Source: a virus. Taken from it: a stretch of DNA of 64,000 nt. Under the pieces are notes generated by a model. That model was not told the origin of the DNA. It did no database searches and saw only the letters and a list, made by a program, of their open reading frames with translations. Positions 1 to 64,000 of the stretch are shown one piece after another. Each line of letters starts with the position of its first letter. Within the stretch, counting starts at the first letter, position 1. Made by a program: the position numbers and the translations under genes. Location: IMG/VR virus record IMGVR_UViG_3300042520_003271, positions 1 through 64,000 of that record; one strand, given 5' to 3'.

Positions 1-1330
1 ATGTATCTCTTGATACTAAGTTGCCTAAACCTAGCTGGCCCTTGTCATTTAGGCCTGTTACTTTATAATTATATTTAAGGATAGTCGGCGTTGGCGTTGG
101 CGTTGGAGTTGGAGTTGGGGTTGGGGTTGGGGTAGGTGTTGTAGGAGCAGCTACGCAAGCTAATCTTACACCATCTGGGAAAGCGCCCGAGAAGTTATAT
201 TGTACATGATAAAAGAAACCGTCAGAAAATATCGTGTTACCTATATTGGTCACTTTGTCGCTAGGCGCAAATGTATCCCAAATTACACCATTAGTCGATC
301 GTTCGACATTTCCGCCTTGAGTAACACAAATGAAATAACCATTGCCAAACGCTAAGGAGTATACAGCGCTAGAAGAAGGGCGTATTCTTCTTGACCATGT
401 CTGGCCAAAATCTGTCGATACTGCGCATACACCAGAATCACCTGTTACTGCTATTATTGCTGAATTATTTGAACAGGCGATGGTGCGATAAAAGCCATCT
501 AAAGGCATCGAGGTAGGAATGAACGTTGGGAAAGGATCAATAGCCGACCTTGTTGATACAATACTTTCACCATTGTAGCCAACTGCAATATAAAGACCAT
601 TCTGATATACTAAGTCTTGCCAATTAGCTAGTGTAGGCAAGGTTAATAGGATCCACCCAAAGGTCCCATGCTTACGGTATGCTATTTTATTACTGATGTT
701 TTGTCTAGGATTGATACCATCATCATAGGCATTAGATATCGCATAATATGTTTTATTAATATCATTATAGACGATCTTTTTCCAATTATAGCCCGATGGC
801 AAAGGGTTATCATCTGTCCAATTAGCTTGCGTTCCGGTGTTGCTGGCAGTAACTCCATTTTCAGCGATGGCTATAAAGCCCAACGTCTCGCCTACGTAGA
901 CCACAGAAGTCCAAGCATTGGAGCTCGGAAGCACGGTGGTCGTCCACGAAATACCACCATCCGTAGAATACGCCGCAGAATTCGAAGTAAGCGTAGTATT
1001 GTCGACTTTACCGGCGATAGCTACTAAAATATTATTGCCAAAAGTTATGGCTGTCCATCCCCTTCTGAGTTTCAGATCCATCGGGATACTGGTGGCAGCG
1101 CAACCAACTGGCGTTGGTGTTGTTGGGATTGGCGTTGTTGGGATTGGCGTTGTTGGCGATGATGTGCAAGAGCTACTGGCCAGCACCCATGTTAAAATTC
1201 CACCTTTTAATTGTGCTGAATAAGTACAAAAACCAAAGCAACCCTCAGGGCAACTGTAAGGTTGTATCGCACCCACTGGAATACTAGGATTATTAACCGG
1301 CCCGAGATCTTCATAACATGTGCATGCCAT
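1..1330 (-). CDS. Modular fibre/adhesin-like protein, 5' part only (Cys-rich leader, PT linker, Asp-box propeller, PT linker, start of RCC1 repeat); runs off the left edge
   Basis: Not in the ORF track because there is no stop in the window. Manual translation from ATG at 1330 is open to base 2: MACTCYEDLG...PTTPIPTTPIP...YSTDGGISW...STDFGQTW...STNGVIW...PTPTPTPT...GLNDKGQLGLGNLVSRDT. Confidence 0.8.
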   Translation of the reverse strand, partial: MACTCYEDLGPVNNPSIPVGAIQPYSCPEGCFGFCTYSAQLKGGILTWVLASSSCTSSPTTPIPTTPIPTTPTPVGCAATSIPMDLKLRRGWTAITFGNNILVAIAGKVDNTTLTSNSAAYSTDGGISWTTTVLPSSNAWTSVVYVGETLGFIAIAENGVTASNTGTQANWTDDNPLPSGYNWKKIVYNDINKTYYAISNAYDDGINPRQNISNKIAYRKHGTFGWILLTLPTLANWQDLVYQNGLYIAVGYNGESIVSTRSAIDPFPTFIPTSMPLDGFYRTIACSNNSAIIAVTGDSGVCAVSTDFGQTWSRRIRPSSSAVYSLAFGNGYFICVTQGGNVERSTNGVIWDTFAPSDKVTNIGNTIFSDGFFYHVQYNFSGAFPDGVRLACVAAPTTPTPTPTPTPTPTPTPTPTILKYNYKVTGLNDKGQLGLGNLVSRDT

Positions 1331-1349
1331 AATTTATAACTCTATATGT

Positions 1350-1439
1350 TTAAAGTTTACTGGTTATTTTCAATGATGGCTTTTCTGGAATAGACGCCAC
1401 GATTTTGGTGCTTGTCTTTTCTATCAATTTATTATCCAT
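1350..1439 (-). CDS. Possible 29-aa peptide MDNKLIEKTSTKIVASIPEKPSLKITSKL
   Basis: ATG overlaps the protease stop codon (TAATG) and the ORF fills the gap; no homology evidence. Confidence 0.3.
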   Translation of the reverse strand: MDNKLIEKTSTKIVASIPEKPSLKITSKL

Positions 1440-2785
1440 TAGGGTGTTGGTGTTGGTGTAGGCGTTGGAGTCGCTGCAAAACCGGCCTGATAATAAATCT
1501 TTCCGTCAATTGTAATCGTAGGCTGATTGGCCCTTGGGTCGGTAAGACTTATAGTGTAAGTTCTAGGCACAGCCGCTGTTGTGTTATGAGTACTACTGTA
1601 AGCTTCGATTCTTAATTCTTGCGCTACTCTATCAATTCTACAGGCGAATCCGCTTCCTCCATTTCCCGCAAAAACTATGCCTATTATTTTTTCTACACCA
1701 TCAATTTCTGCTATCAACGCAGATCCAGAGTCACCACCTGCTGACGGCCACAGCGATCCGTCTACATGTTGGTAGGCTATAACGTCGCCATAATTAAGTA
1801 TCGTGCCAGCTTGAGATACCGACATCGCAACACCAAGACCTGTTATTTTTAACTCGCAATTAGCAGACCTCTTAGAAAAGCCTTTAGGCCCAGTCGTTCT
1901 TCCTGTGCTGCTGATGCGTCTTCCCCCAGCTATCAACCCGTCTATTTCGCTGGTAGTAGCAAAAGGCGGGATAGGCTTGTTGGTGTAATAGTCGTCGTCT
2001 GCGCTGTGCCAAGTGTTATAAGACGACTCCACATCGATATACGAATCAACAGGCATATAAATTGCTGCATCTACATAATTTATACCTGTTTTGACTATTG
2101 GAATATACCTTTTTAATCTCCCCACATTGTCGAAATTTGGATAAACATTGTGAGCGACTACTCCTGGAGGATATTTATTACCGTCCCCCGCCCATGTCAT
2201 ATCATGGTAGATATTGTAAGGGTCTATCGCCTCCAAAGCGGTATCTCTAGCTGTTGCTATGATATTTCTATATATGACAACATGGCTATTTGTGAGGCCA
2301 ACGACCCTAGAATCGATACTATCAAGACAAATCAAACCCAAGGTTCCTGCGGTAAAAGAAAAACGGCTTGTGCCAGCAACAGCTTGCCAAGCTGTGGGGT
2401 ATTGCGTTATCTGTTGGCCACCCTTCATTGGTGTTAAAAGTGGTCCTTGGAATCCTTGCAATCGCGTGATATTAGTGTCTGTAGAAGTAAAACCTTGATA
2501 AGGAGGATTATACTTGTTTATGTAGCAAGATAAATTCATAGCAAGGCTGGCTTCGACAACATCGGTAATCATATCAACACCGTCTATTGTTATCGTAGAT
2601 GGTAATACATCAGACGGTTTAAGATCACTTATATTTTGTTTCTTTAAGACATTAAAAACTATACCTATTCGACCAGTATTAACACCATCTCTATACTTAT
2701 AACCAAGACTTACTCCATGAACATCGTCTGGCGTAATATTATAAAGCTCTTCAATTTTAGCTTTCATACCTTCTGTTAATATCAT
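1439..2785 (-). CDS. Trypsin-like (S1, Nal1-like) serine protease with C-terminal PT tract
   Basis: Triad motifs GTLG...LTNSHV (His), YVDAAI (Asp), GGDSGS (Ser); N-terminal GVSLGYK...IVFNVLKK...LP...TDVVE segment resembles the Nal1 N-domain. Confidence 0.8.
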   Translation of the reverse strand: MILTEGMKAKIEELYNITPDDVHGVSLGYKYRDGVNTGRIGIVFNVLKKQNISDLKPSDVLPSTITIDGVDMITDVVEASLAMNLSCYINKYNPPYQGFTSTDTNITRLQGFQGPLLTPMKGGQQITQYPTAWQAVAGTSRFSFTAGTLGLICLDSIDSRVVGLTNSHVVIYRNIIATARDTALEAIDPYNIYHDMTWAGDGNKYPPGVVAHNVYPNFDNVGRLKRYIPIVKTGINYVDAAIYMPVDSYIDVESSYNTWHSADDDYYTNKPIPPFATTSEIDGLIAGGRRISSTGRTTGPKGFSKRSANCELKITGLGVAMSVSQAGTILNYGDVIAYQHVDGSLWPSAGGDSGSALIAEIDGVEKIIGIVFAGNGGSGFACRIDRVAQELRIEAYSSTHNTTAAVPRTYTISLTDPRANQPTITIDGKIYYQAGFAATPTPTPTPTP

Positions 2786-2797
2786 GATTATACCTCT

Positions 2798-4951
2798 TTA
2801 GTCCCACGCTGTGTATAGTACATCTAAGCTAGGTGTAGGTGTAGGTGTAGGTGTAGGTGTAGGTGTAGGTGTAGGTGTAGGTGTAGGTGTAGGTGTAGGT
2901 GTAGGTGTAGGTGTAGGTGTAGGTGTAGGTGTTCCAATACTTGCTGCTGCTAAACCTTGGCGCGCTGTCCCTACGCCAGCGACATCTCCTGAGACAACGC
3001 CGGTATTAGATACAAGATTTATCATTGACACAGCACCATTAAATCCATACCCAAAGATAGCCCTGCCGCCACCATAACCAGCAGCTGCTAAATCCCATCT
3101 TGCCGTTCCTACGCCTGTTGTGTCAGTCGCCATAACTCCAGTATTCGATACTAAATTGCTCATAGAGACATAAACAGTACCATTAAATCCATATCCAAAG
3201 ATCGCCTTGTCCGTTCCATAGACTGCTGCTGCCAAACCATATCTGGCCGTTCCTACACCAGCAGTATCGGTGGCTACAACACCAGTAGATGAAACAAGAT
3301 TACTAAATGAAACATATGCAGCGCCATCATTGCCATATCCGAAGATAGCCTTATCGGTTCCATAACTAGCTGCTGCGAGAGCATATCTTGGCGTACCTAC
3401 TCCTGTTGTGTCTGACGAGACTACACCTGTGTTCGTAACTAAATTTATAAGTGAGTAATGCCCAGAACTACCACCACCAAACCCAAATATAGCTTTATCC
3501 GTTCCATAACTTGCTGCGGCCAGTTGTTCTCTAGCAGTTCCAACACCTGTAGTATCAGATGCGACTACGCCAGTATTTGAAACAAGATTCGTCATTGTGG
3601 CATATGCCATGGCAGCACCATTAGCATTTGTATTACCATAGCCAAATATGGCTTTATCACCGCCATAGCTTGCTGCTGCTAGCCTATATCTATTCGTTCC
3701 AACACCTACTGTGTCAGTCGATACTACGCCGGTGTCTGAGACTAAATTAGTTATGTTGGTAGCAGACCCAGAAATCCCGACTCCACCTACTACGCCAAAA
3801 CCAAAAATAGCACGACTAGTACTTGCCGGCGTTGGAGTAGGTGTTGGTGTTGGAGCGGGGGCAGGGGCAGTATAGGAAGCAGAGATAATAAGATTATCGC
3901 CGGTGGTTGGTACTATGGTAATATCTTTCCAAACGCCATTGGGCTGCAATATTGCTGGCATACTTCCATTTGGGATAATTAGATTATTTCCATCGAACAC
4001 AAAATTACCTGTGGCCATGGTTGATGTTTCATAACTCCACACTAATCCGTCGATGCTAGAATAAATAGAGGGTGGCGATGTAGAATAGGTATAAACATAA
4101 TATTTCTCGAATACAGGATCATATCCAGCAAAGCTCCAACCGCCGCCACCGACTGTTGGCGTATTACCGTAAATAAAATCATTGAAATCAGTAGTAACTG
4201 CGCATCTGTTACCTGTTTTTATAGTGCCAGAAGATATTCCATTTTGGACGAATACAAATTTCCCTTTTCCGTAGGCTGCACCAAACCAGCCGTACTTGTT
4301 ATTTATATCGCCGAGTATTCTTTTCCATATCCAATTAGCGCCATTATCTAAAGAATATAGAACTCCACCATATTGATCGCTGCACGCGATTATATTCGTG
4401 TTGTTTCCAACGATACTGCTTAAGCCTACGTTGTGTGCAGGCCTGTCGGTATTTATAGTCTGATAGTCCCAATTTATACCGTCGGTTGATTTTATACATG
4501 AGCTTCCGTCATCGTTCATGACGATGAAAATGCCATTCGTAAAAGCAGCAGGCCCTATAGCGAACGATTTACTCGGCGGCTGCCAAGAAGATATAAAATC
4601 AGCTGGTATAGAACCTTGTAACCAATTAACACCGTCTTGTGACGATAAAGATATGAGCTTATCAACTATATCTATCAGTACAAATCTACCATTACCATAA
4701 AGAATGCTATGCCAGTTTCCTTCAATAGGTAATTGGAAAGGTAGCCATGTGTTTATGTTATCAGCTATCCAAGCTTGCTTAGTAGGACTATTTTGATAGC
4801 CAGCCTTATAAATTGTCGCAATGTATTTAAGAGTGCCAGCCGGTGTCGGTGTCGGCGTTGGTGTCGGGGCTGGTGTTGGGGTCGGTGTTGGTACTGGCGC
4901 TGGAGGAGCGTTACGCCCTGGGTAGATTATTGCCTCTTGTTTCCATACCAT
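2798..4951 (-). CDS. Modular beta-propeller protein (Asp-box propeller plus ~44-aa Kelch-like repeat propeller, PT linkers)
   Basis: SQDGVNW, STDGINW, SLDNGANW, SIDGLVW Asp-boxes; about six repeats of AIFGYG..NLVSNTGVVATDTTGVGTAR..LAAA; three PT tracts. Confidence 0.75.
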   Translation of the reverse strand: MVWKQEAIIYPGRNAPPAPVPTPTPTPAPTPTPTPTPAGTLKYIATIYKAGYQNSPTKQAWIADNINTWLPFQLPIEGNWHSILYGNGRFVLIDIVDKLISLSSQDGVNWLQGSIPADFISSWQPPSKSFAIGPAAFTNGIFIVMNDDGSSCIKSTDGINWDYQTINTDRPAHNVGLSSIVGNNTNIIACSDQYGGVLYSLDNGANWIWKRILGDINNKYGWFGAAYGKGKFVFVQNGISSGTIKTGNRCAVTTDFNDFIYGNTPTVGGGGWSFAGYDPVFEKYYVYTYSTSPPSIYSSIDGLVWSYETSTMATGNFVFDGNNLIIPNGSMPAILQPNGVWKDITIVPTTGDNLIISASYTAPAPAPTPTPTPTPASTSRAIFGFGVVGGVGISGSATNITNLVSDTGVVSTDTVGVGTNRYRLAAASYGGDKAIFGYGNTNANGAAMAYATMTNLVSNTGVVASDTTGVGTAREQLAAASYGTDKAIFGFGGGSSGHYSLINLVTNTGVVSSDTTGVGTPRYALAAASYGTDKAIFGYGNDGAAYVSFSNLVSSTGVVATDTAGVGTARYGLAAAVYGTDKAIFGYGFNGTVYVSMSNLVSNTGVMATDTTGVGTARWDLAAAGYGGGRAIFGYGFNGAVSMINLVSNTGVVSGDVAGVGTARQGLAAASIGTPTPTPTPTPTPTPTPTPTPTPTPTPTPTPTPTPSLDVLYTAWD
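2831..2932. repeat. Perfect hexamer tandem repeat (AGGTGT)x17 encoding (Thr-Pro)17
   Basis: Read directly from the sequence. Confidence 0.95.
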
Positions 4952-5031
4952 TTATATTCACTCCAACCTGATAAATGCATCAACTATTTATCTTTGTCGG
5001 TTAAGATCTAATAAATTAATATTTAATAAAA

Positions 5032-5655
5032 TTACTGGATCAGTTGCTGTTTGGAGCGATCTTCTAAGGCAGCAGGTTTAAGCTCTATAGATAGCGGGCT
5101 GTCGTTACCACGAAGCATAATTGCTTCCTTAGGTATTAGACCAGCGTTCTGAAGTGCTAATAGTGTCATAGGGTTAGACATGGCATTTCGAATCTTTGCG
5201 GCACTTGGTCGGCCGTGTGCGATTATTTCTGCCTGAATGTCCTTACCAATCATTACCGTAAACTCGTTCGCAGCATTTGCCTCAAACATTTGTTCGTCGG
5301 TATATCCTTCTATCCTTGTCGGCTCTGCTATTTCATAAGCTTCAGCCAATAATTTTTTAAGGATTTCTATTTCATCTAGATTTAATTTAAAAGCTTCAGT
5401 CTGTGTTTGAAAAAAGCTTTCAGTCTCCATAATCTCTGCTTCGAGATTAAGAATAACGTGCGGTAAAGCTTTTATCTTTTTTAGATGCTTTAGTTCTAGC
5501 AGTTTAGCTTGATATTTCTTTTCGCTGATTTCTTCTAGAGCAGCAGCTCTTATTCGGCCCTCTAGAAAACCCTTCAGGGTTTTAATTTTTTCCCAAACTG
5601 TTTCGCCTTGGACTTGGTACCGATAATTAAATTCCGAATTCAACTTGCTTGCCAT
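5032..5655 (-). CDS. Helical hypothetical protein, possible fibre assembly chaperone
   Basis: 207-aa ORF with AAGGAG RBS, charged coiled-coil-like composition; the only large non-repeat, non-protease gene inside the fibre cluster. Function is inferred. Confidence 0.6.
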   Translation of the reverse strand: MASKLNSEFNYRYQVQGETVWEKIKTLKGFLEGRIRAAALEEISEKKYQAKLLELKHLKKIKALPHVILNLEAEIMETESFFQTQTEAFKLNLDEIEILKKLLAEAYEIAEPTRIEGYTDEQMFEANAANEFTVMIGKDIQAEIIAHGRPSAAKIRNAMSNPMTLLALQNAGLIPKEAIMLRGNDSPLSIELKPAALEDRSKQQLIQ

Positions 5656-5690
5656 ATGAGTTTCTCCTTATAATCTATTTACTCTTTAGA

Positions 5691-7646
5691 TTATAACTTA
5701 GCACCAGACGCCTGTTGTTTAAACGTTCCTACTTGGGCTACCTCGCTGCTTGGTATTCCATTATTATTGAAGATCACCGTAGATGATGACGTGTTACTAG
5801 AATTCCAGCCGAAGGAAAAGATCGCTTGCTCTGCTCCAGATTGTCCAAAAGAGGCTGCTGAACCGGCATATTGTCTGAATGTTGCGAATGAACTATCGTT
5901 TAAAACTATGCCATTGTTATCAACAAGATTATAGGTGCCTAATGAACCAGAATTTGCATCACTAGAGCCGCCCCCGAACACTGCCTTGTCTCCTCCATAA
6001 CCGGCGGCGGCGAGGAAAAGGCGAGCTGTTCCAACACCATTAGTATCGGTTGCGACAACACCAGTATTCGACACTAAATTTGTGTTAGAGAAAGTTATCG
6101 CAGGAAAACGATAGTAACCGAATCCAAATATAGCTTTATCTGTACCATAAGAAGTCGCGGCTAGGCCATATCTCGCAGATCCAACTCCTGTGGTGTCAGC
6201 AGATATTATGCCATTGTCAGTTACATAGTTCGTTATGTTTACTGGGATGTATGACTGACCCCATGTCCCAGAATCGCCGAAGCCAAATAGTGCTTTTCCG
6301 GCTCCATATCCTACGGCTGCTAAGTTATATCTCGGTGTGCCGACTCCAGCTACGTCATAAGCCACGATGCCGCCATTAGATATAATGTTCGATAAAGATA
6401 TAACTTGGTAGTTAAGATTAATGCCATATGCAAAAATAGCTTTGCCTGTCCCGCTAGTTCCGAATGATGCTCCCGCCCCTCCTGTTCTAGTCGTAGCAAT
6501 AACCAACAAATCTTCTGAGATAATACCGAGATCTGAAACTGTGTTTATAAAAGTTCTATTATTATTTCCAAAAGCGAATACCGCACCGACTGAAGTAGTG
6601 GGTGTTGGTGTGGGTGTGGGTGTGGGTGTGGGTGTGGGTGTGGGTGTGGGTGTGGGTGTGGGTGTGGGTGTGGGTGTTGGTGTTGGTGTCGGTGTATCGT
6701 TGCTTATAACAATAATAGAATGGTCTTTTATGGCTATATAGTTTGCTGGTCCTGGCAGGTTATGGATCAGGGCTGCGTCAGGAACCTTTAAGTTATGTCC
6801 TAAACCTAATTCACCAAAAGTATTTCCTCCCCAACCATAAACTTGGCCAGTGCTGTCTAGAGCAAGGGCGCTCTTGGTTCCTGCAGCGATTTGGGTTATG
6901 ATCTTAGAAGATGAGGGTGTAGTATTTATTGCTGTCAACACTATTTTATCGTTTGAGTCGAATGGGCCTTGGCCTAGCTGAAAACTGTCATTAGCACCAG
7001 CGCCCCATGGCGTGTTGTCAAGTCTTAAAACGATAGAAAAAGCATCACCAACCGCTGCTGATAACCAATTATTAGCATCTATTAAAACAGGTGTGGTTCG
7101 TAATGATGTATCACCTAGCCCCAATTGTCCTCGTGTATTAGAACCCCATCCCCATAAGTGACCATCGTCGTCTATCAGAAGCATATGATTAGTGCCGCTG
7201 CCTGTAGCAAGACTTTTAAATTTAACCTTGCCACCTATATAGTCAGTCACAACTAACTCTGTGATGGAAACAATGGGATTAAAATTATTGCTTGCCTGTC
7301 TTCCCCAAATATATAAATTGCCTACTGTACTGAGGCCATAAGAACCCCAGTTTGAAGTAGCAACGTCCATCCATTGTATACTATCATTAATTTTAGTAAA
7401 TTCTGTATAGCCAGCGCCGGTGGTGCCAATCCCCAGCTGCCCGTATTCGTTATTCCCTGACGCCCACAATGTCTGGTCGCTCTTGATCAATAAAGTATGG
7501 CCGCTATCAGATATAGACGCTTTAGCCCACGGTCCATACTTGCTTGAGAAGGCCCAATATTCAAATGTTGGTTTAAGACTGCTTGATGTACCTAGCTGGC
7601 CGTAAAAATTGCCGCCGGCTAATAATAAACTGTTGCTTGTAGTCAT
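5691..7646 (-). CDS. RCC1-repeat plus Kelch-like repeat protein with PT linker
   Basis: Repeated WGxNxxGQLGLG motifs, then a PT tract, then AIFGFG/GVGTAR repeats. Confidence 0.8.
   Translation of the reverse strand: MTTSNSLLLAGGNFYGQLGTSSSLKPTFEYWAFSSKYGPWAKASISDSGHTLLIKSDQTLWASGNNEYGQLGIGTTGAGYTEFTKINDSIQWMDVATSNWGSYGLSTVGNLYIWGRQASNNFNPIVSITELVVTDYIGGKVKFKSLATGSGTNHMLLIDDDGHLWGWGSNTRGQLGLGDTSLRTTPVLIDANNWLSAAVGDAFSIVLRLDNTPWGAGANDSFQLGQGPFDSNDKIVLTAINTTPSSSKIITQIAAGTKSALALDSTGQVYGWGGNTFGELGLGHNLKVPDAALIHNLPGPANYIAIKDHSIIVISNDTPTPTPTPTPTPTPTPTPTPTPTPTPTPTPTPTTSVGAVFAFGNNNRTFINTVSDLGIISEDLLVIATTRTGGAGASFGTSGTGKAIFAYGINLNYQVISLSNIISNGGIVAYDVAGVGTPRYNLAAVGYGAGKALFGFGDSGTWGQSYIPVNITNYVTDNGIISADTTGVGSARYGLAATSYGTDKAIFGFGYYRFPAITFSNTNLVSNTGVVATDTNGVGTARLFLAAAGYGGDKAVFGGGSSDANSGSLGTYNLVDNNGIVLNDSSFATFRQYAGSAASFGQSGAEQAIFSFGWNSSNTSSSTVIFNNNGIPSSEVAQVGTFKQQASGAKL
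6607..6672. repeat. Perfect hexamer tandem repeat (GGTGTG)x11 within a PT linker
   Basis: Read directly; degenerate copies flank it (6601-6696). Confidence 0.9.
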
Positions 7647-7691
7647 TATAATCTCGCTTAAATCTTGTTAGAACTAATTCTATAAATTTCA

Positions 7692-19481
<11,790 letters not shown>

Positions 19482-19493
19482 TAATTGATCCTA

Positions 19494-20129
19494 TCAAACG
19501 CTTAAGTTACTAGATTCTTTTTTCCCGAAAAAGTTCACGCCATCGTCAAAAGTCATTAAACCAATGATGTCCATTCTGCCGCCACCACTAAGCATTGGCT
19601 GTTGGCTATTTGGCCACATAACATTTGGAGGCCAATTTACCGTGTGGATACTTGTCGATTCAAATAATAATCGAATATATACCATTTTGCCATTGTGGTC
19701 AATGTTTTCAAAAATTATGTTTGTTATGTTTCCAGTGAGAAGAATATAATGATCATTTGCTAAATTCACGTCTATGCTTAAAACACCACCGGTATGAGAA
19801 ATGCGGTTTACTACTTCATTAGGAGATTTAAAAGTCTTATTATATATATTTTGTGGCGTGTCAAGAGTCATAACTATCGACTCATCGACAGCTATGGTGC
19901 CAGACGTGGTAATCTTGCCGCCTATGAGGCCTTTGCCGGCGGTTATAGATGTTAAAGTGCCTGCGCCGCCTGCTGAAACAAATGGTAGATCACGCCAATT
20001 TTTTACCCCATCACCGATTTTAAATCTGCTAGCATCAGTAGCGTAACCTATTTCACCGATAAACAGAATAGGGTTAACGCTATCCCATTCAGCAACTGTG
20101 CCTCTTCTAAACTGTGCTCTAATTGTCAT
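19494..20129 (-). CDS. Short fibre-family protein with Mtd_N-like anchor domain
   Basis: AQFRRGTVAEW..VNPIL..GEIGYATD..FKIGDG..WRDLPF plus the WPxNVxWP...DI domain shared with the 3929-aa and 589-aa ORFs. Confidence 0.75.
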   Translation of the reverse strand: MTIRAQFRRGTVAEWDSVNPILFIGEIGYATDASRFKIGDGVKNWRDLPFVSAGGAGTLTSITAGKGLIGGKITTSGTIAVDESIVMTLDTPQNIYNKTFKSPNEVVNRISHTGGVLSIDVNLANDHYILLTGNITNIIFENIDHNGKMVYIRLLFESTSIHTVNWPPNVMWPNSQQPMLSGGGRMDIIGLMTFDDGVNFFGKKESSNLSV

Positions 20130-20138
20130 AATTATCTC

Positions 20139-21908
20139 TTATTTTATAAATATATATGCAGCATTTGCATCTATCGCTGAAGATATAGTGGTAGCACCGT
20201 CTGAAGACATACTAGTGGCATATCCAAATCTAATACCGCCAGCAATGTCTGATGGGCCAAACACCGCATCTTCATCATAAGCCAAACCATTTCTATTAAA
20301 AGCATATGTTCTACCTGTGCTCTGATTTACACCGTCAGCCCCGACTACACACTTTGTGCCATCATAGCTAATAGCTATGCTTTGCCCAAATCTATTGCCG
20401 ATATTTTGCACAGTTTCGTTAATTAATTGTAGTTGGACCCAGTTGGTACCGCTCTTGCCGTAAGCTATAATATAACCACCAACACCGCCAGCGGGATCAC
20501 ATACTAAACAGAAATTACCGTCTCCCGATATTTTTACATTGGTGCCAAATCTCGACTGAGCTGGGGCATTTGTAGGAAACAGAGTAAATTGTTTAACCCA
20601 AGCATTATTAACGTTGTTGTAGATATGCGCTTGGTTAGAAGACGGAGCGCCAATAGCAAGATATTTTCCATCTGCGCTAATGTCTAACGAATTGCCAAAC
20701 AGAGTGTTTTGGATATTTCCTTGCTGTAGAATTTTGGCGCTCTGGGACCAAGCATACGTCAACCGATTTAAAGAAAAAATATAAACTGACCCAGCATAAC
20801 CACTACCAATAGAACTTGGAGAACCGACAGCGATTATTGTGGCGTCTTCATTAATAGCGACTGAATTTCCATAAAGCTTTCCAGCTGCAGGATCTGAAAT
20901 GTCGATTTTGGTAAGAAGACTCCAAGCCATGGAGATTCTCTGATATATATAGCAGGTACCAGCTGATGCTCCGTCAGCGGTGTCCATGGGATCACCAATT
21001 ATCAATAAAGCCCCATCAGTAGACAATGCCAATGAATGACCGAAAGCCAAAGCACTCGGAGATGTCGGGATGATTATAGCTTGTCTCTCCCACAGACCGC
21101 TGCTGACCCTATACACGTAAACTTTTGACCCAACAGCATTAGAATAACTGCTACTAACGGCCACATATTCTCCATTGCCAGACATAGCCACAGCAGTACC
21201 ATATTTTATGTCATTTGCCTCAGTAAACTTAGCGACTTGGGTAATTGGCAAATTAGGATTATCGTACTTGATGCCTAGAGCTGTAGCATAAAAAGTTTCA
21301 CCACCGTCGGTAGTCAAAAAGAAATAAACATCTTCTCTTCCATCTGTGCTTAATTGCGGTGTAGTATTATTTTCCCAATGTATCGATGGCGGCCAAGCCA
21401 ATGTATACTTGGCAGGGTTTCTTACGATCATAGTGAAATATGATAATCTTCCATAATCTGGTTTATTTATGAATGTAACCGTATTAATGTTACTGTTTAA
21501 TGATATATAGTAATCTGGACCTTGTGTTAAGTCTAATGTTAATGTATTGCTAGATGTCGAGATGGAAGTAAGATAATCTAAAGTCGATCCAAATGTCTTG
21601 TTAGATAATATCTGCTTATCCTCAAGCGTTGCCACATAATTTTTGTCAAGTGATATAGTGCCAGTATTGGTTATAGTACCGCCTACAAGACCTATTCCTG
21701 CTGTGACTGAATAGACGCTACCAACACTTGACAAATTAGCATATAACAATTCAGACCATGCCGTCTGCCCATCGCCAAATTTTATCTTGTTAGTGTCGGT
21801 TTCAAACCCGACTTCGCCAGCAGCTAATATAACATTTGTAGATGTCCAAGCGCTTGATGTGGCTCTTCTGAATTGTACTCTAATTTTCAAATTATGGTCC
21901 TCCAGCAT
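20139..21908 (-). CDS. Fibre-family protein: Mtd_N-like anchor plus FG-GAP beta-propeller
   Basis: VQFRRATSSAW...GEVGFETDT..KFGDG; about seven (F/Y)GxxVAISxDG...GA repeats. Confidence 0.8.
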   Translation of the reverse strand: MLEDHNLKIRVQFRRATSSAWTSTNVILAAGEVGFETDTNKIKFGDGQTAWSELLYANLSSVGSVYSVTAGIGLVGGTITNTGTISLDKNYVATLEDKQILSNKTFGSTLDYLTSISTSSNTLTLDLTQGPDYYISLNSNINTVTFINKPDYGRLSYFTMIVRNPAKYTLAWPPSIHWENNTTPQLSTDGREDVYFFLTTDGGETFYATALGIKYDNPNLPITQVAKFTEANDIKYGTAVAMSGNGEYVAVSSSYSNAVGSKVYVYRVSSGLWERQAIIIPTSPSALAFGHSLALSTDGALLIIGDPMDTADGASAGTCYIYQRISMAWSLLTKIDISDPAAGKLYGNSVAINEDATIIAVGSPSSIGSGYAGSVYIFSLNRLTYAWSQSAKILQQGNIQNTLFGNSLDISADGKYLAIGAPSSNQAHIYNNVNNAWVKQFTLFPTNAPAQSRFGTNVKISGDGNFCLVCDPAGGVGGYIIAYGKSGTNWVQLQLINETVQNIGNRFGQSIAISYDGTKCVVGADGVNQSTGRTYAFNRNGLAYDEDAVFGPSDIAGGIRFGYATSMSSDGATTISSAIDANAAYIFIK

Positions 21909-22470
21909 CCAAGAATTCGGGGAAACCTTCGTAAATGCCGCTTAAATCGCCGTCTGACCCAAAGTCAGAAAGGGCCATGCCACCATCTATATTACGATCT
22001 ACACCCAAAGGGCTTGATGGTGTGCCGCTACCAAGCAAGGTATCATCATGGATTACATTAGTAATAAAAATATTAGCTAAATTGGTAGTTACGATTTTAC
22101 TGATTCTACCCTTGGAATCGACAGTGATAATCGGTATGCTGGCAGTAGACCCATATGTCCCAGATAAAACACCAGTGGTCTTAAGCGACAGATCGATCGT
22201 TCCGGCAGCAGTAACTGGTGCGCCAGCTACGTCAAGATCTGCAGACGTCACATTTATACTAGTTACTGTTCCGCTACCACCACCGCCTCCACCACCTCCA
22301 CTACCGGCAAAATAATCCAAAAAATTCCACGGTGTTACGCCATCGCCGATCTTCAGCCGTACGGTATCTAATTCATAGCCAAATTCGCCGCTCGCTAAAG
22401 TTGGATTTTTAACTGACCAATTAGCTGAGACGTCTCTTCTGACTTGTATAGTAGTAAAATAATTAGCCAT
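21892..22470 (-). CDS. Short fibre-family protein: Mtd_N-like anchor plus tail-fibre shaft repeat
   Basis: IQVRRDVSANW...GEFGYELDT..KIGDG; GTVTSI and GTYGS..IPIITVDSKGRI motifs. Confidence 0.75.
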   Translation of the reverse strand: MANYFTTIQVRRDVSANWSVKNPTLASGEFGYELDTVRLKIGDGVTPWNFLDYFAGSGGGGGGGGSGTVTSINVTSADLDVAGAPVTAAGTIDLSLKTTGVLSGTYGSTASIPIITVDSKGRISKIVTTNLANIFITNVIHDDTLLGSGTPSSPLGVDRNIDGGMALSDFGSDGDLSGIYEGFPEFLDAGGP

Positions 22471-22479
22471 AATTGCCCT

Positions 22480-22938
22480 TTAAGCTGAGCCGCCATCCAA
22501 CAAACCTGGTGTGGTTGCTGATATGGTGATACTATTGCCAATGTTATCATAATTTATAATTATATTATTTCCAGCCTCAACGATGCCAGCCACAGAATTA
22601 GCTAAGCCGACCTGCGATAGAGCTAATGGCGACGAGGACAGACCATTTCCGACAAAATCATCGGTCGTATTAATAAATGATTTGAGCGGTGATAATATTG
22701 TACCGCTGCCAGTGATAGTATCAGAGACTGCGACTTCTGTGCCGCCGCCGGGGACAGATGTTACTTGTTTTAAATATGTAGACTTTCGATAACCATTATC
22801 ACCACCCGCATAATAAAGAGCACCCAAACCATCTGTTCCGATATTTTCTACATACAATAGGGAGCCAGACGGCAATTCACTGGGGTCTATACCTCCGGTG
22901 GGTACTTCTAATATTCGAATTATAGTGCTTATTTCCAT
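22480..22938 (-). CDS. Short fibre-family protein, second anchor type
   Basis: MEISTIIRI...PSGSLLY.E...LYYAGGDNG.R shared with the 546-aa and 1662-aa ORFs; ends LDGGSA. Confidence 0.65.
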   Translation of the reverse strand: MEISTIIRILEVPTGGIDPSELPSGSLLYVENIGTDGLGALYYAGGDNGYRKSTYLKQVTSVPGGGTEVAVSDTITGSGTILSPLKSFINTTDDFVGNGLSSSPLALSQVGLANSVAGIVEAGNNIIINYDNIGNSITISATTPGLLDGGSA

Positions 22939-22990
22939 ATTTAGTCATCCTTAGTCTACTTTAATTTTTGCACCGATTTATATACCATTC

Positions 22991-24631
22991 TTATGCATTA
23001 TACAAAGGTAATTTGTAAACCGTACCGTTTACTCGTAGTCTAAAATATGCTGCTGGAGTAGCTGGAAGTGAAGAAGCACTACCAGAAGAGGCAGCGGATT
23101 CAACACCAGAGCCATTAGGATTTCCGATAGGATATGCTGCACTGCCTATAGAGAACTCATAGTCAGCACCAGATGTGGCATCTACTCCCATGACGAAAGC
23201 ATATTTATGGGTCGAGCTAGCGCCAGTCCCGATTACAGTCGAGTACAATCCGAATCTCGAGTCTGAATTCGCACCTATGGCAATACTGCTAGTGTTTGAT
23301 GTGGCCCCTGCACCTATGGCTATGCCGCCGTCGACAGCTGACGTTGGGTCATCGGCGACCGCCGCAGCATGTCCTATAGCTATGCTGTTGGTATTCGAAT
23401 AACTGCCGTAGCCTATGCTGGTGCATAATAGTGCGTTAGCTTTCGCGCCAGCACCTATAGCGATAGATTTCTCTCCGACTGTGCATGATGCACCAACGCC
23501 AACCCCGTCCGTGCTTAGATGGCTTATGCTCGAGGCGCTATCGCCTACGATTACATTACCACTGTTGCCAGCCTTGGCCTCGTTTCCTATGATAATATTA
23601 CGCACCGACACATTATAAGTATTATCGTTTTGTACATTAGTGCCAATCGCGACAGTATAAGTAATAGTATGGGCTGTATCCATCGCATTATAACCAACGA
23701 TCACATTATCATTAGGCTGAGAGACAAATTTTGCTGCATTTACACCAATAACAACATTTCTGAGTGTGTTAGCTGTACTTGAATATAGTGAATAATTCCC
23801 GATCGATACATTGTCAAAGGCCGTTACTGAGGTTTTAAGACTGGTTAAGGCATTAGTACCGATACTTATGTTCCGTTGGTTCGCCGAACCAGTATAGGCG
23901 GTGGTAGGGCCAATGACGATATTTCCATTCTCCAATAACTTCGAACTACTATCTAAAACCATCTGAGATTTAAGACTTGTTCCAAGAGGATCAGTGCTAG
24001 ATCCAGACCCAACCAAGGTGAAGTCGTGACTTATGTCTCCTGCCGCGCCAGTAACTGGCACATTTATAGCGCTAGTTATGCGTCCGTAACTATCGACAGA
24101 TATAACAGGTATTTTAGATCCAGATCCGTAAGACCCAGCCAAAACGCCAGTTGCTGGTAAATTAATCTTTATTGTGCCGTCTGTTGTAACTGGCGACCCA
24201 ACTATTTCAAGGGTCGTGGACTCTACAGTGATCGATTTTACAGTACCGCCGATATTAATCGGGACTAATTGTACATTTGTTAGTCGGCCATATTTATCAA
24301 CGCTTACGACAGGGACTTGCCCGCCAGATCCATATGTTCCTGGCGCTACACCAGTATTCTGTAAATCGATAGTAACTGTGCCTGATTTAGTAACTGGTGC
24401 TCCAGACACTGCCAAAGATACAGACTTTACGTCTATTGATGTAACTGTGCCGCCAAACGAAGAATTATTGACCAGTTGGATATAAGTCGCTCTTGAATCG
24501 CCATTATCACCGCCGGCATAATATAAGGAATTATCGGGCTCAGAATAAACTAATGCGCCAGATGGGAATAAATTTGGTCTTAGACCTACTGGCGGTACCA
24601 CTTTTAATCTGATAATTGTGCTTAATTCCAT
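22991..24631 (-). CDS. Tail-fibre-like protein with shaft repeats and YadA-head-like (xIAIG) repeats
   Basis: Two G(T/S)YGS..PVxSVDxYGR repeats; many NxxIG/SIAIG repeats; C-term SASSLPATPAAY...NGTVYKLPLYN. Confidence 0.75.
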   Translation of the reverse strand: MELSTIIRLKVVPPVGLRPNLFPSGALVYSEPDNSLYYAGGDNGDSRATYIQLVNNSSFGGTVTSIDVKSVSLAVSGAPVTKSGTVTIDLQNTGVAPGTYGSGGQVPVVSVDKYGRLTNVQLVPINIGGTVKSITVESTTLEIVGSPVTTDGTIKINLPATGVLAGSYGSGSKIPVISVDSYGRITSAINVPVTGAAGDISHDFTLVGSGSSTDPLGTSLKSQMVLDSSSKLLENGNIVIGPTTAYTGSANQRNISIGTNALTSLKTSVTAFDNVSIGNYSLYSSTANTLRNVVIGVNAAKFVSQPNDNVIVGYNAMDTAHTITYTVAIGTNVQNDNTYNVSVRNIIIGNEAKAGNSGNVIVGDSASSISHLSTDGVGVGASCTVGEKSIAIGAGAKANALLCTSIGYGSYSNTNSIAIGHAAAVADDPTSAVDGGIAIGAGATSNTSSIAIGANSDSRFGLYSTVIGTGASSTHKYAFVMGVDATSGADYEFSIGSAAYPIGNPNGSGVESAASSGSASSLPATPAAYFRLRVNGTVYKLPLYNA

Positions 24632-24638
24632 ATTTCAC

Positions 24639-27296
24639 CTAAATGTTGTAAAGTGGCAATTTATATTTTGTCCCGTTTATAGCAGTAGAAAGGTAAGCTG
24701 CAGGAGTACTGGGCAAACTCGATGCAGAGCCTGAATTAGCAAAATTTTCAGTACCTGTTCCGTCAGAATTCCCGAGAAGCTTACCGCCAGCGCCGCCAAT
24801 AGAGAATAAGTTAGGGATCACTAAACCATCGGCTGCTAAGCATATTCTGTTAAACATTGCGCCAGCGCCAGCTAAAGTAGGCATGATCACAAGTGCGCCT
24901 GGTGTGAATCCGGTGCAAAGCGTGTTTGAACTTCCGAGTACGGTTAATGATGTGAATCGTGCTGGCTCCAAAGCCTGCGCCTTTCCTGTAAAGGTATTTG
25001 TGGGGCTTGTGCCTGCAAAGAAAGCACCGTCATCGCCTCTTCCTATAGCGTAGACTGTGCCGTTATTCATTTTAAAATAAACATCGTATTCATTTATGAC
25101 TAAGCATTGGGTCGGTAATACAAAGTAAGGTGGTGTTGCTGTCGGCGTGATGATATCTAGTTTTGTATAAGATAATGAATTAAAGTATGGAAATATCTTG
25201 CCAGTCATAAAAGCATTTCCGACGGCTGTAACCACCACTGCACATTCATAGCCACAGGATATCGACACTATGCTAGATGTATCATATTCTGGAGTGCCTC
25301 CAAGGATCACTTTAATAAATAGAGGTACTATCTGTGGGGTGTTGTAATTTGTAGTATTCCCCAAGCCGAGCTGCCCGACATCATTTTTTCCAAATGCTAT
25401 TAAACGATTATCGCTTCTAACAGCCATTATAAAGGACTTTCCGCATTTGACCTTTGTATAAGTAGACGATCCGACAAGGGCGAAAGTGTTAGTAGAGCCA
25501 CCTGTTGTGCCATTACCTAATTGACCAAATGTATTATCGCCCATCGTGTAAAGACTATTGCCTTTGATTCCAGCCCAAGTCGTCTTCCCAGTAGCGTAAT
25601 CGCGCGCCGCTGAGATTGCTGTCCAAGCCCCAGTAGCGTTGGAGTCTATTAGAACTAAAGTATTACTTTTTGTCGCTGGATTAATCTGTCCACAACCATA
25701 CAATGACCCGTCTGTTAGAATTACATAAGTTCCATTGGCATATGCACACACCTCTCTTATTCTTACACCTAAATCCCAGCCAGGATAAGTCCATGGTATA
25801 AGCGTATATGTATACCTTGGTGTAGTATCGCCAAGCCCCAATTGACCAGCCTCATTATCACCGCAAACATATATCCTGTCTAATTCGACAGGGCTAGCAT
25901 TGCTAGCTGGCTTTACCAATGCTACATTATGAGTCTGGCCGCCAGCCAACATGGAAACGTTATCTCCCACACTATAATCAGCGACAGGAATTATCGAAGC
26001 AGATACACCAAACGGATAGACTTTAAGCGGTGATTCTGGTGGTCCGACGCCGAACTTACCGCTACCATATCCACCAGAAAAGGCAGCTCCCAGCGACCCA
26101 ACGCCAGGCAAATTATTATTGTTAGGTGTCAAAAAAGAACCAGATTTATATCCTATCGAAACGCCATTAGATGAGCCTGTAGAATAAACGCCTATAGCTA
26201 TGCATCCGGCCGGTTTGCCTGTGGTGACTATGAAAGGTTTAATTATCCCAGCGCCACTTCCTAATATAACATGGTTAGTTCCATCTACTCGGTCTCTATA
26301 GAAGCTAGTAGGTGTAGCATCATTGCCAATATAAACAGACGATTCAAGTCCGTTCATTTGTAGTGAGCTATATGGCATAGTGTTAGACTGAAGGATAACT
26401 GTAGATGTTTTAAATATAAAATTAACAGGATAAGTGATTAAGGTAGTTATCGGATTTCCGATTAGTATTGATTGCACCATTCTTATGCTAATGTTTGATA
26501 TCTTATTCCTAGGATGACCGCTCCATGTCTGGCCGATTATAATACCAGAGTAATCTGGTGTACCACCAAGGTTCGGATATCCTCCGATGCAAATTGAGTC
26601 ACTTTGTGCGCTACCGCCTGGTGTGTTTAGATCTTGAATATTACTTATAACGATCGATTTGGTGCCTGAATTGTTATAGATGCCGCTACCGAGCATAATA
26701 TTATTAGAATTACTTGGAAGATTATTCCCACCAACCGGAACGCTATAGCCAATGCTTATCGAATTATCATTTATAGATTTAGATACTGCATAACTACCTA
26801 AAGCGACACACTGCCTAGAATAAGCATCTTCCATCGCTCTTTGACCGACAGCGACATTGTTTTCGTTTATAGCATTGTTACTATTGCTCTTAACGCCGAT
26901 GCTCATCGACCCAGATGCTTTGTCGTACATCCAACTGCTGGATGAATATAATGATTTTCCGTAGTTTCCGATAAAACCAGAAATATTTTCTTCTTCGTCT
27001 TGATCAGGATTATAATTTTCAAGACTTGTGTATAAAGGGCTCGATAGATTATTCTGACCTTTTATGGTAAAGTCTGTTATGACTGGAGGTATTACAATTC
27101 CTGTCGTAGCTCCAGCAAAAGTCACAAAGCCCTTGGTATTTATTCTTAAAGTCGGCACTGTGCCGATCGATCCAAAGGTGCCAGAATTAACACCAGAGCA
27201 TTTGAGGTCGAGTTGGTAATATGGATTGTCAGGGTCCTTTTGCGGTGGCGACACAAAGTTGATAGTTTTTAGATTGTATACAATATTATTGTTCAT
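24639..27296 (-). CDS. Tail-fibre-like protein with YadA-head-like repeats and an RCC1 propeller
   Basis: GTFGS..VPTLRINTKG shaft repeat, xIxIG repeats, GDNxxGQLG repeats; C-term SASSLPSTPAAY...NGTKYKLPLYN shared with the 546-aa ORF. Confidence 0.75.
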   Translation of the reverse strand: MNNNIVYNLKTINFVSPPQKDPDNPYYQLDLKCSGVNSGTFGSIGTVPTLRINTKGFVTFAGATTGIVIPPVITDFTIKGQNNLSSPLYTSLENYNPDQDEEENISGFIGNYGKSLYSSSSWMYDKASGSMSIGVKSNSNNAINENNVAVGQRAMEDAYSRQCVALGSYAVSKSINDNSISIGYSVPVGGNNLPSNSNNIMLGSGIYNNSGTKSIVISNIQDLNTPGGSAQSDSICIGGYPNLGGTPDYSGIIIGQTWSGHPRNKISNISIRMVQSILIGNPITTLITYPVNFIFKTSTVILQSNTMPYSSLQMNGLESSVYIGNDATPTSFYRDRVDGTNHVILGSGAGIIKPFIVTTGKPAGCIAIGVYSTGSSNGVSIGYKSGSFLTPNNNNLPGVGSLGAAFSGGYGSGKFGVGPPESPLKVYPFGVSASIIPVADYSVGDNVSMLAGGQTHNVALVKPASNASPVELDRIYVCGDNEAGQLGLGDTTPRYTYTLIPWTYPGWDLGVRIREVCAYANGTYVILTDGSLYGCGQINPATKSNTLVLIDSNATGAWTAISAARDYATGKTTWAGIKGNSLYTMGDNTFGQLGNGTTGGSTNTFALVGSSTYTKVKCGKSFIMAVRSDNRLIAFGKNDVGQLGLGNTTNYNTPQIVPLFIKVILGGTPEYDTSSIVSISCGYECAVVVTAVGNAFMTGKIFPYFNSLSYTKLDIITPTATPPYFVLPTQCLVINEYDVYFKMNNGTVYAIGRGDDGAFFAGTSPTNTFTGKAQALEPARFTSLTVLGSSNTLCTGFTPGALVIMPTLAGAGAMFNRICLAADGLVIPNLFSIGGAGGKLLGNSDGTGTENFANSGSASSLPSTPAAYLSTAINGTKYKLPLYNI

Positions 27297-27304
27297 TTTT
27301 TGCT

Positions 27305-30300
27305 CTATAAGACCGTTATACCTGTAGCATCTGTAGCCTGTGTGTCAAGTGCTATTTTTCCTATCACGTATCTCGTCATACCATTGGGCGTACCATTATT
27401 ATCTCTTAGTATCTCGATGTAACTTAGTTCGAACGCGCTGACTGTTTGCGTTGCAGTAGTATAGGTGATTGGCCCCATGATAGTATAAATCGCATCATTA
27501 TTTCTGCCATTGAATGCTAAGCTACTACCGGCCCAACACATCCTTATCGTGCTTATACCTTGGCGCCCGACACCAGGGTCAGGTAATGGTATTACCCCTA
27601 ACGAAATCGGTATAATGTCTGCAAAAGGCCCAGCTGAATTATCGGTCTTAATATAATAAACGTACAATATGTTGCTAGGTAGCGGAGGGTAGCCAACCCA
27701 AGCACCACCGATGGCAAACATTTGGCCGCTCGGACTAACTGTAATGTTATCGAAAGGCAAGTTAGCAAAATCAGCACCAATTTTTGTGATGCCGCCGCCA
27801 GCTGGTTTGGTCATAAAATAAAAAGGAAGCGTTCTTATCGTAGGATAATCAACAACGGCTCTATATGAATTCTGGCCGACCATGCAATAGGGGCCAACCA
27901 TATTATAATCGCTTGACGTATCGCCTAGCGATGTCCATGCGCCCGTTGTCGTATTAATAGTACCTACTTGTCGCTTAATATTATTAATGTCTGGGAATGA
28001 AATAGCATACAGAGTACCATTATAAGCTGATATCTGTCCGAATCTATTATAAGGCAGATTAACGTTAGATATGCTTAAAGTGGCTGCCGTTTGTTCATTT
28101 ATTCTTCTCAATTGTGATTGACCTGACACAAAAGTAGTGCCGATCACTAAATTCGTTCCAACTGGTAATCTTGGATATACTAATGGTGTAGGTGTTACTG
28201 GTGTTGGCGTTGGTGGGCAATATATTCTATCATATACTAAAATATCGCCTGTTGCTCCGGCGCCGCTGAGCACATAGAGCGTTGTATTAGCAGAGTTAAT
28301 ACTGATCTCATTTCCGTATACCACACTTAATAGTGTTTGCCCAGTCCAAGCAATGTTACCAGTAGATGGATATATGATGTATTCATAGAGCCTATTAAAT
28401 TGAAAATCAGCAATATACAAAGAATTATCGACTGTTGCGAGTATACCATTGGTGCGCGTCCCAGCAAGCCCGACGGACGTGCTTGGTGTCGACGCATAAT
28501 TAATATCACCGCTAGAGGTATCTCTTGTAAAGGCCGATATTAAGCTATTACCTATGCCAGAAACGAAGATATATTTTTCAGAACAGGCAAATGTAGCTTG
28601 GCGAGGGTTTAAACTTGCAACATTTAACTCTCGAATTAAAGTCAGAGCTCCATTGCTAGCAGTCCTGCTGAATGCTTTAATCTTAGCAGCGGTAGCTGAT
28701 ACATGATATAAAAATTTTCCATCGCTAGAACCGAGCATGTAACAGACTTCTCCGACAATAGGAGTCGATAAAATAACGCTTGTCTTATCTGGTATACCGG
28801 TGCTTCCTGAAATCTTCACAATCCTTATAGCATTAGCCATAGATACGTAAAGATATGCATCGTCTGGTGAAACGTATATTCTCGCACCATTAAAAGCGTT
28901 GTTAAATCTAGTGTCTGTATCAAGCAATAATAGTAAAGCTGTACTGCCAGAATCTCTTTTGAATGTGATTAAACCGCTCTGTGTTATTATATAAATGAAG
29001 TTTTGAGAAGAAGTCATTGCTATATCATGAGGGTTTAAGGCAGCTAGGTATGAAGCATCGAAGCTTAATGAACCATCTGAATTTATAACAAACACAGATA
29101 TAGAGTTAGATCCAATGTCAGCTGTGCACAGGATCTTGGTACCATATTTTTCTGATATAATCATAGCTATATGGCTACCGCCAGCAGAAGCTGTTTGTCT
29201 TAGCGTTAATTTACCACATTGGACGATAGGTGTCGGCGTTGGCGTTGGCGTTGGCGTTGGCGTTGGCGTCGGTGTTGGAACTGGCACGCAGGTAATTTTG
29301 GCATACCTTATATCGCTTGTATCAGTAATAAGGTAATTGCCGTTGACATTATCCCAGCTGGCCGGATCACCTTTAAATGACGGTATATTAATTGTGATGG
29401 TGTCACCGGCTGTAAACTTTTTCAAGCTTACGACAGGGAGGTTACTGTCTAACGTTGGCTGGCCGTTATTTAAAAAAGCGATGGAAAAAACACCAGAGCC
29501 AAGGTTATTTAAAGTTATCGAATATAGCGTTGTGCCGCTTGCAGCATAGCCATTGAATCCAGCACCATTGCTTGAAAGAATAGTATCACCAGTATATAGC
29601 GGAATTGTTATTTTTCCGATCGTAGAACTCCAACCAGAAAAGCAATCTGATCTGCGTGACGCTACGCTACAAAATATGTAAGGGTCATTGAACCCAAATG
29701 CCTCGACCGCCCCCGCGATATTTGGTATTTTAGTAAAATTATAAACGCTTTTATTCATATAATCAGCTAGGCCAGGAGGAAGAAACCCAGAAGCATATGC
29801 TGTCCCATCATTTTTTATAACTATGCTAAAGTCATCGCCAGCATGGACGGTTTTCCAATCTCTGTCAGTGCTTAATTGTATAAATTTATTAGAATCTAAC
29901 CTTGAGTTGTTTCCGAGCTGGCCACTATTATTTCGGCCAGTACCGACCAAAAGACCGCCAGGAAGGATAGCTAAGGTATGGTTTCTGCCAGCTGATACTA
30001 CTAAAGAATTATCAAGAGCCTTTATATAAAAATTACTTACTGGTGTAATAGTGTTGCCTGTACCGCACTGACCGGAACTGTTGTCGCCGTATGCCGTCCA
30101 AGTCGTACCCCCAGCAATTGGATCCTTAGTCACTTTGAAGTAAGAGTCGTAGCCACTATATGCATATTTTGGGATCTCATCGATCGTATAAAGCGTTGAA
30201 GCCTCTTCCTCCATGGTCATACTAGTCGGCGCGGTTCCTGGTCTGACGTCGATATTATAAATCGCTTGATAAACCGCACGATCAGAAGTGAAAGCCCTGA

Positions 30301-32293
30301 GTATTGGATACGGTTCAGTCGAGTTAGTACCTTGAAATTTAGTACATCTTACATCTATAAAGTTAGTAGGCGACGGATTTACTTCAATCAATCCTAGGCT
30401 GGTTTGTTTTTTAAAACTTGTAATCCTTTTTAGACCTGTGCCTTTTGAAGTATAAATATCACCTACCCATAGTGTACCATCAGTTTTAACGGCAGCTATA
30501 ATACCATGGCCTGTCGCGACTTTTTTCCAAGCATATGTGTCAAATGGCTGTTTATATTTCGTAACCTTTTTGACATCATCGAGAGTAGCTCGGAATAAAG
30601 GAGCTAAGCCAGCACATTCAGGATTAGCGCCAGTAGTATAAATATTATTACCACTAAGATCTATCATACATGTAACGCCAGAGAGAAACGGGCCACCATA
30701 GAATGGATAGCCATCACCTGATGACCAATATTCGACATCAGATGCTTGCTCGACATAACCGCCACGATATGCTCTAATTAAATAGCGTTTAGGATCAGTT
30801 AGCGTCGGTGTAGGCGTATTTGGCGAGCAGTTCTGCCTAGAAAACATCGTGATCGAATCTTTATATTCATTAGGCACATAAATATTTAAGCCATCATAGC
30901 TTATACATAGATTAAAACCGCCTCTGGTGGCGATTAAACCGACAGCTGATAACGAGCCAGTGGTTATGTTGCGCTTGAAAATGCTTATGCTATTGCTTAT
31001 ACTTATCACATAGGCGCTAGTCCCATCGGCGCTAATTACGATACCGCAAGGCTCATTAGATGCTATAGTATCTCTTTTTGTTAGAAGGCCAGTTGTGGTG
31101 CTGCGATCATAGCATATTATAGTATTGTTATCGATCGCAGCGGCGGTGCCGCGGAAAGTGACGTAAACGTTTTTACCATTTGGGCTTATGGCGATGCCAT
31201 TTCCTATACCAGTTGAAATGGTACTAGCTAGAGTGAGTAAACCAGATGAAATATTGCGTCCAAATATCGACAGCGTGCGCGATGAGCCACCGACGCTAAG
31301 AACATATGCATTCTTGTCGTCGGGACTTATGGCTATATAATATGGTTCGTTCCCTGCTGCTATAGCGCCAATTGATGCTAATAAGCCAGTAGCATTGTCT
31401 CTACTATACATATAAACAGTATCATCTACTTGGTTTGTAACATAGACATTTTTACCGTCTGTAGATGAACTTATAGCTGTCGGCTGCAGCCCAGTCACTA
31501 CTGTTCCTAGTGATGTCAATGATCCAGTTGCCGTATCGCGCCTAAACATTTGAACTATGCATGAAGTATCACTTATTGTGCTGGCAATATATATGTTTCT
31601 ACTGTCAGAGGTAATGCAAATAGCAGACGGATATCCTGTAACGATAATAGTGTCCAATACAGCCAATAAGCCGGTACCTGGTTTACGCTCATAAATTGTG
31701 ATGATACCAGTGTTCGTGACATATATGAACTTATCGTCAGGGCTAATGCAAATACCGTGCGGAAAAGCACCGGTCAATATAAAACCTAAATCTGTAAGTT
31801 CATCGCATTGAACCGGCGGAGGTGTTGCTGGCGGCGGGCAAGTCGGTAATTGTGTCGGGACACCGTATATTTCTAAGTCATCAGAGTCCATTTCCATCAG
31901 CGTTACTGTGCCGCCGGCTGTAGTATTCTGTACTTCACTGATTCTTGTAACAAATCCAAGTGAATTTGCTGTGATGATTGGGATTGTGGTTGATGAACCG
32001 TACTGTCCGACTACAGCTTTATTTTCGATAAGATCTATCTTGATCGTGCCGGTTCTTGTTATTGGTCCGCCGCTTAATACGAGTGTGTTCGTGTCAAAGT
32101 TAAAACCATTTACACTTCCAGCGCCAATGTTTATTTTACTGATGTAAGTGGCTCTGTTGTAGCCATTATTGCCGCCAGCGTAGAAGAGAAAAGCGTCATC
32201 TTCAAAGAAAAAGATAGTTCCAGAATAAAACTTATTTGGAGCTAGATTTGTCGGTACTGGGCCTTGCAGCCTTAATATAGTTCCAATATCCAT
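27305..32293 (-). CDS. 1662-aa modular fibre/adhesin (second anchor type, two lactonase-like propellers, divergent RCC1, C-terminal propeller-like region)
   Basis: MDIGTILRL...FYAGGNNG.NRATYI; ISPDDKxxYV...TGxL repeats; GRNNSGQLG; PT tracts. Confidence 0.8.
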   Translation of the reverse strand: MDIGTILRLQGPVPTNLAPNKFYSGTIFFFEDDAFLFYAGGNNGYNRATYISKINIGAGSVNGFNFDTNTLVLSGGPITRTGTIKIDLIENKAVVGQYGSSTTIPIITANSLGFVTRISEVQNTTAGGTVTLMEMDSDDLEIYGVPTQLPTCPPPATPPPVQCDELTDLGFILTGAFPHGICISPDDKFIYVTNTGIITIYERKPGTGLLAVLDTIIVTGYPSAICITSDSRNIYIASTISDTSCIVQMFRRDTATGSLTSLGTVVTGLQPTAISSSTDGKNVYVTNQVDDTVYMYSRDNATGLLASIGAIAAGNEPYYIAISPDDKNAYVLSVGGSSRTLSIFGRNISSGLLTLASTISTGIGNGIAISPNGKNVYVTFRGTAAAIDNNTIICYDRSTTTGLLTKRDTIASNEPCGIVISADGTSAYVISISNSISIFKRNITTGSLSAVGLIATRGGFNLCISYDGLNIYVPNEYKDSITMFSRQNCSPNTPTPTLTDPKRYLIRAYRGGYVEQASDVEYWSSGDGYPFYGGPFLSGVTCMIDLSGNNIYTTGANPECAGLAPLFRATLDDVKKVTKYKQPFDTYAWKKVATGHGIIAAVKTDGTLWVGDIYTSKGTGLKRITSFKKQTSLGLIEVNPSPTNFIDVRCTKFQGTNSTEPYPILRAFTSDRAVYQAIYNIDVRPGTAPTSMTMEEEASTLYTIDEIPKYAYSGYDSYFKVTKDPIAGGTTWTAYGDNSSGQCGTGNTITPVSNFYIKALDNSLVVSAGRNHTLAILPGGLLVGTGRNNSGQLGNNSRLDSNKFIQLSTDRDWKTVHAGDDFSIVIKNDGTAYASGFLPPGLADYMNKSVYNFTKIPNIAGAVEAFGFNDPYIFCSVASRRSDCFSGWSSTIGKITIPLYTGDTILSSNGAGFNGYAASGTTLYSITLNNLGSGVFSIAFLNNGQPTLDSNLPVVSLKKFTAGDTITINIPSFKGDPASWDNVNGNYLITDTSDIRYAKITCVPVPTPTPTPTPTPTPTPTPIVQCGKLTLRQTASAGGSHIAMIISEKYGTKILCTADIGSNSISVFVINSDGSLSFDASYLAALNPHDIAMTSSQNFIYIITQSGLITFKRDSGSTALLLLLDTDTRFNNAFNGARIYVSPDDAYLYVSMANAIRIVKISGSTGIPDKTSVILSTPIVGEVCYMLGSSDGKFLYHVSATAAKIKAFSRTASNGALTLIRELNVASLNPRQATFACSEKYIFVSGIGNSLISAFTRDTSSGDINYASTPSTSVGLAGTRTNGILATVDNSLYIADFQFNRLYEYIIYPSTGNIAWTGQTLLSVVYGNEISINSANTTLYVLSGAGATGDILVYDRIYCPPTPTPVTPTPLVYPRLPVGTNLVIGTTFVSGQSQLRRINEQTAATLSISNVNLPYNRFGQISAYNGTLYAISFPDINNIKRQVGTINTTTGAWTSLGDTSSDYNMVGPYCMVGQNSYRAVVDYPTIRTLPFYFMTKPAGGGITKIGADFANLPFDNITVSPSGQMFAIGGAWVGYPPLPSNILYVYYIKTDNSAGPFADIIPISLGVIPLPDPGVGRQGISTIRMCWAGSSLAFNGRNNDAIYTIMGPITYTTATQTVSAFELSYIEILRDNNGTPNGMTRYVIGKIALDTQATDATGITVL
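29235..29264. repeat. Hexamer tandem repeat (GGCGTT)x5 in a PT linker
   Basis: Read directly from the sequence. Confidence 0.85.
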
Positions 32294-32896
32294 TTAAGTT
32301 CCTAATATAGAATCCAGTATATTTGTACTATTCGGAGCCATCATCTTCATTTCTTTGTCCATGCCTGCGAGTTTACAAAAATCGACTTGCTTGCGTGCCC
32401 ATGGTGGAATTGGAGGCAGAATACCACCATAGCCCATAGCCGATGGCCCTTCCGATGGATTAACATAAGGATCGCCGCCGCCACCACTTGGACCAGGTTT
32501 AATCTCTGGATTGCAAAATTCGCGCTCTAGAACATCGCAGTCTTTTTCGACTACAATCGGATCAGTAATTTCACTAGCTATGCATCTCAACATGTTATAC
32601 CAATCAGGTCTATCTTCGCAAGGGCAACCAGCCATATAAGGGGGGAACACAAGCCAAGTTTGGTTGTACCCTAAATTAAAGTTCCAACCGAACTTTATAT
32701 AGCTACCTGGGATTTTGTCTAATATTAATTTAATTGGTACTTTTGGATGTTCACAACCATTAAGCGCTAATGAATAAGATAAAGCAGCGCTTGATATAGC
32801 AGAAGTCGGTTCGCATCCTGGAATGATAATGCTGTGGTCAGGAAGCACTTGCAATTGAAAGCATATTTCGATTGGTTCTTGGTCTACCATAGCCAC
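32294..32896 (-). CDS. Cys/Pro-rich hypothetical protein
   Basis: 200-aa ORF packed between the neck gene and the first fibre gene. Confidence 0.6.
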   Translation of the reverse strand: MAMVDQEPIEICFQLQVLPDHSIIIPGCEPTSAISSAALSYSLALNGCEHPKVPIKLILDKIPGSYIKFGWNFNLGYNQTWLVFPPYMAGCPCEDRPDWYNMLRCIASEITDPIVVEKDCDVLEREFCNPEIKPGPSGGGGDPYVNPSEGPSAMGYGGILPPIPPWARKQVDFCKLAGMDKEMKMMAPNSTNILDSILGT

Positions 32897-33666
32897 ACTC
32901 CATATGGTTCACCGAGATCTATAGCAGATTTTATTATTTCTTCTTTCATTTTAATGCCCTCGTTCATTAGAGCATCGCCATCATATGATATAGTACCGCC
33001 ATCTGGTGTTGGTAGACCAGAGATTTTTCTTCTTGCAGCACCTAACGAAGTCTTAGCTTCAGCAAGCATCATGTCATAACACAATTGTCTAGCTTGTGGG
33101 CTTCTAAAGCTATTGACGACAGGGATGTATAAAACAGTCACTGGAAAAGCGCCTTTTGGCGTTGGATATAATCGTATTTTCTGATCTTTAGAACTTAAAG
33201 AATCACCCTGTGTAAACTTATTGTTTTCGTTAATCACTTCCCAGTGGCCTTCGGTGCCGAGTATTTTCTGAGAGAATTTTCTATATGCTTGAAGAAGGTG
33301 ATAATCTAGAAGCATATTTTGAATACCAGACACTTGCCCGACATTAAATAAAAAGCTTTCAGCCCCAAACACATCGTTTATTCTAGTGGTAGCTGGATCC
33401 CAATGCACTTCTTGGACCCAGTAGGCGTCTTCTGGAAGAGGATATGTCGGTTGTAATGGGTTCGTCCAGAAAACAGCTAATTTTTGCTCTCTTGGAAAAT
33501 AACTAGCTATAAAATCGCCAGCTACTCTCCATATGGTTTCGAATTGGTCTTCTTGTATCTCCACATCTACGTTTGGATATCCTAATTTAGTTAGGATATA
33601 CTTTTTCATCGGTTCTGAACGAAGTTTTAATATAGAGGGTAGATCTGCTGGTCCAAATATAGCCAT
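32884..33666 (-). CDS. Neck / head-completion protein, T4 gp13-like
   Basis: YILTKLGYPNVDVEI.EDQ resembles the gp13 LRxLGAPxIxVEV motif; C-term K..LG..R.K....P..G...DG..L..EG. Confidence 0.75.
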   Translation of the reverse strand: MAIFGPADLPSILKLRSEPMKKYILTKLGYPNVDVEIQEDQFETIWRVAGDFIASYFPREQKLAVFWTNPLQPTYPLPEDAYWVQEVHWDPATTRINDVFGAESFLFNVGQVSGIQNMLLDYHLLQAYRKFSQKILGTEGHWEVINENNKFTQGDSLSSKDQKIRLYPTPKGAFPVTVLYIPVVNSFRSPQARQLCYDMMLAEAKTSLGAARRKISGLPTPDGGTISYDGDALMNEGIKMKEEIIKSAIDLGEPYGVWLW

Positions 33667-33668
33667 GT

Positions 33669-34199
33669 TTAATCAGGGAAGGTTAATCCCCTGTCCCCAA
33701 ATACTAAGCCATTGTATTCTAAACGAAATACACTATAAGGCACAGACGCAGGAAAAGCAGCATCGCAGGCGTCTCGCAATATCGACAGAATATCTGATAC
33801 CTCTGAAGAGACAGTATCTATTGGCATCACTTCATTTAAATGTGAAGCTGGGCCTGAGTATTTCTCATTTCCAGAAAATCGCATCACTTCTGGCTGGGTA
33901 TATGCATTTTTAGCTTCCGATTTATAAAAACCTGACATTGTTAATTGCGCAGGTGATTGCCCAAATTGTGGTTTATATGCGGTACCGTTGGCGAAGGAGC
34001 TCAACGCTGACCCATTAGTTTGACTGTGTTGTTGACCACCGCTAGGCGACGATAGTTGGAATTTACCACCATCATAGTTCGGGATTTCTTCGAACAATGC
34101 TATCGATAGTTTTTGAGCATTTCTTATAATTTCGAATCTTTTTCCGTTTGCTAATGATGGCACAATTTTTATGAAGGCTGTAAATGGGACCCAGCGCAT
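33669..34199 (-). CDS. Hypothetical protein (probably virion-associated)
   Basis: 176-aa ORF with AAGGAG RBS directly upstream of the neck gene. Confidence 0.6.
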   Translation of the reverse strand: MRWVPFTAFIKIVPSLANGKRFEIIRNAQKLSIALFEEIPNYDGGKFQLSSPSGGQQHSQTNGSALSSFANGTAYKPQFGQSPAQLTMSGFYKSEAKNAYTQPEVMRFSGNEKYSGPASHLNEVMPIDTVSSEVSDILSILRDACDAAFPASVPYSVFRLEYNGLVFGDRGLTFPD

Positions 34200-34263
34200 A
34201 GTCTGTCTCCTTGAGTTATATAATATATTTGTGGCTTGATTTATATTCGGATATGGTCTATAT

Positions 34264-34302
34264 AAGAAGACGGGGAGATTTTATCAATCTCCCCGTCTTC
34301 TT
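34264..34302. terminator. Rho-independent terminator-like hairpin, 17-bp perfect stem
   Basis: AAGAAGACGGGGAGATT-ttatc-AATCTCCCCGTCTTCTT, ~30 nt downstream of the stop at 34332. Confidence 0.8.
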
Positions 34303-34331
34303 TTAATTCTCGATAATCCGATTAAGGATTA

Positions 34332-34736
34332 TTAAGTGGTTATGTCAGATGCAAGACCTCGTGCATCACCAAACAGATCGCCAGTTAGGCCAGCTGCGGT
34401 GTTGGACAAGAATTTATCAGAGCCGATCTGGAATGCGAAATTGATATCAGCAAGGTTAGTCTGAGCTTCAGCGAAGCTAGTCTGACCGAAGGTGCCGATA
34501 ACAATTGGGAATCCACGGCCAGCATTAAAACGTGCTTCGCCCATATATGAACTAAAATCTTTGACATTGGTATCTCTGTTAAGAACGCCCACGAGAATTT
34601 CTTCTCCTGGGATGGTCATTACAAGAGGACGAAGCCTTTTGCAAATAGCAGCCAGAGACTCATGTCTGAGATCCCGCCTATAGGACCTCAGGTTCATAAA
34701 CACCGAAATCGAAGAATTGGCAGGTTGTGCAGACAT
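34332..34736 (-). CDS. Hypothetical protein, 134 aa
   Basis: Start reassigned to MSAQP (34736) behind an AAGGAG RBS; followed by a strong hairpin. Confidence 0.65.
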   Translation of the reverse strand: MSAQPANSSISVFMNLRSYRRDLRHESLAAICKRLRPLVMTIPGEEILVGVLNRDTNVKDFSSYMGEARFNAGRGFPIVIGTFGQTSFAEAQTNLADINFAFQIGSDKFLSNTAAGLTGDLFGDARGLASDITT

Positions 34737-34831
34737 TTTCTGTCTCCTTTCAATATAAGTAGCCAAAATTCTATTATATATTTGAAGAAAAATTAATAGC
34801 CTGCACAATCCACAAATGATTAATTAATCAA

Positions 34832-35095
34832 TTACTTTTTGTCTGACTTAGGAGCAGCAGCAGGAGCGGCTTTCTCGTTTGCCTTGTCGCAGGCTGTGCA
34901 AGCAGAGGCTTTTGGAGCCGCAGCACAAGAAGAAGTGCGAGTCTTGCCACAGGAAAGGCCTCCGCGGGTGCGTCCTTCGAACACTTTAGCGCGGCTACTG
35001 CCACAAGAACCGCTTAAACGCTGACCACAACCGGCCTCAGCTTCAAACACGCCAATGGTTCCAAGAAATACGCAGGCCAAAACAAAAGTCTTCAT
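34832..35095 (-). CDS. Small secreted Cys-rich protein
   Basis: MKTFVLACVFLGTIGVFEAEA signal-peptide-like N-term with AEA site; six Cys in the mature part; AAGGAG RBS. Confidence 0.65.
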   Translation of the reverse strand: MKTFVLACVFLGTIGVFEAEAGCGQRLSGSCGSSRAKVFEGRTRGGLSCGKTRTSSCAAAPKASACTACDKANEKAAPAAAPKSDKK

Positions 35096-35170
35096 GATAT
35101 CTCCTTCTTAAACCGGTAAATGATAGGGCTCCAAACTAATGGATTTTTAACAACCTATCAATTATTTACC

Positions 35171-35199
35171 TTGGTAAAAAATCTTGACATCATTACAAT
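35171..35199 (+). promoter_or_regulatory. Possible sigma70-type promoter for gmd
   Basis: TTGGTA-N17-TACAAT, 37 nt upstream of the gmd ATG; AT-rich context makes a chance match possible. Confidence 0.3.
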
Positions 35200-35209
35200 A
35201 CTTTCATAG

Positions 35210-36196
<987 letters not shown>

Positions 36197-36197
36197 T

Positions 36198-36767
36198 ATG
36201 AAATTGACTAATATATATGAGGCAGCAGGTAGTATCGCCAGCGGCGGCACGCCGGTTCTAAACATAAGTAAAATTTTTGGTCAACTTATAGAGCTGCTTT
36301 TTAATGATGATCGTTATAAAGATTCAGAATCAGCCAAATTATTGAGATCGTATTTTAAGCAGCCTAGCGCTGATACTTGGTCCACAATAAGTAATGATTT
36401 CATTTCGGGAACTATAAAGATATTAGATTCGGACAAGGAAAACGCAAATAAGTATAAAGATTTAAAAAAATCAATGGCCGAATTAAAAACTTATGCGCCA
36501 AGTATTATAACATCTTCTCTTTATGCTATTGAACCTAAATATCTATTGAAGACTGATTTAAAATCTTTGGCGCAGAGCACCCAAGATACAGCTAAAACGA
36601 TGTTAGCATTGCAGCCTAACGGTTGGGTGGCAATGCTCTCTAACACCGATGGTGTCTCGAAAAGCGAACTAAAAGAAGTTAGAAAAAAGATAAGCGACGA
36701 AGGCAAGAAGATAGCCAAAGATATAACTAAGAATTTTCCAGGTTCTATATTAAAGAAGAAATTCTAA
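36198..36767 (+). CDS. Hypothetical protein, possible internal head protein
   Basis: 189-aa ORF coupled to gmd; N-term MKLTNIYE. Confidence 0.55.
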   Translation: MKLTNIYEAAGSIASGGTPVLNISKIFGQLIELLFNDDRYKDSESAKLLRSYFKQPSADTWSTISNDFISGTIKILDSDKENANKYKDLKKSMAELKTYAPSIITSSLYAIEPKYLLKTDLKSLAQSTQDTAKTMLALQPNGWVAMLSNTDGVSKSELKEVRKKISDEGKKIAKDITKNFPGSILKKKF

Positions 36768-36769
36768 TA

Positions 36770-37075
36770 ATGCCGACTACTGATATTACAAAAAAATTTC
36801 GCATATCTAGTCAATTATCTAGCGTTGCAGCTAGAGCAGTTGGTATAGACAGCATAGTCACCGATATAAATTTTAAGAGTAAAGCAAGTGATTTAAATCT
36901 CAGATTAAGACCTATCACACTTGATATTAGTGAAAAGACTATAACTGTCACCATGCAGGCCGCCTACAACGATGGCATTTATAACTTTAGTATAGTCCCA
37001 TCTGAATGGTTTGAGTATATTGAAGCGACTTTTGCTCTCATGCTCGAAAAATATTTAAATAAAGATCTTTCTTGA
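36770..37075 (+). CDS. Hypothetical protein
   Basis: 101-aa ORF directly following the previous gene. Confidence 0.55.
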   Translation: MPTTDITKKFRISSQLSSVAARAVGIDSIVTDINFKSKASDLNLRLRPITLDISEKTITVTMQAAYNDGIYNFSIVPSEWFEYIEATFALMLEKYLNKDLS

Positions 37076-37867
37076 TGTTTTATAATATTTATAACCTGCC
37101 GTGCCATATAGAGAAAAAGCGCCGGGTTTTAGAGGGCTAGATCCAGCGTAATGCTGAAAAGCCGTTACATTTTTTACATTAGATAATTCCGATAAATAGA
37201 GCCCAACTAAGCGTTCAAATAAATGTGGTGTCCAGAGTCCCATCTCTGATGCTAATAGTCTGTCAAGCATGTTACGCATTCTCATCCCAAGCTTATTAAA
37301 GATCTCTCTCGTGGTTATAAACATATGCGAGTAGATCATCGGAGGGTTTTTAGACATTGCAAACTCATAAATCGGGCGATCAAGTCTTTTTATAGCATCC
37401 CATATAGATCTTTCTAAATCGAATTTATTATGCACCATTGGGTCTATTGATGGTCTTAGCACATATTCATCTTTTAAATCCCATTCGCCACGTTGGAGGA
37501 TTTTATATTCTACTGGAAATGAAACGCCAAGAGTAACATTATTGGGTGATAAAGAATTGATTATCTTAGCCCATAATTCATCTTTTGGGAAATATGGCTC
37601 GATATCCGTATGTAAGAATCCGATATATTCGCTATCGCTCATGTTCTCGATATGTTCCCATATAGTCAGTATTATCGAACTCTCAAAAATCGATGAATTT
37701 AATGAAGCATAAGTAGGATAAAAATCAGAGACTTCAGATAGATCATACTTTGGTGGTTTTGTCATCCCGCAGGCGATTCTCTTGGCATTAATTGATTTAT
37801 GATCGAATATGCTGTCATCAAGACAATCATGGCCGGCGGTGTGACAATTTATAAACAGATCAATCAT
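37055..37867 (-). CDS. Putative glycosyltransferase (DUF4422-like)
   Basis: FESS...IW, YIGFLHTD, YSHMFITTREIF, FERL motifs resemble DUF4422 glycosyltransferases; cluster context. Confidence 0.55.
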   Translation of the reverse strand: MIDLFINCHTAGHDCLDDSIFDHKSINAKRIACGMTKPPKYDLSEVSDFYPTYASLNSSIFESSIILTIWEHIENMSDSEYIGFLHTDIEPYFPKDELWAKIINSLSPNNVTLGVSFPVEYKILQRGEWDLKDEYVLRPSIDPMVHNKFDLERSIWDAIKRLDRPIYEFAMSKNPPMIYSHMFITTREIFNKLGMRMRNMLDRLLASEMGLWTPHLFERLVGLYLSELSNVKNVTAFQHYAGSSPLKPGAFSLYGTAGYKYYKTSRKIFI

Positions 37868-38715
37868 TCTTTTATTTCTCTAAATTCAGTATGGGTAGTC
37901 GATGCTTTAAAACTATCGTTATCAGATTCGAATGGAATGTAAGAAGCGATTTCTCTACCATTCTTAGAAGTGGTCCAATGAAAATGCGTTCCGTAGCATT
38001 CTGGAAAAGCAGCTGACCACCTATCAAGTAATTTTCTAAACAAGGACCAGTAATTATCCTTGGTCTTAAGGCTGCTCGAGTAAGCTCCGTGGTGTATGCT
38101 TGGAAGATAAGCAGCATAGACTTTATAGCCGGCCGATCTCATAGAAAAAGCAAAATCACATCCATAAAAATGAAAACCATTTAATATTTCATTAAAAAAG
38201 ATTTTGTGGCGCTTATTTATTAGAAACAGGCACTCATCTACAGTGTGCGCTTCTATTAAATCTCTATAACCATCCCAGCATTTTATAAGCTTTGTGTCGA
38301 AATCTTCACTTAGATCTCCAGGATGACCGTTATACACTACGCCAATGAATTTTGGTTTTTTAGTAACCTTATCCAATTCTAGTGAACGTCCTGCACTACC
38401 AATTATACCCCAATCTTCGCCAGCTTTTTTCACAGATTTTTCTACTTCATCAAAGAATCCCGGTAAAAAAGAGACGTCTTGATGACAGCAAATTACTAAA
38501 TCTGATTTTGCAATAGTTAAACCATAATTTATCGCTTGAGGTGCTGTATATATCGACATTCTATTATCTATTGGTATTAATTCATAAAGGTCCTTATTAA
38601 TCTTGCTGTTATAAAAAGAATTTACAACACAGTCATTGTAAACATCATAATTGGACACACATGTCAATATGCTATAAATAGGCTTAATCACGGTTACTCC
38701 TGTTCCTATTGTCAA
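37864..38715 (-). CDS. Glycosyltransferase, GT-A fold (GT2-like)
   Basis: AINYGL..AKSDLVICCHQDV, WGIIGSAG, TVDECL, FHFYGCD. Confidence 0.8.
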   Translation of the reverse strand: MTIGTGVTVIKPIYSILTCVSNYDVYNDCVVNSFYNSKINKDLYELIPIDNRMSIYTAPQAINYGLTIAKSDLVICCHQDVSFLPGFFDEVEKSVKKAGEDWGIIGSAGRSLELDKVTKKPKFIGVVYNGHPGDLSEDFDTKLIKCWDGYRDLIEAHTVDECLFLINKRHKIFFNEILNGFHFYGCDFAFSMRSAGYKVYAAYLPSIHHGAYSSSLKTKDNYWSLFRKLLDRWSAAFPECYGTHFHWTTSKNGREIASYIPFESDNDSFKASTTHTEFREIKE

Positions 38716-38764
38716 TGTTACTTACCATCGACTTGGGGACAATTATTAGTAACTCCAGTTTTAA

Positions 38765-39409
38765 TCAAAAAAGGATGTTCTGATCTATTTTAGTATTTTT
38801 ATAATGTCTGTTTATAAATTCACCATCGGCCTTTAAAACACGCTCGTATGTCTCTTGGTTGTATTTTGCTATAGCATGCGCCGGTTTGTCATCATTTAAA
38901 GAAATGTTTAATCTTGGTGATAACGGCAGATCAGTTTCAGAAATGATAGCTCCGCATTGAATCAGTGCTGATATCAAATCGTTGTGTAGATTCTCTTGCT
39001 TTCCGATGATTGTCTTTAATCCGTTTGGAATATTATTAATAAATTTATTCATCTTTCTTGAAGCCCAGCCTAATTCACCACCAGAATAATCTATACAATT
39101 GTTTACAAAAATGTTAAAATCATTAGATGCGCAAGAGAAATCTAAATCGTTTCCTCGCCACCCATGCACAGATGATAATCGATATGCCCAACGCGATTGA
39201 TACCAGGTTAGAGGATGCCTAATAAAGCAGATAACGGTTATTTCTAATAGATCTTCTAATGATAATATATTCAATAATTCTGGAAAACTATCATGGTGTT
39301 GGGCCTTTTCTATCCCTTTAATAGAAAGCAGATCAAGAACTCTTCTTATATATGTGCCACCAGTTTTTGGTATGTGCATGAATAAAAATTTATCGGTTAA
39401 TAGCGCCAT
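38765..39409 (-). CDS. Sulfotransferase family protein
   Basis: 5'-PSB motif FMHIPKTGGT; 3'-PB motif FIRHPLTWYQS; IGKQENL..DL. Confidence 0.8.
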   Translation of the reverse strand: MALLTDKFLFMHIPKTGGTYIRRVLDLLSIKGIEKAQHHDSFPELLNILSLEDLLEITVICFIRHPLTWYQSRWAYRLSSVHGWRGNDLDFSCASNDFNIFVNNCIDYSGGELGWASRKMNKFINNIPNGLKTIIGKQENLHNDLISALIQCGAIISETDLPLSPRLNISLNDDKPAHAIAKYNQETYERVLKADGEFINRHYKNTKIDQNILF

Positions 39410-39410
39410 G

Positions 39411-40364
39411 TTATAATATTAAACCATTTGCATCATTTGGAAAACCAAGGCCATGTAATAGTCTATATAGTCTGTGATGATAAGTATGGGTTTTAGCGAC
39501 GTAATCTCTTAATCTTGCGCTTTTTTCTTTAAGCTCTTTTTCTGAGGCCGGAGCAAGATAATGTGCATGCAAAGCAAGAAAATCATTAGGATCTTTTGCG
39601 ACCGGAAGACCTGGAATTACTCTTGATAATACCGGAACTGTGTCATGAATCGGCAGGCAGCCAGCCAAGCAGGCTTTAAAAACTCGCTCTGGAATATCAA
39701 TATTGTGCGTATGAGTATGAATTTCAGATATACATGGCGCCACCTTTCCGGTGTTATAAAATTCATTCGCTTCATGCTGTGGCAATTCTCCTGACGATAC
39801 CCCTTCTGGCCACTCCCCCCAGCCAAATAATTTCCATTTTCCCCTAAATGAATTTAAAACAGGCATAAGATATAAATCGATAGTTTTAGCTTTGTATGTC
39901 CATCTTCCGCCGAGGTAGATGATTTGATTTTTTCTGTCTTGGCCTAGATCTGAAAAGATCGTAGCATCGGCAGCGGTTGGCATTGGTATCCAACGCGTGT
40001 TTGCCCTTTGATGCCAATAACTCCATAGTATAGAGTCTTCATCAAAACCGTAACCAAAAACTACTTCTGGTTTTTGCTTTTTAACCCAATCTACGCTATC
40101 TTGGCTTTCATTAATTCCGCCTGGTATAGAAACAGGGCCATATGGGTTAACATGTATGGCTACTTTCGCCCTTCGCCCTTCGATCGGAATGACTTCCCTG
40201 TGGCCCGAGCATCCGATATAAATATCTGGATCAAATTCATCCCAGGTCCTCATTTCTCCATCAAATCGCTTTACTTCATGTCCTTTAGATCGTAAAGCAT
40301 TAACCATTCCGTCTGTAATATAGCCAAATGCCCCACTAACTCGGCGCACCATTAAAATTCTCAT
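39411..40364 (-). CDS. Glycosyltransferase, GT-B fold (CgeB-like)
   Basis: AADATIF, IIYLG, FGWGEW, ERVFKACLAG, HTYHHRL. Confidence 0.75.
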   Translation of the reverse strand: MRILMVRRVSGAFGYITDGMVNALRSKGHEVKRFDGEMRTWDEFDPDIYIGCSGHREVIPIEGRRAKVAIHVNPYGPVSIPGGINESQDSVDWVKKQKPEVVFGYGFDEDSILWSYWHQRANTRWIPMPTAADATIFSDLGQDRKNQIIYLGGRWTYKAKTIDLYLMPVLNSFRGKWKLFGWGEWPEGVSSGELPQHEANEFYNTGKVAPCISEIHTHTHNIDIPERVFKACLAGCLPIHDTVPVLSRVIPGLPVAKDPNDFLALHAHYLAPASEKELKEKSARLRDYVAKTHTYHHRLYRLLHGLGFPNDANGLIL

Positions 40365-42322
40365 ATCGTTTTATATCCTTTCCGTATTAATAAATTCTTC
40401 GCGTCTGCGATTCTTGCAATGTCGGACATCGCTTTAAGAGTAGTTTCCAATTTTACGTTTTGGTCGTGAAATTTACGCCATTTGTCGCTTCTGGGATGAT
40501 TCAAATGATATAGCGATACGCGACGATCATTTATGAAATTCCCGCCAGCAATCAATCTAGAATAGAAGTCGCAATCTTCGCAGCCATAGCCAGTATATGC
40601 TTCATAAAAACCGCCGATCTTACTGTAGTACTCTTTTGTACATGCTAACGATCCGCCTTCAAAATACGACACGTAACGGTCAAAATTTTGCGGCCTAAAT
40701 ACGCGCTTTTCGCGATTTATAATATTAGTATCATTTTCATCATAATAGCTAACATCTTTTCCCAGATGACAACTACTATTGAACAATAAGGTCTTATAAA
40801 CTTCTGACGCATAATAGTTTGGCACTAACATATCGGCGTCGTGTAAAATGAGAAAATCATCTTTTGCAATATCGACACCGCCATTAAAGGCTTTCGATTT
40901 ATTAAATGGTTCTTCAGGTTCTGCATTTATTAGAAGATATTTCGACGGCAAGATCGATACTGCACTTATGGTAGATTTATGATCATGTTCTGATAATATA
41001 ATGTTTATTGTGGGAAATAGTTGACCTTTAATGCTATCTATTACAGTAATAACTGATGCTGATCTATCTTGCGATCTATAAGGTATTACCACACTAATTG
41101 AATCTGTCTTCGAATCCTTTGAATGATTATATTTCTTAACTTCTCGATTCTTAAATATATTTCTAGCGAATTGTAACTTTTCACTTCTATCAGAAACTGA
41201 AGATTTTTCATTATGTAATCTGAAATAGCGACTTGATCCAAATACATCAAAAAAACCACTAGTGCTATGTAGGCCAAAATCATTGAATTTCATCGACCAA
41301 TCAACGTGTTCCATCCCATATTGGCCATAGGCCTCATTAAAAAAGCCAATCTTTTCTACGGCCGATGTCTCATAAGCGAGAACAGCGCCCTGTGGCTGGT
41401 TATCGCTTTTTAATAAATTGATACCTTTTATATTATATGGTTCGCCTATTGTGGCGCCATAGATGTTTTTTTCTCTATAGATAAAATGCTTAAAATCCGA
41501 GGCTACTATAGCATCAGGGTAAAAATATTCCCATCCTGAGCTAGTTATTTCGACATCATCGTTTAGAATAATCCCGTATTTAAATCGTTGAAGACATTGT
41601 ATAAGCCGATTACTATTACCAGCTATGCCAAGATTTTTATCATTAAAAATAATGCAGAATCGATTAGACTCTGCAAGTTTATTTAAATATTTCTGTGTTT
41701 CTGGCTCTGTACTACAATCATCGCTTATAAAAATGGTGGTCTTAGATAAATTCGTGTGCTTTATGATAGAATCGACTAATCGTTTCAGACTATGTTGTCT
41801 ATTATATGAAAGTATCCCAACCCCGATATCATTGCTAATATTAATGATTCCTGATAAATTATCTGATTGCTCATAAATATGTGCATCTTTAGGGTTTGGT
41901 ATAGACTTCCCTTTGAATTTGTTTTGGCTATCCTTTTGATTTGGCGATGTTGGTACCTTCTTTTGCCTGACGAAATTGGGCCTTTGGCTTCGGATTTGTG
42001 GTCTTTGGATTTCGGCTCTTTGTAAGTTTTGACGATTATTCTGGGTAGCTGGTATTGCTGGTTGGGTTTCTTGGCTTATCTTATTCGACTCTGTTTTATT
42101 TCTGCGTTCTAATAAACTATTCGATTGTCTATTCTTAGTGTGATTAGTCGTATTACGCGTTCCTGTCGTTGGTGCTCTAGCGTGTACTAAATGCCCAGAC
42201 GTAACATATTTGTCAAAGAAGTCTGGCAATAGAATCTTTTGGTTAGGCCGTACCAACACGACTTTACCTTGAGCGTCAAGTAATCTTTGGATATCCTTTT
42301 GATTATTAATATATAATTTCAT
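40361..42322 (-). CDS. Two-domain glycosyltransferase (GT2 plus GT2/GT7-like) with low-complexity N-terminus
   Basis: SYNR..ISDDCS..NLGIAGNSN..LNDDV..YGMEHVD; second domain VVIPYR..FNKSKAFNGG..HDADM..GGFYEAYTGYGCEDCDF. Confidence 0.85.
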   Translation of the reverse strand: MKLYINNQKDIQRLLDAQGKVVLVRPNQKILLPDFFDKYVTSGHLVHARAPTTGTRNTTNHTKNRQSNSLLERRNKTESNKISQETQPAIPATQNNRQNLQRAEIQRPQIRSQRPNFVRQKKVPTSPNQKDSQNKFKGKSIPNPKDAHIYEQSDNLSGIINISNDIGVGILSYNRQHSLKRLVDSIIKHTNLSKTTIFISDDCSTEPETQKYLNKLAESNRFCIIFNDKNLGIAGNSNRLIQCLQRFKYGIILNDDVEITSSGWEYFYPDAIVASDFKHFIYREKNIYGATIGEPYNIKGINLLKSDNQPQGAVLAYETSAVEKIGFFNEAYGQYGMEHVDWSMKFNDFGLHSTSGFFDVFGSSRYFRLHNEKSSVSDRSEKLQFARNIFKNREVKKYNHSKDSKTDSISVVIPYRSQDRSASVITVIDSIKGQLFPTINIILSEHDHKSTISAVSILPSKYLLINAEPEEPFNKSKAFNGGVDIAKDDFLILHDADMLVPNYYASEVYKTLLFNSSCHLGKDVSYYDENDTNIINREKRVFRPQNFDRYVSYFEGGSLACTKEYYSKIGGFYEAYTGYGCEDCDFYSRLIAGGNFINDRRVSLYHLNHPRSDKWRKFHDQNVKLETTLKAMSDIARIADAKNLLIRKGYKTI

Positions 42323-42996
42323 CTGCTTATTTTCACATATAAAGGTGTATAAAGACCCTTTTCTAGATTGTGATATTGTCTAAATCTAGATGGTTTTAAT
42401 ATTATATCCCCTTCATAAATACCATTACCAGTGCTAATGGCATTTAAAGCTCTTTCATCGATTGGTTCGACCTTTATAACTTCTTGCGTCTTCATTATTT
42501 TACTGAATAGATCTCTTATCATCCCAGGCCCACACATCTTATTAATAGAAGTCTGCATATCAACCAAAATCATATCTTCATATGTGGTTCCTGAGAAGAA
42601 ATATTGTGCCTGTTTTACCTTTATCATTTTCATAAAATTAATGAGGATTTGTACGTTATTAGCTAAAAATGCATCTGCCATTATCACTAACTTATTTTCT
42701 TTATCTAAAAGGTCTAGTTTATTACCAAACCAATCAGCAAAAAGGATCATGATATTGTCAGATTTTTCATCCTTTGATATTATGACCGATAGTCCTTCTA
42801 AGATATATGGTTTTATAACGTAAGACAAAGTATCTTTAATGGCTGGTAGGTAATCCTCTCCAAGCATTTCTGGATACTTTAAAACTGCTGGCGGTCTTGG
42901 CATTGTGGCTAGTGCATTTGGCTGGCTAGATATACCAGATTGACGCACTTGAGGAATAATCTCTTTGCTGGACGGCGTACTTCCCTTTCGGCGCAT
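42319..42996 (-). CDS. Hypothetical protein, possibly a degenerate ATP-dependent ligase/nucleotidyltransferase fold
   Basis: KYP near the N-term, LVD mid-protein, YEGDIILKP and terminal YVKI recall ligase motifs; no canonical KxDG. Confidence 0.4.
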   Translation of the reverse strand: MRRKGSTPSSKEIIPQVRQSGISSQPNALATMPRPPAVLKYPEMLGEDYLPAIKDTLSYVIKPYILEGLSVIISKDEKSDNIMILFADWFGNKLDLLDKENKLVIMADAFLANNVQILINFMKMIKVKQAQYFFSGTTYEDMILVDMQTSINKMCGPGMIRDLFSKIMKTQEVIKVEPIDERALNAISTGNGIYEGDIILKPSRFRQYHNLEKGLYTPLYVKISR

Positions 42997-43267
42997 TTTT
43001 TATAGCCTCTAATTTGATGACTTTGGTTTCTTTCTCCTGTTCGGAAGGAGATAGAGTAAAAAGAACAAAAGGCACGCTATTAAAAATTATGGATATTTCT
43101 TTGGTTTCTTTATTGTAATTGGTTACCACACCACACCAAGTTGAAATCCAGCCAGACCAGACTAGAAAATCGCCGTAAGCTGGAACGTAATTAGTAAGAT
43201 CACGATACTGTATGAGTGGTGGTAGAACTACTTCACGCGATTTTGGTTCTGGTAAGTTTGTGGCCAT
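42926..43267 (-). CDS. Hypothetical protein
   Basis: ORF in a tightly packed run; probable start MATNLP. Confidence 0.55.
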   Translation of the reverse strand: MATNLPEPKSREVVLPPLIQYRDLTNYVPAYGDFLVWSGWISTWCGVVTNYNKETKEISIIFNSVPFVLFTLSPSEQEKETKVIKLEAIKNAPKGKYAVQQRDYSSSASIWYI

Positions 43268-43739
43268 AAATCTCATAGTTGTATTGATAACCGTCTTCTA
43301 ATTTCCAAGTTATCAAAAGACCTTCTCTTGCTGCCCCCAACCAATGACTGATCAAATTATCTACCCAAGCTCTCATGGTGGTGCGATCTAACATTCTTGC
43401 TGGCTTTACTTCGATACCATTTACCATTGTCACGATTGGTTCTTCTTCAGAAATCTCGATAGTCTTTCTGACTATCTCCATACCTTCGATAAGATATTCG
43501 CGTCTCGTCTTTGATCTCGTTTTAGCAGTGACTTGGTAACGCTGATTAGGATTACCGTTTGGCACATCCATAAGCGTCACTATATCTATGTCTTTACTCG
43601 CTACTGATCTTGCAGGATCTAAATCTGATAGAATTATCTTAATATCATCGACAGTCCTAACCACCGTCGGTCTCATAACCTCTGGCGATAGCCGCAAATC
43701 TTCTCTGCTTTTTAACTGTTCTATTTCATCCATCTTCAT
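43233..43739 (-). CDS. Hypothetical protein
   Basis: 168-aa ORF overlapping both neighbours. Confidence 0.6.
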   Translation of the reverse strand: MKMDEIEQLKSREDLRLSPEVMRPTVVRTVDDIKIILSDLDPARSVASKDIDIVTLMDVPNGNPNQRYQVTAKTRSKTRREYLIEGMEIVRKTIEISEEEPIVTMVNGIEVKPARMLDRTTMRAWVDNLISHWLGAAREGLLITWKLEDGYQYNYEIYGHKLTRTKIA

Positions 43740-44145
43740 TGACCCTTTTGTACCCGAGATTTATTTCGAAATATTTCGCTCTTCCTCTTCTAGCATATTC
43801 AAAGAGCACATGATAAAAATTAGCAAAGCCGTGCACCACGAATACCATAATAATATAATTCAGATAAAAGTTTTCATTTATTAAAGCTGGCGTCAACCAA
43901 GACAAAGAAATACTTACCCATACCGACATACAGTAGCCGCATTGAAACACACTATCCAAGAACCACCACAGTCCATAGTTAGAAATGCTAGTTATGTTTT
44001 TATCTCTTAAGATATCTCTAAATGGTTGGACCAACTTACTAGCAACTAATATCTCGGTAATTCTCTCGGCGGCAACACTAATTAGTGCTAGGCAAATTAA
44101 ATCTGCTATCACGATAAGATTTTCCTGCAGTTGTTGTTCGAACAT
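43726..44145 (-). CDS. DUF1360-like membrane protein with CxxC
   Basis: AAERITEILV...PFR...LDSVFQCGYCMSVWVS; about three hydrophobic segments. Confidence 0.65.
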   Translation of the reverse strand: MFEQQLQENLIVIADLICLALISVAAERITEILVASKLVQPFRDILRDKNITSISNYGLWWFLDSVFQCGYCMSVWVSISLSWLTPALINENFYLNYIIMVFVVHGFANFYHVLFEYARRGRAKYFEINLGYKRVNEDG

Positions 44146-44375
44146 TGAATTCTTTGACGTCCAGAAATATTTACACGAATTGTATGGCTATCGCATTTTG
44201 GGCACTTAATGATGTTAGGTGCCGCAACTGATGCCATAGGCACGATCTCTGGCCTAGAAGCGCTTTTAAGCTGTATGACTCTCTGCGGCCGATTTTGCTC
44301 GGCAGCCTGTGGTCTAACTTGTTCGGTCACTGGTTGTGACCTTTGCACTCCGCTTGATCCGCATCCACATCCCAT
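44109..44375 (-). CDS. Small protein with MGCGCG N-terminus and C-terminal zinc ribbon
   Basis: MGCGCG...CPKC...CSNNNC. Confidence 0.7.
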   Translation of the reverse strand: MGCGCGSSGVQRSQPVTEQVRPQAAEQNRPQRVIQLKSASRPEIVPMASVAAPNIIKCPKCDSHTIRVNISGRQRIQCSNNNCRKILS

Positions 44376-44377
44376 AA

Positions 44378-44527
44378 TTACACCCTATGCCTATCGATTT
44401 TGGTCGGGTATTTTGGTGGTGTTTTTCTGACATCTAAACGATCAATCACTGGTTTATGTTTAGCTGCAGACACCCTCTCGATATTATTAATCGGTATTAC
44501 TCTGGTTTTATGTCCGCAGCAGCCCAT
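44378..44527 (-). CDS. 49-aa peptide MGCCGHKTRVIPINNIERVSAAKHKPVIDRLDVRKTPPKYPTKIDRHRV
   Basis: Below the ORF-track cutoff; AGGAG RBS 6 nt upstream; fills the gap exactly; N-term echoes the next gene. Confidence 0.7.
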   Translation of the reverse strand: MGCCGHKTRVIPINNIERVSAAKHKPVIDRLDVRKTPPKYPTKIDRHRV

Positions 44528-44542
44528 GAAGTTCTCCTATTT

Positions 44543-45214
44543 TTATGTTTCCACGAAAAATGAAGTGGGGTCAATGTTGGATGCAAAATCCTTCCATCTA
44601 CAGAAATACAAAGATGGTAATTGTAGAGACTCAAAGACCTTATTATTTTTGGAGTGGCTAACGTTTAGGGATATTTTGGGCGCGATATGGTAATACCCAT
44701 ATGAAATACTCGGGAACCAAATCGGTTGATTTACTTCTAAAGATTTAGCATAATTTGCAGCTGCTAAAACACTGGGCTTTAAGATGTTATATAAGAACAA
44801 TCGCTGGTCAACAGCGACCCAATCAAAGTTGGCGTGAGGCTTAAAAAATAGCATCGGAAAAAATAATCGTTTAAATACTGTTTCTAATATAGTGCAATCA
44901 TATGTTGCTTGGTGCCACCAACTTGTAAAGATCGTAGTTTCATGGCTACTTAACAATGCGTCAAGACTGAAACCATGGCCAGATTTGGCCTCAATGGAGC
45001 AATGTACCATCCCTTTCACAGGTATAACATCAGCAGTGGATTCACGTTCGACCACTGTTGCGTCTCGACCTTCGACTCTTCGCCTTCTGAACTCGACTCC
45101 TGTCCAGTCAGTTAAAAGGTGAGCTACTCGCCGTTCTAATGTCTTACCTTTTCTAACATTAGATTTACCTATTCTCGACCTGTCCGGTTTTTTCGTCGTT
45201 TCTTCTTCTGGCAT
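44543..45214 (-). CDS. Holliday junction resolvase-like PD-(D/E)xK nuclease
   Basis: KGKTLERRVA..L, ADVI, IEAK, WWHQA..D, PMLFFK. Confidence 0.75.
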   Translation of the reverse strand: MPEEETTKKPDRSRIGKSNVRKGKTLERRVAHLLTDWTGVEFRRRRVEGRDATVVERESTADVIPVKGMVHCSIEAKSGHGFSLDALLSSHETTIFTSWWHQATYDCTILETVFKRLFFPMLFFKPHANFDWVAVDQRLFLYNILKPSVLAAANYAKSLEVNQPIWFPSISYGYYHIAPKISLNVSHSKNNKVFESLQLPSLYFCRWKDFASNIDPTSFFVET

Positions 45215-45317
45215 TTGGCGCTAGCCTTCACGGGGATTCCGTAGTATAATAGATAATATATTCCGCCATCAGTTGTTACCAATGATACAATACGGAAGTA
45301 ATTCTTAATTACTTACA

Positions 45318-45593
45318 TCAAGCGGAATTGACTTGTGATTGATTATATGTGATTATAATTGATTGGTCGATATGACTGACTACGAAGTTATCGTCTGCCT
45401 CTAACTTAATAAAATCCTTCATCGTAGGATAACCAGACGAATTAGGAACTGCGGCGTCAGGGATAACCAAAAATTCCATGCTTGTGGATTTCATGGTATT
45501 GATAGAAGCGCTGGGACCGCTTTTGTCGATCCTAGCGCCGTTGATATCAACTGTGAATAAACCCAAACGTACAAAATGTACACCAATAGCCAT
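45318..45593 (-). CDS. Hypothetical protein
   Basis: 91-aa ORF with GAGG RBS downstream of the SSB gene. Confidence 0.6.
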   Translation of the reverse strand: MAIGVHFVRLGLFTVDINGARIDKSGPSASINTMKSTSMEFLVIPDAAVPNSSGYPTMKDFIKLEADDNFVVSHIDQSIIITYNQSQVNSA

Positions 45594-45604
45594 TGTCGGA
45601 CCTC

Positions 45605-46558
45605 TTAATCGTCATTAAGCTGCCCAAGCAGATTATCGATTTCCGTATCGGAAGTCGCACTGTTGGGTTTACTTATTTTTTCCCCTGCACCCTTTGCTGG
45701 TGCTGGCTTCGCTGGTGTTTTACCTTCCAACTCATCAACATCAAAACTAGTATCAGCCTTGTTGTTGCTAGGAGGGGTATATTCATCACCATTGATAACA
45801 CTATTAAGGAGTGATTTAAGAGCATCAGCGTCAGGCATCTGGACCTTTTCCCAAAGATTTACTCTAAGCTTTAGAAGGGCCGCTAACCCTTTAGGATTAG
45901 GCTTACCGTCAGCATCGACGACCATTGGGCCTGATTTTTCTTTTCTAAAAGCGCTGGTAGCATAGCTATTATTCTTGCCCTGTTTAAGGACAGATAATTC
46001 AAATAAACTACCATTGTTTTCATCAAAGAAAGCACCAAATGCTTCTGGCTCATCTGGGTCGCCACAATCCTCACGCTCTAGTGCCTGAGACCATAGCTTA
46101 AAACAGGTAGAGGTGGCATTAAAGAATTTTACCTTGCCTCTGAGCTCTTCTGGATTACCTTTCCAGTTGGTGAAGTAGACATTAACAAGATAATTCTCAG
46201 AAGGCATCCAATCGGATCGGATCTTTCGTCTCTTGTCTTCGTCTTTCTCATCACGCATTTGATCAAACCCGAACTGGCAGACTGGGCATTTTTCAGCCGA
46301 TCCTGCTGCTCTAGGGCATGGGTGGGGGCGATTATTTATCCAATGTGAACCATGTTTTATATAAAACAAGTCCATCGCTTTTTTCACCACACCGCTTTTA
46401 AGAGCATCACCTTCAAGAAGCGGCGGCAAAACATAGAATCTATATTTAATAGGCTCTGTCGTGCTTTCGTTCTTTTTGGGGCGGAATTCATCCGCATCCA
46501 TTTGCTTTCCAGTCATCTGATTTAACTTTTTGCGCATTGCATCAATATCGTATGCCAT
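45605..46558 (-). CDS. Single-stranded DNA-binding protein, T4 gp32-like
   Basis: RFYVLPP, H..W....CP......CPVC zinc site, YLVNVY, GKVKFF, acidic tail DTEIDNLLGQLNDD. Confidence 0.8.
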   Translation of the reverse strand: MAYDIDAMRKKLNQMTGKQMDADEFRPKKNESTTEPIKYRFYVLPPLLEGDALKSGVVKKAMDLFYIKHGSHWINNRPHPCPRAAGSAEKCPVCQFGFDQMRDEKDEDKRRKIRSDWMPSENYLVNVYFTNWKGNPEELRGKVKFFNATSTCFKLWSQALEREDCGDPDEPEAFGAFFDENNGSLFELSVLKQGKNNSYATSAFRKEKSGPMVVDADGKPNPKGLAALLKLRVNLWEKVQMPDADALKSLLNSVINGDEYTPPSNNKADTSFDVDELEGKTPAKPAPAKGAGEKISKPNSATSDTEIDNLLGQLNDD

Positions 46559-46566
46559 ATTGCACC

Positions 46567-47085
46567 TTATCTTTCTAATTTTTTAAAACCAGCCAGTGTT
46601 CTTGCCAATTCGGCTTTCATTTTTATAGCTTCGACCATGTTATACAGCTTACCGGCTTTCATCTGTATTTCACTATACGAGATCTCGGCTTTGGTTAATA
46701 ATGTATCAGCTTCAACGATACTTTTAATCTGATCAACAGTCAATTTTACATTATTTGTCCTAGCTTCTTCCAGAACCGCTTTTGTCGCTTCGGCCCTCCT
46801 TACTTTGAGTTTACGTTCAGCGATCGCCACGCCTAATCTAACTTCTGAATACACTGCAGACCAAAAGGCGAATTGGGCTGGAATATCACAGATATTCTCT
46901 TCGAGAGTCTCATAATCTATGTCGACATTTGCCAACATATCGACAGTGATTACCTTATAGACGGGTTTATTATTTTCATCAAGCCTCTCGATAACTTGAA
47001 GCTTTACATTGAATTTAAACAATGATGAATTAATAAGCTCGCGGGGCACATTAGCCAGTACCCAATCACGGTTCTCGTTTTCCAT
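46567..47085 (-). CDS. Recombination mediator, UvsY-like
   Basis: ID...LEE..CDIPAQFAFWS, long helices, KLTVDQIKSIVEAD; next to the gp32-like SSB. Confidence 0.6.
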   Translation of the reverse strand: MENENRDWVLANVPRELINSSLFKFNVKLQVIERLDENNKPVYKVITVDMLANVDIDYETLEENICDIPAQFAFWSAVYSEVRLGVAIAERKLKVRRAEATKAVLEEARTNNVKLTVDQIKSIVEADTLLTKAEISYSEIQMKAGKLYNMVEAIKMKAELARTLAGFKKLER

Positions 47086-47347
47086 CGTTGAATAATTCCT
47101 TGTTAAAACCTACCGTCTTATTCTTTGGTAATACATCATCACTATTAGATGATTTATCTCCAGACCAATTACCCCTACTAAATGATTTATTAGTAATTTC
47201 GTTAACGATACTATTCCTGATCGTTTTCCTTATATGTTCTTTGCGCCCTTCGTCGAAGCGGCGTTGTGCCTCGATTTTACGTTTTGCTCGCAAAAGAGAC
47301 TTTTCCTTAGCTCTCTGACGTATCTTCTGCAGTTTCTTGTTGTTCAT
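47066..47347 (-). CDS. Small basic hypothetical protein
   Basis: Start reassigned to MNNKK (47347) behind GAGGG; Lys/Arg-rich. Confidence 0.5.
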   Translation of the reverse strand: MNNKKLQKIRQRAKEKSLLRAKRKIEAQRRFDEGRKEHIRKTIRNSIVNEITNKSFSRGNWSGDKSSNSDDVLPKNKTVGFNKELFNDGKREP

Positions 47348-48506
47348 GTTCCCTCTGTATATTACTGTATTTATATTCTCGCCATTTCTTACCAATGCCG
47401 TATCTTAAAGGAAAATAAATATCTCTATCTATCAGCCCATCAAGCGGTTTCGACATAATCGATTTTACACTATTTATCATATATTGTATACTGCTCCGGT
47501 CGTTTTCACAAGACATTACTAAAGAATCATGGATATCGCATATAATATGTCTTGGAAATAAAGCATTAACTTTTGTAATAGTGTTTTGCATAGCATGGGC
47601 TATAGACCCTTGTAAAACACCATTTATGCCTGATAATATTGTCTTTTCCTTTGGTATAACAAATTTACGGCCTAATAAAGTTTCTAAAGGTACATCCTCA
47701 GTCAATTTATGCGCACATTCAATAAGCCAAGTCTTTAGGTCGCCATAACATATGTCAAATATGCCACTATCGAAATTAAGAGAATTTATCGCTTTAAGAA
47801 GAGCTATCTTACTGTCTTTGCGGTCTGTAAACATATTACCGGCACGATCAAAAAGATACTCGTAGGGATCACCATGCCTGAAAGCAGATTCCAATTCATC
47901 GTCTCCGGAAACTACCGATGCGATTCTAAGATCGGCGCAGATCCAGTCGAAATGCAACAATACTTTATCCTCAAAACTCCCGTCCCTTGTGATGAAATCA
48001 GGCATGTTATAGCCTTGAATATTAAAACCTGTGCATTTGCTTCTGCCAGTAAAAGTGTCATGCGACCAAGATGATTTCAGTGGTGTATAATTTACATAAA
48101 TTGGTAAATCTGAAAGCTTATCATAAACGCAACCAGCGTCGAATAATAGTTTTTTATATGGTTCTTGAACAGAAGCATCTGTGGATGCTAAAAATTCATC
48201 GAGGGCACTTGTTTCATGAATTATTTGGTTATGATCGAAGATGTTGTCGGCGATAGCTCTATTGCTATAACCCATAGCGGCGATCAGTGATGCGCGATCG
48301 TTTGTGACTATCGCGCATCTGGTGCTAACCGCATGATCGAATAATGTTTTAATCTTGGACTGGTCTATTCTAATATCACTTATGCATTTTGTGTTGCTAT
48401 TATCAAAAAGGATTTGTTTATATATCTTTTGGTCGCGTTTTATACCTATGATGGCTGGATATGCGACTTGTCTTCCTCTTTTGATAGCGAATAGAATTGG
48501 CTTCAT
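47307..48506 (-). CDS. Minimal, divergent family A DNA polymerase
   Basis: TFTGR..C..FNIQ, motif A FDWICADLRI, motif B RKDSKIALL, ETLLGR, NGVLQGSIAH, motif C IHDSLV. Confidence 0.8.
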   Translation of the reverse strand: MKPILFAIKRGRQVAYPAIIGIKRDQKIYKQILFDNSNTKCISDIRIDQSKIKTLFDHAVSTRCAIVTNDRASLIAAMGYSNRAIADNIFDHNQIIHETSALDEFLASTDASVQEPYKKLLFDAGCVYDKLSDLPIYVNYTPLKSSWSHDTFTGRSKCTGFNIQGYNMPDFITRDGSFEDKVLLHFDWICADLRIASVVSGDDELESAFRHGDPYEYLFDRAGNMFTDRKDSKIALLKAINSLNFDSGIFDICYGDLKTWLIECAHKLTEDVPLETLLGRKFVIPKEKTILSGINGVLQGSIAHAMQNTITKVNALFPRHIICDIHDSLVMSCENDRSSIQYMINSVKSIMSKPLDGLIDRDIYFPLRYGIGKKWREYKYSNIQREHEQQETAEDTSES

Positions 48507-48520
48507 AATGAATCAATACA

Positions 48521-48928
48521 TTATGTCGTTTTTGCGCCCATTACGAAATGCCTAGGTTTTGGGTCGTGTTTGCCTGCTTGGTCTAGCTTGATCTTTAAAT
48601 CTTCGACTTCTCCGGGCTGGCGCATATGACCGTATGGGTCATTATTAACTAATGTATGCTTATGCATGTCTCTTCTAGCGCCAGCGCGATCTAAATATCC
48701 ATTGCCTCTGACATATGATATAATATTATCATAACCATAAAACCTTTCTGCTCTTGATGCGCCGCAGCGTGGACATTTTAGGGCGTCAGCTAATTCTTTA
48801 CCAGCAGCTGACATGCTATGACTTGTCTCAAAAAGAACTTGAGCATCATACGTATCAGCATCGACACTAGAATTATCTTCAGCTAGCTTTTCTTCGCATG
48901 GAACGCATCTATAAATATATTCTGGCAT
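48521..48928 (-). CDS. FmdB-family zinc-ribbon protein
   Basis: MPEYIYRCVPC...FE...CPRCG...R.....GNGY. Confidence 0.75.
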   Translation of the reverse strand: MPEYIYRCVPCEEKLAEDNSSVDADTYDAQVLFETSHSMSAAGKELADALKCPRCGASRAERFYGYDNIISYVRGNGYLDRAGARRDMHKHTLVNNDPYGHMRQPGEVEDLKIKLDQAGKHDPKPRHFVMGAKTT

Positions 48929-49365
48929 TATACGAACCTGTGGATGATAGGGTCTAATGTCATAATAATATTACGTTCAGATACGATAGTAATAGTCTTA
49001 CCTTCGTATGGATATTTGGTGCCTTTAATCTCAGTGATTATATTACGCGGCATAAAAGCTACAACATCGCCTATTATAACTTGCGCATTTGCAGTTGGAG
49101 GGACACCAGGCCCAACGCCAATCACCATGCCTTCGTTTTTAAGACGCTGATGATCAGGTATTTCGATTACCGATTCTTCTTCGAATCTTAATATAGCAAC
49201 GAAATCATTAAGGCATTTGATTTCACGTATTTCAATTTCTTGGTATGTTTCTGACTCGCTGCCGCAACATTTCTTGGCTTTTGAGCATGCTTTCGGCTCA
49301 TCGACGTTTACCTTGGTATTCGATGCAGTTTCTTCTTTGATTAACTTGGCGGTCTTCGGTATCAT
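48928..49365 (-). CDS. groES: Co-chaperonin GroES/Cpn10-like protein
   Basis: IKCLNDFVAI, IEIPD, EGMVIGVGPG, IGDVVAF, IVSERNI. Confidence 0.75.
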   Translation of the reverse strand: MIPKTAKLIKEETASNTKVNVDEPKACSKAKKCCGSESETYQEIEIREIKCLNDFVAILRFEEESVIEIPDHQRLKNEGMVIGVGPGVPPTANAQVIIGDVVAFMPRNIITEIKGTKYPYEGKTITIVSERNIIMTLDPIIHRFV

Positions 49366-49559
49366 TTTATCTCCTTTAAGATTGGTTCTTCCACAATTTC
49401 AGTAAACGTTATCTTGCTTTTGCTTTTTGTGATCGCAGGGCTATTTGGGATCCTTATCCCTAACCCTGTTCCTTCTGGAATTACATTGAAACCATTCCTC
49501 TCCATTGTTTGCGCCAATGTTTTCGAAACATTGACATCAATTATGATGCGCATCTTCAT
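49362..49559 (-). CDS. Small hypothetical protein
   Basis: 65-aa ORF overlapping both neighbours by start/stop coupling. Confidence 0.55.
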   Translation of the reverse strand: MKMRIIIDVNVSKTLAQTMERNGFNVIPEGTGLGIRIPNSPAITKSKSKITFTEIVEEPILKEIK

Positions 49560-50899
49560 TAGGCCATCTCCTTAACTACCATAGTGTCATAATTAATCTC
49601 ACAGGTGATTAATTCATTCTTTGGACCATTTCTATTTTTAGCAACATAAAACCTTATTCTAGGCGGTTTTTCTAACTTATCCTCGATAGATTGGTTCAAA
49701 CTAATTACATAGTCAAGTGCGAATTGTTTACCATAACTTTCAGCGGTTTTTGATAAATCAATTGGCTCTGAACCTTCCCCCCCGCTACGATTGGTCTGAG
49801 TAGCAGTGAAGACTAATACGCTTTCGTTTTTTGCTAAACCACGTAGCTCAGTGGCGATATGCTTCTGTCTGGTATAATCATCTTTGTTATAAGCCGCATT
49901 ACGGCTGACCATTAAATCGAGGTAATCGACCACAACCACGTCAGGTTTCCAACCTTCTTTCCGTTTTAGATTATCTATTAAAGCATAAATATGGTCAACG
50001 CTGCATTCGTCTGGAGGGAATTCATATATCAATAATCTCTTATTATAGGTGTCTTTAATAGTATTAATGACTCTCCTAATATAATCTTGGTTGTTAGCCA
50101 CTTGGTCCTGTGGAATGCCAGTGGTAGCTGAAAGACATCTTAGAGCTGTCTTTATAGTATCCAATTCGAAAGTCACAAGCAGAACGTCTTGGCCATTTGT
50201 GCCATCGTTATTAGCACCTTTAAGTGAAGATATCGCGTTATTGACCAAGAGTATCGATTTGCCTGTGTTAGTCGGCGCCAGCCAGCATAAGACTTCTTTA
50301 GGTGACGGGCCGCCATTATTTAGGATGCGATCTAACCTAGGGAAGCCAGTGGTTCGGTGATCTATGGCGTCTGCTTGAAATAATTTTTCGTATTGGTCGA
50401 GTAACCAAAAGCCACCCTCACCTATGTCTGTTACTTTATTGGCCTCGGAGACTATTTTTTCTAATTCTTCAAAGCGACCTGATTCATAGGCTTGTATAGC
50501 TTCTTCGCTATAGATTAAACCATAAGCTCGGTTCTTGGCCCACTTCATTAAAGTGTCTTTGATGATCGGCACTTCTCTAGGATCTGATTTTCTATCAAGC
50601 AGTTTGAACACTATCTCAAAAGGCTGGTCAGACGTTAGTTGTTTTTCAACTATATCTCTTAACAAAGGCCTTGTAGGGATAATATTATATTTTTCGTAAT
50701 AATTGAGGAGAACCGCCATAACGTATTTGCATTCAGTTCGCCCAAACATGTCGGGCTTAAGATATCTCCCGACATTTGAAAAGAATTCTGGGTGGTCGAG
50801 TGCTAACGAGATTATCGCTTCTTCTTGGTATTTTCCGAATGGTTTTTCATCATCATTATCATTTGTGTTGCCAGCATCATAAGAAACGATCTGTGTCAT
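49559..50899 (-). CDS. Replicative helicase, DnaB / T4 gp41-like (SF4)
   Basis: TTGFPRLD, Walker A APTNTGKS, VTFE, VVVDYLDL, TATQTNR, AESYG, KNRNG. Confidence 0.9.
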   Translation of the reverse strand: MTQIVSYDAGNTNDNDDEKPFGKYQEEAIISLALDHPEFFSNVGRYLKPDMFGRTECKYVMAVLLNYYEKYNIIPTRPLLRDIVEKQLTSDQPFEIVFKLLDRKSDPREVPIIKDTLMKWAKNRAYGLIYSEEAIQAYESGRFEELEKIVSEANKVTDIGEGGFWLLDQYEKLFQADAIDHRTTGFPRLDRILNNGGPSPKEVLCWLAPTNTGKSILLVNNAISSLKGANNDGTNGQDVLLVTFELDTIKTALRCLSATTGIPQDQVANNQDYIRRVINTIKDTYNKRLLIYEFPPDECSVDHIYALIDNLKRKEGWKPDVVVVDYLDLMVSRNAAYNKDDYTRQKHIATELRGLAKNESVLVFTATQTNRSGGEGSEPIDLSKTAESYGKQFALDYVISLNQSIEDKLEKPPRIRFYVAKNRNGPKNELITCEINYDTMVVKEMA

Positions 50900-50902
50900 T
50901 TA

Positions 50903-51235
50903 TTAGCCCGTTACCCCGCAACTTGCGGAAATAAGTGATTGGATCGCCGTTAATTGACCAGCCAAATATCTTTCAGCGACCCCTAAAGCTTCACAATACG
51001 TCTGGAATTCGTCTTCCGTATAATAAACCTGCTGGGACCCAATACCACCAAAGCTAATTCTGTCGCCAAATACTCTTGGCGCACTTGGCTCGGCGGTTTT
51101 ATACCTCAGACCATATACCCATGTAGAATCGATTTTAGCCACTATACCGATTTTAACTGGTTCGATAAATCCTCTAGCGGCAGAGGATTTGAAATACACT
51201 ATGTCATTAACATCATATTTTGGACTATTTGCCAT
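50903..51235 (-). CDS. Hypothetical protein
   Basis: Start reassigned to MANSPKY behind GAGGA. Confidence 0.55.
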   Translation of the reverse strand: MANSPKYDVNDIVYFKSSAARGFIEPVKIGIVAKIDSTWVYGLRYKTAEPSAPRVFGDRISFGGIGSQQVYYTEDEFQTYCEALGVAERYLAGQLTAIQSLISASCGVTG

Positions 51236-52337
51236 TGGGGTCATCCTCATCATCAAGATATTTGTCATCTAAGTCATCATCGACCTTTACTTGGCCGAAG
51301 TCTGGGCCGAAGGCCTTTAAATATATTTCATCTTTTATCTTATTAAAAAGCACTTCGTCGTTCCTAAGAGCTTTGGATGCATTCTGGGCGCCATTACCTA
51401 GACTTTTGCCATCGTAATTGAAGAATGAACCGCTCTTCGAAATAACACCGACATCAAGGCCTACATCTAAAAGCGATGAAACGGCATCGATACCTGCTAT
51501 TGGGTATGATTTTGTACCATAAAAGATGTCGAACTCAGCTACCCTAAAAGGGGCAGCTACTTTGTTTTTAACTATTTTCATGGTAGTATGATGGCCGATA
51601 ACAGTATCGTCTGAAGATTTTATAGCAGTGCTACGTTTAATCTCTGCTCTGACAGAGGCATAGTATTTAAGCGCTCGGCCGCCAGGCGTTACTTCTGGGT
51701 TACCGAAGACCATGCCTACCTTTTCCCTAAGCTGATTTACGAACACCAAAGTAGTGCCGCTATTATTGCATTTGCCCTTTAATTTGCTTAAGGCTTTGGA
51801 CATAAGCTGAGCAAGCGCACCCATAGTGGCTTTACCGATGTCCTCTTCTAAAATAGCTTTTGGTATAAGTGCGGCCACGGAGTCTACCACCACAAGGTCA
51901 ACTTGGCCTGATTCTACCAATACTTCTATTAGCCGAAATGCATCTTCACCGCTGTCTGGCTGAGAAATACAAAGTGTTTCTGTATCGACTCCCAGCCTTC
52001 TTGCCCATTCTATATCTAGAGCGTGTTCTGCGTCAATATATGCCACAACACCATTGCGTTCTTTACCTTTAAAATAGTGCTTTTGGAAGGCTGAAGCGAT
52101 GTGGAGGCAGGTCGTTGTTTTACCGCTGCTTTCTGGCCCAAATATTTCCAACGTTCGGCCGATGGGCACACCACCAGCTCCTAGAGCCTTGTCGATAGAT
52201 GGAATACCAGTTGGAACTATACTAACATTGACTATACTGCTTCTGCCACGCATAATTGTTCCTGGCCCGAAATCTTTATCAATCCTCTTCATCAGATCTT
52301 GAAGGGTCTTCGGTGGGTCTTTCTTTTCTGCTTTCAT
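51225..52337 (-). CDS. recA: RecA recombinase (bacterial type)
   Basis: EIFGPESSGKTT, YIDAEHALD, SQPDSGE, VVDSVAAL, FVNQLREKVG, GGRALKYYASVR, VKNKVAAPF. Confidence 0.97.
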   Translation of the reverse strand: MKAEKKDPPKTLQDLMKRIDKDFGPGTIMRGRSSIVNVSIVPTGIPSIDKALGAGGVPIGRTLEIFGPESSGKTTTCLHIASAFQKHYFKGKERNGVVAYIDAEHALDIEWARRLGVDTETLCISQPDSGEDAFRLIEVLVESGQVDLVVVDSVAALIPKAILEEDIGKATMGALAQLMSKALSKLKGKCNNSGTTLVFVNQLREKVGMVFGNPEVTPGGRALKYYASVRAEIKRSTAIKSSDDTVIGHHTTMKIVKNKVAAPFRVAEFDIFYGTKSYPIAGIDAVSSLLDVGLDVGVISKSGSFFNYDGKSLGNGAQNASKALRNDEVLFNKIKDEIYLKAFGPDFGQVKVDDDLDDKYLDDEDDPNGK

Positions 52338-52596
52338 AATTATTAAACTTTCCTAAAGAATTTAAGATGTTTGTAAAGGTCCTATGATAATCTAATACTT
52401 TCTTTACATCAACCGCAGGTATCCGTATTACTATTGATTCTTTGGTCAATAGTAATTCATTTCCAATAGCTGCCGCCACCATCCACATACCGTTTGGGTT
52501 AAGCTGTTGACCCTCAGGGGCAGATAAATAGCTAACCCTACGGGTAGTATTTATAGTAACTTGATCGAATCTGCTTATTCTTTCTTCGTTTTCCAT
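52279..52596 (-). CDS. Hypothetical protein
   Basis: Probable start MENEER (52596). Confidence 0.55.
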   Translation of the reverse strand: MENEERISRFDQVTINTTRRVSYLSAPEGQQLNPNGMWMVAAAIGNELLLTKESIVIRIPAVDVKKVLDYHRTFTNILNSLGKFNNYESRKERPTEDPSRSDEED

Positions 52597-52644
52597 CAGA
52601 TAAATACCAATAATTGACAATCAAATTTAAAATTTAAGTGAGGG

Positions 52645-53163
52645 ATGAATATGAGCCTTAATAAAAAACAAAAGACTTTTCTAGAAGCACTTGATACTTA
52701 CCTTAATCAGGATGCTCAGCTTGGCCTAAAAGGTAATGATTCTAATAAATTAGATGATCAAGAACGAGTAGGTGGTTATGAATATGCTCGAAATGATGTA
52801 TATTCAAAGTTCAGAGACAAATTATTAAAAGCCAATATAGTATATATAGGCCCAATCATGCGAGCATTCAATAGCGCTCATAATATTAGGATCTTTGGAT
52901 CGCCCACCTTTTTAAGTGCTATGGAACGAGAATTAAAAGCTCAACCTATTGCTTCATCAGAAGTCGAAAAGGCTTTAGATATTGCTGAAAAATTATCAGA
53001 AGAATTAAAGAAGAGCGATTGGGCAGAACAAGATGCCGGTTTGAATTCTGATATGGATGGTATAAAAGAGGTTTCACAGCCAGAGCAAGCCTCTGAATTC
53101 GACATCATCAAGACTGACCTTAACAAGAAAAATGTAAAGGATGTTAACAATGAATTTGAATGA
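52645..53163 (+). CDS. Hypothetical acidic protein
   Basis: 172-aa plus-strand ORF with GAGG upstream. Confidence 0.6.
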   Translation: MNMSLNKKQKTFLEALDTYLNQDAQLGLKGNDSNKLDDQERVGGYEYARNDVYSKFRDKLLKANIVYIGPIMRAFNSAHNIRIFGSPTFLSAMERELKAQPIASSEVEKALDIAEKLSEELKKSDWAEQDAGLNSDMDGIKEVSQPEQASEFDIIKTDLNKKNVKDVNNEFE

Positions 53164-53368
53164 AGGCTTTCTAGGCCAAAAAATGCGTGAAGTCTTCGAC
53201 AATAATTATTTTAATCCTGGGAGACAGCCTTCAGGATTTCTACCTCCATCCGGCTTTGATATCGGTAACAGCCAGAAGGGTGCTACCTCCTATTCTACAG
53301 GAGTTCCAGTTAGCGAAAGGCACCGACAATTTTTTGGGATGGGAAATAGGCCATACACTATTAGATAG
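53150..53368 (+). CDS. Small hypothetical protein, possible internal head protein
   Basis: Start MNLNEGF behind AAGGA. Confidence 0.5.
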   Translation: MNLNEGFLGQKMREVFDNNYFNPGRQPSGFLPPSGFDIGNSQKGATSYSTGVPVSERHRQFFGMGNRPYTIR

Positions 53369-54161
53369 ATATCATACCACCGCCAGCACATTTTGGACAA
53401 CTTGATTCGTTTTTACCATTTCTAACCAAACCGCTACCTCTACAAATCGGACAAGGCCTGGTCGTGTCTGCGTAGCCATTTTGGGAAAAATTCGCGAATT
53501 TATCGGATTTGCTCTCTTGAGCCATCTTTTTAAACCGCGCTTGTAATTTATCGTCATTTTCAGCTTTATTTATCATAATGTGCGTTTCGCCGAGACCATC
53601 TACCCTTTTCTGTGGGATAGCGATTGGTTGGCCGCCACGTCCTTCGACCATAGCCATCTTTACTTTTCCGATCCTAGCGTTTTCAGGTAGCTTATCTCCT
53701 AGACTATTAAAATCATATGACTGATGAGCCGAGACATTACCCATTTCCGTCGATCCCCCCACTGATCTCATCACTTTTTTATCGATTATCTCTGTCGGGA
53801 TCATATTCTCGTCGTCTTCCGTTATTATTTCTTTTGTAATTTGTACTCTAGCAGGCTGGCTGGTCGGTTGATTAGGAATATGTAAAACTTCTGGTGCTAC
53901 GTGTATCTCCGTGGCCGTAAGAATCGATTTGCCAGACGGATTTAAAAGGCTAGATAGATCTATACTATATCCTAGCTCTTTAGCTTGTTTTATTAAATTA
54001 TCTAGATCTACTTTTTTCTGAGCATATGCTTCCTTAAGCTGTTTAATCGAAGAATCAGAATGGACTTCACATAAATGGATGTCGACCTTCTTGCCGTCTT
54101 CCATCTGTATTGTTAGTTGAGAATTATCGCTGGCATCGTCGGTACATAAGAAACATTTCAT
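53361..54161 (-). CDS. Hypothetical protein with N-terminal CxxC..CxxH and C-terminal DnaJ-type zinc-finger motifs
   Basis: MKCFLC...LCEVH; CPICRGSG...CPKCAGGG; GGAGG RBS. Confidence 0.65.
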   Translation of the reverse strand: MKCFLCTDDASDNSQLTIQMEDGKKVDIHLCEVHSDSSIKQLKEAYAQKKVDLDNLIKQAKELGYSIDLSSLLNPSGKSILTATEIHVAPEVLHIPNQPTSQPARVQITKEIITEDDENMIPTEIIDKKVMRSVGGSTEMGNVSAHQSYDFNSLGDKLPENARIGKVKMAMVEGRGGQPIAIPQKRVDGLGETHIMINKAENDDKLQARFKKMAQESKSDKFANFSQNGYADTTRPCPICRGSGLVRNGKNESSCPKCAGGGMISI

Positions 54162-54172
54162 AAAGGACCTCC

Positions 54173-54589
54173 ATGACTAAGTACACTATCATCGACATAG
54201 ATCTAAATATTAATATTGATGAATTAGCGACAGAGAATGCTCTGTATTTGACAGGTAAAGCCGGCGAAATACTTAAAGATACTATCCAAGACATTAAAGA
54301 TCTAGCAGGTGCTGTCGAAGATAAGAAGAAAGAAAAAGACGTAGACAATGATTTTATTTATAAACTATTTAAAGATAACAAAGGCAGATTATCCAAAGCA
54401 GATCTATCTCAATATATTCCCAAAAGATTTAAAACTTTCTCGACGATGATTATGAGATTTGGGAATTACCTCAGAAGGAGAGGAGAATTCGAGTATCTTC
54501 GCAAAGTAGAAAACAAGGATGAATTCGCATATTATCTTGAAAGCATGCCATCAGACAGCGACACGCTTACTTCTCAAGAGCAGCCTTAA
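54173..54589 (+). CDS. Hypothetical protein, possible winged-helix
   Basis: 138-aa ORF with AAGGA RBS; IYKLF..NKGRLSKADL segment. Confidence 0.55.
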   Translation: MTKYTIIDIDLNINIDELATENALYLTGKAGEILKDTIQDIKDLAGAVEDKKKEKDVDNDFIYKLFKDNKGRLSKADLSQYIPKRFKTFSTMIMRFGNYLRRRGEFEYLRKVENKDEFAYYLESMPSDSDTLTSQEQP

Positions 54590-55283
54590 ATGATTCTATG
54601 TTTTCGGGGGTGTCAATACCTATTGTTTCATAGTTAATTCTCACCATTTTTATGGCGTAGCCGTTCTCCAACCAAGATAATTGTTCAAGATTTTCTGATT
54701 TCTGATAATTACTGCTAGTCGGTAAATCTGCCAAAACATCTCTTTTATAACCATAGATCCCGATGTGTTTACATGCTGAAGTGAATCCACCGTGTGGTAT
54801 AGAAGATCTGCTAAAATATAACGCCATGTCGAAAACGTTTAACACTACCTTAACAGTATTCGGATCATTGTATTCTGCTTCGTTTCTGATAAAGGAATAG
54901 GCGCTGGCTAATACGATATCATTACTTATTTCGCCAAAAACGGCGTCGATACTATCGGCCTTAAATAGTGGTTCATCGGCTTGAAGATTTACAACTCTTG
55001 CATAGCCATTAAGCAATTCTTTTGATATATGCCTAACACGCTCGGTGCCGTTATTAAACTGTGGGGTCCGAATACAATCTACATCATAACCAAGACTATC
55101 GACGAATCTTTTAATATCTAAGTCTTCTGTCGCTACTATTATGCGATTTTTCTTCTTGCTAGCCAAAGCATTTTCAATAGTATACTGGATGATCGGCTTG
55201 CCTTTAACTTCGATAAGCAGTTTTTTCTTTAATCTTGTCGATTTTAATCTGGCTGGAATAATAATAGCATTTGATTTAATCAT
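54567..55283 (-). CDS. kdsB: CMP-Kdo synthetase-like cytidylyltransferase
   Basis: IIIPARLKSTRL..K.L, VATED, NGTER, VNLQADEP, DPNTVKVV, ALYFSRSSIP, KHIGIYGY, SENLEQL.WLENG, GIDTPE. Confidence 0.92.
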   Translation of the reverse strand: MIKSNAIIIPARLKSTRLKKKLLIEVKGKPIIQYTIENALASKKKNRIIVATEDLDIKRFVDSLGYDVDCIRTPQFNNGTERVRHISKELLNGYARVVNLQADEPLFKADSIDAVFGEISNDIVLASAYSFIRNEAEYNDPNTVKVVLNVFDMALYFSRSSIPHGGFTSACKHIGIYGYKRDVLADLPTSSNYQKSENLEQLSWLENGYAIKMVRINYETIGIDTPENIESFKAALEK

Positions 55284-56209
55284 TTTTTAAATCCGGTGTC
55301 AAGGGTATTTAATAATCTTAAAAAACAACTCGCAACATCTAAACAAGGGTCCCATATAGCATAGCTACCAATCGGATGTATGTTCTCTTTTTTGAATATG
55401 CTTATGTCGATAGAATTCCCAAGTATTAAAGCCTGTTTAACCATAGTACCGTCTATTATTTCGAATTTTTTTAGAAAATTCTGCATATATATACCAGGGT
55501 GTAACATGTCTTTCAGAAAATAGAATAGATAACGACTCGGCGCGATGTTTGATACTTTAAAAAACTCGATATTACTATCTGCTACCATGATCTGGTTCGC
55601 GCCCTCGAAATCTAATTCTTCGGTATACAAATGCACATAATGCATGTCTTTTGATTTTAGCAAGCTGGTACGTCCTGTAAGACCATAAAGCACATCAGCA
55701 GGGATGGTGCTAATAATGTTATCATATGGTTTTCGTTCATCGCCAAAGTAAATGTATCCATCTCTGATCGAAGTCGGTAGGCCAGCGGTAGCATTTTGCT
55801 TTAGCATGGGTAAGTATAGATCTAATAATGCTTTATATATTTCACTTATTCTCACATTATTATAAATCTGAAAGATGTCTTTTTGTAAGAAATATGGTAT
55901 GCTTTGACCTGGTACATCATTACCATACACTTTATCTAACCAATCATTTATTACTATCTTGTCGCCATTTGTCGACAATATTCCATTCATCGACCATGAT
56001 CTTTTATAAAATATCGAATTTACTAACTTTCCTGGCAATAATTTATCTATAATATAGTCTAAACGCTCATGCCTGCATAAGAAGTTATCATCCAATGGTG
56101 GATTGCTTGAGAAAAATCTGCTCTTATAAAAAGGTACTACTTGCCAATCAGCCCCAAGAATGTGTCGAGCAGTTAGACCAACTATGCCAGACCCTAAGAT
56201 GTAATTCAT
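55280..56209 (-). CDS. FAD-dependent oxidoreductase (UDP-galactopyranose mutase/HemY-like)
   Basis: N-term ILGSGIVGL dinucleotide motif, YDNIISTIP, C-term IGSYAIW. Confidence 0.6.
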   Translation of the reverse strand: MNYILGSGIVGLTARHILGADWQVVPFYKSRFFSSNPPLDDNFLCRHERLDYIIDKLLPGKLVNSIFYKRSWSMNGILSTNGDKIVINDWLDKVYGNDVPGQSIPYFLQKDIFQIYNNVRISEIYKALLDLYLPMLKQNATAGLPTSIRDGYIYFGDERKPYDNIISTIPADVLYGLTGRTSLLKSKDMHYVHLYTEELDFEGANQIMVADSNIEFFKVSNIAPSRYLFYFLKDMLHPGIYMQNFLKKFEIIDGTMVKQALILGNSIDISIFKKENIHPIGSYAIWDPCLDVASCFLRLLNTLDTGFKK

Positions 56210-56213
56210 ATGC

Positions 56214-56738
56214 TTATTCTAATAGGTCATCGTCATTGAATGGTTCACTAGCTAATTTCATGATGTTGTCTTCATTCGAGACAACATCATTAGTCTTTGC
56301 TTTAATATCTACCTTACATAGTTTCTTGGGCGTTACTTTTTTATCAGCCTTAATAGTTCCAGTCTTTACCGGTGTACTAGCTATTTGTGGATATAAGAAG
56401 GTATCTAGACTTAGATCTTCAAGAAATGGATTAAGGAATGGGTCTTCATAATGTATATTATCGGTCTGTATTTCATCTCTTGTTTTTCTTATACCTTTAA
56501 AGCATTCACAATAATAGTAACCATTAAGGTCATACATATCTAATATTTCGACCAAAGAGGCGCAATTGGGGCATGTAAGAACAGCCTTCGTAGCTCTAAC
56601 TTGATCGCCAAGCGCGCTCTTCTTGGTGTGTTGATCGACCATATAAGAATTCCATTCTGTCGGCCTCGCATGCGTTAAGACATTATTCAATAGTATTTCA
56701 TGTAAATCGTATGGGTTAGCTGGTAACATTCCAATCAC
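56214..56738 (-). CDS. Hypothetical protein with zinc-ribbon motif
   Basis: CPNC...CEC; start may be MLPANP at 56729. Confidence 0.55.
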   Translation of the reverse strand: MIGMLPANPYDLHEILLNNVLTHARPTEWNSYMVDQHTKKSALGDQVRATKAVLTCPNCASLVEILDMYDLNGYYYCECFKGIRKTRDEIQTDNIHYEDPFLNPFLEDLSLDTFLYPQIASTPVKTGTIKADKKVTPKKLCKVDIKAKTNDVVSNEDNIMKLASEPFNDDDLLE

Positions 56739-57261
56739 TTCCTTCTTGATGTTTATACTTTTCTTTTCTGACAGCGAAGCTATTCAAGATCTCTGGTGTT
56801 AAAAAGATCTCTATTAACTTTTTATCAGTATGTACTTCAGCTTTCCTAACATATTTCACAGACCCGCACTTACATACTGTTGTCGGTGAGTGGGCTTGAA
56901 GACCGCACTGTTCGCAAGTGAATGGCACACCGGTTTGCTTTACAGTAGCACCAGTCACAGTAGCATAATAATATGTTTTTAATAGCATAAGGTCTATACC
57001 AGATAAATCACAATATCTAGATCCTGTCTTTTTACTTGTATTTTGGTTAATTTCTACTATTTTGTCTTGAAGTTTTTCATAGCATAAGCTGCAATAATCG
57101 AACGTGTCGACCACTGGTGACGAATCTAAATCTCGTAATGTTAAATGCTGCCCGAATTTCGATTTAGCGCTTCTAAAATCTATCGAATAGTATGTAAAAT
57201 CTTCGTGGAACTGTAGCCCGCAACCGTCGCATTTAATCCCGTCTTTCGTCGGCAGCTGCAT
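56716..57261 (-). CDS. Cys-rich zinc-binding hypothetical protein
   Basis: CDGC, CSLC, CDLS, CEQC, CKC. Confidence 0.6.
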   Translation of the reverse strand: MQLPTKDGIKCDGCGLQFHEDFTYYSIDFRSAKSKFGQHLTLRDLDSSPVVDTFDYCSLCYEKLQDKIVEINQNTSKKTGSRYCDLSGIDLMLLKTYYYATVTGATVKQTGVPFTCEQCGLQAHSPTTVCKCGSVKYVRKAEVHTDKKLIEIFLTPEILNSFAVRKEKYKHQEGSDWNVTS

Positions 57262-59956
57262 TAATTTGCTTTCTCTTCAGGATGTTGATTGAGGTATTGC
57301 GCCGTAAAGAAAAACTATTTCTCTCACCATCATAATCGACAATTACTCTAATTCCAGCGCCAATAACTAATTTAGTCTTGTCTAAACCCGATAATTCTTT
57401 AGACCACACCATAATGCTTGTCTTTAACATACCATCAGACGCAGATATCTTGGCGTATGGTTTATTATTCTTTGAAGTAGCGTATTCTATATTTACAATT
57501 ATACCTTCGATGGCTATGATGTCTTGGCCAGATTTCGCATTAGATTTTGCGGCAGCGATTGTAAGGTCACCTCTACTGTAAAACAGCCCTAAAGGTGAAT
57601 CGATATAATATCCCAAATATTCGTTCTGAAATTCTAATCTTTCCTCGAAACTGAAATCATCGCCGATAGCGCCAAGAACGGCACAAAAATCAATGATTGG
57701 CTCTGGTTTCCAATTCAGTAATTTTTTGGGTATTGCCTTTTTCTTAGGATAGATTATTCTGTATTCGCTGACGAGTCTTTCTCTCTCAGCCGCAATAGAG
57801 CCCTCATTCCATCCTTGTTTAGAAATAATGAGGTGGGAGATGAAGTTTTTAGTCTCCTTTGCTTCTGGCCCATTGCCATACTTCGTTTGATAATAAACCC
57901 ACAAAGCCTTGCTATTATTGTGTCTTTCAAGATTTCTGAATGCCCCAAGCTTAATTAACCGTTCTAATACCGTTTTAGATTTTATTCCGGTTTTTAAAAT
58001 AAAATCATCCATGCTTGCATATTTGTGTGTAGTGATTAGACATTCAGCTATCTTTTCACCAAATCCCTTTATACTGCTGACACCAACAAATATCGTGTTA
58101 TCTTTTACTATGAATTTTAATGACAAATTATTGATATCGATGGCTTCAAACCGTAACGGGTCATCTGATCTGCTTGAACCGAGTTTTGTTATCGCTGTTG
58201 GCTTCCATTCTTCAGATCTCGCTACACCCATGTAACGCACGAGCTTGTCCGGATGACAATCATTCATGACAGATGCCCAAAACTCTGGAGCAAAATGCGC
58301 CTTTAAAAATAAGCATCGAAGAGTTACTAAACAATAAGCGACAGAATGTGATTTATTAAATGCGTAGCGGCCGAAAGACACCATTTTAGACCATATAGCA
58401 CGTGCTTCGTCTTCGCCGATGGTTTTTGATGCGCCGGCCACCCACTTCTGCTCAACGCTTCTAAGTTTATGTGTCCACTTTTTAGCAACGGCCTTTCTTG
58501 TCTCTTGTGCTTCTGGTGCTGTAAAACCCGCAAGCCTTTGCCATAATTGTGTCAATTGCTCTTGGTAAACTAATTGCCCATATGTTTCTTTAAGAATATT
58601 ATAGACTTCTGGGTGCATGCGCTTCTTCCAAGCCATAGTGGGATCGTCGCGGTTAGCCATGGTTTCTGGTAACGCGGCGATCGGCCCTGGATGGCCCATG
58701 GCATTTATTAACATTAAATCTTCGAAATTTCTAACACCGTGAGCTAGTAGGGACATGGCCAATTCGGTATCGAATTGGAAGATGCCATCGCATTTTTGAG
58801 TATTTGCTAGCTTTAGAGCACCATCATCATCGAGACTTATAATATGCTTAACACCGGAAGCATCGATAAAAAAGCCGGCTTTACGTTGTTTAGGATCGAT
58901 GTCTTCCCAGCCCGATAGATTCTCGCCAAAATTGATGTCACGATTAAACTTGACCATCTCACAACATCTAAAAATATATTCTAAGGTTTTTAATCCTAGC
59001 CAATCCCATTTTACATAGCCAAATTTAGACAATTGTGTGCTTCTGCCCTCTGTCCACATGCTAACCCAGTAGCCTTTATTACTACTTTTGGCCATGGGTA
59101 TATTACCAAACAGTGCTCTGTCTGTTATTAATAATGCGCCAGCGTGCATGCCCATGTTTCTTATTCTGCCTACTAATTTTATCGCTGATGCTATGATTTC
59201 TGGGTTTTTAGTAGCAAAATCTTTAAGAACTGGTAGTTCTTCGATAAGTTGGCCGATAGTCGGAGCGTCTGTGACGGATTGCTTACACGATGGGCATACA
59301 GCTTCGCCGTGGATAGTGCCACACTCGGTCTCAACGCCTTCCTTTAGAAATTTACCTCTGCAGACTGATATGCCATTTTCTGGTAAATCATCAGCGTGCT
59401 CTGGTAATTGTGTGGTCGTTCTTTCAGCATCAAATCTAGACATTATTCCGAGAGCTACAGAGACATCAATTATTGCAGATTTAAATTTATAAGTTTGCCA
59501 TGTGCCAACGCTGCAAACAGAACCATAACTGTCTTCCGATTTTTGGCCATATTTAGAGATCACGTATTCTTTTAAATGATCTCTGGCGCCAGGCAAGCAA
59601 TCTATATCGATATCCGGCATGTCAGAATCTCTGTAGATTCCTGTCGGCATTTTACCGTTGTTTTTATCTTTATATTTAAGAACATCATTAGCAGATATGC
59701 TAGTCATTATATCGCTATGATCTGTAGAAATCGGATCTTCAGCTACTATATTTAAAAGATATGGCAGTAATAAACGATTTGGATTTTTTTCAAAAGATGC
59801 GCCTTCGGTCACTAATTCTAGCCAATAGCGTTCTGCTCCTTGCTTCTCTATTTCATAAATTTCGAATTTGAGTCTGTCTTTATATATTTGTGGTTTGTCT
59901 AAAACAAATTCACCAGCCTTCTCGACGATTTCTTCCCAAGATTTAATGTTTCGCAT
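57233..59956 (-). CDS. dnaE: DNA polymerase III alpha, C-terminal part (catalytic Asps, thumb, fingers, HhH, OB)
   Basis: MPDIDID, GMHAGALLI, VKWDWLGLKTL, GIFQF, ILKETYGQLVYQEQ, YAFNKSHSVAY, SIKGFG, LIKLGAF, EYLGYY, OB-like C-term. Confidence 0.92.
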   Translation of the reverse strand: MRNIKSWEEIVEKAGEFVLDKPQIYKDRLKFEIYEIEKQGAERYWLELVTEGASFEKNPNRLLLPYLLNIVAEDPISTDHSDIMTSISANDVLKYKDKNNGKMPTGIYRDSDMPDIDIDCLPGARDHLKEYVISKYGQKSEDSYGSVCSVGTWQTYKFKSAIIDVSVALGIMSRFDAERTTTQLPEHADDLPENGISVCRGKFLKEGVETECGTIHGEAVCPSCKQSVTDAPTIGQLIEELPVLKDFATKNPEIIASAIKLVGRIRNMGMHAGALLITDRALFGNIPMAKSSNKGYWVSMWTEGRSTQLSKFGYVKWDWLGLKTLEYIFRCCEMVKFNRDINFGENLSGWEDIDPKQRKAGFFIDASGVKHIISLDDDGALKLANTQKCDGIFQFDTELAMSLLAHGVRNFEDLMLINAMGHPGPIAALPETMANRDDPTMAWKKRMHPEVYNILKETYGQLVYQEQLTQLWQRLAGFTAPEAQETRKAVAKKWTHKLRSVEQKWVAGASKTIGEDEARAIWSKMVSFGRYAFNKSHSVAYCLVTLRCLFLKAHFAPEFWASVMNDCHPDKLVRYMGVARSEEWKPTAITKLGSSRSDDPLRFEAIDINNLSLKFIVKDNTIFVGVSSIKGFGEKIAECLITTHKYASMDDFILKTGIKSKTVLERLIKLGAFRNLERHNNSKALWVYYQTKYGNGPEAKETKNFISHLIISKQGWNEGSIAAERERLVSEYRIIYPKKKAIPKKLLNWKPEPIIDFCAVLGAIGDDFSFEERLEFQNEYLGYYIDSPLGLFYSRGDLTIAAAKSNAKSGQDIIAIEGIIVNIEYATSKNNKPYAKISASDGMLKTSIMVWSKELSGLDKTKLVIGAGIRVIVDYDGERNSFSLRRNTSINILKRKQINAAADERRD

Positions 59957-60287
59957 TTAAATGGTTCGTAAGCCCAGAAGTAGAGGTGAAGCTTTTACCG
60001 CATTTTTTGCAGCTTAGCTTCTTTATATCATTTTCAATACATTTAGATTCTTCAGCTGACGGGACAGAATCAAAATCGACGACAAAAGGTCTTTTAATGG
60101 TCATTTTCTTGGTTTTTTCATCTTGATGCGTAATGGCATAGTATAAATACTGTCCCTTAGAACGTATACCTTTAATCGTTTTAAGTCTTTCTTCGTTAGA
60201 TTTTAATCTTACTATATCAACAATATTTTCAGTGTGCGCTTCCATAATGATGAAAGCATATTTATCGTACTCACCTTTATGGTCCAT
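59943..60287 (-). CDS. Small protein with classical C2H2 zinc finger
   Basis: CKKCGKSFTSTSGLTNHLNAKH matches C-x2-C-x3-F-x5-L-x2-H-x4-H; GAGG RBS. Confidence 0.75.
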   Translation of the reverse strand: MDHKGEYDKYAFIIMEAHTENIVDIVRLKSNEERLKTIKGIRSKGQYLYYAITHQDEKTKKMTIKRPFVVDFDSVPSAEESKCIENDIKKLSCKKCGKSFTSTSGLTNHLNAKH

Positions 60288-60343
60288 AATTTCCTCATAA
60301 TATATAGAAGATCTTAACTACGCATTCTACTAGTAAAATTATT

Positions 60344-60781
60344 TTAATCGATTAGTACGGTGCCGGTATCGTGATATTCTGATTTGGACATCAATAAATA
60401 TTTTTTGATTTTATTAACATATTCATTGCCCAAAGCTAGCATGTTAGCATCAAAAAATACACTGTTATGACGTTGGCATATTTTAATAATACGTTTTTTT
60501 AAATCGTCGAAATAGAGTTTCTTATCGTCTGACGCGCCATATAAATCATTCGATTCAAACCCCAACATACTGATTCTGATCGTCTGATTGATATCTTTAA
60601 TCGCTGATAGGCCGACGAAGATAGCTTGATACTTATATATAGTGTCATCAGTCATTTTTAATTTAAATGCGATATCGCGCCGTTGTGTCTTATTTTTTTT
60701 ACCATTCTTCTTAATTAATGTAACGACAATCTTAGAATTAATTTTAGAATTATCTAATCTGTTTATTTGCATTTCTAACAT
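60344..60781 (-). CDS. Hypothetical basic protein
   Basis: 145-aa ORF. Confidence 0.55.
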   Translation of the reverse strand: MLEMQINRLDNSKINSKIVVTLIKKNGKKNKTQRRDIAFKLKMTDDTIYKYQAIFVGLSAIKDINQTIRISMLGFESNDLYGASDDKKLYFDDLKKRIIKICQRHNSVFFDANMLALGNEYVNKIKKYLLMSKSEYHDTGTVLID

Positions 60782-61206
60782 ATCTGGTTCCCATTTACAT
60801 CTTTTATTTTAATTTCTTCAGAAAGACCGCAGAAGTTAAATAGCGTCATCGCTTTAGCGACCTCAACTACAGCTTTGTCATATTTATCTTCTAGCTTAGT
60901 AACACCTACTGACTTAACATCTATCGTATGAGAATTAAGAGCATTTCTGGTATTAAGCATTGCTGATCCTAGTACTTTAGCTGAATCGGCGGCCTCTTTT
61001 TCTAGACGATCGATGGTCTCGACAATACTTGAAATGATATTGTTTATAATGTTTATTAGCAAATCGAAAGATTCTTTTTCTATTCTGACTTTATCGTCAT
61101 CTACAAGAATATCGATGAATTTTAGTGAAAAGCAACATAATGTTTCTGTTGGTTTTTGCATGACTTTTAAATGTGTTTTTAAAGCGTGCAATAAATACTT
61201 CTGCAA
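60775..61206 (-). CDS. Hypothetical helical protein
   Basis: 143-aa ORF; TTG start behind AGGAG at the end of dnaE-N. Confidence 0.55.
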   Translation of the reverse strand: MQKYLLHALKTHLKVMQKPTETLCCFSLKFIDILVDDDKVRIEKESFDLLINIINNIISSIVETIDRLEKEAADSAKVLGSAMLNTRNALNSHTIDVKSVGVTKLEDKYDKAVVEVAKAMTLFNFCGLSEEIKIKDVNGNQIC

Positions 61207-61207
61207 A

Positions 61208-62608
61208 CTAATCTCCTTTTGTCATCTTAACATTAAGCATATAACCACCGCGGCTCGGTGCTAAAAACCTATCAAACGAAAGACCCCAAGAAAGTGGGTC
61301 AACAGATGTAATATTTAATAAGTAGCATATCAAAGAACCACCAGCGCTGCCTCTAGCAGTGAAAGGCCAGCCTTGTTCTTTGCCATATTCAATAATATTT
61401 TTAGTAATCAGGAAGTAACTAGCAAAACCTTTTTCTATGAAGCGATTTAATTCGATCTTGGCTTGGTCTAAGTACGTGACTTCTCGTCCATCGATCAAGT
61501 ATTTAAGTTCGTTTTTATGGAGTCCTAGCGATATAAGCTTCGATGCGACCAAACGCCTTAATTCATTATCAGCGTCTACGATGGTCGGTATTTTAGGGTC
61601 AGTATCGAATTCGATATTTTCGCATTTGTCGGCTATTTCAAGCGTATGGTCACACATTAATTCGAATTCTCTAGCAGTATATCCTTTTGAATATTCAGTA
61701 CCATTATATCTACTCCACAGTTCGCTTCGCTGTTTAAAGTATTGCTCGTCACTGTTCGTGTGGAATAAATCCGGAGAGTCAACAGTTACGTCTTGAGCTA
61801 TCGCCATCATGATCTTCTGGATTTGAAAATCTTTTCTTTCCATGTAGTGCGAATCGTTTGCCAACACAGTCTTAATCTTGAAATGCTCGGCTAACATGAT
61901 CGATGTCTGAAATACAAACATATCGCCTTCTACCCCAGGCATTTGTAGTTCTATGTAATAGTCCTCTCCGAACGCTTCTTTGAATTTTTTGATGTTGGCG
62001 ATAGCGTTTTCTAGCCTTTCTTTTCGGCTAATTTCTCTGATAATATCGCCGGCTTTATTAACTATCGATTTAGTACGCAATTCATGACTTACTGGACCGT
62101 TAAGACAACCTGATAGAATGATAAGTCCTTCGCGATATTCGCATAGCTTCTCGAACCATATACGATTATACTGTTTGATAGATACGCCAAAAAGACCTGT
62201 CTCGTATGCTTGAGTAGTTAACTTTAGGAGATTCTCGAATCCGGTCTTGTTTTTGCAAATTACTGTAAGATGTCTATTTCTTATAATTCTTCCTGCTAAC
62301 TCTGGATTCTCTTTTCTCCATTCTTGCGATCTAACATTTATTCCACTCGCTAAAAGCTCTTGTCTCTTTAGTTCGAAATCATTATAGTATATCTCACACC
62401 CAGGGATGTATTTGACACCATATTGTTTAAAAGCAGCGTAGGCTTCAGGAACACTGGCCATATGACCGTGTTCGGTAATAGCCATCGCTTGATACTTCCT
62501 TTTATAACAAGCTTCGGCATATTGGGCCGGAGAGGCTACTCCATCGAGCATACTATAAAGTGTGTGTGAGTGAAGATGAACAAAATCTGATGAGCCTTGA
62601 TATTCCAT
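61208..62608 (-). CDS. dnaE: DNA polymerase III alpha, N-terminal part (PHP domain plus first palm segment)
   Basis: FVHLHSHTLYSMLDG, AITEHGHM, GCEIY, HLTV..KN..G..NL, SGCLNG, YYIELQ, NDSHY, ARGSAGGSLICYLLNITSVDP, FDRFL. Confidence 0.93.
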   Translation of the reverse strand: MEYQGSSDFVHLHSHTLYSMLDGVASPAQYAEACYKRKYQAMAITEHGHMASVPEAYAAFKQYGVKYIPGCEIYYNDFELKRQELLASGINVRSQEWRKENPELAGRIIRNRHLTVICKNKTGFENLLKLTTQAYETGLFGVSIKQYNRIWFEKLCEYREGLIILSGCLNGPVSHELRTKSIVNKAGDIIREISRKERLENAIANIKKFKEAFGEDYYIELQMPGVEGDMFVFQTSIMLAEHFKIKTVLANDSHYMERKDFQIQKIMMAIAQDVTVDSPDLFHTNSDEQYFKQRSELWSRYNGTEYSKGYTAREFELMCDHTLEIADKCENIEFDTDPKIPTIVDADNELRRLVASKLISLGLHKNELKYLIDGREVTYLDQAKIELNRFIEKGFASYFLITKNIIEYGKEQGWPFTARGSAGGSLICYLLNITSVDPLSWGLSFDRFLAPSRGGYMLNVKMTKGD

Positions 62609-62621
62609 ATTATCTCCTATA

Positions 62622-63302
62622 CTATGAAGATAATACAGTTTCTAATCCATTTTTCTTACCTTTTGGGGCTTTGATTTTCTCGAAAGATTGGATAATGTTA
62701 GGGTATCTAATGTTAGAAGTGTAGACTTCCTGTGTATTAAGAAACATGCTGGCAGAATTTATAAGGTCGTCGGGCGTTGCCATCTTTATGTCTACATGTT
62801 GCTCTTTTAACCGACCAAGAAAGCTATCAATAACTCTAGTCTCAGTAGGGTTCAATATAGCGATCCGGTCTCTAAGTCTTCTCAGAAAAAGCTCTAGACC
62901 TAATTCACCATTTTTTTGGCGGTGTGCTTCAAAATTATCTCTAAGATTAGGTAAAACTACTCTGTCGATTGTTTCTAAATTAAGTAATTCAACGTCATAG
63001 ATTTTTAATAATCCGCCAATCAGATCATTTTTAAATAGATGAGTGACAAATTCTGATAAAAGAATGGCAAGGTCCTTTATTACTATCGATTCACGTCCTT
63101 GCAGGAAAAAATTAACAAAAAGCTTTAGATTTAAAATACCATGAGCCCATAAGGTGTTTTTAAATAACCAATCATCGATATTCTGGATCGCAAGCCTAGC
63201 TCCTGATTGATCATGTACTGTAAAATTATCCATGTCAATGATATATATAGTCTCTTTTATTAGAATAGCTACTAAACTACCATCGACATGGATTATATTC
63301 AT
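62622..63302 (-). CDS. Hypothetical protein
   Basis: Probable start MNIIHV overlapping the upstream stop (TAATG). Confidence 0.6.
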   Translation of the reverse strand: MNIIHVDGSLVAILIKETIYIIDMDNFTVHDQSGARLAIQNIDDWLFKNTLWAHGILNLKLFVNFFLQGRESIVIKDLAILLSEFVTHLFKNDLIGGLLKIYDVELLNLETIDRVVLPNLRDNFEAHRQKNGELGLELFLRRLRDRIAILNPTETRVIDSFLGRLKEQHVDIKMATPDDLINSASMFLNTQEVYTSNIRYPNIIQSFEKIKAPKGKKNGLETVLSS

Positions 63303-64000
63303 TATTCGAACATCTCTGCTGCTGTCAAGCACCCAGCTGCAACTGTAAAGAGTGGTTTTTCAGCCACAGATACTTTATTTAAAACAAAAGGCAATTCATT
63401 ATTATTAAATATTAAAGCTACGCGCTCAGCAAAGCCTTTCGGACTGCTAGTACCGCCAGCCATATAGACATTAATGCCATTTTCGATTCTTGCCTGCGCC
63501 TCATTTTCCTTAAAACCGGCGACGATACCAGACACCACTTGATTAATAAGCACATCGTAGTGCAGCGATATATCTAACTGAAGCCTGTCGGCATACTGTA
63601 TGCCGGGGGTAAGATCAATGTCCATTTTCACTTTAGATACTGTTGTGGGAGTTTCTTTACTGCTCTTCTTCATGCTCTTCATGGCATGTGCATCATAACC
63701 ATGCCTTATCGCTACATTCTCGTCTATCCAGTCTCCGGCCCCAACCCAGCAGAAGCTATAAACTTCTAAACCATACTTTACATATGTCACGGTAACTGTA
63801 CCAGCCCCCCAACTGATGCCGATACCAGAGCCATCTGGACTCTGGTTTAGAACTATGGCATGGCTTTCTTTTATTTTTTGAAGCTTTATAGCACTCTGAG
63901 AATTATAGCTTTTAAGTATAATATCGATAACTCTCTCATGATATTCGATATTATTTGTTTTATTTAAAGCTGGAGCTGTTGTACAATAACACAATGTTAG
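63302..64000 (-). CDS. Actin-superfamily ATPase (MreB/ParM/MamK-like), 3' part only
   Basis: Connect-1-like IKESHAIV, phosphate-2-like GISWGAGTV, AGDWID, adenosine motif YMAGGTS, connect-2 PLFTVAAG; open to the right edge. Confidence 0.75.
   Translation of the reverse strand, partial: LTLCYCTTAPALNKTNNIEYHERVIDIILKSYNSQSAIKLQKIKESHAIVLNQSPDGSGIGISWGAGTVTVTYVKYGLEVYSFCWVGAGDWIDENVAIRHGYDAHAMKSMKKSSKETPTTVSKVKMDIDLTPGIQYADRLQLDISLHYDVLINQVVSGIVAGFKENEAQARIENGINVYMAGGTSSPKGFAERVALIFNNNELPFVLNKVSVAEKPLFTVAAGCLTAAEMFE

Follow-up and report, generated by a model that had tools for sequence, protein, structure and literature searches.

How a phage might rearrange the adhesion domains of its fibres is the question raised by the first half of the 64,000-nt stretch of viral DNA analysed here (the window; positions 1 to 64,000 of IMG/VR record IMGVR_UViG_3300042520_003271). 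In positions 1-32293, 13 consecutive minus-strand open reading frames (g1 to g13, positions 2 to 32293) encode products, including ones of 3929, 1662, 885, 717 and 651 aa, that consist of RCC1, lactonase-type, FG-GAP, Asp-box-like and unnamed propeller modules in series, joined by PT/PPP tracts. The initial annotation of this array proposed a receptor-diversification system, an alternative to DGRs or invertases, based on the swapping of whole domains at linkers that provide shared recombination points. We find that whole cassettes do differ at the same linkers in three lineages, as this proposal had it, but not that they form a system comparable to DGRs or invertases. Rather than an active switching system, the pattern suggests that domains are shuffled slowly.

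Results

Layout of the array

Module orders were assigned with purpose-built module HMMs (R, RCC1; A, Asp-box-like; L, lactonase-type; F, FG-GAP; X, a small GDTITx domain; pt, PT tract; K was at first read as Kelch-like). The orders originally described for g3, g5, g6 and g13 were reproduced (Table 1). In g1 (A-R) the A module and the PT tract after it are seen before the contig end cuts the gene; its 1888-aa orthologue in the relative L145 reads pt-A-pt-R-pt-F repeats. The 'P' module of g2 and the N-terminus of h3 share 60% identity, and g2 is not present in L145; g4 is a conserved partner downstream of a K-ending gene. The N2 domain is common to g10, g11 and g13; g11 gives in addition a weak tail-spike match, and the 292-aa tip of g13 gives no family match. 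A second array lies on the same contig beyond the window (65098-86341), with products of 642, 1603 and 4361 aa.

Table 1. Position of the array genes, selected linkers and neighbouring genes
Feature	Position	Strand	Description
g1	2..1330	-	Truncated by contig end; 68-aa head, then pt-A-pt..
g2	1439..2785	-	448 aa; 'P' module and C-terminal PT tail
g3	2798..4951	-	717 aa; 14-aa head, then pt-A-pt-K-pt tail
g4	5032..5655	-	207 aa; without family match
g5	5691..7646	-	651 aa; R-pt-K
g5 PT tract	6579..6695	-	Mostly (ACA CCC)n; cassette indel site
g6	7692..19481	-	3929 aa; Mtd_N-type N-terminus (N1), F-R-A-R-X-R-R-L-R-stub-K-L, 10 PT/PPP tracts between modules
g6 PT tract between K (m10) and last L (m11)	8754..8837	-	
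g6 longest PT tract	16962..17096	-	45 aa; 12-nt unit x7.2
g7, g8, g9	19494..22470	-	Three shorter genes, Mtd_N-type N-terminus in common with g6; g8 also FG-GAP
g10, g11, g12	22480..27296	-	g10 and g11 with N2 N-termini; g12 885 aa with RCC1 repeats
g13	27305..32293	-	1662 aa; N2 domain, L-R-X-L, 292-aa tip
g14 to g16	32294..34199	-	g15 (32884-33666), weak candidate for a gp13-type neck/adaptor
Sugar island adjoining array	35237..42322		One dehydratase and three glycosyltransferase genes
GDP-mannose 4,6-dehydratase	35237-36196	+	
Three glycosyltransferase genes	37864-38715, 39411-40364, 40361-42322	-	
SSB	45605-46558	-	Confirmed
UvsY-like	46567-47085	-	17.9-18.4 bits, below cut-off 22.8
DnaB helicase	49559-50899	-	
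UvsX-like recombinase	51225-52337	-	Confirmed

Module families and the surrounding genes

Mtd_N (PF18454) was found at the N-termini of g6 (41.0 bits), g7 (39.6), g8 (47.4) and g9 (47.9; cut-off 26.3) and not, above the cut-off, in g1, g2, g3, g5, g10-g13, h3 or h4. The same four N-termini match many PHROG families of tail fibres and virion structural proteins (best E=1e-18), and family searches of g1, g2, g3, g5, h3 and h4 found no recognised anchoring domain. The RCC1/WD40_RLD families scored 558 bits (PF25390, cut-off 150) and 272 bits (PF00415) in g6, and 83.9, 72.4 and 37.3 bits (PF00415, cut-off 21.7) in g5, g12 and g13. Lactonase PF10282 reached 143.8 bits in g6 and 140.5 in g13 (cut-off 21.7), and 59.6 and 75.5 bits with single L modules; 'lactonase' is here the name of a fold family, and a putative catalysis is not implied by it. 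FG-GAP (PF14312) matched g6, g8 and h3 with 76.8, 89.9 and 31.1 bits (cut-off 23). The A module of g1 reached 24.9 bits with BNR/Asp-box PF02012, below the cut-off of 27, the A module of g3 matched 0 Pfam families, and h4 showed a weak Sortilin-Vps10 match.

The reading of K as Kelch-like had to be abandoned. At E<=1 the K module of g3 matched 0 Pfam families and that of g6 matched DUF7831 only (E=0.12), and in the Atlas Kelch is a minority label only, carried by distant clusters scoring 0.90-0.91; the clusters nearest to K are 100% viral. By its homologues, K is predicted to be a propeller specific to viruses, with relatives in which the PLL-lectin family occurs: PF26607 (PLL-type lectin) is a precomputed label on 14 of the 120 nearest K homologues, two of which have Mtd_N fused to K, and a K profile run against the PDB gave E=0.036 for the PLL2 lectin and E=0.089 for PHL. 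These weak scores, and labels on a minority of homologues, suggest K as a candidate lectin-type adhesion module.

The relative G001, 274.6 kb long and 70% complete (CheckV), carries a tail sheath gene. The DNA polymerase of the window phage is of the split DnaE type; part of a description of the aquatic jumbo phage lineage 'Moraphage' gives a family B DNA polymerase (PolB) as marker (PMC12619734), and by this marker description the window phage would not belong to that lineage. Next to the array, g15 weakly matched phrog_211 (E=3.8e-4), and a profile of 11 orthologues matched gp13 in the PDB (E=0.003) over residues 18-69 only. Among the RecA, UvsY and SSB genes to which a possible role in swapping had been ascribed, UvsX and SSB were confirmed and UvsY fell below the cut-off (Table 1).

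PT/PPP tracts are microsatellites at module borders

Within g1-g13 there are 21 PT/PPP tracts. In a coding-strand scan the tracts were confined to the fibre genes (19 in 1-32293 and 15 in 65098-86341), with one weak non-PT match in the 32.8 kb between the two arrays. That module borders nearly always coincide with a tract was upheld: this is the case at 10/12 borders of g6 and at 18/22 in g1, g3, g5, g6 and g13 together, and the module envelopes contain none of the g1-g13 tracts. TRF shows the tracts to be true microsatellites of 6- or 12-nt units, with up to 17 copies at 100% matches (2830-2932, 6-nt unit x17.2, 100%; 6598-6695, 6-nt unit x16.3; 16972-17057, 12-nt unit x7.2, 100%). A repeat unit of 6 nt means that the reading frame is kept at any in-register crossover. 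From one orthologue to another, a tract is longer or shorter by a few repeats (45/37, 21/27, 15/17, 18/16, 19/21 and 28/30 aa). The codon units differ from tract to tract and also change between orthologous tracts, with the length largely kept, as would be expected if selection acts on the peptide and not on the DNA. Exact sharing between tracts is at least 20 nt in 20/666 pairs and at least 30 nt in 3/666 (median 8 nt; 66 nt in one pair). Such rare sharing, together with the differing codon units, argues against the linker DNA itself being the shared substrate of recombination.

Cassette differences among three lineages

Three related lineages at 75-86% nucleotide identity were compared, and their module content is not fixed. 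At the position of g5, R-pt-K in the window corresponds to R-pt-L-pt-K in L145 and to R-pt-L-pt-L-pt-K in G001 and L147; the junction letters show a PT-to-PT indel with flanks conserved right up to the tract. At g3, where the window has A-K, relatives have A-L.. or K-A-K, and the positions of g13, h3 and h4 show whole-cassette differences between relatives too. As had been predicted for breakpoints, all five alignment gaps of at least 150 aa abut a tract, compared with 7.7% of residues lying within 10 aa of one; of the gaps of at least 30 aa, 7/13 are found no more than 10 aa from a tract and 6/13 elsewhere, mostly in the middle of h4, which aligns poorly.

Cassette trees group by position and not by genome, so that the cassettes are orthologues rather than the freely interchanged parts first imagined. 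Tandem duplication in place is seen in G001, where L1 and L2 are sisters in the tree, and again as X-pt-X in a g13 orthologue. Inserted cassettes have no close donor above 63% identity: the closest relative of the extra L145 cassettes reaches at most 63%, and the best relative of any cassette inside G001 at most 54%.

Within g6, amino-acid identity to G001 is 93, 94, 81, 89, 67, 67, 90, 93, 96, 98 and 40% from module to module (share of identical codons 0.43-0.87), the fall from 98% to 40% occurring across the tract between K (m10) and L (m11). Three of the four nucleotide-identity change-points in g6 lie within 15 aa of a linker (random mean 0.46, P=0.006); one change-point of this whole-gene run falls within a module, 107 aa in. 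Six pairwise comparisons, not mutually independent, place 11/14 change-points within 15 aa of a linker and 3/14 at least 31 aa from a tract. Identity steps of this kind do not locate crossovers, because crossovers in conserved flanks together with a divergent cassette give the same step. Where the per-module trees do speak for exchange is in the conflict, at starred support, between neighbouring modules of g6: (W,G)(A,B) for m7 versus (W,A)(G,B) for m11.

Pace of change and search for dedicated machinery

The aligned stretches of G001 and G002 (20,780 and 10,636 nt) show 100% identity, also across tracts, and no structural change; between G004 and the window, identity is 97.8% across 14,439 nt, and the only gaps are of 1 and 3 nt. 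Among contigs at 98-100% identity, no structural change at 0-2% divergence was found. Contigs from four lake runs keep the window order wherever a tract is bridged, and the A|K junction of g3 and most g6 junctions are bridged in three runs with 0 differences; this agreement is a weak argument, since contigs hide rare variants.

No match to reverse transcriptase (PF00078; control genomes matched) or to serine (PF00239) or tyrosine (PF00589) recombinases was found in the 86.9-kb contig G000 (24% complete) or in the 274.6-kb G001. No inverted repeats of at least 40 nt were found, and a high-identity repeat pair of the TR/VR kind is absent from 1-34200, where the direct repeats are PT tracts, K blades and RCC1 motifs only (60-86% identity). 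All array genes lie on one strand, and neither the recombinase nor the flanking inverted repeats of invertase or shufflon-type switching were found in these searches.

Discussion

Based on our results, the array probably encodes long, modular, lectin-like adhesion fibres on the virion of a freshwater jumbo phage, uncultured and contractile-tailed, and these fibres would evolve by rare gain, loss, duplication and exchange of cassettes. In such a fibre an N-terminal anchor (Mtd_N-type in g6-g9, 'N2' in g10, g11 and g13) would come first, followed by a string of self-contained beta-propellers, probably sugar-binding and spaced by extended PT linkers. Whole modules would be duplicated in place, deleted, inserted, or replaced by divergent alleles between co-infecting relatives. 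The junctions would fall in the PT tracts because the linker tolerates any in-frame junction, and because the 6-nt repeat holds the frame and may provide microhomology or slippage. This process would be slow, as changes are seen where nucleotide sequences diverge by about 20% but not where they diverge by 0-2%, and would operate with no dedicated enzyme or programmed mechanism.

A more doubtful extension is that the PT microsatellites are more than spacers and act as joints that preserve the phase (by slippage, template switching or recombination over short homology) for adding, deleting or duplicating lectin-like propellers. If true, the virus would have in these joints its counterpart of exon shuffling, where phase-compatible introns, as frame-neutral spacers, likewise permit insertion, deletion and duplication of whole domains; this is an analogy only, the array being without splicing and any part of its spacer DNA in the mechanism being hypothetical. 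It appears unlikely to us that the microsatellites have been selected as shared recombination points at which UvsX, UvsY and SSB shuffle cassettes often enough to diversify host range. The PT-to-PT junction of g5 with its conserved flanks, the presence of every cassette-sized gap at a tract, the frame neutrality of the 6-nt repeat, the small length differences between orthologous tracts, the few tract pairs with longer shared stretches and the genes for UvsX and SSB would all fit such frequent shuffling. However, it is difficult to reconcile with the short median match between tracts, their changing codon units, the grouping of cassettes by position, the lack of a close donor for inserted cassettes and the stability at 0-2% divergence, to which the order kept in the four lake runs adds a weak point; furthermore, among the fusions of K with other domains that other phages carry, 6/117 have PT and 111/117 are without it.

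The architecture and evolution could also be as we propose, with the proteins serving not as tail fibres but as 'hairs' decorating head or sheath, or as non-virion adhesins during infection. We consider this improbable, even though six large proteins have no recognised fibre N-terminus, and in more distant relatives different genes follow the g15 neck gene, so that the array would be a lineage-specific insertion. Whiskers and hair-like fibres on the heads and sheaths of jumbo phages are indeed reported in part of a review (PMC7824862). Against it stand the Mtd_N domains and tail-fibre PHROG matches of g6-g9, the direct fusion of Mtd_N to some K homologues, and the RCC1 genes of Synechococcus phage S-SRM01 (match of ~31% identity), which adjoin a long tail fibre gene. 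Finally, the cassette differences could be artefacts, if the assembly of short-read metagenomes collapsed or wrongly joined sequence at long microsatellites. Public contigs do end at the longer tracts, G004 and G001 both stopping within PT tracts, and collapse is possible at the R-pt-K junction of g5 in the window (tract 6592-6701), which none of the contig pieces listed for the four runs spans and whose flanking 30-mer occurs in no other viral contig. As a general explanation this is very improbable: an assembler cannot invent cassettes, R-L-L-K occurs in two genotypes from separate records (G001 and L147), L145 carries a third, different L, G001 and G002 are identical across tracts, and the bridged junctions of g3 and g6 show no differences.

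The rare exchange of linker-bounded cassettes that we favour has partial counterparts in known systems. In antireceptor genes of Streptococcus thermophilus phages, parts of two papers (PMC5601072, PMC7242381) describe collagen-like (Gly-X-Y) repeats that separate domains and, in a proposal of Desiere et al. as cited in PMC7242381, would be recombination hot spots. Both cases, as far as those parts describe them, have repeat-encoded low-complexity linkers between receptor-binding domains and variable domains bounded by repeats. Here, however, the PT linker comes from 6-nt microsatellites, the units are whole propellers of ~300-400 aa, a protein can have as many as 12 modules, and the phage, known from sequence alone, is of the jumbo kind and has a contractile tail.

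In T-even phages, the distal tail-fibre and adhesin genes (gp37/gp38) are mosaic through exchange via short conserved motifs. The likeness lies in host-range proteins whose segments are exchanged between related phages with breakpoints at short conserved motifs; unlike gp37/gp38, to which there is no sequence relation, complete independent domains would be exchanged here and their number also varies. With the DGR and Mtd of Bordetella phage BPP-1 the array shares the Mtd_N domain (g6-g9) and the proposed purpose, receptor diversification, but no reverse transcriptase was found in its 86.9-kb contig or in G001, and it has no TR/VR-like repeat and no C-type-lectin variable domain. 'PT box' Pro-Thr linkers, often O-glycosylated, are found in bacterial cellulases and other secreted multidomain enzymes. 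The array linkers resemble them as extended PT linkers between domains predicted to fold independently outside the cell, although those proteins are bacterial enzymes. The linkers here might be O-glycosylated by the adjoining GDP-sugar/glycosyltransferase island, a hypothesis drawn from gene neighbourhood. S-SRM01, a freshwater jumbo myophage, likewise has RCC1 propellers beside fibre, glycosyltransferase and sugar-epimerase genes, but has them as separate genes of 345-405 aa and not as PT-linked cassettes.

Modular architecture of the fibre array

The proteins of this array are bead-on-string propeller proteins with repeat-encoded linkers, and their PT-linked modules are a real and striking observation. 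Thirteen consecutive ORFs (g1 to g13), all on the minus strand, fill positions 1-32293 of the window. We split the proteins at PT/PPP tracts (pt), compared the pieces all-versus-all and then built one HMM per module family, namely R (RCC1), A (Asp-box-like), L (lactonase-type), F (FG-GAP), X (a small domain) and K. The module orders read in the initial annotation were reproduced by these HMMs: (Mtd_N) F-R-A-R-X-R-R-L-R-stub-K-L for g6, L-R-X-L-tip for g13 after the N-terminal domain N2, A-K for g3 and R-K for g5. A tract lies at 10 of the 12 module borders of g6, and at 18 of 22 over g1, g3, g5, g6 and g13 combined. The tracts are real microsatellites, with units of 6 or 12 nt in up to 17 copies and 100% matches, and they are confined to fibre genes. 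On the coding strand, 19 lie in this first array and 15 in a second, with one weak hit across the 32.8 kb between. The second array, beyond the window, encodes products of 460, 642, 1603 (h3) and 4361 aa (h4), and holds 16 further PT tracts; h4 includes three K cassettes. Paralogous modules are old, and their copies share 43-61% (K), 25-33% (R) or 27-34% (L) identity.

Positions of the array genes and neighbouring features, with Pfam families (those of g5 to g13 above the cut-off)
Feature	Position	Strand	Description	Pfam
g1	2-1330	-	truncated at contig end	
g2	1439-2785	-		
g3	2798-4951	-		
g4	5032-5655	-	207 aa	
g5	5691-7646	-	651 aa	RCC1/WD40_RLD
g6	7692-19481	-	3929 aa	Mtd_N (N-terminus), RCC1/WD40_RLD, Lactonase PF10282, FG-GAP_2
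g7 to g9	19494-22470	-		Mtd_N (N-termini, all three); FG-GAP_2 (g8)
g10 to g12	22480-27296	-		RCC1/WD40_RLD (g12)
g13	27305-32293	-	1662 aa	RCC1/WD40_RLD, Lactonase PF10282
Sugar island	35237-42322			
Phage endonuclease	44543-45214			PDDEXK_15
399-aa ORF	47307-48506			
DnaE-type polymerase	57233-62608		two ORFs	
Second array	65098-86341 (contig)			

Many PHROG families of tail-fibre and virion proteins match the N-termini of g6 to g9, and a virion location of the array proteins would follow from these N-terminal domains together with the neighbourhood. The cassettes also differ in their cysteines. Both ends have a Cys within 10 aa in 9 of 10 L, 7 of 9 A and 4 of 4 X modules (for example window 11124-12176, 7695-8753 and 16083-16961), which suggests that these cassettes are closed by a disulfide clasp, as plug-in modules. 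Cys occurs near both ends in none of 12 R and none of 7 K modules, and six of the seven K modules have no Cys at all. At the C-termini of g2, g3 and h4, PT tracts are followed by only 0-10 residues (window 1439-1477 and 2828-2935; contig 73286-73408), and these tracts may be the remains of lost C-terminal cassettes.

The K module and its partner gene

K is built of six repeats, each about 48 aa long. Its initial designation as Kelch-like found no support, and Pfam gave no match to K. In the Atlas, the clusters nearest to K were 100% viral and the nearest named one was 'PLL-like beta propeller' (score 0.92). A profile of six K copies gave weak matches to two Photorhabdus lectins, PLL2 (E=0.036) and PHL (E=0.089). 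At least 2408 of the 8000 candidates scored from the protein collection are K homologues (E<=1e-5); among the 120 matches listed, PF26607 occurs in 14 and a fusion to Mtd_N in 2. A K match fused to other families was present in 483 of 7999 longer proteins at E<=1e-10, and the commonest fusion label among those listed, by inspection rather than by count, was PF13385, which we take to be a concanavalin-type lectin domain. The homologue, profile and fusion results argue for a widespread viral adhesion cassette, not a Kelch domain, and K is probably a lectin propeller. Outside this lineage, fusions of K to other domains mostly lack PT, with a tract ahead of K in 6 of 117 longer and 1 of 72 near-length homologues. 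A tree of 33 distinct K domains (at least 230 aa) was poorly resolved and was left unused.

The 207-aa product of g4 has no family, and Atlas and PDB sequence searches returned no match; neither it nor K had a protein match in the GenBank phage collection. We collected 160 g4-anchored loci (L020-L099 and L145-L224) and set aside 26 as duplicates, 20 that lacked an upstream ORF and 19 whose ORF was cut. The upstream ORF ends in K in 74 of the 95 distinct complete loci, in 47 of these as K alone (at most 400 aa), which points to an old pairing of K and g4 that has since gained modules in this lineage. In a more distant relative (L058, IMG/VR, 78 kb), g4 has the gene of a 1104-aa K-pt-K protein upstream and, downstream, that of a 1647-aa protein in which PT tracts separate six K cassettes. 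This large, unnamed, virus-specific family with its conserved partner gene may serve uncultured aquatic phages as a glycan-binding module.

Whole-cassette differences between lineages

Related lineages differ by gain, loss, duplication and allelic exchange of cassettes, bounded by linkers. Four lineages were compared: the window (W), G001, to which G002 is identical (G), the 54-kb metagenome contig L145 (A) and L147 (B). With g7 as anchor, G001 and G002 were the only close relatives found, and the backbone genes of W and G share 77-90% nucleotide identity. Module content varies at the linkers, as the initial annotation expected, with whole-cassette differences at the positions of g5, g3, g13, h3 and h4. 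At the g5 position, W has R-pt-K (651 aa), A has R-pt-L-pt-K (1013 aa), and G and B have R-pt-L-pt-L-pt-K (1309 and 1293 aa). The junction flanks 'DHSIIV.SN' and 'TTSVGAVFAFGNN' are conserved on both sides, up to the tract itself, and the L of A shares 41% and 37% identity with the two L modules of G. At the g3 position, a conserved 14-aa head is followed by pt-A-pt-K in W, by pt-K-pt-A-pt-K in A and by pt-A-pt-L-pt in G, where the gene is truncated at the contig end; g2 is absent from A. The g13 orthologue of G has an additional X and the h3 orthologue an additional X-L block, in both cases with a tract on each side, and h4 shares its ends with its 4418-aa G001 orthologue while several inner cassettes differ.

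Global alignments of 13 orthologous pairs place all five gaps of at least 150 aa, and 7 of the 13 gaps of at least 30 aa, within 10 aa of a tract, a distance that takes in only 7.7% of residues. The R-L-K and R-L-L-K states cannot be assembly artefacts, and R-L-L-K is present in two genotypes. The R-pt-K junction of W (6579-6695) was bridged by none of the contig pieces listed from four lake runs, and its flank occurs in no other viral contig.

Mosaic histories within g6

The module order of g6 is kept in all lineages compared, and its modules have different histories. Identity between W and G is, module by module, 93, 94, 81, 89, 67, 67, 90, 93, 96, 98 and 40%, and identical codons make up 0.43 to 0.87 of those at conserved residues. 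Whole-gene change-point runs on nucleotide identity gave four points, three of them at most 3 aa from a linker (random expectation within 15 aa of a linker, 0.46 of 4; P=0.006) and one 107 aa inside module m7. In the shared C-terminal half, 11 of 14 change-points from six pairwise comparisons lie at most 15 aa from a linker; these points are not independent and fall at three linkers. The four-lineage matrix contains conflicts: G and B are 97% identical in m6, whereas in m7 identity is 90% for W-G but 59% for G-B, and in m11 it is 67% for W-A and 64% for G-B, against 37-40% for the cross pairs. A tree of 19 L cassettes groups m7 as (W,G)(A,B) and m11 as (W,A)(G,B), both with starred support, a pattern that amounts to recombination between lineages with whole modules as units. 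Steps in identity at module borders do not reveal where crossovers took place; exchange in conserved flanks would look alike. Cassette indels, unlike such steps, require a junction inside the linkers.

A diversification system or ordinary mosaicism

The initial annotation interpreted the array as a receptor-diversification system, an alternative to DGRs or invertases, with the linker DNA as shared recombination points for interchangeable cassettes. The variation at linkers stands, but an active diversification system is wrong, or at least unsupported. Rather than being freely interchanged, L cassettes cluster by position in the 19-cassette tree, where the nearest neighbour of a cassette is never one from a different position of a different genome. 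In the g5 orthologue of G, the two L modules are sisters, which points to duplication in place. None of the cassette events seems recent or derived by copying inside the genome; no module pair of G001 exceeds 54% identity, and the best identity of the extra L145 cassettes to any compared sequence is 43% (L) and 63% (K). Nor do the tracts offer much shared DNA. Exact sharing among the 666 pairs of 37 contig tracts has a median of 8 nt, and reaches at least 20 nt in 20 pairs and at least 30 nt in 3. Since the lengths of orthologous tracts differ by no more than a few residues and their dominant codon pairs change, the pattern fits peptide selection with local slippage rather than selection for shared DNA. 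Selection for folded products could by itself be sufficient to confine surviving junctions to linkers. The mostly PT-free fusions of K outside this lineage also count against such a system.

Close genomes are also stable at the tracts. G001 and G002, which come from different records, match at 100% over stretches of 20,780 and 10,636 nt that include tracts, and G004 is 97.8% identical to the window over 14,439 nt with only one 3-nt and one 1-nt gap. Lake runs were compared as contigs, in which rare variants are invisible and parts without cover are uninformative; those bridging a tract match the window with 0 differences. Apparent joints in these contigs were considered as chimeric junctions and rejected: their sides are 20-35 letters inside PT tracts, their loose ends are GC-rich, and depth at them climbs to about 2300x. 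We therefore take them as PT tracts of other organisms. At PT tracts (window 8630-9767 and 14320-14888) contig depth in the four lake metagenomes reaches 100-2600x, against about 5-20x alongside, and such PT-coding repeats seem frequent in other organisms of these lakes. No sign of programmed switching was found: searches of the contig and G001 gave no reverse transcriptase or serine/tyrosine recombinase gene, and window 1-34200 showed no inverted repeat of at least 40 nt.

In the mechanism that we propose, the proteins would be flexible multivalent glycan-binding fibres in which PT tracts, perhaps with O-glycans, serve as stiff spacers. Slippage, template switching or crossovers at short homologies would occur rarely inside tracts and give viable products because the 6-nt period keeps the frame and the linker tolerates any length. 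Cassette alleles would then spread among co-infecting relatives when conserved modules undergo ordinary homologous recombination.

That receptor-binding proteins evolve as mosaics is well known, and T-even fibre genes exchange segments. In phage receptor-binding genes with collagen-like repeats, repeat linkers have already been proposed as recombination points (PMC5601072; PMC7242381), and a review describes hair-like and mop-like fibres in jumbo phages (PMC7824862). The literature library searched yielded no account of propeller fibres with PT linkers. A new kind of diversity generator is not revealed here; rather, mosaicism is unusually easy to read, as bead-on-string genes occupy at least 53 kb of the 87-kb contig and microsatellites mark their domain borders at the DNA level. 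Three natural lineages with whole-bead differences at the same marks form a clean natural data set, which opens the question of whether repeat-encoded linkers merely tolerate domain shuffling or promote it. The practical value lies in the annotation and engineering of phage host-range modules.

Genomic neighbourhood

The window covers positions 1-64000 of the contig, which has 86,912 nt (24% complete by CheckV), and G001, which carries a tail sheath gene, 274,625 nt (70%), so that the full genome would be about 360-390 kb. Window positions 1-25000 and 32000-52000 had no DNA match in the GenBank phage collection. 'Moraphage' (PMC12619734) was considered as a description of this lineage and ruled out, its marker being PolB. 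In loci L104-L138, whose g15 (a weak gp13-type neck candidate) is at most 78% identical, conserved genes of about 300 and 950 aa follow g15 and no fibre array does; the position of the array beside g15 is therefore specific to this lineage.

Between the two arrays lie a sugar island, SSB, a UvsY-like ORF (below cut-off), a DnaB helicase, a UvsX-like recombinase and a split DnaE-type polymerase. The sugar island adjoins the neck and fibre genes. It encodes a GDP-mannose 4,6-dehydratase (E=9e-130) and three glycosyltransferases, of which one combines two GT2 parts with a galactosyltransferase-type part; the PT linkers, rich in Thr, could be a substrate of these enzymes. In Synechococcus phage S-SRM01, single RCC1 genes adjoin the gene of the long tail fibre, and glycosyltransferase genes lie close by. 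The window also encodes a PDDEXK_15 phage endonuclease, and a 399-aa ORF whose match is only to the C-terminal end of family A DNA polymerase (37.2 bits). The DnaE-type polymerase is encoded as an N-terminal part of 466 aa and a C-terminal part of 907 aa, separated by three small ORFs (114, 145 and 143 aa), one with a C2H2/BED-type zinc finger.
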